Part shown: positions 1 through 64,000 of the stretch, piece by piece
How the letters are laid out: every line of letters starts with the position of its first letter
Position numbering within the stretch: the stretch's first letter is position 1
NCBI GenBank assembly: GCA_964016885.1
Contig: OZ024757.1
Location: 1,054,001 to 1,118,000, forward strand
DNA length: 64,000 nucleotides
Reading direction: 5' to 3'
Origin: Eledone cirrhosa
Lineage: Eukaryota
Position numbers and translations under genes: made by a program
Notes under the pieces: model-generated
Database searches by the model: none
What the model was told of the DNA's origin: nothing
The model's input: only the letters and a program-made list of their open reading frames with translations

Positions 1-149
1 CAGAAACAATGTTTACCGCTTTTTCTCTATCTCCAGGGGGTGATACTTGACCACACTGACATATCTAGATACAGACTCCTGCCAACACCACCCTCTCTCT
101 GTAAAGTTATGTTGGTACCACAACATCCAGTTCAAACTAATGACATTGT

Positions 150-390
150 GTAGGTGTCATGACAAAAAAACACACAGTCCACGTTGTAATGTGGCCGTGT
201 AGGTAACACGGTAAAAAGCTCCCAGTCCACACTGTAAATGTGGTTGGTGTTAGGAAGGGCATCTAGCCGTAGAAAACCTGCCAGACAGTCCTATCCAGGG
301 AGATAGTCACCCGACCAATCTTGCCTCAAGTGGGACAACTCCCGTCTAATCCATGTTAACGTGTAAGATAGATGTTAAACGATGATGATG
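150..390 (+). mobile_element. 3' half of a SINE with RTE-type tail ending in (GAT)n
   Basis: cactgtaaatgtggttggtgttaggaagggcatctagccgtagaaa matches the SINE segment at about 22965-23015; ends in gatgatgatg. Confidence 0.7.
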
Positions 391-423
391 TATCAGATGA
401 ACTAAAGATTCAAATCTTTCTAG

Positions 424-519
424 GTAGCTAATGAAATGGCTGATAAACAGCAGCAGCCAAATTTACCTGATTTTGAAAAACACGTTTCTTCAGATTCTTT
501 TGATAATGATTCATCATGA
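424..519 (+). CDS. possible short terminal coding exon (VANEMADKQQQPNLPDFEKHVSSDSFDNDSS*)
   Basis: follows the acceptor-like tctttctag; 31 open codons of non-repetitive sequence then TGA; no homology recognised. Confidence 0.2.
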   Translation, partial: VANEMADKQQQPNLPDFEKHVSSDSFDNDSS

Positions 520-679
520 AAGATATCAAAAACTATGTAAATCAGACAAATTCCTCGTTGAAAGTATCGGCCCTTAACCTGAAGAGCTGGAAACTGGGGA
601 GGTACAGTTTCATGTTCCTTATTATCTGGAGAACCTTGTGGGGATGATGACACAGGTGCTAAAAGCTAGACATTCCACC

Positions 680-781
680 AAGGTTAACTTTGTCTTTCAT
701 CCTTACGGGGTCGATAAAATAAAGTACCAGTAATGTACTGGGGTAGTTGCTCGCCTTGTGCTAAAAGTAGAAACAATTATA
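680..781 (+). mobile_element. 5'-truncated SINE family A (Meta-domain-like)
   Basis: ctttcatccttacggggtcgataaaataaagtaccagt...agtagaaacaattat shared with copies at 23858, 26626 and 30705. Confidence 0.8.
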
Positions 782-1981
782 AATATCTCTTCAATGATGC
801 TGAATTGTGGAGAAGTTTAAGAAACTCTCAGGTAGGTTAACTTTTCACATTCAGTTTCTCTACATAAATTCTACATATAATAATAAGGAAATTATTGTGT
901 ACTGTGCTCAGGTGCACTACAACTCATCAAAGGTGCATGTATAGTACATAGAATAATGTACAAATGTCAGGTAAATGAACAGTGTATGAGTCATGATATA
1001 CATATTTTTATTGATATATGAAAGAGTCAGGACTCCGACGGCTGAGCTCTTGCCTTTTCAACAGTTATTTTTATTGGTATAGAATTATAGAAAACTAGGA
1101 GAGATTTTATATCTGGGATGGGGTACCTTTTTATGTTGCAATACTGCAGAGAAATGAACTGAGATCTAACAAGGCCGGCCACATTGTGTAAAATATTATT
1201 TCGGGGTCATTCTACTGAAATTCAACAGCGGTCTGTGCCAGAGTTCTTCACATTTTCACCAATTATTGATATCGATGAGAGAAGTAATTCCTGAAAATTT
1301 CAGCTCCATAGCTCCTACTAATCAGATTTATAGCCATTTAAAGATTTGAGCAATTTCCAAAATTTTGAAAGTATTGAATTTATTTGATTTTTAAAGGCCT
1401 AGTACTCCAAGTGGCTTTTATCCCATGCCTTTGGAACTGGATTTCCTTAATCTCCACCATCTGAGGTCCTTCAGGCACTATGAGCCAATTGCTTTAAGCT
1501 GACCATTTTAAACAATTGTTAAATGAAAATTTGAAAAATCACAAAAATCCAGGTTTGGGACCTATTAAAAAAGAATACTCAAAGTTTAGGTGACACTGAA
1601 TAGCAATAACTGTTGAGCATCACTGTTGAGCATCCCATCTTCTCTAATTATGGAGTATGGCCTGGAAACTTGACAGAACATTTGAATTGAGTTATCCAAA
1701 GGCCTCATTTTCAGTGTATGAAGGGGGTTAAATGTGGAAAAACTGAAATGCAAACAATCACAATCATTTATTAATTTTTGAACCATGATAACTTGTCACA
1801 AAGTTGAAACCATATAAAACTTTATTCTGAAAATACACCTGGAGGTGAAGCTAGAATAACAGACAAAGTATTTTAAATCGATGTAAGGATTTATTCAAAT
1901 CCCCTGAAAATGACTCAAAATGGGAATTCCTGCTTTTTCGGGATAGTTCAGAGCCCCAAAAGTCAATGTGCAACAATTCAG

Positions 1982-4348
1982 TAACATTTACATTACTCTA
2001 TATATACTATTGTATTTTCACAGGAAAGGCTTTACCTCACATAATATCTCACATAACATTTACATTGCTCTATATATACTATTGTATTTTCACAGTAAAG
2101 GCTTCACCTCACATAATATCTCACATAACATTTACACTACTCTATATATTCTATTGTATTTTCACAGTAAAGGCTTTACGTCACATAATATCTCACATAA
2201 CATTTACATTGCTCTATATATACTATTGTATTTTCACAGTAAAGGCTTTACCTCACATAACATTTACATTACTCTATATATACTATTGTATTTTCACTGT
2301 AAGGGGTTTACCTCACATAATATCTCACATAATATTTACATTACTCTATATATACTATTGTATTTTCACAGTAAAGGCTTTACCTCACATAATATCTCAC
2401 ATAACATTTACATTGCTCTATATATACTATTGTATTTTCACAGTAAAGGCTTTACCTCACATAACGTTTACATTACTCTATATATACTATTGTATTTTCA
2501 CAGTAAGGGCTTTACCTCACATAGTATCTCACATAACATTTACATTACTCTATATATACTATTGTATTTTCACAGTAAAGGCTTTACCTCACATATCTCA
2601 CATAACATTTACATTACTCTATATATACTATTGTATTTTCACAGTAAGGGCTTTACCTCACATAATATCTCACATAACATTTACATTACTCTATATATAC
2701 TATTGTATTTTCACAGGAAAGGCTTTACCTCACATAATATCTCACATAACATTTACATTGCTCTATATATACTATTGTATTTTCACAGTAAAGGCTTCAC
2801 CTCACATAATATCTCACATAACATTTACACTACTCTATATATTCTATTGTATTTTCACAGTAAAGGCTTTACCTCACATAATATCTCACATAACATTTAC
2901 ATTGCTCTATATATACTATTGTATTTTCACAGTAAAGGCTTTACCTCACATAACATTTACATTACTCTATATATACTATTGTATTTTCACTGTAAGGGGT
3001 TTACCTCACATAATATCTCACATAATATTTACATTACTCTATATATACTATTGTATTTTCACAGTAAAGGCTTTACCTCACATAATATCTCACATAACAT
3101 TTACATTGCTCTATATATACTATTGTATTTTCACAGTAAAGGCTTTACCTCACATAACGTTTACATTACTCTATATATACTATTGTATTTTCACAGTAAG
3201 GGCTTTACCTCACATAATATCTCACATAACATTTACATTACTCTATATATACTATTGTATTTTCACAGTAAAGGCTTTACCTCACATATCTCACATAACA
3301 TTTACATTACTCTATATATACTATTGTATTTTCACAGTAAGGGCTTTACCTCACATAATATCTCACATAACATTTACATTACTCTATATATACTATTGTA
3401 TTTTCACAGTAAAGGCTTTACTTCACATAATATCTCACATAACATTTACATTGCTCTATATATACTATTGTATTTTCACAGTAAAGGCTTTACCTCACAT
3501 AATATCTCACATAACATTTACATTGCTCTATATATACTATTGTATTTTCACAGTAAAGGCTTTACCTCACATAATATCTCAGATAACATTTACATTACTC
3601 TATATATACTATTGTATTTTCACAGTTAAGGTTTTACCTTATATAATATCTCATATAACATTTACATTACTCTATATATACTACTGTATTTTCACAGTAA
3701 AGGCTTTACCTCACATAATATCTCACATAACATTTACATTACTCTATATATATATACTATTGTATTTTCATAGTAAAGACTTTACCTCACATATTATCTC
3801 ACATAACATTAATATTACTCTATATATACGATAGTATTTTCACAGTAAAGGCTTTACCTCACATAACATTTACATTACTCTATATATACTATTGTATTTT
3901 CACAGTAAAGGCTTTACCCCACATAATATCTCACATAACATTTACATTACTCTATATATACTATAGTATGTTCACAGTAAAGGCTTTACCTCACATAATA
4001 TCTCACATAACATTTACATTACTCTATATATACTATAGTATGTTCACAGTAAAGGCTTTACCTCACATAATATCTCACATAACATTTACTTTACTCTATA
4101 TATACTATTGTATTTTCACAGTAAAGGCTTTACCCCACATATTATCTCACATAACATTTACATTACTCTATATATACTATTGTATTTTCACAGTAAATGC
4201 TTTACCCCACATAATATCTGACATAACATTTACATTACTCTATATATACTATTGTATTTTCACAGTAAAGGCTTTACCTCACATAATATCTCACATAACA
4301 TTTACATTACTCTATATATACAATTGTATTTTCACAGTAAAGGCTTTA
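1982..4348. repeat. 72-bp AT-rich satellite (60- and 69-bp variants), roughly 34 copies, 693-bp 10-mer higher-order repeat
   Basis: monomer cacataatatctcacataacatttacattactctatatatactattgtattttcacagtaaaggctttacct; diagnostic cagGaaagg variant at 2021 and 2714. Confidence 0.97.
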
Positions 4349-4975
4349 AAGATTTTGAGATTTTGATATTATTTATTTTGTGAACAATACGTTAACATCA
4401 CTATGAATGGCCAGTTTAAACAGAAAGAGGTGAGATAATTCTTGTCAGAGATTTATGGCTGGTTTAAATTCTTGGACATTGACCTCTTGACTATACAAAA
4501 ATATAAATGGGGAACTGAATCAAATGCTATGGTTAAATCTATCAGTTTACATCTCATGGTACATGCTGCTTGTTGATTTAAATATTTTTTTGGAAAAGTC
4601 CAGTTTTGGGTGTTTGCAGTCCCGCAGAATTGCTTTGTAGCCTTTTCATAATATGTAATGTTTGTAGTCCCATTTAGTTGAAGGAACTTGAATTTTAGCC
4701 ATAGTGTAGCTCTATCATATATAATGGTTGTCAGCAGAATTTAGTTGATAGAAACTTCTTAGTTTAGCCATAATGATTTTGTAATATTAACAAAATAATA
4801 AGTTATTTAAATATGTTTAATTAAGAGTGTAACGTTGTCCATTAAAGATATATTTGTCAGGAGAGGGACTATATTTATTTGAACTGTTGAAGGTAGAGAC
4901 ATGGTTGTGTGGTGACATGGACCATGAGATTGACTGAACCATGAAATATAACTGGTATAAAGTTAATGTGGTGTG

Positions 4976-5006
<31 letters not shown>

Positions 5007-5084
5007 CACCAGGTCCTATCACAAAGGAACCAAACTCCCACTCTCACTAACAGGTTTCTCTCGTTTTCCCCATCTCCCACTATT

Positions 5085-5450
5085 ATGAGCAAATGGAGGC
5101 TCCACACGCTGGTGGCCCTGGCAGAAAGACTAGGAAAGGTGTTTCCCCAGAAGATGGCAAGGGAGACACGCTGGAAGAGACAACTCGCGAGGCTCACACC
5201 TGCGGGTAGCCAACTCTGTGCTGATGGTAGTGGGTAGGGAGGTGGTCCTAGGACACCAGAAATCTCCACTGCTTCGGGGTGCAGATGGTGGTGAGTAGGG
5301 AGGTGGAGGTCCTGGGGCCAAGGACACCAGGAATTTCCACTTGGTGGTCTTTCCATCCACAATAACTAGTGATGGTTTAGCAAGGCTGATAAACATGATC
5401 TTGGTTTTCCCAAGATGGCTGTTAAGGTCCACTGGTTAACTCACCGTGTG
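5085..5450 (-). mobile_element. degenerate chimeric non-LTR remnant, copy 1 (RTE-like RT piece plus CRE-like RLE C-terminus)
   Basis: minus-strand HLGKTKIMFISLAKP..IVDGKT followed by AVEISGVLG, ELATRRCEPRE and FQRVSLAIFWGN; homologous to 24878-25410. Confidence 0.7.
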
Positions 5451-5770
5451 GTAAACCATGGTGAGTGGGATGTCCAGCTTGTACAGTCACCAAACTATCC
5501 ACTAGATATCACTGAAATAAGAAACTACAAGTCAAAAAATGATATATATTTAAATGAATATAATTTCCGAATTAAAAAACAGTCCTAAGATCGAATCCCT
5601 CACCATCAACTGTACCACCAATACACTAATAATTTCATTGTAAAAATATCTTTACTCCCAACTAGTACCGAATTACTTCCCTTCCTTTCGTTTATATTTT
5701 TTTTAAACCCAAATTTCAAGAATAGTTGTAAATATCACTAATATATTTAATACAATTTCGGCCTTCGCAG

Positions 5771-8700
5771 TGATGTGTTGACTGTCTCAGACTACCAGTC
5801 TACCTGACTGGCTTGTGGACTGTCTCTCAGACTACCAGTCTACCTGGCTGGCTTGTGGACTGTCTCAGACTACCAGTCTACCTGGCTGGCTTGCGGACTG
5901 TCTCAGACTACCAGTCTACCTGGCTGGCTTGTGGACTGTCTCAGACTACCAGTCTACCTGGCTGGCTTGCGGACTGTCTCAGACTACCAGTCTACCTGGC
6001 TGGCTTGCGGACTGTCTCAGACTACCAGTCTACCTGACTGGCGTGGTGACTGTCTCTCAGACTACCAGTCTACCTGGCTGGCTTGTGGACTGTCTCAGAC
6101 TACCAGTCTACCTGGCTGGCTTGCGGACTGTCTCAGACTACCAGTCTACCTGGCTGGCTTGCGGACTGTCTCAGACTACCAGTCTACCTGACTGGCGTGG
6201 TGACTGTCTCTCAGACTACCAGTCTACCTGGCTGGCTTGTGGACTGTCTCAGACTACCAGTCTACCTGGCTGGCTTGCGGACTGTCTCAGACTACCAGTC
6301 TACCTGGCTGGCTTGTGGACTGTCTCAGACTACCAGTCTACTTGACTGGCGTGGTGACTGTCTCTCAGACTACCATTCTACCTGGCTGGCTTGTGGACTG
6401 TCTCAGACTACCAGTCTACCTGGCTGGCTTGTAGACTGTCTCAGACTACTAGTCTACCTGGCTGGCTTGTGGACTGTGTCTCAGACTACCAGTCTACCTA
6501 GCTGGCTTGTGGACTGTCTCAAACTACCAGTCTACCTGGCTGGCTTGTGGACTGTGTCTCAGACTACCAGTCTACCTGGCTGACTTGTGGACTGTCTCAG
6601 ACTACCAGTCTACTTGACTGGCGTGGTGACTGTCTCTCAGACTACCATTCTACCTGGCTGGCTTGTGGACTGTCTCAGACTACCAGTCTACCTGGCTGGC
6701 TTGTAGACTGTCTCAGACTACTAGTCTACCTGGCTGGCTTGTGGACTGTGTCTCAGACTACCAGTCTACCTGGCTGGCTTGTGGACTGTGTCTCAGACTA
6801 CCAGTCTACCTGGCTGACTTGTGGACTGTGTCTCAGACAACCAGTCTACCTGGCTGGCTTGTGGACTGTCTCAGACTACCAGTCTACCTGGCTGGCTTGT
6901 GGACTGTGTCTCAGACTACCAGTCTACCTGGCTGGCTTGTGGACTGTCTCAGACTACCAGTCTACCTGGCTGGCTTGTGGACTGTGTCTCAGACTACCAG
7001 TCTACCTGGCTGGCTTGTGGACTGTCTCAGACTACCAGTCTACCTGGCTGGCTTGTGGACTGTGTCTCAGACTACCAGTCTACCTGGCTGGCTTGTGGAC
7101 TGTCTCAGACTACCAGTCTACCTGGCTGACTTGTGGACTGTGTCTCAGACAACCAGTCTACCTGGCTGGCTTGTGGACTGTCTCAGACTACCAGTCTACC
7201 TGGCTGGCTTGTGGACTGTGTCTCAGACTACCAGTCTACCTGGCTGGCTTGTGGACTGTCTCAGACTACCAGTCTACCTGGCTGGCTTGTGGACTGTGTC
7301 TCAGACTACCAGTCTACCTGGCTGGCTTGTGGACTGTCTCAGACTACCAGTCTACCTGGCTGGCTTGTGGACTGTGTCTCAGACTACCAGTCTACCTGGC
7401 TGACTTGTGGACTGTCTCAGACTACCAGTCTACCTGGCTGGCTTGTGGAAGGTGTTTCACACTACCAGTCTACCTGGCTGACTTGTGGACTGTGTCTCAG
7501 ACAACCAGTCTACCTGGCTGGCTTGTGGACTGTGTCTCAGACTACCAGTCTACCTGGCTGGCTTGTGGAAGGTGTTTCACACTACCAGTCTACCTGGCTG
7601 GCTTGTGAACTGTGTCTCAGACTACCAGTCTACCTGGCTGGCTTGTGGACTGTCTCAAACTACCAGTCTACCTGGCTGGCTTGTGGACTGTCTCAGACTA
7701 CCAGTCTACCTGGCTGGCTTGTGTACTGTGTCTCACACTACCAGTCTACCTGGCTGACTTGTGGACTGTGTCTCAGACTACCAGTCTACCTGGCTGGCTT
7801 GTGGACTGTCTCAGACTACCAGTCTACCTGGCTGGCTTGTGGACTGTGTCTCAGACTAGCAGTCTACCTGGCTGGCTTGTGGACTGTCTCAGATTACCAG
7901 TCTACCTGGCTGGCTTGTGGACTGTCTCAGAGTACCAGTCTACCTGGTTGATGTGTGACTGTCAAGTCGGTCTGGAGTTCTTTTGTTTAGATATCAAGTG
8001 AGTTACCTCCATTTATAATATTATCTCCTTATTTATTATAGAAATGGCTGGCTTGTGGACTGTCTCAGACTACCAGTCTACCTGGCTGGCTTGTGGACTG
8101 TCTCAGACTACCAGTCTACCTGGCTGGCTTGTGGACTGTCTCAGACTACCATTCTACCTGGTTGGCTTGTGGACTGTGTCTCTACCAGTCTACCTGGCTG
8201 ACTTGTGGACTGTCTCAGACTACCAGTCTACCTGGCTGGCTTGTGGACTGTCTCAGACTACCAGTCTACCTGGCTGGCTTGTGGACTGTCTCAGACTACC
8301 AGTCTACCTGGCTGGCTTGTGGACTGTCTCAGACTACCAGTCTACCTGGCTGGCTTGTGGACTGTCTCAGACTACCAGTCTACCTGGCTGGCTTGTGGAC
8401 TGTCTCAGACTACCAGTCTACCTGGCTGACTTGTGAACTGTCTCACACTACCAGTCTACCTGGCTGGCTTGTGGAGTGTCTCAGACTACCATTCTACCTG
8501 GTTGGCTTGTGGACTGTGTCTCTACCAGTCTACCTGGCTGGCTTGTGGACTGTCTCAGACTACCAGTCTACCTGGCTGGCTTGTGGACTGTCTCAGACTA
8601 CCAGTCTACCTGGCTGGCTTGTGGACTGTCTCAGACTACCAGTCTACCTGGCTGGCTTGTGGACTGTCTCAGACTACCAGTCTACCTGGCTGGCTTGTGG

Positions 8701-11700
8701 ACTGTCTCAGACTACCAGTCTACCTGGCTGGCTTGTGGACTGTCTCAGACTACCAGTCTACCTGGCTGACTTGTGAACTGTCTCAGACTACCAGTCTACC
8801 TGGCTGGCTTGTGGACTGTCTCAGACTACCATTCTACCTGGTTGGCTTGTGGACTGTGTCTCTACCAGTCTACCTGGCTGGCTTGTGGACTGTCTCAGAC
8901 TACCAGTCTACCTGGCTGGCTTGTGGACTGTCTCAGACTACCAGTCTACCTGGCTGGCTTGTGGACTGTCTCAGACTACCAGTCTACCTGGCTGGCTTGT
9001 GGACTGTCTCAGACTACCAGTCTACCTGGCTGGCTTGTGGACTGTCTCAGACTACCAGTCTACCTGGCTGGCTTGTGGACTGTCTCAGACTACCAGTCTA
9101 CCTGGCTGACTTGTGAACTGTCTCACACTACCAGTCTACCTGGCTGGCTTGTGGAGTGTCTCACACTACCAGTCTACCTGGCTGGCTTGTGAAGTGTCTC
9201 AGACTACCAGTCTACCTGGCTGACTTGTGGACTGTGTCTCAGACTACCAGTCTACCTGGCTGGCTTGTGGACTGTGTCTCAGACTACCAGTCTACCTGGC
9301 TGGCTTGTGGACTGTGTCTCAGTCTAGCAGTCTACCTGGCTGGCTTGTGGACTGTCTCAGACTAGCAGTCTACCTGGCTGGCTTGTGGACTGTCTCAGAT
9401 TACCAGTCTACCTGGCTGGCTTGTGGACAGTCTCAGACTACCAGTCTACCTGGCTGGCTTGTGGACTGTGTCTCAGACTACCAGTCTACCTGGCTGTCTT
9501 GTGGACTGTCTCAGACTACCAGTCTACCTGGCTGGCTTGTGGACTGTCACACAATACCAGTCTACCTGGCTGGCTTGTGGACTGTCTCACACTACCAGTC
9601 TACCTGGCTGGCTTGTGGACTGTGTCTCTACCAGTCTACCTGGCTGACTTGTGGACTGTCTCAGACTACCAGTCTACCTGGCTGGCTTGTGTACCGTCTC
9701 CCACTACCAGTCTACCTGGCTGGCTTGTGGACTGTCTCAGACTACCAGTCTACCTGGCTGATATGTGGACTGTCTCAGACTACCAGTCTACCTGGCTGGC
9801 TTGTGGACTGTGTCTCACACTACCAGTCTACCTGGCTGGCTTGTGGACTGTCTCAGACTACCAGTCTACATGGCTGGCTTGTGGACTGTCTAAGACTACC
9901 AGTCTACCTGGCTGGCTTGTGGACTGACTCAGACTACCAGTCTACCTGGCTGGTTTGTGGACTGTCTCAGACTAGACTACCAGTCTACCTAGATGGCTTG
10001 TGGACTGTCTCAGACTACCAGTCTACCTGGCTGGCTTGTGGACTGTCTCACACTACCAGTCTACCTGGCTGGCTTGTGGACTGTGTCTCAGACTAGCAGT
10101 CTACCTGGCTGGCTTGTGGACTGTCTCAGATTACCAGTCTACCTGGCTGGCTTGTGGACTGTCTCAGACTACCAGTCTACCTGGCTGGCTTGTGGACTGT
10201 CTCTCAGACTAGCAGTCTACCTGGCTGGCTTGTGGACTGTCTCAGACTACCAGTCTACCTGGCTGGCTTGTGGACTGTCTCTCAGACTACCAGTCTACCT
10301 GGCTGGCTTGTGGACTGTGTCTCAGACTACCAGTCTACCTAGCTGGCTTGTGGACTGTCTCAAACTACCAGTCTACATGGCTGGCTTGTGGAGGGTGTCT
10401 CAGACTAGCAGCCTACCTGGCTGGCTTGTGGACTGTCTCAGACTACCAGTCTACCTGGCTGGCTTGTGGACTGTCTCAGATTACCAGTCTACCTGGCTGG
10501 CTTGTGGACTGTGTCTCTACGAGTCTACCTGGCTGGCTTGTGTACCGTCTCAGACTACCAGTCTACCTGGCTGGCTTGTGGACTGTCTCAGACTACCAGT
10601 CTACCTGGCTGGCTTGTGGACTGTCTCAGACTACCATTCTACCTGGTTGGCTTGTGGACTGTGTCTCTACCAGTCTACCTGGCTGACTTGTGGACTGTCT
10701 CAGACTACCAGTCTACCTGGCTGGCTTGTGGACTGTCTCAGACTACCAGTCTACCTGGCTGGCTTGTGGACTGTCTCAGACTACCAGTCTACCTGGCTGG
10801 CTTGTGGACTGTCTCAGACTACCAGTCTACCTGGCTGGCTTGTGGACTGTCTCAGACTACCAGTCTACCTGGCTGGCTTGTGGACTGTCTCAGACTACCA
10901 GTCTACCTGGCTGACTTGTGAACTGTCTCACACTACCAGTCTACCTGGCTGGCTTGTGGAGTGTCTCAGACTACCATTCTACCTGGTTGGCTTGTGGACT
11001 GTGTCTCTACCAGTCTACCTGGCTGGCTTGTGGACTGTCTCAGACTACCAGTCTACCTGGCTGGCTTGTGGACTGTCTCAGACTACCAGTCTACCTGGCT
11101 GGCTTGTGGACTGTCTCAGACTACCAGTCTACCTGGCTGGCTTGTGGACTGTCTCAGACTACCAGTCTACCTGGCTGGCTTGTGGACTGTCTCAGACTAC
11201 CAGTCTACCTGGCTGGCTTGTGGACTGTCTCAGACTACCAGTCTACCTGGCTGACTTGTGAACTGTCTCAGACTACCAGTCTACCTGGCTGGCTTGTGGA
11301 CTGTCTCAGACTACCATTCTACCTGGTTGGCTTGTGGACTGTGTCTCTACCAGTCTACCTGGCTGGCTTGTGGACTGTCTCAGACTACCAGTCTACCTGG
11401 CTGGCTTGTGGACTGTCTCAGACTACCAGTCTACCTGGCTGGCTTGTGGACTGTCTCAGACTACCAGTCTACCTGGCTGGCTTGTGGACTGTCTCAGACT
11501 ACCAGTCTACCTGGCTGGCTTGTGGACTGTCTCAGACTACCAGTCTACCTGGCTGGCTTGTGGACTGTCTCAGACTACCAGTCTACCTGGCTGACTTGTG
11601 AACTGTCTCACACTACCAGTCTACCTGGCTGGCTTGTGGAGTGTCTCACACTACCAGTCTACCTGGCTGGCTTGTGAAGTGTCTCAGACTACCAGTCTAC

Positions 11701-14700
11701 CTGGCTGACTTGTGGACTGTGTCTCAGACTACCAGTCTACCTGGCTGGCTTGTGGACTGTGTCTCAGACTACCAGTCTACCTGGCTGGCTTGTGGACTGT
11801 GTCTCAGTCTAGCAGTCTACCTGGCTGGCTTGTGGACTGTCTCAGACTAGCAGTCTACCTGGCTGGCTTGTGGACTGTCTCAGATTACCAGTCTACCTGG
11901 CTGGCTTGTGGACAGTCTCAGACTACCAGTCTACCTGGCTGGCTTGTGGACTGTGTCTCAGACTACCAGTCTACCTGGCTGTCTTGTGGACTGTCTCAGA
12001 CTACCAGTCTACCTGGCTGGCTTGTGGACTGTGTCTCTACCAGTCTACCTGGCTGACTTGTGGACTGTCTCAGACTACCAGTCTACCTGGCTGGCTTGTG
12101 TACCGTCTCCCACTACCAGTCTACCTGGCTGGCTTGTGGACTGTCTCAGACTACCAGTCTACCTGGCTGATATGTGGACTGTCTCAGACTACCAGTCTAC
12201 CTGGCTGGCTTGTGGACTGTGTCTCACACTACCAGTCTACCTGGCTGGCTTGTGGACTGTCTCAGACTACCAGTCTACATGGCTGGCTTGTGGACTGTCT
12301 AAGACTACCAGTCTACCTGGCTGGCTTGTGGACTGACTCAGACTACCAGTCTACCTGGCTGGTTTGTGGACTGTCTCAGACTAGACTACCAGTCTACCTA
12401 GATGGCTTGTGGACTGTCTCAGACTACCAGTCTACCTGGCTGGCTTGTGGACTGTCTCACACTACCAGTCTACCTGGCTGGCTTGTGGACTGTGTCTCAG
12501 ACTAGCAGTCTACCTGGCTGGCTTGTGGACTGTCTCAGATTACCAGTCTACCTGGCTGGCTTGTGGACTGTCTCAGACTACCAGTCTACCTGGCTGGCTT
12601 GTGGACTGTCTCTCAGACTAGCAGTCTACCTGGCTGGCTTGTGGACTGTCTCAGACTACCAGTCTACCTGGCTGGCTTGTGGACTGTCTCTCAGACTACC
12701 AGTCTACCTGGCTGGCTTGTGGACTGTGTCTCAGACTACCAGTCTACCTAGCTGGCTTGTGGACTGTCTCAAACTACCAGTCTACATGGCTGGCTTGTGG
12801 AGGGTGTCTCAGACTAGCAGCCTACCTGGCTGGCTTGTGGACTGTCTCAGACTACCAGTCTACCTGGCTGGCTTGTGGACTGTCTCAGATTACCAGTCTA
12901 CCTGGCTGGCTTGTGGACTGTGTCTCTACGAGTCTACCTGGCTGGCTTGTGTACCGTCTCAGACTACCAGTCTACCTGGCTGGCTTGTGGACTGTCTCAG
13001 ACTACCAGTCTACCTGGCTGGCTTGTGGACTGTCTCAGACTACCATTCTACCTGGTTGGCTTGTGGACTGTGTCTCTACCAGTCTACCTGGCTGACTTGT
13101 GGACTGTCTCAGACTACCAGTCTACCTGGCTGGCTTGTGGACTGTCTCAGACTACCAGTCTACCTGGCTGGCTTGTGGACTGTCTCAGACTACCAGTCTA
13201 CCTGGCTGGCTTGTGGACTGTCTCAGACTACCAGTCTACCTGGCTGGCTTGTGGACTGTCTCAGACTACCAGTCTACCTGGCTGGCTTGTGGACTGTCTC
13301 AGACTACCAGTCTACCTGGCTGACTTGTGAACTGTCTCACACTACCAGTCTACCTGGCTGGCTTGTGGAGTGTCTCAGACTACCATTCTACCTGGTTGGC
13401 TTGTGGACTGTGTCTCTACCAGTCTACCTGGCTGGCTTGTGGACTGTCTCAGACTACCAGTCTACCTGGCTGGCTTGTGGACTGTCTCAGACTACCAGTC
13501 TACCTGGCTGGCTTGTGGACTGTCTCAGACTACCAGTCTACCTGGCTGGCTTGTGGACTGTCTCAGACTACCAGTCTACCTGGCTGGCTTGTGGACTGTC
13601 TCAGACTACCAGTCTACCTGGCTGGCTTGTGGACTGTCTCAGACTACCAGTCTACCTGGCTGACTTGTGAACTGTCTCAGACTACCAGTCTACCTGGCTG
13701 GCTTGTGGACTGTCTCAGACTACCATTCTACCTGGTTGGCTTGTGGACTGTGTCTCTACCAGTCTACCTGGCTGGCTTGTGGACTGTCTCAGACTACCAG
13801 TCTACCTGGCTGGCTTGTGGACTGTCTCAGACTACCAGTCTACCTGGCTGGCTTGTGGACTGTCTCAGACTACCAGTCTACCTGGCTGGCTTGTGGACTG
13901 TCTCAGACTACCAGTCTACCTGGCTGGCTTGTGGACTGTCTCAGACTACCAGTCTACCTGGCTGGCTTGTGGACTGTCTCAGACTACCAGTCTACCTGGC
14001 TGACTTGTGAACTGTCTCACACTACCAGTCTACCTGGCTGGCTTGTGGAGTGTCTCACACTACCAGTCTACCTGGCTGGCTTGTGAAGTGTCTCAGACTA
14101 CCAGTCTACCTGGCTGACTTGTGGACTGTGTCTCAGACTACCAGTCTACCTGGCTGGCTTGTGGACTGTGTCTCAGACTACCAGTCTACCTGGCTGGCTT
14201 GTGGACTGTGTCTCAGTCTAGCAGTCTACCTGGCTGGCTTGTGGACTGTCTCAGACTAGCAGTCTACCTGGCTGGCTTGTGGACTGTCTCAGATTACCAG
14301 TCTACCTGGCTGGCTTGTGGACAGTCTCAGACTACCAGTCTACCTGGCTGGCTTGTGGACTGTGTCTCAGACTACCAGTCTACCTGGCTGTCTTGTGGAC
14401 TGTCTCAGACTACCAGTCTACCTGGCTGGCTTGTGGACTGTCACACACTACCAGTCTACCTGGCTGGCTTGTGGACTGTCTCACACTACCAGTCTACCTG
14501 GCTGGCTTGTGGACTGTGTCTCTACCAGTCTACCTGGCTGACTTGTGGACTGTCTCAGACTACCAGTCTACCTGGCTGGCTTGTGTACCGTCTCCCACTA
14601 CCAGTCTACCTGGCTGGCTTGTGGACTGTCTCAGACTACCAGTCTACCTGGCTGATATGTGGACTGTCTCAGACTACCAGTCTACCTGGCTGGCTTGTGG

Positions 14701-17700
14701 ACTGTGTCTCACACTACCAGTCTACCTGGCTGGCTTGTGGACTGTCTCAGACTACCAGTCTACATGGCTGGCTTGTGGACTGTCTAAGACTACCAGTCTA
14801 CCTGGCTGGCTTGTGGACTGACTCAGACTACCAGTCTACCTGGCTGGTTTGTGGACTGTCTCAGACTAGACTACCAGTCTACCTAGATGGCTTGTGGACT
14901 GTCTCAGACTACCAGTCTACCTGGCTGGCTTGTGGACTGTCTCACACTACCAGTCTACCTGGCTGGCTTGTGGACTGTGTCTCAGACTAGCAGTCTACCT
15001 GGCTGGCTTGTGGACTGTCTCAGATTACCAGTCTACCTGGCTGGCTTGTGGACTGTCTCAGACTACCAGTCTACCTGGCTGGCTTGTGGACTGTCTCTCA
15101 GACTAGCAGTCTACCTGGCTGGCTTGTGGACTGTCTCAGACTACCAGTCTACCTGGCTGGCTTGTGGACTGTCTCTCAGACTACCAGTCTACCTGGCTGG
15201 CTTGTGGACTGTGTCTCAGACTACCAGTCTACCTAGCTGGCTTGTGGACTGTCTCAAACTACCAGTCTACATGGCTGGCTTGTGGAGGGTGTCTCAGACT
15301 AGCAGCCTACCTGGCTGGCTTGTGGACTGTCTCAGACTACCAGTCTACCTGGCTGGCTTGTGGACTGTCTCAGATTACCAGTCTACCTGGCTGGCTTGTG
15401 GACTGTGTCTCTACGAGTCTACCTGGCTGGCTTGTGTACCGTCTCAGACTACCAGTCTACCTGGCTGGCCTGTGGACTGTCTCAGACTACCAGTCTACCT
15501 GGTTGGCCTGTGGACTGTGTCTCAGACTACCAGTCTACCTGGCTGTCTTGTGGACTGTCTCACACTACCAGTCTACCTGGCTGGCTTGTGGACTGTCTCA
15601 CACTACCAGTCTACCTGGCTGGCTTGTGGACTGTGTCTCTACCAGTCTAGCTGGCTGACTTGTGGACTGTCTCAGACTACCAGTCTACCTGGCTGGCTTG
15701 TGTACCGTGTCACACTACCAGTCTACCTGGCTGGCTTGTGGACTGTCTCAGACTATCAGTCTACCTGGCTGGCTTGTGGACTGTCTCAGACTACCAGTCT
15801 ACCTGGCTGATATGTGGACTGTCTCAGACTACCAGTCTACCTGGCTGGCTTGTGGACTGTGTGTCACACTACCAGTCTACCTGGCTGGCTTGTGGACTGT
15901 CTAAGACTACCAGTCTACCTGGCTGGCTTGTGGACTGACTCAGACTACCAGTCTACCTGGCTGGTTTGTGGACTGTCTCAGACTACCAGTCTACCTAGAT
16001 GGCTTGTGGACTGTCTCAGACTACCAGTCTACCTGGCTGGCTTGTGGACTGTCTCACACTACCAGTCTACCTGGCTGGCTTGTGGACTGTCTCTCAGACT
16101 AGCAGTCTATCTGGCTGGCTTGTGGACTGTCTCAGATTACCAGTCTACCTGGCTGGCTTGTGGACTGTGTCTCAGACTACCAGTCTACCTGGCTGGCTTG
16201 TGGAGGGTGTCTCAGACTACCAGTCTACCTAGCTGGCTTGTGGACTGTCTCAAACTACCAGTCTACATGGCTGGCTTGTGGAGGGTGTCTCAGACTAGCA
16301 GCCTACCTGGCTGGCTTGTGGACTGTCTCAGAGTAGCAGTCTACCTGGCTGGCTTGTGGACTGTCTCAGATTACCAGTCTACCTGGCTGGCTTGTGGACT
16401 GTCTCACACTACCAGTCTACCTGGCTGGCTTGTGGACTGTGTCTCTACGAGTCTACCTGGCTGGCTTGTGTACCGTCTCACACTACCAGTCTACCTGGCT
16501 GGCCTGTGGACTGTCTCAGACTACCAGTCTACCTGGTTGGCTTGTGGACTGTGTCTCAGACTACCAGTCTACCTGGCTGTCTTGTGGACTGTCTCAGACT
16601 ACCAGTCTACCTGGCTGGCTTGTGGACTGTGTCTCAGACTACCAGTCTACCTGGCTGTCTTGTGGACTGTCTCACACTACCAGTCTACCTGGCTGTCTTG
16701 TGGACTGTCTCACACTACCAGTCTACCTGGCTGGCTTGTGGACTGTCTCACACTACCAGTCTACCTGGCTGGCTTGTGGACTGTGTCTCTACCAGTCTAC
16801 CTGGCTGACTTGTGGACTGTCTCAGACTACCAGTCTACCTGGCTGGCTTGTGTACCGTGTCACACTACCAGTCTACCTGGCTGGCTTGTGGACTGTCTAA
16901 GACTACCAGTCTACCTGGCTGGCTTGTGGACTGACTCAGACTACCAGTCTACCTGGCTGGTTTGTGGACTGTCTCAGACTACCAGTCTACCTAGATGGCT
17001 TGTGGACTGTCTCAGACTACCAGTCTACATGGCTGGCTTGTGTACCGTGTCACACTACCAGTCTACCTGGCTGGCTTGTGGACTGTCTAAGACTACCAGT
17101 CTACCTGGCTGGCTTGTGGACTGACTCAGACTACCAGTCTACCTGGCTGGTTTGTGGACTGTCTCAGACTACCAGTCTACCTAGATGGCTTGTGGACTGT
17201 CTCAGACTACCAGTCTACATGGCTGGCTTGTGGACTTTGTCTCAGACTAGCAGTCTACCTGGCTGGCTTGTGGACTGTCTCTGACTACCAGTCTACCTGG
17301 CTGGCTTGTGGACTGTCTCAGACTACCAGTCTACCTGGTTGATGTGTGACTGTCTCAGACTACCAGTCTACCTGGTTGATGTGTGACTGTCAAGCCGGTC
17401 TGGTGTTCTTTTGTATAGATATCAAGTGAGTTACCTCCATTTATAATATTTTCTCCTTATTTATTATAGAAATCGCTGGCTTGCAGACTGTCTCAGACTA
17501 CCAGTCTACCTGTCGTGCTTGTGGACTGTCTCAGACTACCAGTCTACCTGTCTGGCTTGTGGACTGTCTCAGACTACCAGTCTACCTGGCTGGCTTGTGG
17601 ACTGTGTCTCTACCAGTCTACCTGGCTGACTTGTGGACTGTCTCAGACTACCAGTCTACCTGGCTGGCTTGTGGACTATGTCTCAGACTACCAGTCTACC

Positions 17701-20700
17701 TGGCTGGCTTGTGGACTGTCTCAGACTATCAGTCTACCTGGCTGGCTTGTGGACTGTCTCAGACTACCAGTCTACCTGGCTGGCTTGTGGACTGTCTCAG
17801 ACTATCAGTCTACCTGGCTGGCTTGTGGACTGTCTCAGACTACCAGTCTACCTGGCTGATACGTGGACTGTCTCAGACTACCAGTCTACCTGGCTGGCTG
17901 GCTTGTGGACTGTGTCTCACACTACCAGTCTACCTGGCTGGCTTGTGGACTGTCTCAGACTAGCAGTCTACCTGGCTGGCTTGTGGACTGTCTCAGACTA
18001 CCAGTCTACCTGGCTGGCTTGTGGGCTCTGTCTCAGACTACCAGTCTACCTGGCTGGCTTGTGGACTGTGTCTCAGACTACCAGTCTACCTGGCTGGCTT
18101 GTGGACTGTGTCTCTACCAGTCTACCTGGCTGACGTGTGGACTGTCTCAGACTACCAGTCTACCTGGCTGGCTTGTGGACTGTGTCTCTACCAGTCTACC
18201 TGGCTGACTTGTGGACTGTCTCACACTAGCAGTCTACCTGGCTGGCTCGTGGACTGTCTCAGACTACCAATCAAACTGTCTGGCTTGTGGACTGTCTCAC
18301 ACAACCAGTCTACTTGGCTGGCTTGTGGACTGTCTCACACTACCAGTCTACCTGGCTGGCTTGTGGACTGTCTCTCAGACTAGCAGTCTACCTGGCTGGC
18401 TTGTGGACTGTCTCTCAGACTAGCAGTCTACCTGGCTGACTTGTGGACTGTGTCGGACTACCAGTCTACCTGGTTGACGTGTGACTGTCAAGCTGGTCTG
18501 GAGTTCTTTTGTATAGATATCAAGTGAGTTACCTCCATTTATAATATTATCTCCTTATTTATTATAGAAATGGCTGGCTTGTGGACTGTCTCAGACTACC
18601 AGTCTACCTGGCTGGCTTGTGGACTGTCTCAGACTACGAGTCTACCTGGCTGGCTTTTGGACTGTTTCAGACTACCAGTCTACCTGGCTGGCTTGTGGGC
18701 TCTGTCTCAGACTACCAGTCTACCTGGCTGACTTGTGGACTGTGTCTCTACCAGTCTACCTGGCTGAGTTGTGGACTGTCTCAGACTACCAGTCTACCTG
18801 GCTGAGTTGTGGACTGTCTCAAACTACCAGTCTACCTGGCTGGCTTGTGGACTGTCTCAGACTACCAGTCGACCTGGCTGGCTTCTGGACTATGTCTCAG
18901 ACTACCAGTCTACCTGGCTGGCTTGTGGACTGTGTCTCTACCAGTCTACCTGGCTGGCTCGTGGACTGTCTCAGACTACCAGTCGACCTGGCTGGCTTCT
19001 GGACTATGTCTCAGACTACCAGTCTACCTGGCTGGCTTGTGGACTGTGTCTCACACTACCAGTCTACCCGGCTGGCTTGTGGACTGTCTCAGACTAGCAG
19101 TCTACCTGGCTGATATGTGGACTGTTTCAGACTACCAGTCTACCCGGCTGGCTTGTGGACTGTCTCAGACTACCAGTCTACCTGGCTGATATGTGGACTG
19201 TCTCAGACTACCAGTCTACCTGGCTGGCTTGTGGACTGTGTCTCACACTACCAGTCTACCTGGCTGGCCTGTGGACTGTCTCAGACTAGCAGTCTACCTG
19301 GCTGGCTTGTGGACTGTCTAAAACTACCAGTCTACCTGGCTGGCTTGTGGACTGTCTCAGACTACCAGTCTACCTGGCTGGTTTGTGGAGTGTCTCAGAC
19401 TACCAGTCTACCTGGCTGGCTTGTGGACTGTCTCAGACTACCAATCAAACTGTCTGGCTTTTGGACTGTCTCACACAACCAGTCTACCTGGCTGGCTTGT
19501 GGACTGTCTCACACTACCAGTCTACCTGGCTGGCTTGTGGGCTATCTCAGATTACCAGTCTACCTGGTTGATGTGTGACTGTCAAGCCGGTCTGGAGTTC
19601 TTTTGTATAGATATCAAGTGAGTTTCCTCCATTTATAATATTATCTCCTTATTTATTATAGAAATGGCTGGCTTGTGGACTGTCTCATACTACCAGTCTA
19701 CCTGGCTGGCTTGTGGACTGTCTCAGACTACCAGTCTACCTGGCTGGCTTGTGGACTGTTTCAGACTACCAGTCTACCTGGCTGGCTTGTGGACTGTCTC
19801 AGACCACCAGTCTACCTGGCTGGCTTGTGGACTGTCTCAGACTACCAGTCTACCTGGCTGGCTTGTGGACTCTCTAAGACTTCCAGTCTACCTGGATGGC
19901 TTGTGGACTGTCTCACACTACCAGTCTACCTGGCTGGCTTGTGGACTGTCTCAGACTACCAGTCTACCTGGCTGGCTTGTGGACTGTGTCTCTACCAGTC
20001 TACCTGGCTGGCTTGTGGACTGTCTCAGACTACCAGTCTACCTGGCTGGCTTGTGGACTGTGTCTCTACCAGTCTACCTGGCTGGCTTGTGGACTGTCTC
20101 AGACTACCAGTCTACCTGGCTGGCTTGTGGACTGTGTCTCTACCAGTCTACCTGGCTGACTTCTGGACTGTCTCAGACTACCAGTCTACCTGGCTGGCTT
20201 GTGGACTGTCTCACACTACCAGTCTACCTAGCTGATATGTGGACTGTCTCAGACTACCAGTCTACCTGGCTGGCTTGTGGACTGTGTCTCACACTACCAG
20301 TCTACCTGGCTGGCTTGTGGACTGTCTCAGACTAGCAGTCTACCTGGCTGGCTTGTGGACTGTCTAAGACTACCAGTCTACCTGGCTGGCTTGTGGACTG
20401 TCTCAGACTACCAGTCTACCTGGCTGGCTTGTGGACTGTCTCAGATTACCAGTCTACCTGGCTGACTTGTGGACTGTGTCGGACTACCAGTCTACCTGGT
20501 TGATGTGTGACTGTCAAGCCGGTCTGGAGTTCTTTTGTATAGATATCAAGTGAGTTACCTCCCTTTATAATATTTTCTCCTTATTTATTATAGAAATGGC
20601 TGGCTTGTGGACTGTCTCAGACTAGCAGTCTACCTGGCTGGCTTGTGGACTGTCTCAGACTAGCAGTCTACCTGGCTGGCTTGTGGACTGTCTAAGACTA

Positions 20701-21929
20701 CCAGTCTACCTGGCTGGCTTGTGGACTGTCTCACACTACCAGTCTACCTGGCTGGCTTGTGGACTGTCTCTCAGACTAGCAGTCTACCTGGCTGGTTTGT
20801 GGACTGTCTCAGATTACCAGTCTACCTGGCTGACTTGTGGACTGTGTCGGACTACCAGTCTACCTGGTTGATGTGTGACTGTCAAGCCGGTCTGGAGTTC
20901 TTTTGTATAGATATCAAGTGAGTTACCTCCCTTTATAATATTTTCTCCTTATTTATTATAGAAATGGCTGGCTTGTGGACTGTGTCTCAGACTACCAGTC
21001 TACCTGGCTGGCTTGTGGACTGTCTCAGACTACCAGTCTACCTGGCTGGCTTGTGGACTGTCTCAGACTACCATTCTACCTGGCTGGCTTGTGGACTGTG
21101 TCTCTACCAGTCTACCTGGCTGGCTTGTGGACTGTTTCAGACTACCAGTCTACCTGGCTGGCTTGTGGACTGTCTCAGACCACCAGTCTACCTGGCTGGC
21201 TTGTGGACTGTCTCAGACTACCAGTCTACCTGGCTGGCTTGTGGACTGTGTCACACTACCAGTCTACCTGGCTGGCTTGTGGACTGTCTCAGACTACCAG
21301 TCTACCTGGCTGACTTGTGGACTGTGTCGGACTACCAGTCTACCTGGCTGGCTTGTGGACTATCTCAAACTACCAGTCTACCTGGCTGATATGTGGACTG
21401 TCTCAGACTACCAGTCTACCTGGCTGGCTTGTGGACTGTGTCTCAGACTACCATTCTACCTGGCTGGCTTGTGGACTGTGTCTCTACCAGTCTACCTGGC
21501 TGGCTTGTGGACTGTCTCAGACCACCAGTCTACCTGGCTGGCTTGTGGACTGTCTCAGACTACCAGTCTACCTGGCTGGCTTGTGGACTGTGTCTCTACC
21601 AGTCTACCTTGCTGGCTTGTGGACTGTCTCAGACTACCAGTCTACCTGGCTGGCTTGTGGACTGTCTCAGACTATCACTCTACCTGGCTGGCTTGTGGAC
21701 TATCTCAAACTACCAGTCTACCTGGCTGATATGTGGACTGTCTCAGACTACCAGTCTACCTGGCTGGCTTGTGGACTGTGTCTCACACTACCAGTCTACC
21801 TGGCTGGCTTGTGGACTGTCTCAGACTACCAGTCTACCTGGCTGACTTGTGGACTGTGTCGGACTACCAGTCTACCTGGTTGATGTGTGACTGTCAAGCC
21901 GGTCTGGTGTTCTTTTGTATAGATATCAA
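5771..21929 (+). pseudogene. putative 87-nt exon (DVLTVSDYQSTWLMCDCQAGLEFFCIDI) interrupted by the 38-bp satellite expansion
   Basis: acceptor ttcggccttcgcag ending 5770, donor aa/gtgagt at 21930; collapsing the array to one unit gives an open phase 2-2 segment; the terminal copy reads GLVFF, most internal copies GLEFF. Confidence 0.45.
5779..21895. repeat. 38-bp satellite (36- and 40-bp variants), roughly 400 copies, with 340-bp and about 2.4-2.5-kb higher-order repeats and six internal copies of the right flank
   Basis: monomer gactgtctcagactaccagtctacctggctggcttgtg; identical ORF strings at 8433/10918/13327 and at 9993/12402, with a matching start at 14887. Confidence 0.98.
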
Positions 21930-22747
21930 GTGAGTTACCTCCCTTTATAATATTATTTCCTTATTTATTATAGAAATATACTTCTTGTTTAAAAAGAAAT
22001 TATATTTTTTTCTTCTTTCCCTTGCTGAAAGGTATTTAGCGCATAGATTTTAGGAGATAAATTTGATTTTTTAGAGACAATATCTTTAAATAGACGAATT
22101 AAAAGCCATTTATGAGGCTAAAAGCCCATCCCTTTGTTGCTCCAAATAACTGAACATATATTTATATATATATATATGTATAAACATTTTTATATTAAAA
22201 GACTTGTAAATATTTTCACAATCAAAACACTCTCTCGGAGGTTACGACAAACAACACAACTTATAACTGAGAAGGTTGGATATCTGTAAGAAAAATAATA
22301 TTAAAAAATATGAAAGTCATTTACAGACATTGTCAATAAATAGAAAATGTTAAACTTTATAAAATTCTTCCAATTTTTCTTCTTTTTTCTTTTGTACATA
22401 CACACTAACACGTGTAGATGTATACATGCATCTATATATACCTGTGTAATTAGATGTATAGATATGTATACAGCTAACTACACATTGACGATCCAGATCG
22501 ATCATCGAACTGCATTGATATTAGTGGTGGAACGTATTCATGATTTTTTAAGGTTACCTATGGAGGAAAATATAATTTTTATCAGGTATCTATGTTTGAA
22601 ATTTTTGTTAAATTTTAATATGATACTGTAATGAAACGTGTTCTTACATTCTATACAGATTATCTCCTGTTAAAGTTGATATGTTCTGTTATACATTTAT
22701 ATCATTAGATATACATATGTTTATATCTACGTATATATGTCTGACTG

Positions 22748-23096
22748 GAGGCACATGGCTTAGTGGTTAGAGCATTGGCCTTGCAATCGAAAAGTTATGA
22801 GTTCAATTCTCAGACCGGGTGATGTGTTGTTTCCTTGAGCAAGACACTTTATTTCACATTGCTCCAGTTTACTCAGCTGTAGAAATGAGATGATAGGGAC
22901 TGGGGTCCCTATCATTCCACTGCAAAGTGGTCGTGGAGGTGCCACGGCAAAAAAGCGCCCAGCACTCACTGTAAATGAGGTTGGTGTTAGGAAGAGCATC
23001 CAGCTGTAGAAATCAAGCCAGAGTCAGTTCCCGTCCCACCCTTGCAAGCAGGGAAAAGCTGACGTAAAATGAAATGATGATGATGATGATGATGAT
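22748..23096 (+). mobile_element. tRNA-derived CORE-like SINE (family B head) with RTE-type (GAT)n tail
   Basis: A box tggcttagtggtt, B box gagttcaattctc, CORE-like ccttgagcaagacactttatttcac...actcagctgtagaaatgag, (gat)n tail. Confidence 0.8.
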
Positions 23097-23676
23097 ATGT
23101 CATTCACTATTTTGTAATGATCAAATGATCAGATTTATTCCTTGAATTTTCGTTTGAGCTTATTCTTAGGTGATAAAAGGCATCTTTGAGATTTTCTCAA
23201 ACATGACATATATAATTTTAAATGTAATATATATATATGAATATATATATGAATTCATTCGCCTGATATAGGGGTTTCCTCCCTTGCCGATCCCCATGTG
23301 GGGTCAGCAATAGTCAGTCCTTGTATTAACATTGAACTAAAACCTGTTGAGAAAGTGGCTTCCTTGTTCAATCATCTTACCAGAAGCCTGACAGTATTTA
23401 TGTAAGCGGACGGTACTTGATTTAGGAGCCGCAGAAACCCATATACTGGATTTTACCAACCTTCCAGGGGTCCGGGTAAATTTTCAATACCCGAATTACT
23501 TGATCATTTTTTTTTGGCTATGCGAATGATTGTTTAACCATCGTCTCAGTGTGTTTGGCCTTTAACGTTTGTTATAGCTCTGGTTCATTTGAATCATTGA
23601 GCACTTGCCGCACATCTCGGAGGTTGTTTTTCGTTATTTCGTGGGCCGAAATGCGAATCTCGATAATTTATGTTTG

Positions 23677-23708
<32 letters not shown>

Positions 23709-23857
23709 GATTTGAATGGATACAGTTTAGTTGAAAGGAATTTATTGACACGTGTTTCTATAACAGTTACATAACCTGAAAACAGCTGCTATCTACAAAG
23801 TATTAGTTATGCAGACAATCAATATTTCAATGTTATTATTTACTGTCATTTCATTAA

Positions 23858-24048
23858 GGGCGGTGGATTGGCAGTATCGGTAGAGGGTCGGGCGCCATGC
23901 TTTCCAGCATAGTTACGTCCCTTTACGATCTGAGTTCAAATCCCGCCGAGGTTGACTTTGCCTTTCATCCTTACGGGGTCGATAAAATAAAGTACCAGTA
24001 ATGCACTGGGTAATTGCTGGCCTTGTGCCTAAAGTAGAAACAATTATT
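23858..24048 (+). mobile_element. full-length SINE family A with a 20-bp target-site duplication
   Basis: tRNA-like head with B box gagttcaaatccc; TSD attatttactgtcatttcat at 23835-23854 and 24043-24062. Confidence 0.88.
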
Positions 24049-24244
24049 TACTGTCATTTCATCAGAATAATATTACTGAGGACCTGTTTGGTTTTTATAG
24101 AGAATATTAGGAGAGAGGGGTGAAGTTGTTAGAAGAATAGTTGAGGGAGTGGTTTTTTGATAGCAGTGAGAATTTTTGGTGGCAGTGAGTAATTAGATTC
24201 CCATCTGTTGTTTTGACATTTATATTACAACACAACGGAAAATA

Positions 24245-24249
<5 letters not shown>

Positions 24250-24318
<69 letters not shown>
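24250..24318. repeat. (TA)n microsatellite
   Basis: pure TA run. Confidence 0.98.
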
Positions 24319-24321
<3 letters not shown>

Positions 24322-24662
24322 GATACTTGGGGATGGTCATATTGTTGTAATATTGCCAGAAATAATGACAGAACACTCACTGTTTGGTTGGTATTTGTTT
24401 CGACACATGATTTCTAAACAAATATATATATATTAGTATTGGAGCTCTGAAATAGAAATAGCGATGTATACATGAATCTATGTATAGTATATATGGCAAT
24501 ATACCGTATGTTTAATTAAAAATATTTTGAAGACCATTCGCTATGAGTTTTAAAGTAGTGACTATGTCACTTACTTATTCTCGGCAAAAGCAAAGAAGAG
24601 TGATCAGTAGTCCTGTTTCTCACTCATTAGCATTTAGCAAGACCACTCACTCCTTTGCTTCT

Positions 24663-24871
24663 GCCAAGAGTTATAGAAGCTGGATTCTTATAGAATTCCA
24701 GTAATATTTAAGAGCTGATTAAAGAGAGTAGTTTATACATACATTCATGTATACATCAGTATTTCAGAGCACCAATCCTAATACCTAATTTCTGCTGTAC
24801 CGGCAACAGCTCTGTTTAATCAGCTCTTAAATATTACTGGAATTCTATAACCAGCTTCTATAACTCTTGGC
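24663..24871. repeat. inverted repeat, about 63-66-bp arms and about 80-bp spacer
   Basis: gccaagagttatagaagctgg...ttatagaattccagtaatatttaagagctgattaaa vs tttaatcagctcttaaatattactggaattctataaccagcttctataactcttggc. Confidence 0.9.
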
Positions 24872-24877
24872 TATTAT

Positions 24878-25410
24878 AAGCAAATGGAGGCCTATGCGCC
24901 AGCCACCCCTCGGTTCAGGCGGAGACAATACAGAAGGCGTTTCCTCAGAGGATGGTGAGGGAGACGCATTGGAAGAGCCATTCCAACTCGCAAGGCTCAC
25001 ACCTGGGGGTAGCCAACTCCTGGTGAGTAGGGAAGGGATCCTAGGGCCAAGGACACCTGAAGCCGATTATGGTCCTAGGGCCAGGGATACCAGAAGTCTC
25101 CACTGCTATGGGGTGCCAATGGTGGTAAGTAGGGAGGTGCTCCAAGGGCCAAGGACACCAGAAGTCTCCACTACTATGGGGTCCTGATGATGGTGAGTAG
25201 GGAGGTGGTCCTAGGACCACGGACACCAGGAATCTCCATTAATGGTCTTTCCATCCACAATAACTGCTGGTGGTTTAGCAAGGCTGATAAACATGATCTT
25301 GGTTTTCCCAAGATGGATGTTAAAGTCCATTGGTTGGCTCACAGTGTGGATAGCATTGAGCATCTCCTCCAATTCCTGTGGTGGTGTATTAGGATCATGT
25401 CATATATCAC
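24878..25410 (-). mobile_element. degenerate chimeric non-LTR remnant, copy 2 (RTE-like RT piece plus CRE-like RLE C-terminus with internal tandem repeats)
   Basis: minus strand PQELEEMLNAIHTVSQPMDFNIHLGKTKIMF..VIVDGKTI, then repeated PIAVETSG.(L/P)GP and ELEWLFQCVSLTIL*GNAF. Confidence 0.75.
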
Positions 25411-25433
25411 TGTTTATATTTGAACATGTGTGT

Positions 25434-25756
25434 CATCATCATCATTTTTACTTCCATTTTCCCACACTTGCATGGGTTGGACAGGTCCTTCTCACCACAC
25501 CATCTCTCCACTTGTCACGTTCCTTCATCATCTCCTCTTCCAGTCTCAGTGATTTAAGATCAGCTCTCACCACCTCTGCCCAGGTCTTCCTCTATTGCAA
25601 CTTCCTTCCACTGGGATTTCCTGGTATTTCTTCACCCACCAGTCATTGTCCATACCAACAGTCTTCTCTCCTGTACACCACCCCTGATCCCTCTTAAACC
25701 CAGCTTCTCCCTCAACTCATCCAAACTCTGCCTTTCTCTCACATTTACATCTATGT
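25434..25756 (-). mobile_element. RTE-clade LINE 3' fragment
   Basis: minus strand VNVRERQSLDELREKLGLRGIRGGVQERRL; (CAT)n tail at the left end. Confidence 0.8.
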
Positions 25757-25875
25757 CTGTGTGTGTGTGTATGTGTATATGTGTGTATGTATGTGTATGT
25801 GTGTGTGTATATGTGTGTATGTGTGTGTGTATATATATGTGTGTGTGTATGTGTGTAATATACATATGTACATGT
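25757..25875. repeat. compound (TG)n/(TATG)n microsatellite
   Basis: direct reading. Confidence 0.95.
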
Positions 25876-26094
25876 ATCCGTTCTCATAAACCCACGGAAG
25901 TTGGGTTTTTCCCCATATAACAATATTTAAATACTTCCAGTGTCTCTCCTCTGAGGGCTGCTATTTCTAGCATTTCTACAGCAGAAAAGGTTCTTATTTC
26001 AGAGTGGTTTAGCTACTAATTTTAGCCTTTTATCAGATAATAGATTGTGTGATTTAATTGTCCTTTGACTGCTATTTCTAGCTAGTTGGGAGTT

Positions 26095-26358
26095 TCTTGT
26101 ACTGGCTGTCTGGTTGAACGTTTCTGTACTGGCTGCCTGATTGAACGTTTCTTGTACTGGCTCTGTTTGAACGTTTCGTGTACTGGCTGCCTGATTGAAC
26201 GTTTTGTGTACTGGCTGTCTCGTTGAACGTTTCGTGTCCTGGCTGTTTAGTTGAACGTTTCTTGTACTGGCTGTCTCGTTGAACGTTTCGTGTACTGGCT
26301 GTCTCGTTGAACGTTTCTTTTACTGGCTGTCTCGTTGAACGTTTCGTGTACTGGCTGG
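26095..26358. repeat. 28-bp minisatellite, about 9 copies
   Basis: gtactggctgtctcgttgaacgtttcgt; gaacg at 26281 and 26309. Confidence 0.95.
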
Positions 26359-26625
26359 TTTGGATTATAAAGGGAAGTAACTTCGTTAAATCATATTTTA
26401 TGAGTTTTTTCACTTTGACCATCAAAAAAAATAATTATAACATTTCGTTTTATAAATAATTTGTTTGATAATACATATTTTTCGTTGAAAGTTGATAGAA
26501 ATACGTATTAAAATGAGTAGATTACGATTCTGAAATATAAATAGACATTTACAAGACGAATATATATTTACAGGTAGATTTGACTGCTATTTCTAGCATA
26601 TTAAAGTTTTTGTTGGGAAATGTCA

Positions 26626-26803
26626 CAGTGTCGGTAGAGGGTCGGACGCCATGCTTTCCAGCATAGTTACGTCCCTTTACGATCTGAGTTCAAATCCCGC
26701 CGAGGTTGACTTTGCCTTTCATCCTTACGGGGTCGATAAAATAAAGTACCAGTAATGCACTGGGTAATTGCTGGCCTTGTGCCTAAAGTAGAAACAATTA
26801 TTA
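26626..26803 (+). mobile_element. SINE family A, slightly 5'-truncated
   Basis: near-identical to 23872-24048. Confidence 0.88.
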
Positions 26804-26964
26804 CTAGCATTTTCAGAGTCAACATGAGGGAGATGTGGGTGCTATTTCTTACCTCTTCTAAGACACTGTTGTGTGATTTGAGGAATAGTTTAGCTGCTAT
26901 TTCTGGCAGGTTCTATGGTAGTAATGTGTAATTTGAGTATGTGTATATATGTATATGTGTGTTG

Positions 26965-27177
26965 GTAAAGAAGTGCCAAGAAATCCCAGTGGAAGGAAGA
27001 CGTAGTAGAGGAAGACCACGAAAAACATGGGCGGAGGTGGTGAGAGCAGACCTCAGATTGCTGGAACTCACGGAGTAGATGACGAAGGACCGTGACGGGT
27101 GGAGAGGTGCTGTGCTGAATAGGACCCATCACACCCTTGCAAGTAGGGAAAAGTGGACATAAAATGATGATGATGAT
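26965..27177 (+). mobile_element. RTE-clade LINE 3' end with (GAT)n tail
   Basis: RGRPRKTWAEVVRADLRLLELTE*MTKDRDGWRGAV, a typical RTE ORF C-terminus, then gatgatgatg. Confidence 0.85.
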
Positions 27178-27238
27178 GTGTGTGTGTGTGTGTGTATATA
27201 TAGTGGTATCTATATGTGTGTGTATGGGTGTATAGTGG

Positions 27239-27269
<31 letters not shown>

Positions 27270-27304
27270 TAGTATGTGTATATATGTATACGTGTGTATG
27301 TTGG

Positions 27305-27339
<35 letters not shown>

Positions 27340-27398
27340 ATAGTGGTATATATAAATGTGTGTTAGTATGTGTATATATGTATATGTGTGTATGTTGG

Positions 27399-27447
<49 letters not shown>

Positions 27448-27502
27448 TGGTATATATAAATGTGTGTTAGTATGTGTATATATGTATATGTGTGTATGTT
27501 GG

Positions 27503-27541
<39 letters not shown>

Positions 27542-27606
27542 ATAGTGGTATATATAAATGTGTGTGTGTGTGTTAGTATGTGTATATATGTATGTGTGTA
27601 TGTTGG

Positions 27607-27637
<31 letters not shown>

Positions 27638-27714
27638 ATAGTGGTATATATAAATGTGTGTGTGTATGTTAGTATGTGTATATATGTATACGTGTGTATG
27701 TTAGAATATGTTGG

Positions 27715-27751
<37 letters not shown>

Positions 27752-27850
27752 ATGTTAGTATGTGTATATATGTATACGTGTGTATGTTAGTAAATGTTGG
27801 TATATATATGTGTGTGTGTAGTGATATATGTATATGTGTGAGTGTGTATA
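27178..27850. repeat. compound TG/TA microsatellite with a recurring higher-order unit of roughly 100 bp
   Basis: tagtggtatata...gttagtatgtgtatatatgtat...gttggtatata recurs several times. Confidence 0.9.
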
Positions 27851-27989
27851 CGGCTGTCCACATACACACATCATACAATCAAGCTTCATTTCTTTCCCAC
27901 AGGTCCTCTACACAGACCCAGGCCTCATTACCCTGCAACATTGTTGTTCACACACATCATACAATCTGCCCTTCATGTAGAGGGGAAAA

Positions 27990-28560
27990 CCTTTAGTACT
28001 AACTACGCTGCTGCTGACTTGTACGGCTGACCCCTCTATAGGGTCCACTTGGGCTAGACCATCTTACTCTCATGTATTCTCCTCAGTAATCGTTCATAAT
28101 GGTTCTTACATGCTCACCTTTATCATTCCGGATACACTTCTCTCAAATAACATCACAATTTTCCCTGACACACTGCCTCACAATCCTGAACACCTCATGT
28201 TTCTGGTTCTCACACTGCAAAACGTGCTTCCCTTCTAGCTAAGTATACTTGTCGCCTAGCTTCCCTCCTGGTCTCTATGTAATGTACCCTGCTTCCCCCG
28301 TTCTTCCATTGTTTCCATGCCTGTTTCTTGGCCTTAATTGTCACATCTACCTTATTGTTCCACCACCAAGTTACTCTCCTTCTCTCTGTAGCCCTGCTCC
28401 AACCACAAATCTCGCCTGTCACATTCAGCTCATTTCAGGAACTCCCAATGCTCGTCTACATTGAAAGTCTCTATCAGTTCTTCCATCAAGTAAAATATCT
28501 CTAAATTTGTTACTGACAGGGATATTTCCACTTCCGGGTTGCCTTCTGTTTCCAAGTTTT
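27990..28560 (-). mobile_element. RTE-clade LINE ORF fragment (region between endonuclease and RT), degenerate
   Basis: TGEICGWSRATERRRVTWWWNNKVDVTIKAKKQAWKQWKNGGSR..ARRQVYLAR and downstream EKCIRNDKGE. Confidence 0.8.
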
Positions 28561-28950
28561 CTAAGCTCTAACAATGGAGATGGTGGCTTCTGACAGGATC
28601 TGCTGGAAGGCGTGTTTGAGGACTGTCCTCACAAGCCTCTCAGGAAGAAGTGGGCAAAGAAGAAGAAACAATTAGTTAGTGAGTATTGTGACAATGTTCT
28701 GGTATTGATACCTCTCTATTGATATATACACATACATATATGTATATTAATTTTATTAAGGTTAAATAGTGTTGTTACTGTGAGGTTTCCCCTGTTTATC
28801 ACAGGGTGATCACATGACCCTGTGATAAACAGACAAATCTCTATAGTAACAAAACTATTTAGCTTTAATAAAATGAATAATTAAACTCTACTTTGGTATT
28901 GAGTACTCTTTTCTCTTACCCATGAACCCCACACACATATATATATATAT

Positions 28951-29127
28951 GGAGGTGTGTGACCTAGTGTTGGACCTATGATCATAATGTTATGGGTTCT
29001 ATTCCTCGGTTGTGTGTTGTGTTCTTGAGCAAGACACTTTATTTCCCGTTGCTCCAGTATACTCAGCTGACAATGAGTACCAGCAATAGCTGCTGGGGGT
29101 TTAACCATGTGATGGACTGGTGTCCTA
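28951..29127 (+). mobile_element. SINE family B (CORE-like), 3'-truncated at the Penelope-like element
   Basis: tRNA head, ttgagcaagacactttatttccc, ends at gatggactggtgtcct. Confidence 0.8.
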
Positions 29128-29850
29128 CTATCTTAATATTAAGTTTAAGTTTATCTATCTAAGCTTACAAATTTAGAAGGGCCCTAGAAAAACTTAAACT
29201 TAATATTAAGATAGTAGAAAGACCAGGTACCTCCATAAAAACACTTATTAGCAATACATACCCTTTTCAAAGACCTCTCTGTATAGATAAGAAATGCATA
29301 ATCTGTAAACTAAGCCCCCATATTAACTGTAAAACTAGAAATGTAGTATATAGCATAAGATGTACTGAAGGACAATGTAAAGATAAGAATATAGTGTACA
29401 TAGGAGAGACAGCTCCTAGAATAGGGGAACGGATAAATGAACACTGGCAAGACCTTCAAGATAGTAAAGAATCAACTGTACTCTACCAGCATGTTAAAAT
29501 AGAACATAAGGGCAAATTAGAGAACATAGAAATAAAAATAGAATCTACACCCAGAAAAGACGCAATGTTTAGACAAATCACAGAGGCAATAAACATAAAT
29601 GTAACACATGCGCAAACTAAGCACACAACACACGCAAAAACAAGATGGCATAGGACAGAACAAAGGCGAGGCACAAAACAAAGAAAAGAATCCCAAGTCA
29701 CTGAAGAGGTCACAGAATGTGTGATGAAATGAACAACCGTCAGGTTGTGGAACCAACCAACCAACCGGAAATTTATAAATTCTTAAATTTATAAATTTAA
29801 TTTATAATAAATTGAAGTGAAAGCAACTGGTGCGTGTGTTTCTTATTGGC
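29126..29850 (+). mobile_element. 5'-truncated Penelope-like element: GIY-YIG endonuclease region and 3' pLTR, with fold-back 5' end
   Basis: open frame 29163-29732: IKIVERPG..CIDKKCIIC..CKTRNVVYSIRC..C..VYIGETAPRIGERINEH..LYQH..RQITEA; 28-bp inverted repeat 29126-29153/29190-29217. Confidence 0.88.
29691..29750 (+). ncRNA. degenerate minimal hammerhead ribozyme motif in the Penelope-like pLTR
   Basis: CTGAAGA-g-gtcaca..tgtgat-GAAA-tg..cg-TC; stem I pairs poorly. Confidence 0.45.
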
Positions 29851-29935
29851 AACATGACCCTCCCAAAGTATAACAATATCGGTTTCAACACAGGTTTTCA
29901 GATAAAGAATCTTGCTAAACAAATTCAGAAACGAA

Positions 29936-29968
29936 ATATATACATATATATGTATATATATATGTATA

Positions 29969-30047
<79 letters not shown>

Positions 30048-30169
30048 ATATATGTATATATGTATATATATGTATATATGTATATATATGTATATGTATA
30101 TATATGTATATATATATATATATGTATATGTATATATATATATATGTATATGTATATATATATATATGT

Positions 30170-30215
<46 letters not shown>

Positions 30216-30256
30216 GTATATGTATATATATGTATATGTATATATGTATATATATA

Positions 30257-30289
<33 letters not shown>

Positions 30290-30382
30290 ATATATATATG
30301 TATATATGTATATATATATATATGTATATATATATATGTATATATATATATGTATATATGTATATATATATATGTATATATG

Positions 30383-30417
<35 letters not shown>

Positions 30418-30426
30418 GTATATATG

Positions 30427-30517
<91 letters not shown>

Positions 30518-30640
30518 ATGTATATATATGTATATATATGTATATATATGTATATGTATATATATGTATATATATGTATATGTATATATATGTATATATA
30601 TATGTGTATATATATATATATATGTATATATATGTATATA

Positions 30641-30676
<36 letters not shown>
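29936..30676. repeat. (TA)n/(TATG)n microsatellite, about 740 bp
   Basis: direct reading. Confidence 0.98.
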
Positions 30677-30679
<3 letters not shown>

Positions 30680-30704
30680 CTTCCCTAACTGTTTTCATGT
30701 TATT

Positions 30705-30891
30705 GGTGGATTGGCAGTATTGGTAGAGGGTTGGACGCCATGCTTTCCACCATAGTTACGTCCCTTTACGGTCTGAGTTCAAATCCCGCCGAGGTTAACT
30801 TTGCCTTTCATCCTTACGGAGTCGATAAAATAAAGTACCAGTAATGCACTGGGTAATTGCTGGCCTTGTGCCAAAAGTAGAAACAATTATT
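30705..30891 (+). mobile_element. SINE family A
   Basis: near-identical to 23862-24048. Confidence 0.88.
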
Positions 30892-31076
30892 TTACTATTA
30901 TTACTTCAAGAACCACCTGTCTAGGAACTTTCTTAAACTGGCCACCTGACTAAGGAATCTTCTTGTTGAGTCAAACAACGGCGTACGTTAAAACTATCTT
31001 CGACACAGAGTACTCACAACCTCTAGCTGGATTACCTTAAACGATAACTTATCCTATATATATATATAGGATAAGT

Positions 31077-31195
31077 GAAGGCGTGTGGCTGAGTGGTTAG
31101 AGAATTGTATTCGCAATCGTAAGGTTGTGAGTTCGATTCCTGGACCAGGCGATGCGTTATGTCCTTGAGCAAGACACTTTATTTCACGTTGCTCC
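31077..31195 (+). mobile_element. SINE family B 5' part (tRNA head plus start of CORE)
   Basis: tggctgagtggttag...gagttcgattcct...ccttgagcaagacactttatttcacgttgctcc. Confidence 0.8.
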
Positions 31196-31567
31196 TTCTA
31201 CCTGGAGTTGCGACCGATAGATAGTATTAGCAATTGGAAAGACCAACGGAAACATTGTTCCCTCGGTCCGATTTGACAAAAAAGTCGATCGTTCCTTATA
31301 TATAAATGAAAAGTATAGAAATTATTGTAGCAAGAAGCCAACAGTATTTCATAATATATAAGTGACTATAGCGTCAAAATGGAAAAATAGTTAATGTAAG
31401 ATGTGGGAAAATAATTCAAACTCAATTGAAAAAGAATCAGGATATAGATTCATCCAACAGAATTTAGTGAAATCCAGGGAAAAATCAATAGAGCTTTAAC
31501 TCAGAATAAAATAAAGTTTAAAATACTCATCCTTCAATATATATATATATACACACACAGAGGGGAC

Positions 31568-31922
31568 TACTCTCAGGTCCCAAATTATAGGGCAGGGATG
31601 GAAAATCGGTAATTTTTCTAGGTTGTCTCCCTTGATTTTTTAAAAACCAGAATTAGTCGTTTAGTTTACATATTGAGACCCCAACCCATCCTATTTATTT
31701 TATAACATTTGGGATTTCTAGTAATGTACTTTGTTGTCATGTAGAATGTTTTCTGACGTTTAAAGAAAATTAATTGTTGCAGGGATGATGTCACTTAAAA
31801 TATGTCGCTGGAGATAGATTAGGAAAATTTAATAAGTGAGAGGTGGGGTTCGAATAAGAACAGGGTGGGGGGTCTGAGAAATTAATAAGCAGGGGTGGGG
31901 CGATTATTGGTGATCTAAGGTG
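31568..31922. mobile_element. possible degenerate Tc1/mariner-type MITE
   Basis: left end tactctcaggtcccaaatta, degenerate right end ggggcgattattggtgatctaaggt, internal ttaataag..ggtgggg subrepeats. Confidence 0.35.
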
Positions 31923-32139
31923 ACACACCATTGAATGTTGATAGAAAACATTCTGATTACGTCATCTAATTTGATACATTCTAATTCTTTTGTGAGAGTA
32001 AGTGTCTGTGAAACACTGATTCACTACAAACATCCAATCATTGCTATTGACATTGTTATAGGAACACCTATGTAATGCTGGCTAGAAATAAAGGAGTGAA
32101 ATGGCTATAAGGTGTGGAACGGGTGTAAAGTTCACATAT

Positions 32140-32235
32140 CTAGTTACGTAGTTATATAGTTACGTGGATATGTAGTTACGTGGTTATATAGTTATGTAGT
32201 TACATGGTTATATAGTTATGTAGTTATGTGGTTAC
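32140..32235. repeat. short degenerate 8-10-bp tandem repeat (tagttacg/tggttata)
   Basis: direct reading. Confidence 0.8.
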
Positions 32236-32464
32236 AAAGTGAAGTGGTTATGTATAGATGGACCGATAACATCTGATTGAGACCTGGTGGATATTAATTT
32301 AAAACCTGTTAAAGTCCTCTTCCTCTCCAGGTCTAAAAACAGTTGATTTCTTCCATGGAAGGAGAGAGATTTATTTGTATAGGAATAATTTTTGTCGTGA
32401 CACCTACACGACCTCATTTATATAAATAATATAAGATCAAAAGATGGTTAAAAGAGTTCCAAGT

Positions 32465-32533
32465 ATTTTATTATGCGGATTTCAAAAACAAATATCATCA
32501 TGAGATGATATCTGCGTTTTCATCAGATAAAAT
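32465..32533 (-). ncRNA. minimal type I hammerhead ribozyme, mirror copy (stem III tccgca)
   Basis: reverse complement of 32618-32686 with two substitutions. Confidence 0.72.
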
Positions 32534-32617
32534 AGGGATACATGATATGTATCAACATATGTTGATTTAAAACTTCACTATTCACAAGTGTTTTTAAGCT
32601 TCATATCATGTATCCCT

Positions 32618-32686
32618 ATTTTATCTGATGAAAACGCAGATATCATCACATGATGATATTTGTTTTTGAAATGCGCATAATAAAAT
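32618..32686 (+). ncRNA. minimal type I hammerhead ribozyme
   Basis: attttat CTGATGA aaacgcagatatcatc-acat-gatgatatttgttttt GAAA tgcgca TA ataaaat: perfect 7-bp stem I, long stem II, palindromic stem III. Confidence 0.85.
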
Positions 32687-32808
32687 ACTTGGAACTCTTT
32701 TAACCATCTTTTGATCTTATATTATGTATACTCCAGTCCTACAAACTGTAGAGTGCTTCTTATCCGATATCTGCATTGCTTTATTGTACTACAATAAAAC
32801 TCACCTCC

Positions 32809-32811
<3 letters not shown>

Positions 32812-32857
<46 letters not shown>

Positions 32858-32905
32858 ATATATATGTGTATATATATGTGTATATATGTATATATATGTA
32901 TATGT
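32812..32905. repeat. (TA)n/(TATG)n microsatellite
   Basis: direct reading. Confidence 0.95.
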
Positions 32906-33051
32906 GCAAGGCCTTTCCCCACTTAAAAATCCTTCAAAGCACAGGCATTGCTTGTTCAGGATATGTTACAGGTTCGTGTGGCTGACCGTAGCCTAAAAGT
33001 GCACCAAACTCTATAACCTGACAGTACTCTTAGCAGAGTTTGCAGCCATCA

Positions 33052-33094
<43 letters not shown>

Positions 33095-33261
33095 ATGTGT
33101 ATATATGTATATATATGCATATATATATGTAGAAGTTATATTTAATTTGTTGGGATACAACAAGCAAATATTTTTATAACTGATATAAAGCACTCAACAA
33201 ATTATTGGAGTAAAAATACGATATATTAACAAATGGAAACTATATTTATAAAACCATATTT

Positions 33262-33324
33262 ATTTCATTATACATATTTCAAGGACACCAAGTCAAATTA
33301 TGGTGTGCTTTCATCAGATAAAAT
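33262..33324 (-). ncRNA. minimal type I hammerhead ribozyme, mirror copy
   Basis: reverse complement of 33486-33548. Confidence 0.75.
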
Positions 33325-33485
33325 ATAATATAGATCAGTTTTATAAATAAATATTGACATACCCTTAAAGAATGCGACCATTTCTGTTGGAAGCTCCCGG
33401 ATAGACTATCCGGGAGCTTCCAACAGAAATGGTCGCATTCTTTAAGGGTATGTCAATATTTATTTATAAAACTGATCTATATTAT

Positions 33486-33548
33486 ATTTTATCTGATGAA
33501 AGCACACCATAATTTGACTTGGTGTCCTTGAAATATGTATAATGAAAT
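33486..33548 (+). ncRNA. minimal type I hammerhead ribozyme
   Basis: attttat CTGATGA aagcacacca-taatttgact-tggtgtcctt GAAA tatgta TA atgaaat: stem I with one GU pair, 9 of 10 pairs in stem II, near-palindromic stem III. Confidence 0.8.
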
Positions 33549-33559
33549 AAATATGGTTT

Positions 33560-33563
33560 TATA

Positions 33564-33606
<43 letters not shown>

Positions 33607-33915
33607 ATGTGTATATATGTATATATATGCATATGTATATATATGCATATAAATATGTGTGTGTATATATATATATGTGTGTGTGTATATATACGTATAT
33701 ATATGTGTGTGTATATTTGTGTATATATATATGTGTATATGTGTATACATATATGTATGTATATATATATATATAAATATATTAATATGTATATATACTG
33801 TGCCAGTATGAGTGTGTTCCTGCGTGCTGTATGTACTTGTGCGTGTGTGTGTGTGTGTTCATGTGTGTACCTGTATGAACACACACACATACATATGTGT
33901 GTGTGTGTGTGTGTT
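33560..33915. repeat. compound TA/TG microsatellite
   Basis: direct reading. Confidence 0.95.
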
Positions 33916-34168
33916 AGTAAGGTAAAATAAAACAAAACCCCACAGTTTAACTCTCTAGGTAATATTCTGTGATATTTTGGGGTGGGACACCTTTTTCAGA
34001 TGGTAAAAGACAATAGAGTTTGATGTGAGTCTATATTTCACTAAAGAGAGATGGCCATGGGTGGATTTTGAATGTATTTTATTGACAGGTGGATTCAACT
34101 AGAGGTGACCTAGGGTTAAACAACACCACAAATATCGCAGTTTGTAAACAAAGGCTCACATCCGTTGC

Positions 34169-34376
34169 TGGTGGTGGTGGTGGTGGTGGTAGAGGGGGTG
34201 GGGGTAGTAGTGGTGGTAGTGGTAGTAGTTGTAGTAGTGGTGGTAGTAGCAGTGGTAGTAGTAGTAGTAGTAGTAGCAGTGGTAGTAGCAGTAGTAGCAG
34301 CAGTAGTGGTAGTAGTAGTAGTAGTAGTAGTAGCAGTGGTAGTAGTGGTAGTGGTAGTAACAGTAGTGGTAGTAAC

Positions 34377-34411
<35 letters not shown>

Positions 34412-34562
34412 CAGTGGTAGTAGTAGTAGCAGTGGTAGTAGTGGTAGCGCCAGTAGTAGCAGTAGTAGTGTTAGTAGTAGTAGTAGTAGCAGCTGTAGTG
34501 GTAGTAGTAACAGCAGTAGTAGTGGTGGTTGCATTGGTAGCTGCAGTAGTGGTGGTAGTAGC

Positions 34563-34593
<31 letters not shown>

Positions 34594-34610
34594 ACAGTGG
34601 TGGTAGTTGG
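34169..34610. repeat. (GGT)n/(AGT)n/(AGC) trinucleotide microsatellite
   Basis: direct reading; explains the poly-S/V/T/L ORFs. Confidence 0.97.
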
Positions 34611-35064
34611 TGTCGTAAAGGGGAACAAAGTCACACAACTAGGACGAGGTCACGAGAGTTATGTAACGTAGTGTTCACGTGATCACCTCGTGTTAACTTT
34701 TATCATGGCTGCCATCACGGTAAACTGCACCAACTTAACCGACACACACACACACACACACACATATGTGTGTATATATATATACATATGTATGTATGTA
34801 TAAATATATATATACATACATATAGATATAGATTTACCTACACTCACACATACACATCCATACACACACATGCACCCATAAATGTAAACTTCTGTTGACA
34901 CACATAAATATTTATATATACACACACACTCACAAATGTATAGAAATATATAATATATATATATATATACATACAGGAGATACATGAAAAGAACATGTTT
35001 TTTCATTGCAGGGTGGTTTTACTCCGTTGCTTCCTTTGATATATATATATATATATGTATTTAG

Positions 35065-35124
<60 letters not shown>

Positions 35125-35132
35125 GTGTGTGT

Positions 35133-35420
35133 GAAGTCACATGGCTTAGTGGTTAGGCTTGTAATCGAAAGGTTGTGAGTTCAATTCTCGGACCGGGTGA
35201 TGTGTTGTTTCCTTGAGCAAGACACTTTATTTCACGTTGCTCCAGTTTACTCAGCTGAAAACGAGCGCCAGCAATAGCTAGAGGTTTAACCCTGCGATGG
35301 ACTGGCGTCCTGTCCAGGGGGGAGTCTTGTACTCTCAGTCGCTTCACGCCATGAAACCGGGATAAGCACCGGCCAAATGAGCCTTCTGGCTTAAGACAAA
35401 ATTTAGACTTTTAGACTTAG
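35133..35420 (+). mobile_element. full-length SINE family B (tRNA head, CORE-like body, conserved 3' domain, short ttagac tail)
   Basis: A and B boxes, ccttgagcaagacactttatttcacgttgctccag, cctgcgatggactggcgtcctgtccagggggg...gaaaccgggataagcaccggcc. Confidence 0.88.
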
Positions 35421-35448
35421 ATATAATTACATATATATATTACATATG

Positions 35449-35710
35449 TGGATCGCGTGGCCCAGTGGTAACTGTCGAAATACGATCATAATGTCGTGGG
35501 TTCGATTCCTGAACTCGGTTGTGTCTTATGTTGTTGAGCAAAACACGTCATTTTTATGTTGCTCCAGTCCTCAGAGGAGTGTCTAGTCTTCTCACCACGG
35601 ACCCCAGGTTAAGCCCCGCTCTAATATGCCCCCAGGCAGACTTTAGCCCTGCAATGGTGTCCTGTCCCAGGGAGGATGAAATTTGTCTCAAGATGTTGAA
35701 ACGCATGAAT
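35449..35710 (+). mobile_element. older, diverged SINE family B copy
   Basis: tggcccagtggt..gggttcgattcct..ttgagcaaaacacg..gttgctccagt..tggtgtcctgtcccaggg. Confidence 0.65.
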
Positions 35711-35736
35711 TGAGTAAATATGTTTTCGCTGTTTCG

Positions 35737-37630
35737 TGTATGTCAGCTAGTCTGGATCTCTGGAAGGGTACCACGGCTGAAGTATGTCAGCTAGTCTGGA
35801 TCTCTGGAAGGGCACCACGGCTGAAGTATGTCAGCTAGTCTGGCACTCTGGAAGGGCACCACGGCTGAAGTATGTCAGCTAGTCTGGATCTCTGGAAGGG
35901 CACCACGGCTGAAGTATGTCAGCTAGTCTGGATCTCTGGAAGGGCACCACGGCTGAAGTATGTCAGCTAGTCTGGATCTTTGGAAGGGCACCATGGCTGA
36001 AGTATGTCAGCTAGTCTGGATCTCTGGAAGGACACCATGGCTGAAGTATGTCAGCTAGTCTGGATCTCTGGAAGGGTACCACGGCTGAAGTATGTCAGCT
36101 AGTCTGGATCTCTGGAAGGGCACCACGGCTGAAGTATGTCAGCTAGTCTGGCACTCTGGAAGGGCACCACGGCTGAAGTATGTCAGCTAGTCTGGATCTC
36201 TGGAAGGGCACCACGGCTGAAGTATGTCAGCTAGTCTGGATCTCTGGAAGGGCACCACGGCTGAAGTATGTCAGCTAGTCTGGATCTCTGGAAGGGCACC
36301 ATGGCTGAAGTATCTCAGCTAGTCTGGATCTCTGGAAGGGTACCACGGCTGAAGTATGTCAGCTAGTCTGGATCTCTGGAAGGGTACCACGGCTGAAGTA
36401 TGTCAGCTAGTCTGATTCTCTGGAAGGGTACCACGGCTGCAGTATGTCAGCTAGTCTGGATCTCTGGAAGGGCACCACGGCTGAAGTATGTCAGCTAGTC
36501 TGGATCTCTGGAAGGGCACCACGGCTGAAGTATGTCAGCTAGTCTGGATCTCTGGAAGGGCACCATGGCTGAAGTATCTCAGCTAGTCTGGATCTCTGGA
36601 AGGGTACCACGGCTGAAGTATGTCAGCTAGTCTGGATCTCTGGAAGGGTACCATGGCTGAAGTATGTCAGCTAGTCTGGATCTCTGGAAGGGTACCACGG
36701 CTGAAGTATGTCAGCTAGTCTGGATCTCTGGAAGGGCACCACGGCTGAAGTATGTCAGCTAGTCTGGATCTCTGGAAGGGCACCATGGCTGAAGTATCTC
36801 AGCTAGTCTGGATCTCTGGAAGGGTACCACAGCTCATGTATGTCAGCTAGTCTGGATCTCTGGAAGGGTACCACGGCTGAAGTATGTCAGCTAGTCTGGA
36901 TCTCTGGAAGGGCACCATGGCTGAAGTATCTCAGCTAGTCTGGATCTCTGAAAGGGCACCACGGCTGAAGTATCTCACCTAGTCTGGATCTCTGGAAGGG
37001 TACCATGGCTGAAGTATGTCAGCTAGTCTGGATCTCAGGAAGGGTACCACGTCTGAAGTATGTCAGCTAGTCTGGATCTCTGGAAGGGTACCACGGCTGA
37101 AGTATGTCAGCTAGTCTGGATCTCTGGAAGGGTACCATGGCTGAAGTATGTCAGCTAGTCTGGATCTCAGGAAGGGTACCACGTCTGAAGTATGTCAGCT
37201 AGTCTGGATCTCTGGAAGGGTAACACGGCTGAAGTATGTCAGCTAGTCTGGATCTCTGGAAGGGTACCACAGCTCATGTATGTCAGCTAGTCTGGATCTC
37301 TGGAAGGGTACCACGGGTCAAGTATGTCAGGTAGTCTGGACCTCTGGAAGGGCACCACGGCTCATGTATGTCGGATCTCTGGAAGGGCACCACGGCTCAT
37401 GTATGTCAGACCTCTAGGAAGGGTACTGCAGCTCATGTATGTCAGCTAGTCTGGACATCTGGAAGGGCACCACGGCTCATGTATGTCGGATCTCTGGAAG
37501 GGTACCACAACTCATGTATGTCAGCTAGTCTGGACCTCTGGAAGGGCACCATGGCTCATGTATGTCAGACCTCTGGAAAAGCACCAAGGCTCATGTATGT
37601 CAGCTAGTCGGGAACTCTGGAAGGGCACCA
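35737..37630. repeat. 44-bp satellite, about 43 copies, derived from LINE ORF2
   Basis: monomer gtatgtcagctagtctggatctctggaagggcaccacggctgaa; tggaagg at 35761 and 35805. Confidence 0.97.
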
Positions 37631-37791
37631 AAGCAATGGCAATTGTTAGTAATTATCCCAATTTTCAAAAGGGGAAACAAGAGAGATAGCTCTAATTATA
37701 GAGGAATCTCCTTATCTTTGGCAAGACTTCAGGAAATTGTGGAAATATTGTTAAGTGACATGTTTGTTTTGTGGACTTTGAAAAAGCATGT
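37590..37791 (+). mobile_element. RTE-like LINE reverse-transcriptase fragment with internal deletions
   Basis: HVCQLVGNSGRAPKQWQLLVIIPIFKRGNKRDSSNYRGISL, then CFVDFEKA at about 37765-37788. Confidence 0.88.
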
Positions 37792-40700
37792 ACTCTCAGT
37801 CACACCATAGACTGGTGTCCTGTCTAGTGGGAGTCTTGTACTCTCAGTCACAGCATAGACTGGTGTCCTGTCTAGGAGGAGTCTTGTACTCTCAGTCACA
37901 CAATAGACTGGTGTCCTGTCTAGGAGGAGTCTTGTACTCGCAGTCAAACCATAGACTGGTGTCCTATCTAGGAGGAGTCTTGTACTCTCAGTCACACCAT
38001 CGACTGGTGTCCTGTCTAGGGGGAGACTTGTACTCTCAATCACACCATATACTGGTGTTCTGTCTAGGAGGTGTCTTGTACTCTCAGTCACAACATAGAC
38101 TGGTGTCCTGTCTAGGAGGAGTCTTGTACTCTCAGTCGCACCATAGACTAGTGTCCTGTCTAGGAGGAGTCTTGTATTCTCAGTCACACCATTGACTAGT
38201 GTCCTGTCTAGGGTGAGTGTTGTACTCTCAGTCACACCACACCATAAACTGGTGTCCTGTGCAGGGGGAGTCCTGTACTCCCAGCCACACCATAGACTGG
38301 TGTCCTGTCCAGGGGGAGTCCTGTACTCTCAGTCACAGCATGGACAGGTGTCCTGTCTAGGGGGATGATTGTATTCTCAGTCCACCACACCATAGACTGG
38401 TGTCCTGTCCAGGGGGAGTCTTGTAGACTCAGTCACACCATAGATTGGTGTCCTGTCTAGGGAGGAGTCTTGTACTCTCAGTCACACCATAGACTGGTGT
38501 CCTGTCTAGGGGGAGTCTTCTGCTCTCAGTCACACAATACACTGGTGTCCTGTCAAGGGGGAGTCTTGTAGTCTCAGTCACACCATAGACTGGTGTCCTG
38601 TCTAGGGGGAGTCTTGTACTCTCAGTCACACTACACCATAAACTGGTCTCCTGTGCAGCGGGAGTCCTGTACTCTCAGCCACACCAAAGACTGGTGTCCT
38701 GTCCAGGGGGAGTCCTGTACTCTCAGTCACAGCATGGACAGGTGTCCTGTCTAGGGGGATTCTTGTATTCTCAGTCCACCACACCATAGACTGGTGTCCT
38801 GTCCAGGGGGAGACTTGTACTCTCAGTCACACCATAGACTAGAGTCCTGTCCAGGGGAAGTTTTGTACTCTCAGTCACACCATAGACTGGTGTCCTGTCC
38901 AGGGGAAGTCTTGTACTCTCAGTCACACTACACCATAGACTGGTATCCTGTCTCGGGGCAGTCCTGTACTCTCAGTCACACCATAGACTGGTGTCCTGTC
39001 TAGGGGAAGTCTTCTGCTCTCAGTCACACCATACACTGGTGTCCTGTCTAGGGGGAGTCTTGTAGTCTCAGTCACACCATAGACTGGTGTCCTGTCTAGG
39101 GGGAGTCTTGTACTCTCAGTCACACCATTGACTAGTGTCCTGTCTAGGGTGAGTGTTGTACTCTCAGTCACACCACACCATAAACTGGTGTCCTGTGCAG
39201 GGGGAGTCCTGTACTCCCAGCCACACCATAGACTGGTGTCCTGTCCAGGGGGAGTCCTGTACTCTCAGTCACAGCATGGACAGGTGTCCTGTCTAGGGGG
39301 ATGATTGTATTCTCAGTCCACCACACCATAGACTGGTGTCCTGTCCAGGGGGAGACTTGTACTCTCAGTCACACCATAGACTAGAGTCCTGTCCAGGGGA
39401 AGTCTTGTTCTCTCAGTCACACCATAGACTGGTGTCCTGTCGAGGGGAAGTCTTGTATTCTCAGTCATACTACACCATAGACTGGTGTCCTGTCTCGGGG
39501 CAGTCCTGTACTCTCAGTCACACCATAGACTGGTGTCTTGTCGAGGGGGAGTCTTGTACTCTCAATCACACCACAACATAGACTGGTGTCCTGTCCAGGG
39601 GAAGTCTTGTACTCTCAGTCACACCACACCATAGACTGGTGTCCTGTCTAGGGGGAGTTTTGTACTCTCAGCCACACCACATCATAGACTGGTGTCCTGT
39701 CCAGGGGAAGTCTTGTACTCTCAGTCACACCACACCATAGACTGGTGTCCTGTCTAGGGGACTCTTGTACTCTCAGTCACACCACACCATAGACTGGTGT
39801 CCTGTCTAGGGGGACTCTTGTACTCTGTCACACCACACCGTTGACTGGTGTTCTGTTTAGGAGGAGTCTTGTACTCTCAGTCACACCATAGACTGGTGTC
39901 CTGTCTATGGTAGTCTTGTACTCTCAGTCACACCAAACCATGGACTAGTGTCCTGTCTAGCGGGAGTCTTGTACTCTCAGTCACACCATAGACTGGTGTC
40001 CTGTCTAGGGGGAGTCTTGTATCCTCAGAAACACCATAGACTGGTGTCCAGGGGGAGTCTTGTACTCTAAGTCACAATACACCATAGACTGGTGTTCTGT
40101 CCAGTGGGAGTCTTGTACTCTTAGTCACACCATAGACTGGTGTCTTGTCCAGAGGGCGTCTTGTACTCTCAGTCACACAATAGATTGGTGCCCTGTATAG
40201 GGGGAGTCTTGTACTCTAGGTCACACCATCGACTGGTGTCCTGTCTAGGGGCAGTCCTGTACTCTCAGTCACAACATAGACTGGTGTCCTGTCTAGGGGG
40301 AGTCTTGTACTCTCAGTCACAACATAGACTGGTGTCCTGTCTAGGGGGAGACTTGTACTCTCAGTCACACCATAGACTGGTGTCCTGTACAGGGGAAGAC
40401 TTGTACTCTCAGTCACAACATAGACTGGTGTCCTGTCTAGGGGGAGTCTTGTACTCTCAGTCACACGACACCATAGGCTGGTGTCCTGTCTAGGGGAACT
40501 CGTGTACTCTCAGTCACACCATAGACTGGTGTCCTGTCTAGGAGGAGTCTTGTACTCTCAATCACACCATAGACTGGTGTCCTGTCTAGGGGGAGTCTGG
40601 TACTCTCAGACACATCATAGACTGGTGTCCTGTCTAGGAGGTGTCTTGTATTCTCAGTCACACCATAGACTGGTGTCCTGTCTAGGAGGAGTCTTGTATT

Positions 40701-43700
40701 CTCAGTCACACCATCGACTGGTGCCCTGTCTAGGGGGAGTCTTGTACTCTCAGTCACACCATAGATTGGTGTCCTGTCTAGGGGGAGTCTTGTACTCTCA
40801 GTCACACCATAGACTGGTGTCCTGTCTAGGGAGGAGTCTTGTACTCTCAGTCACACCATAGACTGGTGTCCTGTCTAGGGGGAGTCTTCTGCTCTCAGTC
40901 ACACCATACACTGGTGTCCTGTCTAGGGGGAGTCTTGTAGTCTCAGTCACACCATAGACTGGTGTCCTGTCTAGGGGGAGTCTTGTACTCTCAGTCACAC
41001 TACACCATAAACTGGTCTCCTGTGCAGCGGGAGTCCTGTACTCTCAGCCACACCATAGACTGGTGTCCTGTCCAGGGGGAGTCCTGTACTCTCAGTCACA
41101 GCATGGACAGGTGTCCTGTCTAGGGGGATTCTTGTATTCTCAGTCCACCACACCATAGACTGGTGCCCTGTCTAGGGGGAGTCTTGTACTCTCAGTCAAA
41201 CCATAGATTGGTGTCCTGTCTAGGGGGAGTCTTGTACTCTCAGTCACACCATAGACTAGAGTCCTGTCCAGGGGAAGTTTTGTACTCTCAGTCACACCAT
41301 AGACTGGTGTCCTGTCCAGGGGAAGTCTTGTACTCTCAGTCACACTACACCATAGACTGGTGTCCTGTCTCGGGGCAGTCCTGTACTCTCAGTCACACCA
41401 TAGACTGGTGTCTTGTCGAGGGGGAGTCTTGTACTCTCAATTACACCACATTATAGACTGGTGTCCTGTCTAGGGGCAGTCCTGTACTCTCAGTCACACC
41501 ATAGACTGGTGTCCTGTCTAGGGGCAGTCCTGTACTCTCAGTCACACCATATACTGGTGTCCTGTCTAGGGGCAGTCCTGTACTCTTAGTCACACCATAG
41601 ACTGGTGTCCTGTCGAGGGGAGTCTTATACTCTCAATTACACCACATTATAGACTGGTGTCCTGTCTAGGGGCAGTCCTGTACTCTCAGTCACACCACAC
41701 CATAGACTAGTGTCCTGTCTAGGGGCAGTCCTGTACTCTCAGTCACACCATAGACTGGTGTCCTGTTGAGGGGAAGTCTTGTACTCTCAGTCACACCACA
41801 CCATAGACTGGTGTCCTGTCCAGGGGAAGTCTTGTACTCTCAGTCACACCACACCATAGACTGGTGTCCTGTCTAGTGGACTCTTGTACTCTCAGTCACA
41901 CCACTCCATAGACTGGTGTCCTGTCTAGGGGGACTCTTGTACTCTGTCACACCACACCGTTGACTAGTGTCCTGTTTAGGGGGAGTCTTGTACTCTCAGT
42001 CACACCATAGACTGGTGTCCTGTCTATGGGAGTCTTGTACTCTCAGTCACACCAAACAATGGACTAGTGTCCTGTCTAGCGTGAGTCTTGTACTCTCAGT
42101 CACAACATAGACTGGTGTCCTGTCTAGGAGGAGTCTTGTACCCTCAGTCACACCATAGACTGGAGTCCAGGGGGCGTCTTGTACTCTAAGTCCCAATACA
42201 CCATAGACTGGTGTTCTGTCCAGGGGGAGTCTTATTCTCTCAGTCACACCATAGACTGGTGTCTTGTCCAGGGGAAGTCTTGTACTCTCAGTCACACCAT
42301 AGACTGGAGTCCAGGGGGCGTCTTGTACTCTAAGTCACAATACACCATAGACTGGTGTTCTGTCCAGAAGGAGTCTTATACTCTCAGTCACACCATAGAC
42401 TGGTGTCTTGTCCAGGGGAATCCTGTACTCTCAGTCACACCATAGACTGGTGTCCTGTCCACGGGAAGTTTGTACTCTCAGTCACACCATAGACTGGTGT
42501 CCTGTCTAGGGGGATTCTTCTACTCTCAGTCACAACATAGACTGGTCTCCTGTCTAGGGGAGTCTTGTACTCTCAGTCACACCACACCATAAACTGGTGT
42601 TCTGTCCAGGGTGAGTCTTGTACTCTCAGGTACACCACACCATAGACTGCTGTCCGTTCAATGGGGAGTCTTCTACTCTCAGTCACACCATAGACTGGTG
42701 TCCTGTCTATGGGAGTCTTGTACTCGCAGTCACACCAAACAATGGTGTTCTGTCTAGGGGTACTCTTGTACTCTCAGTGACACGACACCAGAGACTGGTG
42801 TCCTGTCTAGGGGGAGCCTTGTACTCTCGGTCACACAATAGACGGGTGTCCTACTAGGGGAAGTCGTATACTCTCAGTCACACCATGCATTAGTGTCCTG
42901 TCTAGGGGGAGTCTTGTACTCTCAGTCCCGCCACACCGTAAAATAGTGTCATGTTTAGAGGGAGTCTTGTACTCTTAGTCACACCATAGACTAGTGTCCT
43001 GTCCAGAGGGCGTCTCGTACTCTCAGTCACACCATAGACTGGTGCCCTGTATAGAGGGAGTCTTGAACTCTAGGTCACACCATCGACTGGTGTCCTGTCT
43101 AGGGGGAGTCTTGTACTCTCAGTCACAACATAGACTGGTGTCCTGTCTAGGGGGAGTCTTGTACTCTCAGTCACACGACACCATAGACTGGTGTCCTGTC
43201 TAGGGGGAATCGTGTACTCTCAGTCACACCACACCATAGACTGGTGTCCTGTCTAGGGGGAGTGTTGTACTCTCAGTCACACCATAGACTGGTGTCCTGT
43301 CTAGGTAGAGTCTCGTATTCTCAGTCACACAATAGACTGGTGTCCTGTCTAGGGGGGAGTATTGTACACTCAGTCACACCACACCATAGACTGGTGTCCT
43401 GTCTAGGGGGAGTCTCGTATTCTCAGTCACACCATAGACTGGTGTCCTGTCTAGGGGGAGTCTCGTATTCTCAGTCACACAATAGACTGGTGTCCTGTCT
43501 AGGGGGAAGTATTGTACTCTCAGTCACACCACACCATAGACTTGTGTCCTGTCTATGTGGGAGTCTTGTACTCTGTTTCACCATAGACTGGTGTCCTGTC
43601 CAGGGGGAGTCTTGTACCCTCAGTCACGCCATAGACTAGTGTGCCGTCTAGGGGGAATCTTGTGCTCTCAGTCACACCATAGAATGGTGTCATGTTGAAG

Positions 43701-46700
43701 CGGAGTCTTGTACTCACAGCCACACCACACCGTATACTGGTGTACTGTTCAGGGGATGTCTTGTACTCTCAATCACACCATAGACTTATGTCCTGTCTAG
43801 GGGGAGTCTTGTCCTCTCAATCACACCATACACTGGTGTCCTCTCTAGGGGGGGGTCTTGTACTCTCAGTCATACAATAGACTGGTGTGCTCTCTAGGGG
43901 GAGTCTTGTACTCTCAGTCACACCATAGATTGGTGTCCTGTCTAGGTGCGAGTCTTGTATTCTGTCACACTATAGACTGGTGTCCTGTCAAAGGGGAGTC
44001 TTGTAATCTCAGTCACACCATAGACTGGTGTCCTGTTTAGGAGGAGTCTTGTACTCTCAGTCACACGACACCATAGACTGGTGTCCTGTCTAGGAGGAGT
44101 CTTGTATTCTCAGTCACACCATAGACTGGTGTCCTGTCTAGGAGGAGCCTTGTACTCTCAGTCACACCATAGACTGGTGTCCTGTCTAGGAGGAGTCTTG
44201 TACTCTCAGTCACATCATAGACTGGTGTCCTGTCTAGGGAGAGTCTTGTAGACTCAGTCACACCATAGACTGCTGTCCTGTCTAGGGAGGAGTCTTGTAC
44301 TCTCAGTCACACCATAGACTGGTGTCCTGTCTACGGGGAGTCTTCTGCTCTCAGTCACACCATAGACTGGTGTCCTGTCTAGGGGGAGTCTTGTAGTCTC
44401 AGTCACACCATTGACTGGTGTCCTGTCTAGGGGGAGTCTTGTACTCTCAGTCACAACATTGACTAGTGTCCTGTCTAGGGTGAGTGTTGTACTCTCAGTC
44501 ACACCACACCATAAACTGGTCTCCTGTGCAGGGGGAGTCCTGTACTCTCAGCCACACCATAGACTGGTGTCCTGTCCAGGGGGAGTCCTGTACTCTCAGT
44601 CACAGCATGGACAGGTGTCCTGTCTAGGGGGATTCTTGTATTCTCAGTCCACCACACCATAGACTGGTGTCCTGTCCAGGGGTAGACTTGTATTCTCAGT
44701 CACACCATAGACTAGAGTCCTGTCCAGGGGAAGTTTTGTACTCTCAGTCACAACATAGACTGGCGTCCTGTCCAGGGGAAGTCTTGTACTCTCAGTCACA
44801 CTACACCATAGATTGGTGCCCTGTCTAGGGGCAGTCCTGTACTCTCAGTCACACCATAGACTGGTGTCCTGTCTAGGGGCAGTCCTGTACTCTTAGTCAC
44901 ACCATAGACTGGTGTCCTGTTGTGGGGGAGTCTTGTACTCTCAATCACACCACATCATAGACTGGTGTCCTGTCCAGGGGAATTCTTGTACTCTCAGTCA
45001 CACTACACCATAGACTGGTGTCCTGTCTAGGGGCAGTCGTGTACTCTCAGTCACACCATAGACTGGTGTCCTGTTGAGGGGAAGTCTTGTACTCTCAGTC
45101 ACACCACACCATAGACCGGTGTCCTGTCCAGGGGAAGTCTTGTACTCTCAGTCACACCACACCATAGACTGGTGTCCTGTCTAGGGGACACTTGTACTCT
45201 AGGTCACACCACACCATAGACTGGTGTCCTGTCTAGGGGGACTCTTGTACTCTGTCACACCACACCGTTGACTAGTGTCCTGTTTAGGGGGAGTCTTGTA
45301 CTCTCAGTCACACCATAGACTGGTGTCCTGTCTATGGGAGTCTTGTACTCGCAGTCACACCAAACAATGGACTAGTGTCCTGTCTAGCGTGAGTCTTGTA
45401 CTCTCAGTCACAACATAGACTGGTGTCCTGTCCGAGGGAAGTTTGGACTCTCAGTCACACCATAGACTGGAGTCCAGGGGGCGTCTTGTACTCTAAGTCA
45501 CAATACACCATAGACTGGTGTTCTGTCCAGGGGGAGTCTTATACTCTCAGTCACACCATAGACTGGTGTCTTGTCCAGGGGAAGTCTTGTACTCTCAGTC
45601 ACACCATAGACTGGTGTCTTGTCCAGGGGAAGTCTTGTACTCTCAGTCACACCATAGACTGGTGTCCCGTCCACGGGAAGTTTGTACTCTCAGTCACACC
45701 ATAGACTGGTATCCTGTCTAGGGGGATTCTTGTACTCTCAGTCACAACATAGACTGGTGTCCTGTCTAGGGGGAGTCTTGTACTCTCAGTCACACCACAC
45801 CATAGACTGGTGTTCTGTCCAGGGAGAGTCTTTTACTCTCAGGTACACCACACCATAGACTGCTGTCCGTTCAATGGGGAGTCTTCTACTCTCAGTCACA
45901 CCATAGAATGGTGTCCTCTCCAGGGGAAGTATTGTACTCTCAGTCAAACCATAGACTGGTGTCCTGTCTAGGGGGACTCTTGTACTCTCAGTCACACGAC
46001 ACCAGAGACTGGTGTCCTGTCTAGGGGGAGCCTTGTACTCTCGGTCACACAATAGACGGGTGTCCTACTAGGGGAAGTCGTATACTCTCAGTCACACCAT
46101 GCATTAGTGTCCTGTCTAGGGAGAGTCTTGTACTCTCAGTCCCGCCACACCGTAAACTAGTGTCACGTTTAGAGGGAGTCTTGTACACTTAGTCACACCA
46201 TAGACTGGTGCCCTGTATAGAGGGAGTCTTGAACTCTAGGTCACACCATCGACTGGTGTCCTGTCTAGGGGGAGTCTTGTACTCTCAGTCACAACATAGA
46301 TTGGTATCCCGTCTAGGGGGAGTCTTGTACTCTCAGTCACACTATAGACTTATGTCCTGTCTAGGGGGACTCTAGTACTCTGTCACACCATAGACTGGTG
46401 TCCTGTCTAGGGGGAGTCTTGTACTCTCAGTCACACGACACCATAGACTGGTGTCCTGTCTAGGGGGACTCGTGTACTCTCAGTCACACCATAGACTGGT
46501 GTCCTGTCTAGGCGGAGTCTTGTACTCTCAGTCACACCATATATTGGTGTCCTGTCTAGGAGGAGTCTTGTATTCTCAGTCACACCATAGACTGGTGTCC
46601 TGTCTAGGAGGAGCGTTGTACTCACAGTCACACCATAGACTGGTGTCCTGTCTAGGAGGAGTCTTGTACTCGCAGTCACACCATAGACTGGTTTCCTTTC

Positions 46701-49700
46701 TAGGAGGAGTCTTGTACTCTCAGTCACACCATCAACTGGTGTCCTGTCTAGGGGGAGACTTGTACTCTCAATCACACCATATACTGGTGTTCTGTCTAGG
46801 AGGTGTCTTGTACTCTCAGTCACACCATAGACTGGTGTCCTGTCTAGGGGGAGTCTTGTACTCTGACACATCATAGACTGGTGTCCTGTCTAGGAGGAGT
46901 CTTGTATTCTCAGTCACACCATAGACTGGTGTCCTGTCTAGGAGAGGTCTTGTATTCTCAGTGACACCATAGACTGGTGTCATGTTTATGGGGGAGTCTT
47001 GTACTCTCAGTCACATCATAGACTGGTGTGCTGTCTAGGGGGAGTCTTGTAGACTCAGTCACACCATAGATTGTTGTCCTCTCTAGGGGGAGTCTTGTAC
47101 TCTCAGTCACATCATAGACTGGTGTCCTGTCTAGGGAGGAGTCTTGTACACTCAGTCACACCATAGACTGGTGTCCTGTCTAGGGTGAGTCTTCTGCTCT
47201 CAGTCACACCATAGACTGGTGTCCTGTCTAGGGGGAGTCTTGTACTCTAAGTCACAACATTGACTAGTGTCCTGTTTAGGGTGAGTGTTGTACTCTCAGT
47301 CACACCACACCATAAACTGGTCTCCTGTGCAGGGGGAGTCCTGTACTCTCAGCCACACCATAGACTGGTGTCCTGTCCAGGGGGAGTCCTGTACTCTCAG
47401 TCACAGCATGGACAGGTGTCCTGTCTAGGGGGATTCTTGTATTCTCAGTCCACCACACCATAGACTGGTGTCCTGTCCAGGGGTAGACTTGTATTCTCAG
47501 TCACACCATAGACTAGAGTCCTGTCCAGGGGAAGTTTTGTACTCTCAGTCACAACATAGACTGGCGTCCTGTCCAGGGGAAGTCTTGTACTCTCAGTCAC
47601 ACTACACCATAGATTGGTGCCCTGTCTAGGGGCAGTCCTGTACTCTCAGTCACACCATAGACTGGTGTCCTGTCTAGGGGCAGTCCTGTACTCTTAGTCA
47701 CACCATAGACTGGTGTCCTGTTGTGGGGGAGTCTTGTACTCTCAATCACACCACATCATAGACTGGTGTCCTGTCCAGGGGAATTCTTGTACTCTCAGTC
47801 ACACTACACCATAGACTGGTGTCCTGTCTAGGGGCAGTCGTGTACTCTCAGTCACACCATAGACTGGTGTCCTGTTGAGGGGAAGTCTTGTACTCTCAGT
47901 CACACCACACCATAGACCGGTGTCCTGTCCAGGGGAAGTCTTGTACTCTCAGTCACACCACACCATAGACTGGTGTCCTGTCTAGGGGACACTTGTACTC
48001 TAGGTCACACCACACCATAGACTGGTGTCCTGTCTAGGGGGACTCTTGTACTCTGTCACACCACACCGTTGACTAGTGTCCTGTTTAGGGGGAGTCTTGT
48101 ACTCTCAGTCACACCATAGACTGGTGTCCTGTCTATGGGAGTCTTGTACTCGCAGTCACACCAAACAATGGACTAGTGTCCTGTCTAGCGTGAGTCTTGT
48201 ACTCTCAGTCACAACATAGACTGGTGTCCTGTCCGAGGGAAGTTTGGACTCTCAGTCACACCATAGACTGGAGTCCAGGGGGCGTCTTGTACTCTAAGTC
48301 ACAATACACCATAGACTGGTGTTCTGTCCAGGGGGAGTCTTATACTCTCAGTCACACCATAGACTGGTGTCTTGTCCAGGGGAAGTCTTGTACTCTCAGT
48401 CACACCATAGACTGGTGTCTTGTCCAGGGGAAGTCTTGTACTCTCAGTCACACCATAGACTGGTGTCCCGTCCACGGGAAGTTTGTACTCTCAGTCACAC
48501 CATAGACTGGTATCCTGTCTAGGGGGATTCTTGTACTCTCAGTCACAACATAGACTGGTGTCCTGTCTAGGGGGAGTCTTGTACTCTCAGTCACACCACA
48601 CCATAGACTGGTGTTCTGTCCAGGGAGAGTCTTTTACTCTCAGGTACACCACACCATAGACTGCTGTCCGTTCAATGGGGAGTCTTCTACTCTCAGTCAC
48701 ACCATAGAATGGTGTCCTCTCCAGGGGAAGTATTGTACTCTCAGTCAAACCATAGACTGGTGTCCTGTCTAGGGGGACTCTTGTACTCTCAGTCACACGA
48801 CACCAGAGACTGGTGTCCTGTCTAGGGGGAGCCTTGTACTCTCGGTCACACAATAGACGGGTGTCCTACTAGGGGAAGTCGTATACTCTCAGTCACACCA
48901 TGCATTAGTGTCCTGTCTAGGGAGAGTCTTGTACTCTCAGTCCCGCCACACCGTAAACTAGTGTCACGTTTAGAGGGAGTCTTGTACACTTAGTCACACC
49001 ATAGACTGGTGCCCTGTATAGAGGGAGTCTTGAACTCTAGGTCACACCATCGACTGGTGTCCTGTCTAGGGGGAGTCTTGTACTCTCAGTCACAACATAG
49101 ATTGGTATCCCGTCTAGGGGGAGTCTTGTACTCTCAGTCACACTATAGACTTATGTCCTGTCTAGGGGGACTCTAGTACTCTGTCACACCATAGACTGGT
49201 GTCCTGTCTAGGGGGAGTCTTGTACTCTCAGTCACACGACACCATAGACTGGTGTCCTGTCTAGGGGGACTCGTGTACTCTCAGTCACACCATAGACTGG
49301 TGTCCTGTCTAGGCGGAGTCTTGTACTCTCAGTCACACCATATATTGGTGTCCTGTCTAGGAGGAGTCTTGTATTCTCAGTCACACCATAGACTGGTGTC
49401 CTGTCTAGGAGGAGCGTTGTACTCACAGTCACACCATAGACTGGTGTCCTGTCTAGGAGGAGTCTTGTACTCGCAGTCACACCATAGACTGGTTTCCTTT
49501 CTAGGAGGAGTCTTGTACTCTCAGTCACACCATCAACTGGTGTCCTGTCTAGGGGGAGACTTGTACTCTCAATCACACCATATACTGGTGTTCTGTCTAG
49601 GAGGTGTCTTGTACTCTCAGTCACACCATAGACTGGTGTCCTGTCTAGGGGGAGTCTTGTACTCTGACACATCATAGACTGGTGTCCTGTCTAGGAGGAG

Positions 49701-52700
49701 TCTTGTATTCTCAGTCACACCATAGACTGGTGTCCTGTCTAGGAGAGGTCTTGTATTCTCAGTGACACCATAGACTGGTGTCATGTTTATGGGGGAGTCT
49801 TGTACTCTCAGTCACATCATAGACTGGTGTGCTGTCTAGGGGGAGTCTTGTAGACTCAGTCACACCATAGATTGTTGTCCTCTCTAGGGGGAGTCTTGTA
49901 CTCTCAGTCACATCATAGACTGGTGTCCTGTCTAGGGAGGAGTCTTGTACACTCAGTCACACCATAGACTGGTGTCCTGTCTAGGGTGAGTCTTCTGCTC
50001 TCAGTCACACCATAGACTGGTGTCCTGTCTAGGGGGAGTCTTGTACTCTAAGTCACAACATTGACTAGTGTCCTGTTTAGGGTGAGTGTTGTACTCTCAG
50101 TCACACCACACCATAAACTGGTCTCCTGTGCAGGAGGAGTCCTGTACTCTGAGCCACACCATAGACTGGTGTCCTGTCCAGGGGAAGTTTTGTACTCTCA
50201 GTCACACCATAGACTGGCGTCCTGTCCAGGGGAAGTCTTGTACTCTCAGTCACACTATACCATAGACTGGTGCCCTGTCTAGGGGCAGTCCTGTACTCTC
50301 AGTCACACCATAGACTGGTGTCCTGTCTAGGGGCAGTCCTGTACTCTTAGTCACACCATAGACTGGTGTCCTGTCGAGGGGGAGTCTTGTACTCTCAATC
50401 ACACCACATCATAGACTGGTGTCCTGTCCAGGGGAAGTCTTGTACTCTCAGTCACACTACACCATAGACTGGTGTCCTGTCTAGGAGGAGTCTTGTACTC
50501 TCAGTCACACCAACGACTGGTGTTCTGTCTAGGGGGAGACTTGTACTCTCAATCACACCATATACTGGTGTTCCGTCTAGAAGGTGTCTTGTACTCTCAG
50601 TCACACCATAGACTGGTGTCCTGTCTAGGAGGAGTCTTGTACTCTCAGTCACACCATAGACTAGTGTCCTGTCTAGGGGGAGTCTTGTACTCTCAGATAC
50701 ATCTTAGACTGGTGTCCTGTCTAGGAGGAGTCTTGTATTCTCAGTCACACCATAGACTGGTGTCCTCTCTAGGAGGAGTCTTGTATTCTCAGTCACATCA
50801 TAGACTGGTGTCCTGTCTAGGGGGAGTCTTGTACTCTCAGTCACATCTTAGACTGGTGTCCTGTCTAGGGGGAGTCTTGTAGACTCAGTCACACCACAGA
50901 CTGGTGTCCTGTCTAGGGGGAGTCTTCTGCTCTCAGTCACACCATACACTGGTGTCCTGTCTAGAGGGAGTCTTGTAGTCTCAGTCACACCATAGACTGG
51001 TGTCCTGTCTAGGGGGAGTCTTGTACTCTCAGTCACAACATTGACTAGTGTCCTGTCTAGGGTGAGTGTTGTACTCTCAGTCACACCACACCATAAACTG
51101 GTCTCCTGTGCAGGGGGAGTCCTGTACTCTCAGCCACACCATAGACTGGTGTCCTGTCCAGGGGGAGTCCTGTACTCTCAGTCACAGCATGGACAGGTGT
51201 CCTGTCTAGGGGGATTCTTGTATTCTCAGTCCACCACACCATAGACTGGTGTCCTGTCCAGGGGGAGACTTGTACTCTCAGTCACAACATAGACTAGAAT
51301 CCTGTCCAGGGGAAGTTTTGTACTCTGTCACACCATAGACTGGTGTCCTGTCCAGGGGAAATCTTGTACTCTCAGTCACACCACACCATAGACTGCTGTC
51401 CTGTCTAGGGGACTCTTGTACTCTCAGTCACACCACACCATAGACTGGTGTCCTGTCTAGGGGGACTCTTGTACTCTGGCACACCACACCGTTGACTAGT
51501 GTCCTGTTTAGGGGGAGTCTTGTACTCTCAGTCACACCATAGACTGGTGTCCTGTCTATGGGAGTCTTGTACTCTCTGTCACACCAAACAATGGACTAGG
51601 GTCCTGTCTAGCGTGAGTCTTGTACTCTCAGTAACAACATAGGCTGGTGTCCTGTCTAGGAGGAGTCTTGTACCCTCAGTCACACCATAGACTGGAGTCC
51701 AGGGGGCGTCTTGTACTCTAAGTCCCAATACACCATAGACTGGTGTTCTGTCCAGGGGGAGTCTTGTTCTCTCAGTCACACCATAGACTGGTGTCTTGTC
51801 CAGGGGAAGTCTTGTACTCTCAGTCACACCATAGACTGGTGTCCTGTCCAGGGGAAGTTTGTACTCTCAGTCACACCATATACTGGAGTCCAGGGGGCGT
51901 CTTGTACTCTAAGTCACAATACACCATAGTCTGGTGTTCTGTCCAGAAGGAGTCTTATACTCTCAGTCACACCATAGACTGGTGTCTTGTCCAGGGGAAT
52001 CCTGTACTCTCAGTCACACCATAGACTGGTGTCCTGTCCACGGGAAGTTTGTACTCTCAGTCACACCATAGACTGGTGTCCTGTCTAGGGGGATTCTTCT
52101 ACTCTCAGTCACAACGTAGACTGGTGTCCTGTCTAGGGGGACTCTTGTACTCTCAGTCACACCACACCATAGACTGGTGTTCTGTCCAGGGTGAGTCTTG
52201 TACTCTCAGGTACACCACACCATAGACTGCTGTCCGTTCAATGGGGAGTCTTCTACTCTCAGTCACACCATAGACTGGTGTTCTGTCTAGGGGGACTCTT
52301 GTACTCTCAGTCACACGACACCAGAGACTGGTGTCCTGTCTAGGGGGAGTCTTGTACTCTCAGTCCCGCCACACCGTAAACTAGTGTCATGTTTAGAGGG
52401 AGTCTTGTACTCTTAGTCACACCATAGACTAGTGTCCTGTCCAGAGGGCGTCTCGTACTCTCAGTCACACCATAGACTGGTGCCCTGTATAGAGGGAGTC
52501 TTGAACTCTAGGTCACACCATCGACTGGTGTCCTGTCTAGGGGGACTCGTGTACTCTCAATCACACCACACCATAGGCTGGTGTCCTGTCTAGGGGGAGT
52601 GTTGTACTCTCAGTCACACCATAGACTGGTGTCCTGTCTAGGGGGAGTCTCGTATTCTCAGTCACACAATAGACTGGTGTCCTGTCTAGCGGGAAGTATT

Positions 52701-55700
52701 GTACTCTCAGTCACACCACACCATAGACTTGTAGTCCTGTCTAGGGGGAGTCTTGTATTCTCAGTCACACCATAGACTGGTGTCCTGTCTAGGGGGCGTC
52801 TTGTACTCTCAGTCACACCATAGACTTGTGTCCTGTCTATGTGGGAGTCTTGTACTCTGTTTCACCATAGACTGGTGTCCTGTCCAGGGGGAGTCTTGTA
52901 CCTTCAGTCACGCCATAGACTAGTGTCCCGTCTAGGGGGAATCTTATGCTCTCAGTCACACCATAGAATGGTGTCATGTTTAAGCGGAGTATTGTACTCT
53001 CAGCCACACCACACCGTATACTGGTGTACTGTTCAGGGGATGTCTTGTACTCTCAATCACACCATAGACTTATGTCCTGTCTAGGGGGAGTCTTGTACTC
53101 TCAGTCACACCATTGACTGGTGTCCTGTCCAGGGGAAGTCCTGTACTCTTAGTCACACCACAAAATAGACTGGTGTCCTGTCTAGGGGGAGTCTTGTACT
53201 CTCAGTCACACCATAGACTGGTGTCCTGTCTAGGTGCGAGTCTTGTATTCTGTCACACTATAGACTGGTGTCCTGTCCAAGGGGAGTCTTGTAATCTCAG
53301 TCACACCATAGACTGGTGTCCTGTGTAGGGGGAGTCTTGTACTCTCAGTCACACGACACCATAGACTGGTGTCCTGTCTAGGGGGACTCGTGTACTCTCA
53401 GTCACACCATAGACTGGTGTCCTGTCTAGGAGGAGTTTTGTACTCTCAGTCACACCATAGACTGGTGTCCTGTCTAGGAGGAGTCTTGTACTCTCAGTCA
53501 CACCATAGACTGGTGTCCTGTCTAGGAGGAGTCTTGTACTCTCAGTCACACCATAGACTAGTGTCCTGTCTAGGAGGAGTCTTGTACTCTCAGTCACACC
53601 ATAGACTGGTGTGCTGTCTAGGAGGAGCCTTGTATTCTCAGTCACACCATAGACTGGTGTCCTGTCTAGGGGGAGTCTTGTACTCTCAGTCACATCATAG
53701 ACTGGTGTCCTGTCTAGGGGGAGTCTTGTAGACTCAGTCACACCATAGATGGTGTCCTGTCTAGGGGGAGTCTTGTACTCTCAGTCACACCATAGACTGC
53801 TGTCCTGTCTAGGGAGGAGTCTTGTACTCTCAGTCACACCATAGACTGGTGTCCTGTCTAGGGGGAGTCTTCTGCTCTCAGTCACACCATACACTGGTGT
53901 CCTGTCTAGGGGGAGTCTTGTAGTCTCAGTCACACCATAGACTGGTGTCCTGTCTAGGGGGAGTCTTGTACTCTCAGTCACAACATTGACTAGTGTCCTG
54001 TCTAGGGTGAGTGTTGTACTCTCAGTCACACCACACCATAAACTGGTCTCCTGTGCAGGGGGAGTCCTGTACTCTCAGCCACACCATAGACTGGTGTCCT
54101 GTCCAGGGGGAGTCCTGTACTCTCAGTCACAGCATGGAGAGGTGTCCTGTCTAGGGGGATTCTTGTATTCTCAGTCCACCACACCATAGACTGGTGTCCT
54201 GTCCAGGGGGAGACTTGTACTCTCAGTCACACCATAGACTAGAGTCCTGTCCAGGGGAAGTTTTGTACTCTCAGTCACAACATAGACTGGCGTCCTGTCC
54301 AGGGGAAGTCTTGTACTCTCAGTCACACTACACCATAGACTGGTGCCCTGTCTAGGGGCAGTCCTATACTCTCAGTCACACCATTGACTGGTGTCCTGTT
54401 GAGGGGAAGTCTTGTACTCTCAGTCACACCACACCATAGACTTGTGTCCTGTCCAGTGTAAGTCTTGTACTCTCAGTCACACCACACCATAGACTGGTGT
54501 CCTGTCTAGGGTACTCTTGTACTCTCAGTCACACCACACCATAGACTGGTGTCCTGTCTAGGGGGACTCTTGTACTCTGTCACATCACACCGTTGACTAG
54601 TGTCCTGTTTAGGGGGAATCTTGTACTCTCAGTCACACCATAGACTGGTGTCCTGTCTATGGGATTCTTGTACTAACAGTCACACCAAACAATGGACTAG
54701 TGTCCTGTCTAGCGTGAGTCTTGTACTCTCAGTTACAACATAGACTGGTGTCCTGTCTAGGAGGGGTCTTGTACCCTCAGTCACACCATAGACTGGAGTC
54801 CAGGGGGCGTCTTGTACTCTAAGTCACAATACACCATAGACTGGTGTCCTGCCCAGGGGAAGTTTGTACTCTCAGTCACACCATAGACTGGTGTCCTGCC
54901 CAGGGGAAGTTTGTACTCTCAGTCACACCATAGACTGGAGTCCAGGGGGCGTCTTGTACTCTAAGTCACAATACACCATAGACTGGTGTTCTGTCCAGGG
55001 GGAGTTTTATACTCTGTCACACCATAGACTGGTGTCTTGTCCAGGGGAAGTTTTGTACTCTCAGTCACACCATAGACTGGTGTCCTGTCCACGTGAAGTT
55101 TGTACACTCAGTCACACATAGACTGGTGTCTTGTCCAGGGGAAGTCTTGTACTCTCAGTCACACCATAGACTGGTGTCCTGTCCACGGGAAGTTTGTACT
55201 CTCAGTCACACCATAGACTGGTGTCCTGTTTAGGGGGATTCTTGTACTCTCAGTCACAACATAGACTGGTGTCCTGTCTAGGGGGATTCTTGTACTCTCA
55301 GTCACACCATAGACTGGTGTCCTCTCTAGGAGGAGTCTTGTATTCTCAGTCACATCATAGACTGGTGTCCTGTCTAGGGGGAGTCTTGTACTCTCAGTCA
55401 CATCTTAGACTGGTGTCCTGTCTAGGGGGAGTCTTGTACTCTCAGTCACATCTTAGACTGGTGTCCTGTCCAGGGTGAGTCTTGTACTCTCAGGTACACC
55501 ACACCATAGACTGCTGTCCGTTCAATGGGGAGTCTTCTACTCTCAGTCACACCATAGACTGGTGTCCTGTCCAGGGGAAGTATTGTACTCTCAGTCAAAC
55601 CATAGACTGGTGTCCTGTCTAGGGGACTCTTGTACTCTCAGTCACACGACACCAGAGACTGGTGTCCTGTCTAGGGGGAGACTTGTACTCTCGGTCACAC

Positions 55701-58700
55701 AATAGACGGGTGTCCTACTAGGGGAAGTCGTATACTCTCAGTCACACCATGCATTAGTGTCCTGTCTAGGGGGAGTCTTGTACTCTCAGTCCCGCCACAC
55801 CGTAAACTAGTGTCATGTTTAGAGGGAGTCTTGTACTCTTAGTCACACCATAGACTGGTGTCCTGTCCAGAGGGCGTCTCGTACTATCAGTCACACCATA
55901 GACTGGTGCCCTGTATAGAGGGAGTCTTGAACTCTAAGTCACACCATCGATTGGTGTCCTGTCTAGGGGGAGTCTTGTACTCTCAGTCACAACATAGATT
56001 GGTGTCCTGTCTAAGGGGAGTCTTGTACTCTCAGTCACACCATAGACTGGTGTCCTGTACAGGGGAAGACTTGTACTCTCAGTCACACTATAGACTTATG
56101 TCCTGTCTAGGGGGACTCTTGTACTCTGTCACACCATAGACTGGTGTCCTCTCTAAGGGGAGTCTTGTACTCTCAGTCACACGACACCATAGACTGGTGT
56201 CCTGTCTAGGGGTACTCGTGTACTCTCAGTCACACCATAGACTGGCGTTCTGTCTAGGAGGAGTCTTGTACTCTCAGTCACACCATAGACTAGTGTCCTG
56301 TCTAGGAGGAGTGTTGTACTCACAGTCACACCATAGACTGGTGTCCTGTCTAGGAGGAGTCTTGTACTCTCAGTCACACCATAGACTGGTGTCCTGTCTA
56401 GGAGGAGTCTTGTACTCTAAGTCACACCATAGACTGGTGTCCTGTCTAGGAGGAGTCTTGTACTCGTAGTCACACCATCAACTGGTGTCCTGTGTAGGGG
56501 GAGACTTGTACTCTCAATCACACCATATACTGGTGTTCTGTCTAGGAGGTGTCTTGTACTCTCAGTCACACCATAGACTGGTGTCCTGTCTAGGAGGAGT
56601 CTTGTACTCTCAGTCACACCATAGACTAGTGTCCTGTCTAGGGGGAGTCTTGTACTCTCAGTCACATCATAGACTGGTGTCCTGTCTAGGGGGAGTCTTG
56701 TAGACTCAGTCACACCATAGATTGGTGTCCTCTCTAGGGGGAGTCTTGTACTCTCAGTCACACCATAGACTGGTGTCCTGTCTAGGGATGAGTCTTGTAC
56801 TCTCAGTCACACCATAGACTGGTGTCCTGTCTACGGGGAGTCTTCTGCTCTCAGTCACACCATAGACTGGTGTCCTGTCTAGGGGGAGTCTTGTAGTCTC
56901 AGTCACACCATTGACTGGTGTCCTGTCTAGGGGGAGTCTTGTACTCTCAGTCACAACATTGACTAGTGTCCTGTCTAGGGTGAGTGTTGTACTCTCAGTC
57001 ACACCACACCATAAACTGGTCTCCTGTGCAGGGGGAGTCCTGTACTCTCAGCCACACCATAGACTGGTGTCCTGTCCAGGGGGAGTCCTGTACTCTCAGT
57101 CACAGCATGGACAGGTGTCCTGTCTAGGGGGATTCTTGTATTCTCAGTCCACCACACCATAGACTGGTGTCCTGTCCAGGGGTAGACTTGTATTCTCAGT
57201 CACACCATAGACTAGAGTCCTGTCCAGGGGAAGTTTTGTACTCTCAGTCACAACATAGACTGGCGTCCTGTCCAGGGGAAGTCTTGTACTCTCAGTCACA
57301 CTACACCATAGATTGGTGCCCTGTCTAGGGGCAGTCCTGTACTCTCAGTCACACCATAGACTGGTGTCCTGTCTAGGGGCAGTCCTGTACTCTTAGTCAC
57401 ACCATAGACTGGTGTCCTGTTGAGGGGGAGTCTTGTACTCTCAATCACACCACATCATAGACTGGTGTCCTGTCCAGGGGAATTCTTGTACTCTCAGTCA
57501 CACTACACCATAGACTGCTGTCCTGTCTAGGGGCAGTCGTGTACTCTCAGTCACACCATAGACTGGTGTCCTGTTGAGGGGAAGTCTTGTACTCTCAGTC
57601 ACACCACACCATAGACCGGTGTCCTGTCCAGGGGAAGTCTTGTACTCTCAGTCACACCACACCATAGACTGGTGTCCTGTCTAGGGGACACTTGTACTCT
57701 AAGTCACACCACACCATAGACTGGTGTCCTGTCTAGGGGGACTCTTGTACTCTGTCACACCACACCGTTGACTAGTGTCCTGTTTAGGGGGAGTCTTGTA
57801 CTCTCAGTCACACCATAGACTGGTGTCCTGTCTATGGGAGTCTTGTACTCGCAGTCACACCAAACAATGGACTAGTGTCCTGTCTAGCGTGAGTCTTGTA
57901 CTCTCAGTCACACCATAGACTGGTGTCCTGTCCGAGGGAAGTTTGGACTCTCAGTCACACCATAGACTGGAGTCCAGGGGGCGTCTTGTACTCTAAGTCA
58001 CAATACACCATAGACTGGTGTTCTGTCCAGGGGGAGTCTTATACTCTCAGTCACACCATAGACTGGTGTCTTGTCCAGGGGAAGTCTTGTACTCTCAGTC
58101 ACACCATAGACTGGTGTCTTGTCCAGGGGAAGTCTTGTACTCTCAGTCACACCATAGACTGGTGTCCCGTCCACGGGAAGTTTGTACTCTCAGTCACACC
58201 ATAGACTGGTATCCTGTCTAGGGGGATTCTTGTACTCTCAGTCACAACATAGACTGGTGTCCTGTCTAGGGGGAGTCTTGTACTCTCAGTCACACCACAC
58301 CATAGACTGGTGTTCTGTCCAGGGAGAGTCTTTTACTCTCAGGTACACCACACCATAGACTGCTGTCCGTTCAATGGGGAGTCTTCTACTCTCAGTCACA
58401 CCATAGAATGGTGTCCTCTCCAGGGGAAGTATTGTACTCTCAGTCAAACCATAGACTGGTGTCCTGTCTAGGGGGACTCTTGTACTCTCAGTCACACGAC
58501 ACCAGAGACTGGTGTCCTGTCTAGGGGGAGCCTTGTACTCTCGGTCACACAATAGACGGGTGTCCTACTAGGGGAAGTCGTATACTCTCAGTCACACCAT
58601 GCATTAGTGTCCTGTCTAGGGAGAGTCTTGTACTCTCAGTCCCGCCACACCGTAAACTAGTGTCACGTTTAGAGGGAGTCTTGTACACTTAGTCACACCA

Positions 58701-61700
58701 TAGACTGGTGCCCTGTATAGAGGGAGTCTTGAACTCTAGGTCACACCATCGACTGGTGTCCTGTCTAGGGGAGGTCTTGTACTCTCAGTCACAACATAGA
58801 TTGGTATCCCGTCTAGGGGGAGTCTTGTACTCTCAGTCACACTATAGACTTATGTCCTGTCTAGGGGGACTCTAGTACTCTGTCACACCATAGACTGGTG
58901 TCCTGTCTAGGGGGAGTCTTGTACTCTCAGTCACACGACACCATAGACTGGTGTCCTGTCTAGGGGGACTCGTGTACTCTCAGTCACACCATAGACTGGT
59001 GTCCTGTCTAGGCGGAGTCTTGTACTCTCAGTCACACCATATATTGGTGTCCTGTCTAGGAGGAGTCTTGTATTCTCAGTCACACCATAGACTGGTGTCC
59101 TGTCTAGGAGGAGCGTTGTACTCACAGTCACACCATAGACTGGTGTCCTGTCTAGGAGGAGTCTTGTACTCGCAGTCACACCATAGACTGGTTTCCTTTC
59201 TAGGAGGAGTCTTGTACTCTCAGTCACACCATCAACTGGTGTCCTGTCTAGGGGGAGACTTGTACTCTCAATCACACCATATACTGGTGTTCTGTCTAGG
59301 AGGTGTCTTGTACTCTCAGTCACACCATAGACTGGTGTCCTGTCTAGGGGGAGTCTTGTACTCTGACACATCATAGACTGGTGTCCTGTCTAGGAGGAGT
59401 CTTGTATTCTCAGTCACACCATAGACTGGTGTCCTGTCTAGGAGGGGTCTTGTATTCTCAGTGACACCATAGACTGGTGTCATGTTTATGGGGGAGTCTT
59501 GTACTCTCAGTCACATCATAGACTGGTGTGCTGTCTAGGGGGAGTCTTGTAGACTCAGTCACACCATAGATTGTTGTCCTCTCTAGGGGGAGTCTTGTAC
59601 TCTCAGTCACATCATAGACTGGTGTCCTGTCTAGGGAGGAGTCTTGTACACTCAGTCACACCATAGACTGGTGTCCTGTCTAGGGTGAGTGTTCTGCTCT
59701 CAGTCACACCATAGACTGGTGTCCTGTCTAGGGGGAGTCTTGTACTCTAAGTCACAACATTGACTAGTGTCCTGTCTAGGGTGAGTGTTGTACTCTCAGT
59801 CACACCACACCATAAACTGGTCTCCTGTGCAGGAGGAGTCCTGTACTCTGAGCCACACCATAGACTGGTGTCCTGTCCAGGGGAGGTTTTGTACTCTCAG
59901 TCACACCATAGACTGGCGTCCTGTCCAGGGGAAGTCTTGTACTCTCAGTCACACTATACCATAGACTGGTGCCCTGTCTAGGGGCAGTCCTGTACTCTCA
60001 GTCACACCATAGACTGGTGTCCTGTCTAGGGGCAGTCATGTACTCTTAGTCACACCATAGACTGGTGTCCTGTCGAGGGGGAGTCTTGTACTCTCAATCA
60101 CACCACATCATAGACTGGTGTCCTGTCCAGGGGAAGTCTTGTACTCTCAGTCACACTACACCATAGACTGGTGTCCTGTCTAGGAGGAGTCTTGTACTCT
60201 CAGTCACACCAACGACTGGTGTTCTGTCTAGGGGGAGACTTGTACTCTCAATCACACCATATACTGGTGTTCCGTCTAGAAGGTGTCTTGTACTCTCAGT
60301 CACACCATAGACTGGTGTCCTGTCTAGGAGGAGTCTTGTACTCTCAGTCACACCATAGACTAGTGTCCTGTCTAGGGGGAGTCTTGTACTCTCAGATACA
60401 TCTTAGACTGGTGTCCTGTCTAGGAGGAGTCTTGTATTCTCAGTCACACCATAGACTGGTGTCCTCTCTAGGAGGAGTCTTGTATTCTCAGTCACATCAT
60501 AGTCTGGTGTCCTGTCTAGGGGGAGTCTTGTACTCTCAGTCACATCTTAGACTGGTGTCCTGTCTAGGGGGAGTCTTGTAGACTCAGTCACATCATAGAC
60601 TGGTGTCCTGTCTAGGGGGAGTCTTGTACACTCAGTCACACCACAGACTGGTGTCCTGTCTAGGGGGAGTCTTCTGCTCTCAGTCACACCATACACTGGT
60701 GTCCTGTCTAGAGGGAGTCTTGTAGTCTCAGTCACACCATAGACTGGTGTCCTGTCTAGGGGGAGTCTTGTACTCTCAGTCACAACATTGACTAGTGTCC
60801 TGTCTAGGGTGAGTGTTGTACTCTCAGTCACACCACACCATAAACTGGTCTCCTGTGCAGGGGGAGTCCTGTACTCTCAGCCACACCATAGACTGGTGTC
60901 CTGTCCAGGGGGAGTCCTGTACTCTAAGTCACAGCATGGACAGGTGTCCTGTCTAGGGGGATTCTTGTATTCTCAGTCCACCACACCATAGACTGGTGTC
61001 CTGTCCAGGGGGAGACTTGTACTCTCAGTCACAACATAGACTAGAATCCTGTCCAGGGGAAGTTTTGTACTCTGTCACACCATAGACTGGTGTCCTGTCC
61101 AGGGGAAGTCTTGTACTCTCAGTCACACCACACCATAGACTGCTGTCCTGTCTAGAGGACTCTTGTACTCTCAGTCACACCACACCATAGACTGGTGTCC
61201 TGTCTAGGGGGACTCTTGTACTCTGGCACACCACACCGTTGACTAGTGTCCTGTTTAGGGGGAGTCTTGTACTCTCAGTCACACCATAGACTGGTGTCCT
61301 GTCTATGGGAGTCTTGTACTCTCTGTCACACCAAACAATGGACTAGGGTCCTGTCTAGCGTGAGTCTTGTACTCTCAGTAACAACATAGGCTGGTGTCCT
61401 GTCTAGGAGGAGTCTTGTACCCTCAGTCACACCATAGACTGGAGTCCAGGGGGCGTCTTGTACTCTAAGTCCCAATACACCATAGACTGGTGTTCTGTCC
61501 AGGGGGAGTCTTGTTCTCTCAGTCACACCATAGACTGGTGTCTTGTCCAGGGGGAAGTCTTGTACTCTCAGTCACACCATAGACTGGTGTCCTGTCCAGG
61601 GGAAGTTTGTACTCTCAGTCACACCATATACTGGAGTCCAGGGGGCGTCTTGTACTCTAAGTCCCAATACACCATAGACTGGTGTTCTGTCCAGGGGGAG

Positions 61701-64000
61701 TCTTGTTCTCTCAGTCACACCATAGACTGGTGTCTTGTCCAGGGGGAATCCTGTACTCTCAGTCACACCATAGACTGGTGTCCTGTCCACGGGAAGTTTG
61801 TACTCTCAGTCACACCATAGACTGGTGTCCTGTCTAGGGGGATTCTTCTACTCTCAGTCACAACGTAGACTGGTGTCCTGTCTAGGGGGACTCTTGTACT
61901 CTCAGTCACACCACACCATAGACTGGTGTTCTGTCCAGGGTGAGTCTTGTACTCTCAGGTACACCACACCATAGACTGCTGTCCGTTCAATGGGGAGTCT
62001 TCTACTCTCAGTCACACCATAGACTGGTGTTCTGTCTAGGGGGACTCTTGTACTCTCAGTCACACGACACCAGAGACTGGTGTCCTGTCTAGGGGGAGTC
62101 TTGTACTCTCAGTCCCGCCACACCGTAAACTAGTGTCATGTTTAGAGGGAGTCTTGTACTCTTAGTCACACCATAGACTAGTGTCCTGTCCAGAGGGCGT
62201 CTCATACTCTCAGTCACACCATAGACTGGTGCCCTGTATAGAGGGAGTCTTGAACTCTAGGTCACACCATCGACTGGTGTCCTGTCTAGGGGGACTCGTG
62301 TACTCTCAGTCACACCACACCATAGGCTGGTGTCCTGTCTAGGGGGAGTGTTGTACTCTCAGTCACACCATAGACTGGTGTCCTGTCTAGGGGGAGTCTC
62401 GTATTCTCAGTCACACAATAGACTGGTGTCCTGTCTAGCGGGAAGTATTGTACTCTCAGTCACACCACACCATAGACTTGTAGTCCTGTCTAGGGGGAGT
62501 CTTGTATTCTCAGTCACACCATAGACTGGTGTCCTGTCTAGGGGGCGTCTTGTACTCTCAGTCACACCATAGACTTGTGTCCTGTCTATGTGGGAGTCTT
62601 GTACTCTGTTTCACCATAGACTGGTGTCCTGTCCAGGGGGAGTCTTGTACCTTCAGTCACGCCATAGACTAGTGTCCCGTCTAGGGGGAATCTTATGCTC
62701 TCAGTCACACCATAGAATGGTGTCATGTTTAAGCGGAGTCTTGTACTCTCAGCCACACCACACCGTATACTGGTGTACTGTTCAGGGGATGTCTTGTACT
62801 CTCAATCACACCATAGACTTATGTCCTGTCTAGGGGGAGTCTTGTACTCTCAGTCACACCATTGACTGGTGTCCTGTCCAGGGGAAGTCCTGTACTCTTA
62901 GTCACACCACAAAATAGACTGGTGTCCTGTCTAGGGGGAGTCTTGTACTCTCAGTCACACCATAGACTGGTGTCCTGTCTAGGTGCGAGTCTTGTATTCT
63001 GTCACACTATAGACTGGTGTCCTGTCCAAGGGGAGTCTTGTAATCTCAGTCACACCATAGACTGGTGTCCTGTGTAGGGGGAGTCTTGTACTCTCAGTCA
63101 CACGACACCATAGACTGGTGTCCTGTCTAGGGGGACTCGTGTACTCTCAGTCACACCATAGACTGGTGTCCTGTCTAGGAGGAGTTTTGTACTCTCAGTC
63201 ACACCATAGACTGGTGTCCTGTCTAGGAGGAGTCTTGTACTCTCAGTCACACCATAGACTGGTGTCCTGTCTAGGAGGAGTCTTGTACTCTCAGTCACAC
63301 CATAGACTAGTGTCCTGTCTAGGAGGAGTCTTGTACTCTCAGTCACACCATAGACTGGTGTGCTGTCTAGGAGGAGCCTTGTATTCTCAGTCACACCATA
63401 GACTGGTGTCCTGTCTAGGGGGAGTCTTGTACTCTCAGTCACATCATAGACTGGTGTCCTGTCTAGGGGGAGTCTTGTAGACTCAGTCACACCATAGATG
63501 GTGTCCTGTCTAGGGGGAGTCTTGTACTCTCAGTCACACCATAGACTGCTGTCCTGTCTAGGGAGGAGTCTTGTACTCTCAGTCACACCATAGACTGGTG
63601 TCCTGTCTAGGGGGAGTCTTCTGCTCTCAGTCACACCATACACTGGTGTCCTGTCTAGGGGGAGTCTTGTAGTCTCAGTCACACCATAGACTGGTGTCCT
63701 GTCTAGGGGGAGTCTTGTACTCTCAGTCACAACATTGACTAGTGTCCTGTCTAGGGTGAGTGTTGTACTCTCAGTCACACCACACCATAAACTGGTCTCC
63801 TGTGCAGGGGGAGTCCTGTACTCTCAGCCACACCATAGACTGGTGTCCTGTCCAGGGGGAGTCCTGTACTCTCAGTCACAGCATGGAGAGGTGTCCTGTC
63901 TAGGGGGATTCTTGTATTCTCAGTCCACCACACCATAGACTGGTGTCCTATCCAGGGGGAGACTTGTACTCTCAGTCACACCATAGACTAGAGTCCTGTC
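37790..64000. repeat. 48-bp satellite (46-53-bp variants), over 500 copies, SINE-derived, with 2.8-kb and about 9.7-kb higher-order repeats; runs off the window end
   Basis: monomer ccatagactggtgtcctgtctagggggagtcttgtactctcagtcaca; matching ORF strings offset by 2801, 9699-9749 and 12500 bp. Confidence 0.98.

Follow-up and report, generated by a model that had tools for sequence, protein, structure and literature searches.

The 64,000-base stretch of Eledone cirrhosa contig OZ024757.1 analysed here (the window) raises the question of how tandem arrays with unrelated units come to lie side by side. Arrays were called with TRF over the whole window, and their periods, copy numbers and coordinates are TRF output (Table 1). 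The five longer arrays occupy 46,842 of the 64,000 bases (73%). On the best reading, a known process, the birth and growth of minisatellites derived from transposable elements (TEs), is here unusually dense and long. The arrays are probably independent minisatellites, two of them made from transposon fragments, each begun by one small duplication, enlarged in place by slippage and unequal exchange, and recently extended by duplication of kilobase blocks.

Table 1. Arrays, flanks and mobile-element fragments in the window, in order of position.
Feature	Position	Strand	Remarks
72-bp minisatellite	1982-4348	.	TRF, 33.7 copies
CRE-like locus A	5136..5451	-	RT-like piece joined to CRE-like RLE piece; 2 copies of 60-68-bp unit
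Left edge of 38-bp array	5768..5786	+	acceptor-like CAG (5768-5770) behind pyrimidine run, then left copy of 16-bp direct repeat (5771-5786)
38-bp minisatellite	5776-21879	.	TRF, 422.8 copies
First internal copy of 98-bp right flank	7948..8045	+	94.9-96.9% identity (all six copies)
37-bp unit	17340..17376	+	terminal direct repeat at start, array monomer after
Right flank of 38-bp array	21880..21977	+	right direct-repeat copy 21881-21895; donor-like GT at 21930; source of captured flank copies
CRE-like locus B	24934..25349	-	same chimeric non-LTR retroelement fragment; about 3.5 copies of 60-68-bp unit
68-bp repeat within locus B	25073-25238		TRF, 2.4 copies
28-bp minisatellite	26092-26357	.	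TRF, 9.6 copies
tRNA-headed SINE copy	35136..35390	+	54-bp segment 35297-35350 is the equivalent of the 48-bp monomer
LINE ORF2, left flank of 44-bp array	35672..35737	+	aligns to P0005 residues 127-148; one stop
44-bp minisatellite	35738-37630	.	TRF, 43.8 copies
LINE ORF2, right flank of 44-bp array	37631..37788	+	to P0005 residue 188, internal deletion, then residues 249-256; adjoins 48-bp array
48-bp array	37789-64000	.	TRF, at least 533.8 copies; runs past right edge of window

An earlier note on this DNA had described several unrelated tandem arrays within 64 kb, and TRF recovers units of 72, 38, 28, 44, 48 and 68 bp. Pairwise comparison of the six monomers revealed no mutual relation, and their GC content ranges from 28 to 55%. 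A shared motif or hairpin as the common cause was rejected: three of the 15 monomer pairs had p<0.05 (0.027, 0.027 and 0.043) and none after correction, no motif is common to the monomers (the best 5-mer occurs in four of six, p=0.25), and the monomers have no hairpin bias (folding z from -1.15 to +1.34). The note's view that expansion was independent of sequence agrees with this. Its arrangement of the arrays as one series of stages is not supported; the divergence of monomers from the column majority (2.6-9.3%) differs from array to array, which argues that the arrays are not the product of one event.

An origin in place from a LINE template is demonstrated for the 44-bp array, because its collapse restores a gapless match of 62 residues to LINE ORF2 (P0005 residues 127-188; 55% identity; the E value of 2e-19 comes from a small local search). 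The unit derives from the ORF2 codons immediately preceding the RT domain, and the reading frame continues to the left and right of the array, as the note had claimed. The unit carries an 8-nt linker that the flanks do not exactly reproduce, the boundaries overlap by 4 nt as deduced from Trp145 and Trp163 of P0005, and 35-bp variants are grouped at the right end of the array. Searching with the LINE peptide gave two distant matches, one of them from a sand fly.

The 38-bp array, composed of 36-, 38- and 40-bp unit variants, has been shown to have grown in place, because six copies of its own 98-bp right flank lie inside it. After the first, the other copies start at 17376, 18474, 19568, 20500 and 20868. 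All six stop at one identical base and are diverged by 3-5%, differing from the source at column 77 in all cases and at column 28 in five. Growth in place is thus borne out for this array by flank capture and for the 44-bp array by the LINE collapse. Slippage seeded by short repeats, also suggested earlier, is exemplified by the direct repeat bounding the 38-bp array (15/16 identical) and by the 37-bp unit, which is, judged from its composition, a slippage product across that repeat. The direct repeat itself may be a diverged last monomer instead of a pre-existing seed.

The template of the 38-bp array had been interpreted as an exon, of which the splice-like ends stand, whereas protein searches and Pfam provided no usable homolog. 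The exon-like frame stays open across the last monomer and has an in-frame stop in the first. The 29-aa exon-like peptide matched no Pfam family, a word search returned no candidate homolog, and the best Atlas score (0.80) was at noise level. A phmmer search of 1.84 billion representatives gave two matches, both rejected as exon homologs since they are unrelated repeat proteins summing five to six weak stretches.

The 48-bp array was proposed to be a SINE segment converted locally. Its unit does match a segment of the nearby SINE, with a mean identity of 87% for the 48-mers, but the left flank is a LINE RT stretch translating as FVDFEKA, and the array begins mid-unit without the SINE head. Judged from this junction, a SINE flank of the array either has been lost or was never there. 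The SINE copies of the window are 72-88% identical to each other, and the sister copy at 22756-22813 contains a weak tRNA match (27.9 bits, under the 29-bit gathering score); ARAGORN predicted no tRNA genes. At the boundaries of the SINE segment an exact overlap of only 3 nt was found, at 54-bp spacing, and the 13-bp boundary match ranks below the best ones of the element. Units of 47, 48, 52 and 53 bp occur in the array. The 53-bp variants look like the outcome of a 5-bp internal duplication; they were rejected as the ancestral unit of SINE length, being 80% SINE-like against 87% for the 48-mers.

The CRE-like repeat has a different history. Locus B is 83% identical to locus A over 241 bp, and the two have the upstream junction and a first-unit variant in common, while their flanks are unalignable. 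The common junction, together with the unrelated flanks of the two loci, suggests that the repeat seed was likely inherited with the element and not born locally; alternatively, a piece of 400 bp may have been duplicated locally long ago. The note had assumed local birth and had itself named unrelated flanks as the observation that speaks against it, which is what is found for the CRE-like item. The fragment may be of CRE type, as its translations PIAVETSG and LFQRVSLAI resemble CRE-type motifs; it matched no Pfam family, and its best Atlas score (0.84) was without a family. The claim that all six arrays arose from local templates is not supported: a local template was shown for one of the six, and growth in place for two.

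For the 72- and 28-bp units no template was found in the window. The 72-bp unit consists of a 60-bp base, to which most copies add an internal duplication of 12 bp, and its linkers of 7 or 19 nt are not exactly reproduced by the flanks. No flanking direct repeat was seen at this array, its flanks of about 200 bp have no second copy in the window, and they do not match each other in a masked self-comparison, which short subterminal repeats such as Helitron/Helentron ends would escape. By analogy with the oyster, where Helitron/Helentron repeats likewise form short arrays amid mobile DNA in a mollusc (PMC10048060), a Helitron/Helentron-type origin of both arrays is possible. Unlike the arrays described in that source, no carrier element was found here, and the 44-bp array lies within a LINE frame. 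Two long open frames (659 and 560 aa) that run across the 72-bp array exist because the unit is stop-free and divisible by 3; they were rejected as genes, with only weak, sub-cut-off Pfam matches. The minus strand of the array bears a passing likeness to a C2H2 finger, which was not supported.

The arrays also contain higher-order repeats, in line with the higher-order amplification postulated in the note. A 693-bp duplication (972 bp at 98.6%, offset 693) is present in the 72-bp array, blocks of 2.4-2.5 kb are repeated with 99.7-100% identity in the 38-bp array, and duplicated blocks of 2.8 and 9.7 kb in the 48-bp array are 99.2-99.8% identical. The kilobase blocks with 99.2-100% identity show, as far as assembled sequence can and subject to the correctness of the assembly, recent higher-order amplification. 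Blocks of 1.5-3.7 kb in this identity range, with one 1,486-bp pair that has zero mismatches, together with a perfect fold-back of at least 140 bp, might suggest that the array lengths are partly an artefact of stacked haplotypes or duplicated read overlaps and that the true arrays are shorter. Such an explanation is highly improbable, given that the monomers deviate from the column majority in structured patterns, that the captured flanks of the 38-bp array are themselves diverged, and that arrays of hundreds of copies are left after the removal of all near-identical blocks.

The proposed formation of independent minisatellites would proceed in three steps. In seeding, 30-70 bp of ordinary DNA would be duplicated a single time, either through slippage between short direct repeats or through end-joining where the DNA had broken; it counts against this account that only one of the five long arrays has a clear direct repeat at its flanks. 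For the CRE-like unit, the first duplication likely occurred in the parent element, ahead of its copying to two loci. Misaligned copies on sister chromatids or homologs would then exchange or convert, adding monomers and spreading variants and small deletions; once, 98 bp of flank would have been copied into the 38-bp array through a junction with at most one shared base. Finally, whole blocks of 0.7-9.7 kb would have been duplicated, a step visible as sequence if the assembly is correct. Templates would be mainly transposons because transposon debris makes up most of the non-array DNA, and the arrays would persist because the region appears gene-poor and unconstrained. Dedicated machinery would not be needed. 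By analogy, the route is likely that of human minisatellites, a small duplication followed by unequal exchange. A boost to expansion, regional or genome-wide, is probably required, since arrays of 16 and more than 26 kb and a coverage of 73% stand against the two to three copies reported for Alu-derived repeats in PMC3389668.

A rival reading, along the lines of the note, takes the region for an expansion zone of a special kind (subtelomeric, pericentromeric or a hotspot of break-induced replication), where any local stretch of 30-70 bp is turned into a long array far more often than elsewhere in the genome. The crowding of five unrelated arrays, with the 44- and 48-bp arrays only 158 bp apart, agrees with this, but the density was obtained from this window alone, possibly picked for being repeat-dense, and simple repeats abound all over octopus genomes (14.7% in O. 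minor, as given in PMC6279123). Human VNTRs with units >15 bp and GC >60% are reported in PMC7608644 as 21-fold enriched in subtelomeres, and retrotransposon-derived arrays of Lathyrus, in the account of PMC7004042, expand mainly in primary constrictions. Against a similar setting here, the telomere motif has no match in the window, and the human TE-derived repeats are described in PMC3389668 as having no genomic hotspots. The spacer DNA, with internal deletions, chimeric junctions and four fold-back repeats (the perfect one at 33265-33545), fits a zone, although no sequence feature diagnostic of break-induced replication is present, and the CRE-like seed is older than its placement here. A zone of this type therefore seems unlikely. 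Quite unlikely is its extended form, in which zones of the genome turn any 30-70-bp stretch, LINE coding sequence or a real host exon alike, into arrays of several kilobases, at a high rate that does not depend on sequence; an exon would have been destroyed or multiplied in this way (six extra donor sites). If true, satellite birth would be traceable locus by locus against unexpanded orthologs.

Alternatively, pre-existing repeats brought by mobile elements or ectopic exchange could merely have piled up here. The CRE-like loci and the mid-unit start of the 48-bp array are consistent with import, as is the similarity of the 48-mers to the nearby SINE segment, which is no higher than that among the SINE copies themselves, and the oyster Helitron/Helentron elements are reported to bear arrays that reach about 90 monomers (PMC10048060). 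Import leaves unexplained, however, the continuation of the LINE frame on both sides of the 44-bp array and the flank capture in the 38-bp array, and the 72-, 38-, 28- and 44-bp monomers have no other copy in the window (0 matches each). It is thus very unlikely as a general account.

Independent minisatellites formed in place have close counterparts. According to Ahmed and Liang (2012, PMC3389668; see also Jurka and Gentles 2006, as cited there), 23% of human minisatellites derive from TEs, with expansion in situ. Those described in that source resemble the present arrays in the use of a SINE or LINE sub-segment as the unit, in expansion in situ and, at times, in short direct repeats or an incomplete last unit, and some were inherited inside the element (LTR12, L1PA). 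Unlike the Alu-derived cases, with a mean of 2.3-2.4 units, arrays of 44 and >530 units, kilobase blocks and several unrelated arrays per 64 kb are found here. The direct repeat bounding the 38-bp array may correspond to the flanking-repeat model of Haber and Louis, and an incomplete terminal unit in all four arrays with both ends inside the window recalls such models of minisatellite birth, among them the non-contiguous slippage of Taylor-Breden, both as described in PMC3389668. Unlike these models, the 72-bp array has no evident repeat, and the 44- and 48-bp arrays have just 3-4-nt overlaps, one of them inferred.

In Lathyrus sativus, retroelement sequence has likewise given rise to varied satellites, which expand in a region favourable to them (Vondrak et al., PMC7004042), and an element-borne short repeat expands further at one insertion, a pattern matched here by the CRE-like unit only (2 versus about 3.5 copies). 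The Lathyrus seeds, as described there, are repeats already present in the 3' UTR of LTR elements, whereas the 44-bp unit comes from single-copy LINE coding sequence. Single-locus units of >15 bp with block duplication and deletion are shared with human subtelomeric VNTR clusters (Linthorst et al., PMC7608644) and structured VNTRs (Course et al., PMC8327921), but the monomers are unlike the >60% GC class of the former.

The passage from a single-copy stretch to a long array is still poorly explained, the seeding models covering 6% of human TE-derived repeats according to PMC3389668. At this locus, the template of the 44-bp array is legible on both sides and the 38-bp array has recorded its own growth in flank copies. 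Given orthologs and haplotypes, models of seeding and growth could be tested well at this locus; on the window data alone, it is a dense example of a known process. A description of the octopus minisatellite landscape was not found in the literature searched. Repeats of 70-90 bp are said to be enriched near zinc-finger clusters in the octopus genome paper of 2015.

Among 148 open frames scanned, Pfam matched one, a GIY-YIG domain, for which a homolog search gave no match. A PDB search also gave no match, and Rfam returned 95 matches on 21800-38500, all under the gathering score and mostly microsatellite noise. When the limits used in PMC3389668 are applied (units of 20 bp or more, GC of 40% or more, two or more copies), the 44-bp (55% GC), 48-bp (50% GC), 38- and 28-bp units pass, while the 72-bp unit (28% GC) falls below the GC filter. 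Only the 44- and 48-bp units are also seen to qualify as TE-derived in the sense of that source (at least 70% TE similarity or a one-period TE overlap), the 48-bp unit by comparison with the SINE copy of the same window and not with a family consensus. Set beside its 95% unit-identity filter, divergence is 3.5% for the 44-bp unit, 6.5% for the 48-mers and 9.3% for the 53-mers, which places the SINE-derived array slightly below the filter, by a measure that differs from that of the paper.

Every array named in the earlier note was recovered by TRF (see the table), and the five longer ones, which occupy 46,842 of the 64,000 bases, far exceed chance expectation. The DNA is animal, presumably of an octopus or relative to judge by its SINEs, and contains many AT and GT microsatellites and much debris of retroelements. 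One of the 148 stop-free frames scanned (the longest of 197 with at least 33 residues outside the arrays) matched Pfam, in a GIY-YIG domain. The six units are neither related nor special in sequence: the top common 5-mer is present in four of six monomers (p=0.25 against shuffles), p<0.05 was reached in 3 of 15 pairwise alignments and in none after correction, and doubled monomers fold with unremarkable energies (z -1.15 to +1.34), which supports the sequence independence proposed earlier. The arrays are separate events, their divergences from the column majority being 2.6% for the 72-bp (25 modal-length units), 3.5% for the 38-bp (282), 3.5% for the 44-bp (36) and 7.1% for the 28-bp units (7); in the 48-bp array the values are 6.5% for 48-mers (282 units) and 9.3% for 53-mers (106). 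No template could be identified for the 72- and 28-bp units, and neither recurs elsewhere in the window. A stop-free frame of 659 aa crosses the 72-bp array; it results from the unit length and might be mistaken for a gene by prediction software.

Features of the window (positions in the window; TRF copy numbers where indicated)
Feature	Position	Strand	Copies or size
72-bp array	1982-4348		33.7 (TRF)
38-bp array	5776-21879		422.8 (TRF)
28-bp array	26092-26357		9.6 (TRF)
44-bp array	35738-37630		43.8 (TRF)
48-bp array	37789 to window end		533.8 (TRF)
68-bp CRE-like repeat, locus B	25073-25238		2.4 (TRF)
CRE-like repeat, locus A	5136-5451	-	2 units
CRE-like repeat, locus B	24934-25349	-	~3.5 units
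RT-like/CRE-like fusions	25340-25420; 5340-5450	-	
Frame through 72-bp array	1855-3834	+	659 aa
Acceptor-like CAG, left end of 38-bp array	5768-5770		
Consensus donor, right flank of 38-bp array	21930		
Direct repeat at 38-bp array ends	5771-5786; 21881-21895		15/16 identical
Captured flank copies	7948-20965		6
37-bp unit	17340		
SINE segment matching the 48-bp unit	35297-35350		54 bp
SINE/LINE mosaic	35447-35690		
Second SINE-like family	672-780; 23862-24066; 26626-26817; 30705-30908	+	4
GIY-YIG frame	29163-29729	+	189 aa
GIY-YIG feature, whole	29125-29729	+	
LINE fragment	27860-27980	-	
Compound AT/GT microsatellite	27183-27785		~98-104 bp, 5.5
Nested inverted repeats	24431-24871		21-46-bp arms
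Hairpin	28745-28879		66 bp at 80%
Inverted repeat	32421-32730		129-bp arms at 98%, 52-bp spacer
Fold-back	33265-33545		arms at least 140 bp, 1-base spacer

The cleanest case is the 44-bp array, where the peptide at the right end matches two LINE ORF2 proteins, P0004 and P0005. The left flank joined to the last unit aligns without gaps over 62 residues of P0005 (127-188) and 61 of P0004 (479-539); therefore, the array arose inside this LINE fragment, whose continuation on both sides, claimed earlier, is thereby borne out. Residues 149-160 represent 36 bases common to the first and last units, and the other 8 bases, a linker, resemble the Trp145-Leu146 codons. Because Trp145 and Trp163 lie 54 bases apart and would have 4 bases in common, the seed may have been a microhomology jump with small deletions afterwards, judging from the protein. 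Variants of 35 bp cluster toward the right end.

The 38-bp array also grew in place, from a template that is putative. Six copies of a 98-base stretch of its right flank lie within it (94.9-96.9% identity), with a common end base and re-entry into the array on at most one shared base; these copies represent a single non-homologous capture, amplified later, which is hard to reconcile with insertion of a ready-made satellite. Thus, of the local conversion envisaged earlier, the growth holds and the template is unproven. The 37-bp unit is what slippage across the terminal direct repeat would yield; about 23 bases of the right flank still resemble the monomer, so this repeat could be a last monomer that has decayed. 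The array had been called exon-like, which its splice-like sites justify; their pairing by coincidence is estimated, post hoc, at 1-6% over five arrays and two strands, with 74 such acceptor sites and 20 such donors across the 28,340 strand-bases outside the arrays. An exon proper is putative: the last monomer keeps the frame open, but the first contains a stop, and no homolog was found in Pfam, protein sequence searches or Atlas. If the exon were real, the captured flank copies, each with a donor-like site, would constitute six extra donors.

The 48-bp monomer is a segment of a tRNA-headed SINE minus 5-bp and 1-bp deletions, closing on a 3-base overlap of the segment ends. Its SINE derivation was therefore correctly recognised, but local conversion is unproven: the array starts mid-unit, directly after a LINE stretch translating FVDFEKA, and the SINE copy with the matching segment lies 2.4 kb away, past a LINE fragment. 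The 48-mers average 87% identity to that segment, against 72-88% between this SINE copy and four others in the window, so the neighbouring SINE cannot be singled out as the parent. A deletion likely removed the SINE head left of the array, because the adjoining LINE also has an internal deletion; the array may instead have arrived from elsewhere. The nearby mosaic of deletion junctions comprises a SINE head, an unrelated middle and a piece resembling the unit's SINE segment, fused straight to LINE.

Local birth of the CRE-like repeat is opposed by its occurrence at two loci, A and B, 83% identical over 241 bp with unalignable flanks. The two loci agree in their upstream junction with an RT-like piece and in the variant form of the first unit; therefore, the first duplication likely predates the copying, the seed probably being inherited and local origin confined to the additional units of locus B. 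In each locus the RT-like piece, presumably RTE-type, joins the CRE-like piece at an identical base, representing either a chimeric non-autonomous element or an old local duplication. The CRE label, assumed from motif resemblance, found no support in Pfam or Atlas.

The higher-order amplification proposed earlier is evident as a 693-bp duplication (98.6%) in the 72-bp array, 2.4-2.5-kb blocks (99.7-100%) in the 38-bp array, and 2.8-kb and 9.7-kb offsets (99.2-99.8%) in the 48-bp array; all of these are either recent duplications or in part assembly artefacts.

The earlier note was thus largely right on the arrays and partly on the templates, local origin being shown for one of six, in-place growth for two, and an inherited seed being likely for one. 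The most likely account, which we consider probable, is that independent small duplications, through direct-repeat slippage or end-joining, would have seeded arrays that then expanded at their own sites through slippage plus unequal exchange or conversion, with block duplication on top, in unconstrained DNA mostly of transposon debris; how the seeds formed, how copies were exchanged and why the arrays persist are our inferences. No feature of the window points specifically to break-induced replication. Among 31,472 minisatellites of the human genome, 7,276 derive from TEs, with in-situ expansion, known seeding models accounting for 6% (Ahmed and Liang, PMC3389668), and SINE- and LINE-ORF2-derived satellites are recorded in several animals (review PMC9659126). 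The process is already known in kind; array density and length stand out, judged from one window.

A special expansion zone is unlikely. In its favour, many retrotransposon-derived arrays expand within one favourable region (Vondrak et al., PMC7004042) and human VNTRs cluster in subtelomeres (PMC7608644); against it, human TE-derived minisatellites have no genomic hotspot (PMC3389668), and no telomere motif occurs in the window. Import of pre-existing repeats, likely right for the CRE-like seed and exemplified by oyster arrays carried by Helitrons (PMC10048060), is improbable for the whole window. Least credible is an inflated assembly. Structured duplications are described within human VNTRs (PMC8327921). 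Simple repeats make up 14.7% in O. minor (PMC6279123), repeats 69% in A. fangsiao (PMC9795677), and a CORE SINE is noted in Octopus (PMC4758252). Nothing pertinent was found in PMC10547256 or in the O. vulgaris preprint 10.1101/2023.05.16.540928, and no study of such arrays in the octopus and cephalopod satellite, minisatellite and tandem-repeat literature, with subscription papers thinly covered.

Several other elements were observed. The GIY-YIG frame (E 1.4e-4, 22.5 bits against the Pfam cut-off of 22.6) follows a 33-bp inverted repeat, had no homolog of similar length in a protein search, and resembles a Penelope-like element fragment. The fold-back, 100% complementary, is either an element with palindromic structure or an artefact of reads folding back; the inverted repeat with 129-bp arms is MITE-like, and the nested inverted repeats adjoin CRE-like locus B. 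The second SINE-like family (90-96% identical, common 3' end) is either a young subfamily or a local duplication. The compound microsatellite is itself repeated, representing higher-order growth, and the LINE fragment at 27860-27980 contains a short stretch twice, ~85 bp apart, possibly another early duplication.

What the first reader, a model, noticed from the sequence alone, without database searches (positions are those of the whole stretch)
5730..21980. 16-kb satellite apparently expanded inside an 87-nt exon, seeded by a 15-bp microhomology
Seen: the array starts right after cactaat...ttcggccttcgcag and ends just before aa/gtgagt. Collapsing it gives t-gat-gtg-ttg-act-gtc-tca-gac-tac-cag-tct-acc-tgg-ttg-atg-tgt-gac-tgt-caa-gcc-ggt-ctg-gag-ttc-ttt-tgt-ata-gat-atc-aa, an open phase 2-2 segment. 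Within it tgatgtgttgactgtc and tgatgtgtgactgtc start exactly 38 nt apart, which explains the period, and a hybrid unit survives at about 17340-17395. Inference: a coding exon was inflated about 185-fold. The host gene is dead, skips this symmetric exon in frame, or is a duplicate. I do not recognise the peptide.
Basis: partly seen in the sequence, partly recalled or inferred. Interest (0 to 1): 0.78.

Follow-up and report, generated by a model that had tools for sequence, protein, structure and literature searches.

The report
Satellite bloats a likely octopod exon
About 420 copies of a 38-base repeat fill 16,000 bases between the two ends of what is likely a small exon of an unidentified, probably octopus, gene and likely disable it; repeats that grow at exon edges are known from lancelets and birds, but those leave the exon intact.

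Summary
The array is real: period 38, about 423 copies, 5776-21879, between a branch-point/acceptor (exon start 5771) and a GTGAGT donor after 21929. The first donor is therefore at 7997, a 26-fold rather than 185-fold inflation. The first unit carries an in-frame TGA. Short-read contigs of one sample hold the internal copies. Exon status is inferred only: splice-like ends (about 0.2% chance per array), AT-rich flanks, and a second exon-like segment upstream whose acceptor is itself repeated 31 times. Coding status is unsupported: no homologue in six searches, and an open frame arises in 52% of shuffles. The unit lacks AGGT on this strand, so seamless intron gain is unlikely. Best reading: a minisatellite born inside an exon by slippage between short direct repeats, later copying the donor end, leaving the exon skipped or dead. 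It works like avian exon stuttering and lancelet mirages but breaks the exon. The scan noted boundary-spanning arrays at four other loci of this genome. Splicing was not tested. New variant of a known kind; modest interest.

The parts
1982..4348 (+). 72-bp (and 60-bp variant) array whose unit spans the acceptor of the upstream exon-like segment; 31 of 34 units keep TTCACAG
4338..4429 (+). Upstream exon-like segment, 92 nt, stops in all three frames; ATG at 4403 ends in phase 0 and ATG at 4407 in phase 2 at the donor GAG|GTGAGA; inferred UTR or start exon
5738..5770 (+). Branch-like CTAAT and acceptor AG; single copy; AT-rich flank (27% GC over 100 nt)
5771..5807 (+). Head of the putative exon, first unit; carries the 16-nt repeat word and an in-frame TGA at 5805-5807
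5776..21879 (+). 38-bp minisatellite, 422.8 copies; of 402 parsed units 282 are 38 nt, 78 are 40 nt, 29 are 36 nt; consensus open in all three + frames; AGGT 2 times on +, 392 times on -
7948..8045 (+). First internal copy of 3' tail (to 7997), GTGAGT donor and 48 nt flank; 56 units lie before it
8045..15518 (+). Higher-order block of 2.4-2.5 kb, three copies, 99.5-99.9% identical
17340..17376 (+). 37-nt hybrid unit with the tail-type linker; with the tail behind it an 86-nt near-copy of the collapsed segment, without acceptor
17376..17473 (+). Internal tail, donor and flank copy 2 (donor after 17425; Val variant)
18474..18571 (+). Internal copy 3 (donor after 18523)
19568..19665 (+). Internal copy 4 (donor after 19617)
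20500..20597 (+). Internal copy 5 (donor after 20549)
20868..20965 (+). Internal copy 6 (donor after 20917)
21880..21929 (+). Terminal 50-nt tail of the putative exon, carrying the 15-nt repeat word; Val variant
21930..21977 (+). Terminal donor GTGAGT and the 48 nt of flank that were copied into the array; acceptor-like AG at +44; 23% GC over the next 100 nt

Best explanation
A 38-base minisatellite fills the space between the two ends of a segment that is likely a small exon, where it likely arose by slippage between two short direct repeats, and it likely leaves that exon skipped or dead. Shown: the array, the splice-like ends, the repeat word at both ends, six internal copies of the tail with donor and 48 nt of flank that share one breakpoint, a triplicated 2.4-kb block, and stops in all three frames before the first donor. 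Inferred order: (1) the 38 nt between the two repeat words duplicated; (2) the array grew and its linker changed while the edge units kept the old form; (3) one event copied the tail, donor and flank back into the array, and unequal exchange spread that block; (4) recent kilobase duplications lengthened it. Inferred outcome: a transcript using the 5771 acceptor would meet its first donor at 7997 and carry 2.2 kb of repeat with a stop at codon 12, so it would be degraded or give no useful protein; skipping the whole segment would keep the frame if it was a symmetric coding exon. Whether the exon was coding or untranslated is open (about even).
For: Splice-like ends on both sides, about 0.2% chance per array. 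GC 40-46% inside against 27% and 23% in the 100-nt flanks. A second exon-like segment 1.3 kb upstream on the same strand, whose acceptor is repeated in 31 of 34 units of another array and whose ATG at 4407 is phase-compatible. Repeat word at both ends, reached by 4 of 3,000 shuffles; this is the signature of two minisatellite-birth models as described in PMC3389668 (passages). Linker forms between edge type and bulk type exist in 8 and 34 of 387 parsed linkers. All six internal copies end at the same flank base and go on in a unit linker, five of the bulk type, which favours array first. Contigs of runs X1-X3 show the same junction, and X1 record 4 has the mismatch and gap pattern that only the hybrid unit gives. 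Stops in all frames to 7997: 10, 12 and 5. Changes among tail copies: 4 amino-acid changing, 1 silent, no sign of constraint, on few events.
Against: No homologue of the peptide: 2 hits in 1.84 billion representatives, both sums over unrelated repeats; no candidate in two word-index searches; atlas scores at most 0.82. No host gene or further coding exon recognised in the window. An open frame is expected in 52% of shuffles. The acceptor scores only 2.1 on my matrix, and such sites occur once per 209 strand-bases. A genome scan over many arrays will pick some chance cases. The four differences between exon-type and bulk unit cluster in 9 positions (P = 0.002), which simple point drift from the slipped unit does not explain. 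No outgroup shows the ancestral state.
Confidence: 0.45

Rival explanations
1. Not an exon. The array grew from anonymous non-genic DNA, as others in this window did, and its splice-like ends are chance.
For: Six arrays fill 74% of the window, and two appear to come from mobile-element pieces (family labels recalled). No homologue. Open frame is weak evidence. Weak acceptor score.
Against: Joint chance about 0.2% per array, and the neighbouring array also ends in an exon-like segment on the same strand. GC drops at both splice-like boundaries.
Confidence: 0.25
2. Mirage first. A harmless intronic array of the exon's 3' part, donor and flank arose first; the 38-bp unit evolved inside it; unequal exchange over the shared 28-nt core then pushed the array into the source exon.
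For: The internal blocks are donor mirages in form. The bulk linker shares CTTGT in register with the flank just behind the breakpoint, and its differences cluster, so the linker may be a junction product. Earlier scan notes report donor and acceptor mirages in this genome (unchecked).
Against: No two tail blocks lie head to tail; the closest donors are 368 nt apart. The repeat word at both ends explains the period without a mirage.
Confidence: 0.15
3. The gene is alive and removes the array as a new intron, using cryptic sites near the two ends.
For: 60 in-frame, stop-free routes exist on paper, for example a 4-nt head joined to a 59-nt tail. Tandem duplication is a demonstrated route to intron gain (PMC3443670, passages).
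Against: The unit has no AGGT on the + strand (2 occurrences in 16 kb), and the best donor before the stop scores -3.7 against 5.0 for the tail donor. On the - strand AGGT stands 392 times, but all three - frames of the one collapse tested had stops and the best - acceptor nearby scores 3.0.
Confidence: 0.07
4. The segment is an old transposon fragment that carries its own splice-like signals.
For: Transposons seed many tandem repeats (PMC3389668, passages). Other arrays here appear to be mobile-element derived.
Against: No other copy of head or tail outside the array. No Pfam or Rfam match above cut-off. Contigs laid on the tail differ from it by 0-3 letters. No look-alike in the scan's notes, a weak search.
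Confidence: 0.05
5. The architecture or most of the length is an assembly artefact.
For: Three near-identical 2.4-kb blocks, 99.5-99.9%, could be mis-assembled.
Against: Short-read contigs show the internal junction in 3 of 3 runs and a hybrid-type contig in 1 of 3. Unit contigs are 14-18 times deeper than tail contigs in X2 and X3 against 121 versus 3-6 word copies in the window: same order, though depth is no copy number. The runs are one sample, possibly the source of the assembly.
Confidence: 0.03

Closest known systems
Avian sequence stuttering, exon stuttering (Hron et al. 2026, PMC12954441; abstract, passages and whole Discussion read)
   Same: Repeats of local origin inflate gene regions, and lateral exon parts with their splice site are copied many times, as the six donor-end copies are here.
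   Different: The paper states that exon stuttering does not alter the exon itself; here the bulk unit lies inside the putative exon and breaks it. It was described in GC-rich bird dot chromosomes with annotated genes and population length variation; none of these is shown here.
Amphioxus 'mirage' minisatellites in Adh3, globins, troponin C, PGBD5 (PMC3087553 passages; PMC3902484 one passage)
   Same: Tandem copies of an exon-intron boundary with decoy splice signals; edge units escape homogenisation. The 72-bp array at 1982-4348 and the internal donor blocks have this form.
   Different: Mirages leave the authentic exon and normal splicing intact; the globin case has 3-6 units. The 38-bp unit here spans no boundary and numbers about 420.
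Minisatellite birth between short direct repeats (Haber and Louis 1998; Taylor and Breden 2000; not read, known from passages of PMC3389668)
   Same: A unit flanked by a short direct repeat and an incomplete terminal unit.
   Different: The repeat here is 15-16 nt and imperfect, against 5-10 bp in the model as described, and the bulk unit has a changed linker.
Human F7 intron 7 37-bp VNTR (PMC1557585; abstract only)
   Same: Several identical donors in a row; the paper reports that the most upstream one is chosen, which would select 7997 here.
   Different: The F7 exon is intact; the result is from mammalian cells and untested in molluscs.
Intron gain by tandem genomic duplication (PMC3443670; passages)
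   Same: Tandem duplication of exonic sequence.
   Different: Precise gain needs AGGT in the duplicated piece; absent from the unit on the + strand.

Membership tests
Avian-type exon stuttering | Repeat cluster of local origin | tested here: met
   Head and tail occur only at this array in the window, and 32 of 36 positions of the unit equal the head; whole genome not available.
Avian-type exon stuttering | Lateral exon part with its splice site copied several times | tested here: met
   Six internal copies of tail, donor and 48 nt flank; exon status itself is inferred.
Avian-type exon stuttering | Source exon itself unaltered | tested here: not met
   2,227 nt from acceptor to first donor, stops in all three frames.
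Avian-type exon stuttering | Source is an annotated coding exon | tested here: inconclusive
   No homologue found; short query.
Avian-type exon stuttering | Large length variation between individuals | not testable with these tools
   One sample, contigs only.
Amphioxus mirage | Tandem unit spans an exon-intron boundary | tested here: not met
   The 38-bp unit is interior; only the six dispersed blocks span the donor. The separate 72-bp array does span an acceptor-like site.
Amphioxus mirage | Normal splicing of the host mRNA persists | not testable with these tools
   No splicing data could be examined.
Precise intron gain by tandem duplication | AGGT in the duplicated exonic piece on the transcribed strand | tested here: not met
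   2 AGGT in 16 kb on +; best early donor scores -3.7.
Minisatellite born between short direct repeats | Direct repeat at both ends, one period apart, with an incomplete terminal unit | tested here: met
   Words at 5771 and 21881; 4 of 3,000 shuffles reach the score.
Minisatellite born between short direct repeats | The repeat pre-dates the array (single-unit ancestor in an outgroup) | not testable with these tools
   No animal genomes are searchable here; no genome held for the window.

The most novel reading that the evidence does not exclude
A live protein-coding gene had an 87-nt exon torn apart by a 16-kb satellite and survives, either by skipping the symmetric exon in frame or by splicing the array out through cryptic sites without a proto-splice site. 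That would be exon loss or intron gain by stuttering caught in the act, and a direct link between local repeat growth and gene erosion.
Probability: 0.18. Interest if true: 0.62.

Novelty: new variant of a known kind. Interest (0 to 1): 0.3.

Why it matters
Hron et al. (PMC12954441, Discussion read) say that the link between sequence stuttering and gene loss rests mainly on co-localisation. A case where the repeat invades and disables an exon would be a concrete step between the two, in an animal far from birds. It would also mean that repeat masking hides broken exons in such genomes. Until the host gene and its splicing are known it is one more locally born minisatellite in a window that is 74% tandem repeat.

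Tried and rejected
Whole genome: none held, so paralogues and further exons could not be sought. Peptide searches with natural in-frame stretches of single tail copies: solved structures, best E 1.3; ESM Atlas, best 0.82 with low recognition; 1.84 billion representatives, 2 hits, a repeat-derived frame and an abalone ankyrin-repeat protein, both rejected as sums over repeats; word index, longer and near lengths, no candidate; Pfam, nothing for P0001 and one sub-threshold Kazal_3 match (E 0.04, 14.1 of 26.2 bits) among 11 queries, rejected. The collapsed peptide and the upstream-exon join were not searched as such, so a homologue that only the joined form would reach stays open. Rfam: 0 matches at gathering in the whole window, 2 sub-threshold matches at 17250-17550. 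Sequencing runs: no RNA holder listed; no evidence either way. In the laid runs there was no cover beyond 21979, no loose end showing an intact short allele, and no contig with the Val letter at 21908; contigs show presence only, so none of this counts as evidence. Exon scan of non-array DNA gave 2 candidates on + and 7 on -, none convincing. Folding: no notable structure in four stretches, z from +1.44 to -1.81. Minus-strand gene: considered because each unit has AGGT there; not favoured. A 7-nt micro-exon at 21923-21929 and acceptors 44 nt behind each donor were considered; the six exons they would define all hold stops. Scan notes near this place, in relatives, by DNA, by peptide and by words: nothing. 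Paper searches that showed no title on a cephalopod or exon-interior case (listings only); the library lacks most subscription journals. Supplements were not read; the gene list of PMC12954441 (Fig. S5) may hold exon-interior cases.
Full report
OBSERVATION. Tandem Repeats Finder reports one array at 5776-21879, period 38, 422.8 copies, 87% matches. My parse found 403 anchors and 402 units of 109 kinds; 282 are 38 nt, 78 are 40 nt and 29 are 36 nt. The array begins behind a CTAAT motif and an AG at 5769-5770, and 50 unique-looking bases follow it before AA|GTGAGT at 21929/21930. Joining head and last unit in a script gives an open 87-nt phase 2-2 frame at 28 of 29 joining points; the 29th fails because the first unit has TGA at 5805-5807.

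The 50-nt tail, the donor and 48 nt of downstream flank stand seven times, with donors after 7997, 17425, 18523, 19617, 20549, 20917 and 21929. The six internal copies end at the same flank base and go on in a unit linker. Copies differ by 1.6 of 50 and 1.7 of 48 letters on average. From the acceptor, the first donor is 2,227 nt away (25.6 times 87), after 56 units, with 10, 12 and 5 stops in the three frames. A 2.4-2.5-kb block is present three times at 8045-15518, 99.5-99.9% identical.

IS IT IN RAW DATA? Three runs of one sample hold 23-29% of the sampled words of 17300-22730. Their kind is not on record and they may be the source of the assembly, so they are not independent support. Laid on 21800-22135, all three give contigs that leave the flank at 21977 and continue in unit sequence, which is the internal junction. 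X1 record 4 (63 nt, 5 other letters, 1 gap) has the pattern given by window 17325-17387, the only 63-nt stretch sharing both ends, so the hybrid unit is likely real too. Unit contigs have depth 929 and 429 in X2 and X3, tail contigs 51 and 32; the window holds the corresponding words 121 and 3-6 times. The order of size agrees, which fits a repeat confined to about one locus, but the tool warns that depth is no copy number.

IS IT AN EXON? For: with my own crude matrices, donors as strong as this one occur once per 2,696 strand-bases of non-repeat window DNA and acceptors as strong once per 209 (once per 2,247 with a branch motif), giving about 0.2% (0.02%) for both ends of one array. GC is 46% in the head and 40% in the tail against 27% and 23% in the 100-nt flanks. 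A second exon-like segment lies at 4338-4429 on the same strand; its acceptor is the repeated unit of the 72-bp array, intact in 31 of 34 units, and its ATG at 4407 ends in phase 2, matching the proposed frame. That match is weak, since the segment has two ATGs in two different phases. Against: a scan over many arrays selects chance cases, and the acceptor is modest. I put exon status at about 70%.

IS IT CODING? An open + frame appears in 52% of 20,000 shuffles. Natural in-frame stretches of single tail copies, holding 25 of the 28 proposed residues, found no homologue: solved structures, atlas, 1.84 billion representatives with 2 spurious repeat hits, two word-index searches, Pfam. The queries are short, so a fast-evolving lineage-specific gene is not excluded. 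No further coding exon was recognised in the window. Among tail copies four changes alter a residue and one is silent. Coding and untranslated are about equally likely. The host gene is unidentified. The octopod label comes from earlier scan notes and from my recall of the interspersed repeats; I did not test it.

HOW IT LIKELY AROSE. The repeat word one period apart is reached by 4 of 3,000 shuffles and 21 of 545 real 87-mers. A flanking direct repeat and an incomplete last unit are the marks of two minisatellite-birth models as summarised in PMC3389668 (passages). The bulk unit equals the head at 32 of 36 positions, and the four differences sit in the first nine (P = 0.002). Linkers closer to the edge type survive in 8 and 34 of 387 parsed linkers. 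So the edges likely keep the old form, but the linker probably changed in one complex event, not by even drift. The shared breakpoint of the internal tail copies points to one duplication, later spread by unequal exchange; five letters in register behind the breakpoint match between flank and unit and may have guided it. The reverse order, mirage first and invasion later, is not excluded. No outgroup shows the ancestral state: a 49-50-nt ancestor with a 22-nt insertion and target duplication would look the same.

WHAT IT LIKELY DOES TO SPLICING. Precise intron gain by tandem duplication needs AGGT (PMC3443670, passages); the + strand of the array has 2 in 16 kb. Sixty in-frame rescue routes exist on paper, but the best donor before the stop scores -3.7. 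In human F7 the most upstream of identical donors is used (PMC1557585, abstract); if that holds here, inclusion ends at 7997 with a stop at codon 12. Skipping or a dead gene is therefore more likely than rescue. This is inference; no splicing data were examined.

COMPARISON. It works like avian exon stuttering (PMC12954441; abstract, passages, Discussion) and lancelet mirages (PMC3087553, PMC3902484; passages): local repeat growth that copies splice boundaries. It is not a member of either as defined, because the source exon is not left intact and the main unit spans no boundary. Earlier scan notes describe boundary-spanning arrays in ECM29, a fasciclin, NEDD4 and REXO5 of this genome; I took the paper leads from them and did not check their claims. 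Five paper searches listed no title on a cephalopod or exon-interior case (listings only, open-licence library).

VERDICT. Observation partly confirmed and structurally richer than reported; interpretation partly supported. New variant of a known kind. Interest 0.30; 0.62 if a live coding gene is shown to cope with the split exon (probability 0.18).

Noticed in passing
window 1982-4348 and 4338-4429: A 72-bp array repeats an acceptor-like intron end plus the first 10 nt of an exon-like segment; 31 of 34 units keep the AG. It has the form of an acceptor mirage, 1.3 kb upstream of the finding.
   Followed up: partly
window 37789-64000, with 35290-35345: A 48-bp array of at least 26 kb (533.8 copies, running off the window) whose unit resembles a stretch of an interspersed repeat copy at about 35290-35345; the SINE label is recalled.
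   Followed up: no
window 35738-37630: A 44-bp array runs into a frame (37529-37810) that resembles a LINE reverse-transcriptase region by recall; Pfam gave no hit.
   Followed up: partly
window 29163-29732: 189-aa open frame with a GIY-YIG match (E 0.00014, 22.5 bits against a cut-off of 22.6); likely a Penelope-like element remnant, label recalled.
   Followed up: partly
window 5090-5460 and 24880-25350: Two copies of an unidentified dispersed repeat rich in GTGAGTAG donor-like sites; the second has a 68-bp internal tandem duplication.
   Followed up: no
window 26092-26357: A 28-bp array, 9.6 copies. By eye its ends could collapse to a short phase 2-2 segment, but the donor is weak and the left side looks like a common repeat.
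   Followed up: no
window 32430-32721 and 33279-33531: Two local duplications: an inverted pair of about 140 nt around 32575, and near-identical 57-aa frames on opposite strands at 33279-33531, an inverted repeat.
   Followed up: no
whole window: Six tandem arrays cover 47,063 of 64,000 bases (74%), each with a different unit.
   Followed up: partly

Follow-up and report, generated by a model that had tools for sequence, protein, structure and literature searches.

In the accessible portions of the published descriptions, an inverted 5'-truncated copy, a one-sided tail of 30-40 bp and a bias toward microsatellites are standard features of Penelope-like element (PLE) insertions, and the formation of the tandem and inverted PLE structures is named as an open task (PMC8557442). 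Head-to-head palindromic junctions have been attributed to self-priming that uses an antisense template (Arkhipova et al. 2013, PMC3846280). Minimal hammerheads have a palindromic loop 3 and show weak, dimer-dependent cleavage (PMC4209133). A Poseidon protein extends both target strands in vitro, with two start sites that bound the tail; ribozyme cleavage is dispensable in this system and a dimer is predicted (PMC11167929). The available part of an octopus repeat annotation reports Penelope families but mentions neither hammerheads nor palindromes (PMC13282606). A literature search with sparse coverage of subscription journals found no paper on twin priming of PLE inverted pairs or on a fixed pLTR 5' start.

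Two palindromic elements were identified in the window, which is the whole stretch of 64,000 nucleotides of Eledone cirrhosa DNA analysed here. Their identity and architecture make them almost certainly 5'-truncated head-to-head insertions of two PLE families, named A and B. The inverted repeat of element 1 is 129 nt long with 98% identity (32421-32549/32602-32730), and that of element 2 is 163 nt long with 99% identity (33242-33404/33406-33568). These two palindromes are the longest of 813 inverted-repeat pairs in 31000-35000, and their arms differ by three substitutions in element 1 and by one in element 2. The earlier note placed both palindromes within 32426..33563; the palindromes stand, but their one-sided tails were missed. 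The true extents are 32421-32811 and 33128-~33563, larger than first noted because one arm per element carries a tail of 81 or 88 nt. The features of the two elements and of the flanks of element 2 are as follows.

32421 to 32811, plus strand: element 1, head-to-head insertion of the 3' end (pLTR) of PLE family A
32421 to 32549, minus strand: tail-less arm of element 1 (locus L001), covering family positions 210 to 81 as counted from the tail end
32550 to 32555, no strand: element 1 junction insert, 6 nt, repeating the initial bases of the right arm in inverted orientation (templated-insertion type)
32556 to 32811, plus strand: element 1 tailed arm, beginning at the family A 5' hotspot (A at 32557, position 256)
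32731 to 32811, plus strand: element 1 tail, 81 nt, family A, continuing into the ORF leader in full-length copies
33062 to 33122, plus strand: left copy of the exact 61-nt microsatellite duplication flanking element 2
33128 to 33563, minus strand: element 2, head-to-head insertion of the 3' end (pLTR) of PLE family B
33128 to 33215, minus strand: element 2 tail, 88 nt, family B
33128 to 33404, minus strand: element 2 tailed arm, positions 277 to 0
33405 to 33563, plus strand: element 2 tail-less arm, beginning at the family B 5' hotspot (A at 33405, position 278)
33574 to 33634, plus strand: right copy of the exact 61-nt flank duplication of element 2

The arms of element 1 meet at the 6-nt insert and those of element 2 at a blunt join. 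The tail-less arm of element 2 stops approximately 26 nt before the usual tail-less end. Tail folding does not differ significantly from that of shuffled sequences (z of -1.2 and -1.4). The 61-nt duplication of imperfect microsatellite around element 2 is a possible long target-site duplication and the sole such long case among 154 pairs. Target-site duplications showed no excess over mismatched-flank controls (1 vs 3 of 154 at complexity ≥7).

The spacer at 32905-33052 comes from a third high-copy repeat, of which it is the 3' end, truncated on the 5' side. This repeat (1,867 first-look candidates at 89-94% identity) ends in (TA)n or (TATG)n, and some of its copies adjoin an inverted piece. 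Immediately left of element 1, at 32389-32421, lies part of a further abundant repeat, which breaks off at an ATAT stretch where element 1 begins. Satellite arrays with 72-, 38-, 44- and 48-nt units (1982-4348, 5776-21879, 35738-37630 and 37789-64000) make up approximately 70% of the window.

A hammerhead pattern gave six raw matches in the 64-kb window, representing four motifs, every one of them in the palindrome arms. Among 100 shuffled sequences, the mean was 0.97 matches and none reached six. Together, the inverted-repeat search and this pattern reproduce the central observation of the earlier note, two palindromes with minimal hammerheads on all four arms.

32464 to 32534, minus strand: minimal type I hammerhead, element 1 left arm, core 32526, predicted cut after 32472, loop III TCCGCA
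32617 to 32687, plus strand: minimal type I hammerhead, element 1 right arm, core 32625, predicted cut after 32679, loop III TGCGCA
33261 to 33325, minus strand: minimal type I hammerhead, element 2 left arm, core 33317, predicted cut after 33269
33485 to 33549, plus strand: minimal type I hammerhead, element 2 right arm, core 33493, predicted cut after 33541, loop III TATGTA

The motifs contain the type I core (CUGANGA / GAAA / UH), helices I and II and a palindromic loop 3, with one substitution breaking the palindrome in the TCCGCA loop of the element 1 left arm. Stem I is TATTTTAT/ATRAAATA in both elements. Stem II is unlike between the elements (36 vs 30 nt) and folds in both, with z scores of -3.3 and -4.7 in element 1 and only -1.1 in element 2. 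It had been proposed that the elements share the core and stem I and differ in a stem II that stays paired; this holds, but the sharing is not restricted to these parts and extends to a homologous tail. The covariation expected among genomic copies was also seen, as each stem II pair is intact in 40-46 of the 46 distinct variants and some changes are two-sided. An Rfam gathering scan of the window gave no matches.

Truncations at the predicted cut site, a weak genomic proxy for cleavage, number ~154, vs ~60 and ~88 at neighbouring positions. In a cut-site sample, the truncated fraction was 16/30 vs 12/30 and 14/30 at the neighbours, which is not significant, and the cut-site truncations are tiny beside the 5' hotspot counts given below. 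The cut-site excess is about two-fold over neighbouring positions. Cleaved RNA is likely at most a minor template, with uncleaved RNA the main one. Judged from sequence, the four predicted ribozymes would be passengers of the pLTR. Since the two motifs of each palindrome sit on opposite strands, any single transcript has one motif only. A transcript reading through the palindrome would contain the antisense arm first, and this arm would likely sequester the predicted ribozyme.

Longer copies connect the palindrome arms to coding elements. Upstream in these copies are at least ~1.1 kb of 3' UTR and then GIY-YIG and RT frames in the hammerhead sense. Full-length-like copies (e.g. L190) have the order pLTR and tail, short leader, ORF, 3' UTR, pLTR and tail, and the tail runs into the leader at 46 loci. 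The tail-to-tail unit is 4.2 kb in L190 and ~3.8 kb in L199. This linkage to RT-EN ORFs bears out the Penelope-like origin that had been suggested from the window alone. The extreme 5' truncation with an inverted copy, also suggested there, is likewise supported. An RT with a C-terminal GIY-YIG, partial pLTR tandems with a sense hammerhead, and an inverted 5'-truncated copy with a one-sided tail are all present, as in EN+ PLEs. The copies examined bear stops or frameshifts, and a Pfam search with nine parent protein pieces gave no hits. A total of 33 homologues were found at E≤1e-20, with 31-47% identity and many with PF26215; the two named ones (P0001 and P0032) are cephalopod proteins auto-annotated as 'GATA zinc finger domain-containing protein 14-like'.

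The RTs of families A and B share 56% identity over 396 aa. They contain RWR (B) or RWI (A) at the RWK column of the homologues, SDKT in both, YRDD and CxCX5C. The EN has one Cys between VY and Y[VF]G, followed by CxxCxxE and N..CxH. In alignment A1 (columns 698-850), the CxCX5C linker, the lack of CCHH, and CxxC and CxH flanking E and N are all seen. The unit is longer than the <3 kb that is typical for the Hydra clade, a length that is not diagnostic. By motifs set against the written clade definition, families A and B match Hydra-type PLEs. Assignment to the Neptune clade was dropped against the clade definitions in PMC8557442. A Nematis-like EN beside locus L057, considered as that of family B, was found to be part of another element. 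Near A/B copies, L061 (oriented 1904-6317), L044 and L057 hold another PLE with a CxxC linker and an EN Cys pair, in inverted arrangement. Family A (L164:1380-3131, L170) has a long Asn-rich stretch between the RT and the linker, which is absent from the homologues and resembles the N-rich inserts described in PMC3846280.

A search of the 3.0-Gb assembly, counted per arm as had been proposed, retrieved 868 first-look candidates for the element 1 arm and 749 for the element 2 arm, the best 40 at 96-99% identity. Both arms belong to young families. A 17-mer of stem I and core common to both elements has 24,691 exact matches in the genome (control 0), spanning several related families. The genome holds several further PLE families. 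Other hammerhead families (L064, L179, L231, L042, L156 and more) combine the same core with different sequences in stem II and loop III. Compact palindromes number roughly 2,700 genome-wide, as extrapolated from 26 Mb of one contig, and such palindromes probably number in the thousands because the core 17-mer occurs so often. The 3' end of a copy falls at one of two fixed points, which are separated by 81 nt in family A and by 88 nt in family B. (TA)n comes next, and (TA)x3 was found at 137/154 and 142/154 ends.

The inverted-pair statistics rest on 155 distinct head-to-head pairs in the fetched loci, which were best-scoring or first-listed and mostly from contig C1. One tailed and one tail-less end were found in 146 of these pairs, two tail-less ends in five and two tailed ends in one, with three unclassified. 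Without the loci from tail-containing queries, the one-tail rule holds in 91 of 97 pairs. Among the 146 pairs, the tail-less arm reaches further 5' in 64, the two arms are equal in 49 and the tailed arm is longer in 33; the corresponding numbers in the pattern-sampled sets are 35, 25 and 5. Since a fold-back copy must lie within its template, the 64 pairs need two primed strands, barring later deletions. Asymmetric deletions in palindromes could mimic some of them.

Where arms overlap by ≥100 nt (66 and 48 pairs), they agree at 988/1031 and 262/280 polymorphic sites (96% and 94%), with 534 and 155 expected. Rare variants are present in both arms at 25 and 33 sites, and common-variant differences occur at 24 and 14. 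The arm concordance points to one template or one source. Shared haplotypes would also be expected from fold-back, from subsequent gene conversion or from a pair of RNAs made at one locus. Junctions show overlaps of 0-7 nt, blunt joins or short templated inserts, types that suggest end-joining repair. The element 1 junction occurs at only two genomic places. The second (G000:C18:13257804-13258189; L002/L074) lies 12 Mb off on the same contig, with unrelated flanks and ~97% identity to element 1 over 406 nt; this palindrome was therefore copied whole at least once. Mostly, however, the palindromes are not a conserved element copied as a unit, as junctions differ between loci.

The 5' ends of the copies pile on one base, and a third to half of the copies reaching this base begin there. 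For family A, a non-native base precedes the +1 A at 5,457 sites and 2,245 are of the overlapped-centre type, against 6,840 native ones; for family B, 718 non-native junctions stand against 1,483 native ones; paired arms are counted twice in these figures. Inspection of hotspot loci, 30 per family, revealed point variants rather than truncations in one (B) and two (A). An inverted partner adjoins the hotspot loci in 21/30 (B) and 53/60 (A). No ORF-linked pLTR starts at the hotspot (0/28 and 0/16 measurable; 2/46 not measurable), including 0/26 of those reaching the site, a shortage with p of 5e-4 and 0.02. This argues against an intrinsic RT stop as the origin of the hotspot. The start of a full-length mRNA was likewise not supported as its origin, with 0/44 measurable ORF-linked pLTRs beginning there. 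Given this absence, the model below needs a short or tail-limited transcript, which is hypothetical. A G precedes +1 in 43/100 and 41/100 rows, vs a background of 19%; this excess is as a cap-templated base would give and is confounded by microhomology with the partner arm. The fixed 5' start makes a short non-coding PLE-mobilised RNA plausible; the earlier note had envisaged short elements of this kind.

Our main reading, to which we give a probability of approximately 0.62, is that single-RNA twin priming with end-joining lies behind both palindromes. The endonuclease of the element would cut a (TA)n target, and each cut DNA end would prime cDNA on the same short pLTR RNA. One end would prime at the tail end and the other 81-88 nt inside, at the tail-less end, in keeping with the pair of internal start sites reported for a Poseidon PLE. 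The tail-primed cDNA would displace the other strand or abort, and would abort more often because that strand must be displaced. Synthesis of both cDNAs would end by run-off at the RNA 5' end, the transcript being one that has its start within the pLTR and is likely capped. Microhomology or templated-insertion repair would then join the free cDNA ends into a head-to-head palindrome. The two-primer step is strongly suggested; a single RNA and a capped start are what we infer. With somewhat less than even odds, we propose that a short capped transcript of the pLTR, measuring ~256 and 278 nt up to the tail end, is produced by Hydra-clade PLEs and serves as a SINE-like mini-template, primed twice from the two ends of one (TA)n break at starts 81-88 nt apart. 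On this proposal, thousands of palindromes in the genome would record single-RNA two-primer integration, replacing self-priming.

It is possible, although unlikely, that two-ended priming takes place on two RNAs held by an RT dimer, or that the hotspot is an RT pause or RNA processing site. Unequal arms are accounted for equally well in this way, and a dimer is the predicted form of the Poseidon PLE (PMC11167929). A few pairs (L113, L118, L256 and L258) differ at several common polymorphic sites, as two RNAs would allow, but the overall arm concordance of 96% and 94% and the variants unique to both arms of one pair speak against it. Independent RNAs would not alone impose the one-tail rule. 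If there were a pause, ORF-linked pLTRs would stop there too, and none of the 26 that reach the site do.

In fold-back self-priming, a cDNA or an antisense RNA would fold on itself close to the 5' end of the pLTR, and copying back would yield the inverted arm; this is how head-to-head PLE palindromes have been read in the literature (PMC3846280). The route was also proposed in the earlier note, and we consider it distinctly unlikely. As the sole route it is contradicted, barring central deletions in all of them, by the 64 of 146 pairs in which neither arm lies inside the other, but single loci may still fit. Formally, it fits the other 82 pairs (equal or tailed-longer), and both window elements, taken singly, are also compatible with it. 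The haplotype and rare variants that the arms have in common agree with copying back, as does the self-complementary ATAT start of family A, with perfect centres in 35 pairs (hand count among the first 100 listed rows). Centres with 0-1 nt spacers, however, would need sterically poor loops, and at some junctions (L248/L249) a non-native G precedes both arms. Two kinds of pair also stand against fold-back, namely those with a tail-only partner of 38-98 nt next to an arm of 230-450 nt and those in which a short tailed arm faces a tail-less one of 1.4-3 kb.

It is very improbable that the palindromes are an independent non-coding element of retrozyme, MITE or viroid type that is copied whole and has ribozymes working on either strand. 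One such copying event is indicated by the recurrence of the element 1 junction, but junctions and arm lengths differ from locus to locus, coding PLEs have these arms as their 3' ends, and there is neither a tandem array nor a fixed symmetrical end. A MITE or foldback DNA transposon was rejected on asymmetric ends, a variable inner junction and the lack of target-site duplication excess. A non-LTR retrozyme was rejected for want of head-to-tail units; among the first 100 listed sites, cores ≤300 nt apart were head-to-head in 11 cases, tail-to-tail in one and same-strand in one. The probability of a fold-back sequencing or assembly artefact, raised in the earlier note, is negligible: no read or contig bridged the window centres by 31 letters on both sides, but substitutions and a biologically defined tail set the arms apart, the one-tail asymmetry repeats in 146 pairs, and in raw Illumina reads of another sample the family A start is joined to the opposite strand (32559/32714, 76 reads, 2 starts).

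Within this genome the window elements are nothing unusual, and their layout has been published before; what is new is the copy statistics of the families. Thousands of young insertions follow a strict one-tail rule, with same-template arms and a base-exact 5' start, and these family statistics give sharp predictions for an existing in vitro PLE system. With ~24,700 hammerhead cores in one animal genome, Hydra-type PLEs can be a major repeat class. The palindromes are also potential dsRNA hairpins, probably thousands in one animal genome.

Compared with the Hydra clade as described in the consulted portion of Craig et al. (2021, PMC8557442), families A and B share RW[K/R], DKT, the CxCX5C linker, the lack of a GIY-YIG Cys pair, CxxC and CxH around E and N, the pLTR hammerhead and (TA)n targeting. 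They differ in their unit of ~3.8-4.2 kb vs 'generally <3 kb', in RWR/RWI for RWK, in thousands of copies where that source lists a small number of extra families, and in a tail of 81-88 nt vs 30-40 bp. The head-to-head copy, palindromic junction, one-end tail and microsatellite bias are also found in the PLE inverted pLTR insertions as presented there (PMC8557442 fig. 2) and in PMC3846280. Unlike those insertions, the present ones consist of the pLTR alone and have a base-exact 5' start in a large part of the family, and the pair statistics argue against the self-priming route of PMC3846280. With Poseidon PAc of Anolis (Frangieh et al. 2024, PMC11167929) they have in common two RT starts bounding the tail and an AT-rich target. 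Poseidon PAc belongs to another clade, and the A/B hammerhead lies upstream of the ORF start, not over it; the accessible text of PMC11167929 does not derive inverted pairs from the two starts. The minimal PLE hammerheads, as far as described in the available part of Cervera and de la Pena (2014, PMC4209133), are likewise type I with a long helix II, a palindromic loop 3, a predicted need for dimers and thousands of copies per genome, and differ from the present ones, in which helix I is at least 8 bp. Finally, animal non-LTR retrozymes, as outlined in the part of bioRxiv 10.64898/2026.07.22.740005 available to us, are similarly non-coding and pLTR-related, carry a type I hammerhead and are proposed to be non-autonomous PLE derivatives. 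The retrozymes are head-to-tail tandem repeats, whereas the palindromes described here are dispersed head-to-head pairs.

Follow-up and report, generated by a model that had tools for sequence, protein, structure and literature searches.

A 44-bp minisatellite in a decayed LINE reverse-transcriptase fragment of Eledone cirrhosa, probably grown in place

We examined a 64-kb window of the Eledone cirrhosa contig OZ024757.1, in which five arrays of period 28 or more make up 73% of the sequence. One of them is a 44-bp tandem array which, as the initial annotation had proposed, lies inside a LINE reverse-transcriptase (RT) segment; we identified 44 units within a decayed non-LTR reverse-transcriptase fragment (Table 1). 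The label "satellite" given to it was not kept, as an array of 1.9 kb and 44 units is a minisatellite by size. Tandem Repeats Finder (TRF) called the array at 35738-37630, with period 44, 43.8 copies, 90% matches and a score of 2925. The units were split first at the start of the VCQ codons, which gave 44 units, and the split was then moved 4 bases; in this phase the array consists of exactly 44 head-to-tail units (35734-37634), 40 of which are 44 nt long, three 35 nt and one 36 nt.

Table 1. Features at and around the 44-bp array, with positions counted from the first letter of the window
Feature	Position	Strand	Basis and remarks
Neighbouring full-looking SINE copy	35125..35400	+	Family reference; aligned to the copies at 22745 and 28950; 80-88% in blastn to three further copies
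SINE head and first part of the core, diverged copy	35447..35574	+	Local alignment to 35130-35254, score 83; blastn 72% over 79 nt, E=8e-6
Intervening stretch of about 65 bp, SINE parts on both sides	35575..35641	.	No match elsewhere in the window among the matches listed; no recognisable translation
SINE core, left part	35642..35676	+	Score 38 against SINE core 35270-35345; 0/5000 shuffles reach score 38
LINE RT-region fragment, left flank	35672..35733	+	P0002 residues 567 to about 587; one stop, changes at conserved positions (tblastn; family column frequencies)
44-bp minisatellite, 44 units	35734..37634	+	Monomer corresponds to 44 nt of the LINE ORF around residues 588-601 (TRF, re-phasing, per-unit tblastn)
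Homogeneous zone, units 1-24, presumably young	35738..36793	+	On average 1.0 difference to the majority unit and 1.7 between pairs; blocks of 7 and 6 units duplicated
Diverged zone, units 37-44, presumably old	37322..37634	+	Mean of 5.3 differences from the majority unit, 4.6 pairwise; "ctcat" spacers; four 9-nt-deleted units
LINE fragment, right flank	37635..37714	+	Continues the frame of the last unit as far as residue 628, ...NYRGISL
Frameshifted, internally deleted LINE remainder	37715..37789	+	Ends at CFVDFEKA; no 3' end or tail after it
48-bp tandem array from SINE core	37790..64000	+	At least 26.2 kb, runs off the window; TRF period 48, 533.8 copies

Both flanks of the array read in the same frame, the left one as LFRVCQLVW and the right one as KQWQLLVIIPIFKRGNKRDSSNYRGISL, as had been noticed from the sequence. 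The left flank, the monomer and the right flank correspond to residues 567-588, 589-600 and 601-628, respectively, of an endonuclease and RT protein, here referred to as P0002. When P0002 was aligned to the window by tblastn, residues 567-601 matched 35672-35776, a stretch which includes unit 1 (46% over 35 aa, E=1.6e-4), and residues 589-628 matched 37595-37714, including unit 44 (67.5% over 40 aa, E=8.8e-12); in per-unit tblastn, the units between the flanks matched residues 589-600/601. The last unit and the right flank together stay open for 40 codons. Searched against 5.8 billion proteins, these 40 aa matched 2 RT proteins, the best being P0002 (68% identity, E=1.5e-7), and 208 proteins at E<=0.001 in a representative library.

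The start of the LINE had been placed at 35725, which did not hold, as homology begins at about 35666-35672, with a stop inside. The array had also been described as having the LINE on its right; LINE sequence flanks it on both sides, and the wording can apply to the 3' side only. The right flank had been followed on to CFVDFEKA. The motif is indeed present, where it matches 7/8 residues of P0002 689-696 and is not significant alone (E=29 for P0002), but it stands in another frame, and the distance to it is about 130 nt (about 43 codons) shorter than an intact RT would have. The flanks continue the element colinearly on both sides as far as residue 628, beyond which the frame shifts and about 43 codons are missing. 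Apart from the array, only about 220 bp of the LINE survive, and both of its ends are missing. Judged by homology, these alignments show a decayed internal piece of the ORF of an endonuclease and RT non-LTR retrotransposon.

The collapsed sequence had been expected to be colinear with the LINE across both flanks, and this was borne out with nothing collapsed at all: the first residue of the monomer falls at one protein position when counted from either flank, with an offset of 0 in 17/17 homologs. The sample comprised 152 queried proteins, 142 of which match the right side, while 17 also match the left side at E<0.05.

P0002 has 1047 aa in a single ORF, in which Pfam recognises RVT_1 (E=1e-40) and Exo_endo_phos (E=2e-8), and its nearest PDB structures are LINE-1 ORF2p and then R2. 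Its named relatives are RT proteins of fish and rotifers. The piece in the window is identical to P0002 at 36/64 residues, with a median of 41% over 120 relatives, and its 40-aa part alone matched no Pfam family; its placing among non-LTR elements of the endonuclease and RT type comes from the RT homology and from the AP-type endonuclease in the intact relative P0002. Members of the RTE clade have a single ORF and a short C-terminus without a CCHC knuckle. No CCHC knuckle was found in P0002, in which 188 aa follow the RT. We assume the RT motifs of the fragment to be of RTE (Expander/Rex3-like) type. The architecture of P0002 fits the RTE clade (Rex3/Expander-like), a fit seen on the relative only, and no match bore the name RTE, Rex3 or Expander.

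No target-site duplication was seen, in that 35645-35680 and 37780-37815 share no word of >=4 nt. A 3' tail of short tandem repeats, GATC in the case of Rex3, is absent, the fragment ending inside the RT. The piece is filed as a fragment derived from an RTE-type element, not as a member of Rex3. A tail of short tandem repeats is described for Rex3 in PMC6274825, and an octopus RTE element (RTE-2_OV) in PMC9115989, whose supplementary PDF contains no RT sequence motif. With these RTE-clade LINEs (Rex3/Expander, RTE-2_OV) P0002 shares a single ORF of about 1050 aa with endonuclease and RT; they differ from the locus, at which about 220 bp of the element are left, without the tail. A scan of bacterial and archaeal genomes for LINE-family DNA returned 58 candidate stretches, and also one locus of unrelated look with 30% identity outside the RT segment; neither was drawn upon here.

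A second LINE fragment in the window, at 28225-28428 (-), corresponds to another part of the ORF, P0002 residues 394-460 (36%, E=3e-5 against the window), with no Pfam match, and probably represents a different family. Copies with a (TGA)n-type tail at 26961-27176 (+) and 25433-25639 (-), 75% identical, resemble a LINE 3' end, which we presume them to be.

On both sides of the LINE piece we found parts of a SINE. The head at 35447-35574 is tRNA-type by its look, as far as we can presume. The score of 35642-35676 against the SINE core is equalled, apart from the arrays, by SINE copies alone. The last ~10 nt of this part also read as LINE codons, forming a junction overlap; protein alignments begin within it, at 35666-35675. 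The SINE core resumes right after CFVDFEKA, within about 3 nt of the break point before the LINE piece. When the neighbouring SINE copy (35125-35400) was compared with the window by blastn, 505/510 matches fell inside the 48-bp array, the best with 93% over 44 nt (E=2e-12); the monomer of this array has a homologue among the dispersed SINEs of the genome, as expected of a SINE-derived tandem array. Among its 526 counted units, 297 have 48 nt and 114 have 53 nt. We considered the 53-nt units as ancestral units of SINE length and rejected this, as the extra 5 nt look like a local micro-duplication and not like the 5 nt of the SINE. The 48-bp array also holds an exact duplicate of 2858 bp at lag 2801 (44476/47277) and another of 1209 bp at lag 9749, which are either recent block duplications or assembly effects.

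Two points go beyond the initial annotation: what remains of the LINE is a short stretch from its interior that lies within a SINE, and the 48-bp array next to it derives from a SINE. The order of the parts can be read directly, with the LINE piece interrupting the SINE, and the SINE core to its right would likewise have expanded into the 48-bp array. As to how the LINE piece arrived, it may have inserted in 5'-truncated form and later lost its 3' half through a deletion reaching into the array, which is quite possible, or it may be the product of a templated insertion or a template switch, and to these two taken together we lean slightly. Template switching and non-allelic recombination have been discussed for the exchange of SINE and LINE modules (PMC4758252).

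Other repeats share the window. A 38-bp array at 5776-21879 (16 kb, about 423 copies) is highly uniform at 1.0-1.6 differences per unit, with a slight rise only, from 1.0 to about 1.5, and no source of its monomer elsewhere in the window; no source was found in the window either for an AT-rich 72-bp array (1982-4348, 33.7 copies) or for a 28-bp array (26092-26357, 9.6 copies). An open frame of 189 codons at 29163-29732 (+), with a GIY-YIG match at the Pfam cut-off (E=1.4e-4), interrupts the SINE copy 28950-29126, and a stretch resembling a short inverted repeat by eye precedes the frame, at about 29130-29215. This frame is probably, on our assumption, a fragment of a Penelope-like element. A second SINE-like family has four copies of 90-96% identity, at 672-780, 23862-24066, 26626-26817 and 30705-30908. 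The SINE types in the window are presumably octopus-SINE-like. An octopus CORE-SINE is known (PMC4824008), and for the O. vulgaris genome PMC13282606 reports 12.9% LINEs and 11.6% SINEs, with RTE, Dong-R4, CR1 and Penelope families.

Within the 44-bp array, the monomer peptide had been given as VCQLVW(I/T)SGRAP; it is exact in 15/44 units, but most others are off by one or two residues. Units of 44 nt, a length not divisible by 3, leave the array without a reading frame, and 25-32 stops in each of the six frames rule out a coding or in-frame array. The array is non-coding and has no sign of function. Rfam gave 21 weak matches, all under the curated scores, 20 of which lie on dinucleotide repeats near 35036-35144 and one of which had E=0.94, and ARAGORN found no tRNA gene. 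A hairpin as the trigger of slippage was also tried and rejected, as two units fold worse than 189/200 shuffles (z=+1.38). Arrays of this kind give spurious multi-hit RT matches in annotation.

The array would have begun with a decayed internal piece of the LINE ORF at this locus, in which one exact tandem duplication of 44 nt, without an indel, provided the seed. The 8-nt spacer between cores can then be explained by the duplication joint, at which the 4 LINE bases that follow the core meet the 4 that precede it. This 4+4 split fits best among the nine gapless splits, and in its phase the array divides into units without remainder. The spacers of units 25, 35, 39 and 43 depart from the 4+4 junction at 2/8 bases and those of five units at 3, whereas the 34 others depart at 5-6; here the ancestral junction is predicted from present-day mutated flanks. 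Of random 8-mers, 3.3% come within 2 mismatches of any split and 15% within 3, the distance of most right-end units. We visually weighed two other routes to the spacer, a 48-nt duplication minus a 4-nt deletion and a longer microhomology duplication with two deletions, and dropped both since the gapless 4+4 junction gives the length without an indel. No microhomology is visible in the present-day flanks at the proposed seed junction, and the flank bases at the 4+4 junction hold no direct repeats of 5-10 bp as in the model of Haber and Louis, which are not required for the class. Overall, a single indel-free duplication of 44 nt is the likely seed.

That the duplication took place at this locus is also a matter of where the tandem is absent. 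It could have arisen once elsewhere, in a LINE sub-family or a multi-locus family, been delivered here by retrotransposition or ectopic conversion, and grown afterwards. Arrays that expand from tandem repeats carried by retrotransposons are known (Ogre 3' UTRs, PMC7004042), as are multilocus tandem repeats (PMC3389668). The window itself contains a dispersed repeat with copies at 5080-5465 and 24870-25365, the second of which has an extra ~92 nt in an internal 68-bp tandem; this block reflects either a minor expansion on the spot or a deletion from the 5080-5465 copy. On the other hand, no second copy of the 44-bp monomer, nor of either flank, was found elsewhere in the 64-kb window, and none of 120 relatives, all from other species and from a search that favours intact ORFs, shows extra residues within positions 585-604 when best aligned. 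Moreover, a 44-nt duplication breaks the ORF, and thus an autonomous element could not have carried the tandem. We therefore consider delivery from elsewhere unlikely, and a start at this locus is retained.

The array is polar, as had been claimed: the mean number of differences from the majority unit is 1.0 in units 1-24, 2.6 in units 25-36 and 5.3 in units 37-43. Divergence rises with position (Spearman 0.68), and 3/200,000 permutations reach this value; since the units are related, the P is descriptive. The 9-nt deletion occurs near the right end, in units 38, 39, 41 and 43, also as claimed. The ctcat units, said to lie on the right, do end units 37-43, but are found in units 25 and 35 as well (9/43 in total). 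The four bases before the core are TCGT in the flank, TCAT in the spacers ending units 37-43, TCAA in unit 36 and TGAA in most of units 1-34, which makes a series of one change at a time in positional order. The mismatch to the predicted junction drops with position (Spearman -0.50). The last unit has a private change at a conserved W (W in 68% of 120 relatives). As the right-hand ctcatg units are the closest to the junction predicted from the flanks, theirs is probably the old end.

Taken the other way round, the left ctgaa units would be ancestral and kept uniform by homogenisation, and the right units would be decayed edge copies. Edge decay is common in arrays, and the statistical support for the junction match is modest (the 3.3% and 15% above). 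However, the right units have differences in common (the spacer in 7/7, the deletion in 4/7), unlike the products of independent decay, and they are nearer to the prediction from both flanks, while the unit at the left edge is not decayed (1 difference). Such a reversed polarity seems quite improbable to us. We consider it probable, on the variants and the junction, that the right end holds the old units and that derived variants were amplified leftwards to the left edge. Growth would not have been strictly one-directional, since old-type spacers in units 25 and 35 lie inside the young zone, and exchange would have taken part too. The 48-bp array shows no divergence gradient (Spearman 0.002), and thus polarity is not a property of the whole locus. 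Polar addition of units is usual in the growth of minisatellites, according to PMC3389668.

The initial annotation had left it to a check whether RT reiteration or slippage at the DNA level made the tandem, and the pattern of variants points to the latter. In the former case, the LINE reverse transcriptase would have slipped back 44 nt repeatedly on its RNA and delivered the whole array in one insertion, which agrees with a monomer made of LINE coding sequence, in the orientation of the LINE and in register with both flanks. Copies of one template would nevertheless form a star of equal age, whereas here variants are common to up to 20 units, and the 88 substitution states include 28 distinct ones. 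In 20,000 simulations, a star null averaged 64 distinct states and gave no fewer than 52, assuming equal mutation rates; with CpG hot spots the null would be lower. There are duplicated blocks of 6-7 units, seen as exact repeats of 242 bp at lag 308 (a 7-unit block) and 213 bp at lag 264 (a 6-unit block), and divergence is graded along the array. All four gametes are present in 11/45 column pairs, 5 of the 11 being clear of the CpG columns 37-38. Finally, the left units are about 4% apart, yet a stop, a frameshift and deletions are present in the flanks. A single bout of RT reiteration is thus very improbable as the source of the array; a single slip that made the first two copies, the seed alone, could be granted a small chance. 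Within what sequence can tell, the shared variants, the block duplications and the four gametes show growth at the DNA level.

For this growth, we propose that out-of-register exchange, gene conversion or slippage, with the exact enzymes presumed, would add units singly and in blocks of 5-7 and would also shuffle variants within units. Growth would then be polar, with old units kept at the right and derived variants amplified leftwards. That the assembler made the array or its length is hardly credible: tandem regions are indeed error-prone and the neighbouring 48-bp array has its exact 2858-bp duplicate, recent or artefactual, but the 44-bp units carry ordered, nested variants with a longest exact duplicate of 242 bp, and 1.9 kb is easily spanned by long reads. 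Taken as a whole, the locus very probably holds a non-functional, transposon-derived minisatellite grown where it stands.

Tandem copies of RT segments were also found outside this locus. The predicted proteins P0085, P0014, P0032, P0034, P0022 and P0027 have head-to-tail copies of the same or an adjacent RT segment, about nine copies of 14 residues in P0085 and four of 56 residues in P0014. An internal repeat is present in 24/152 protein matches, 3 of the 24 lying outside the RT. This suggests that tandem duplications of RT segments are not rare, with the search favouring them and some perhaps being artefacts. A duplication hot spot in the RT segment was not accepted as proven, because the search favours matches in several stretches and many duplicates are 100% identical, as errors of assembly or gene models would be.

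Minisatellites have units of 10-100 bp and up to about 100 copies in the size classes of PMC3389668 and PMC6947457, a range in which 44 units of 44 nt fall. By its unit size, its homology to a transposable element (TE) and its colinear flanks, the 44-bp array is classed on sequence as an in-place TE-derived minisatellite. In the survey of PMC3389668, 23% of human minisatellites are TE-derived (7,276 cases), and PMC6947457 treats minisatellites derived from Alu, B1 and MaLR. Like these, the array has a monomer of 10-100 bp that comes from a TE at its own position, with local and usually polar expansion; it differs in that its monomer stems from RTE-type LINE coding sequence in an invertebrate genome, and in that both flanks are in register. 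As both flanks are in register and the changes are ordered, the seed junction and the direction of growth become readable.

Satellites related to LINE ORFs are listed in PMC9659126, among them chicken HinfI/CR1 ORF2, PROsat/LINE-1 ORF2 in Phodopus, Pvc 20 in the harbour seal and the common cetacean satellite. These share with the array a tandem monomer homologous to a LINE, in several cases to ORF2. They are listed, however, as families in which the monomer includes, or is similar to, a section of a LINE, whereas here the whole 44-nt monomer is ORF and the array is still in the parent copy. The SINE-derived satellites listed in PMC9659126 and PMC6947457 include Xenopus satellite 1, Hy/Pol III of Hydromantes and the mouse B1 VNTR. 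The 48-bp array resembles them in having a SINE segment as monomer, but this comes from the centre of the SINE rather than from its tRNA head, and a LINE-derived minisatellite directly adjoins the array.

Published examples already exist of TE-derived minisatellites, of LINE-ORF-related satellites and of polar growth. In the literature searched, with subscription journals thinly covered and hence as weak evidence of absence, we found no account of the 44-bp array, of a minisatellite derived from an RTE ORF or of an octopus SINE-derived 48-bp array. The locus adds an example, not a mechanism or a function, and stands as a clear but ordinary birth of a tandem repeat from mobile elements. The origin of long-unit tandem repeats is poorly explained, and known models account for only 6% of TE-derived cases in the survey of PMC3389668. 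Here, a tidy natural record of a seed junction and a direction of growth is at hand, and LINE-derived and SINE-derived arrays stand back to back at one locus. Perhaps, though we think it rather unlikely, a single event of break repair or template switching pasted the LINE fragment into the SINE, and the unstable chimeric junction gave rise to the LINE-ORF array and the SINE-core array side by side, by a route that recurs. If this were true and recurrent genome-wide, kilobase arrays would routinely form from retroelement junctions in the lineage, and loci with both parent flanks and an ordered series of mutations would make the birth of minisatellites and the direction of their growth directly testable.
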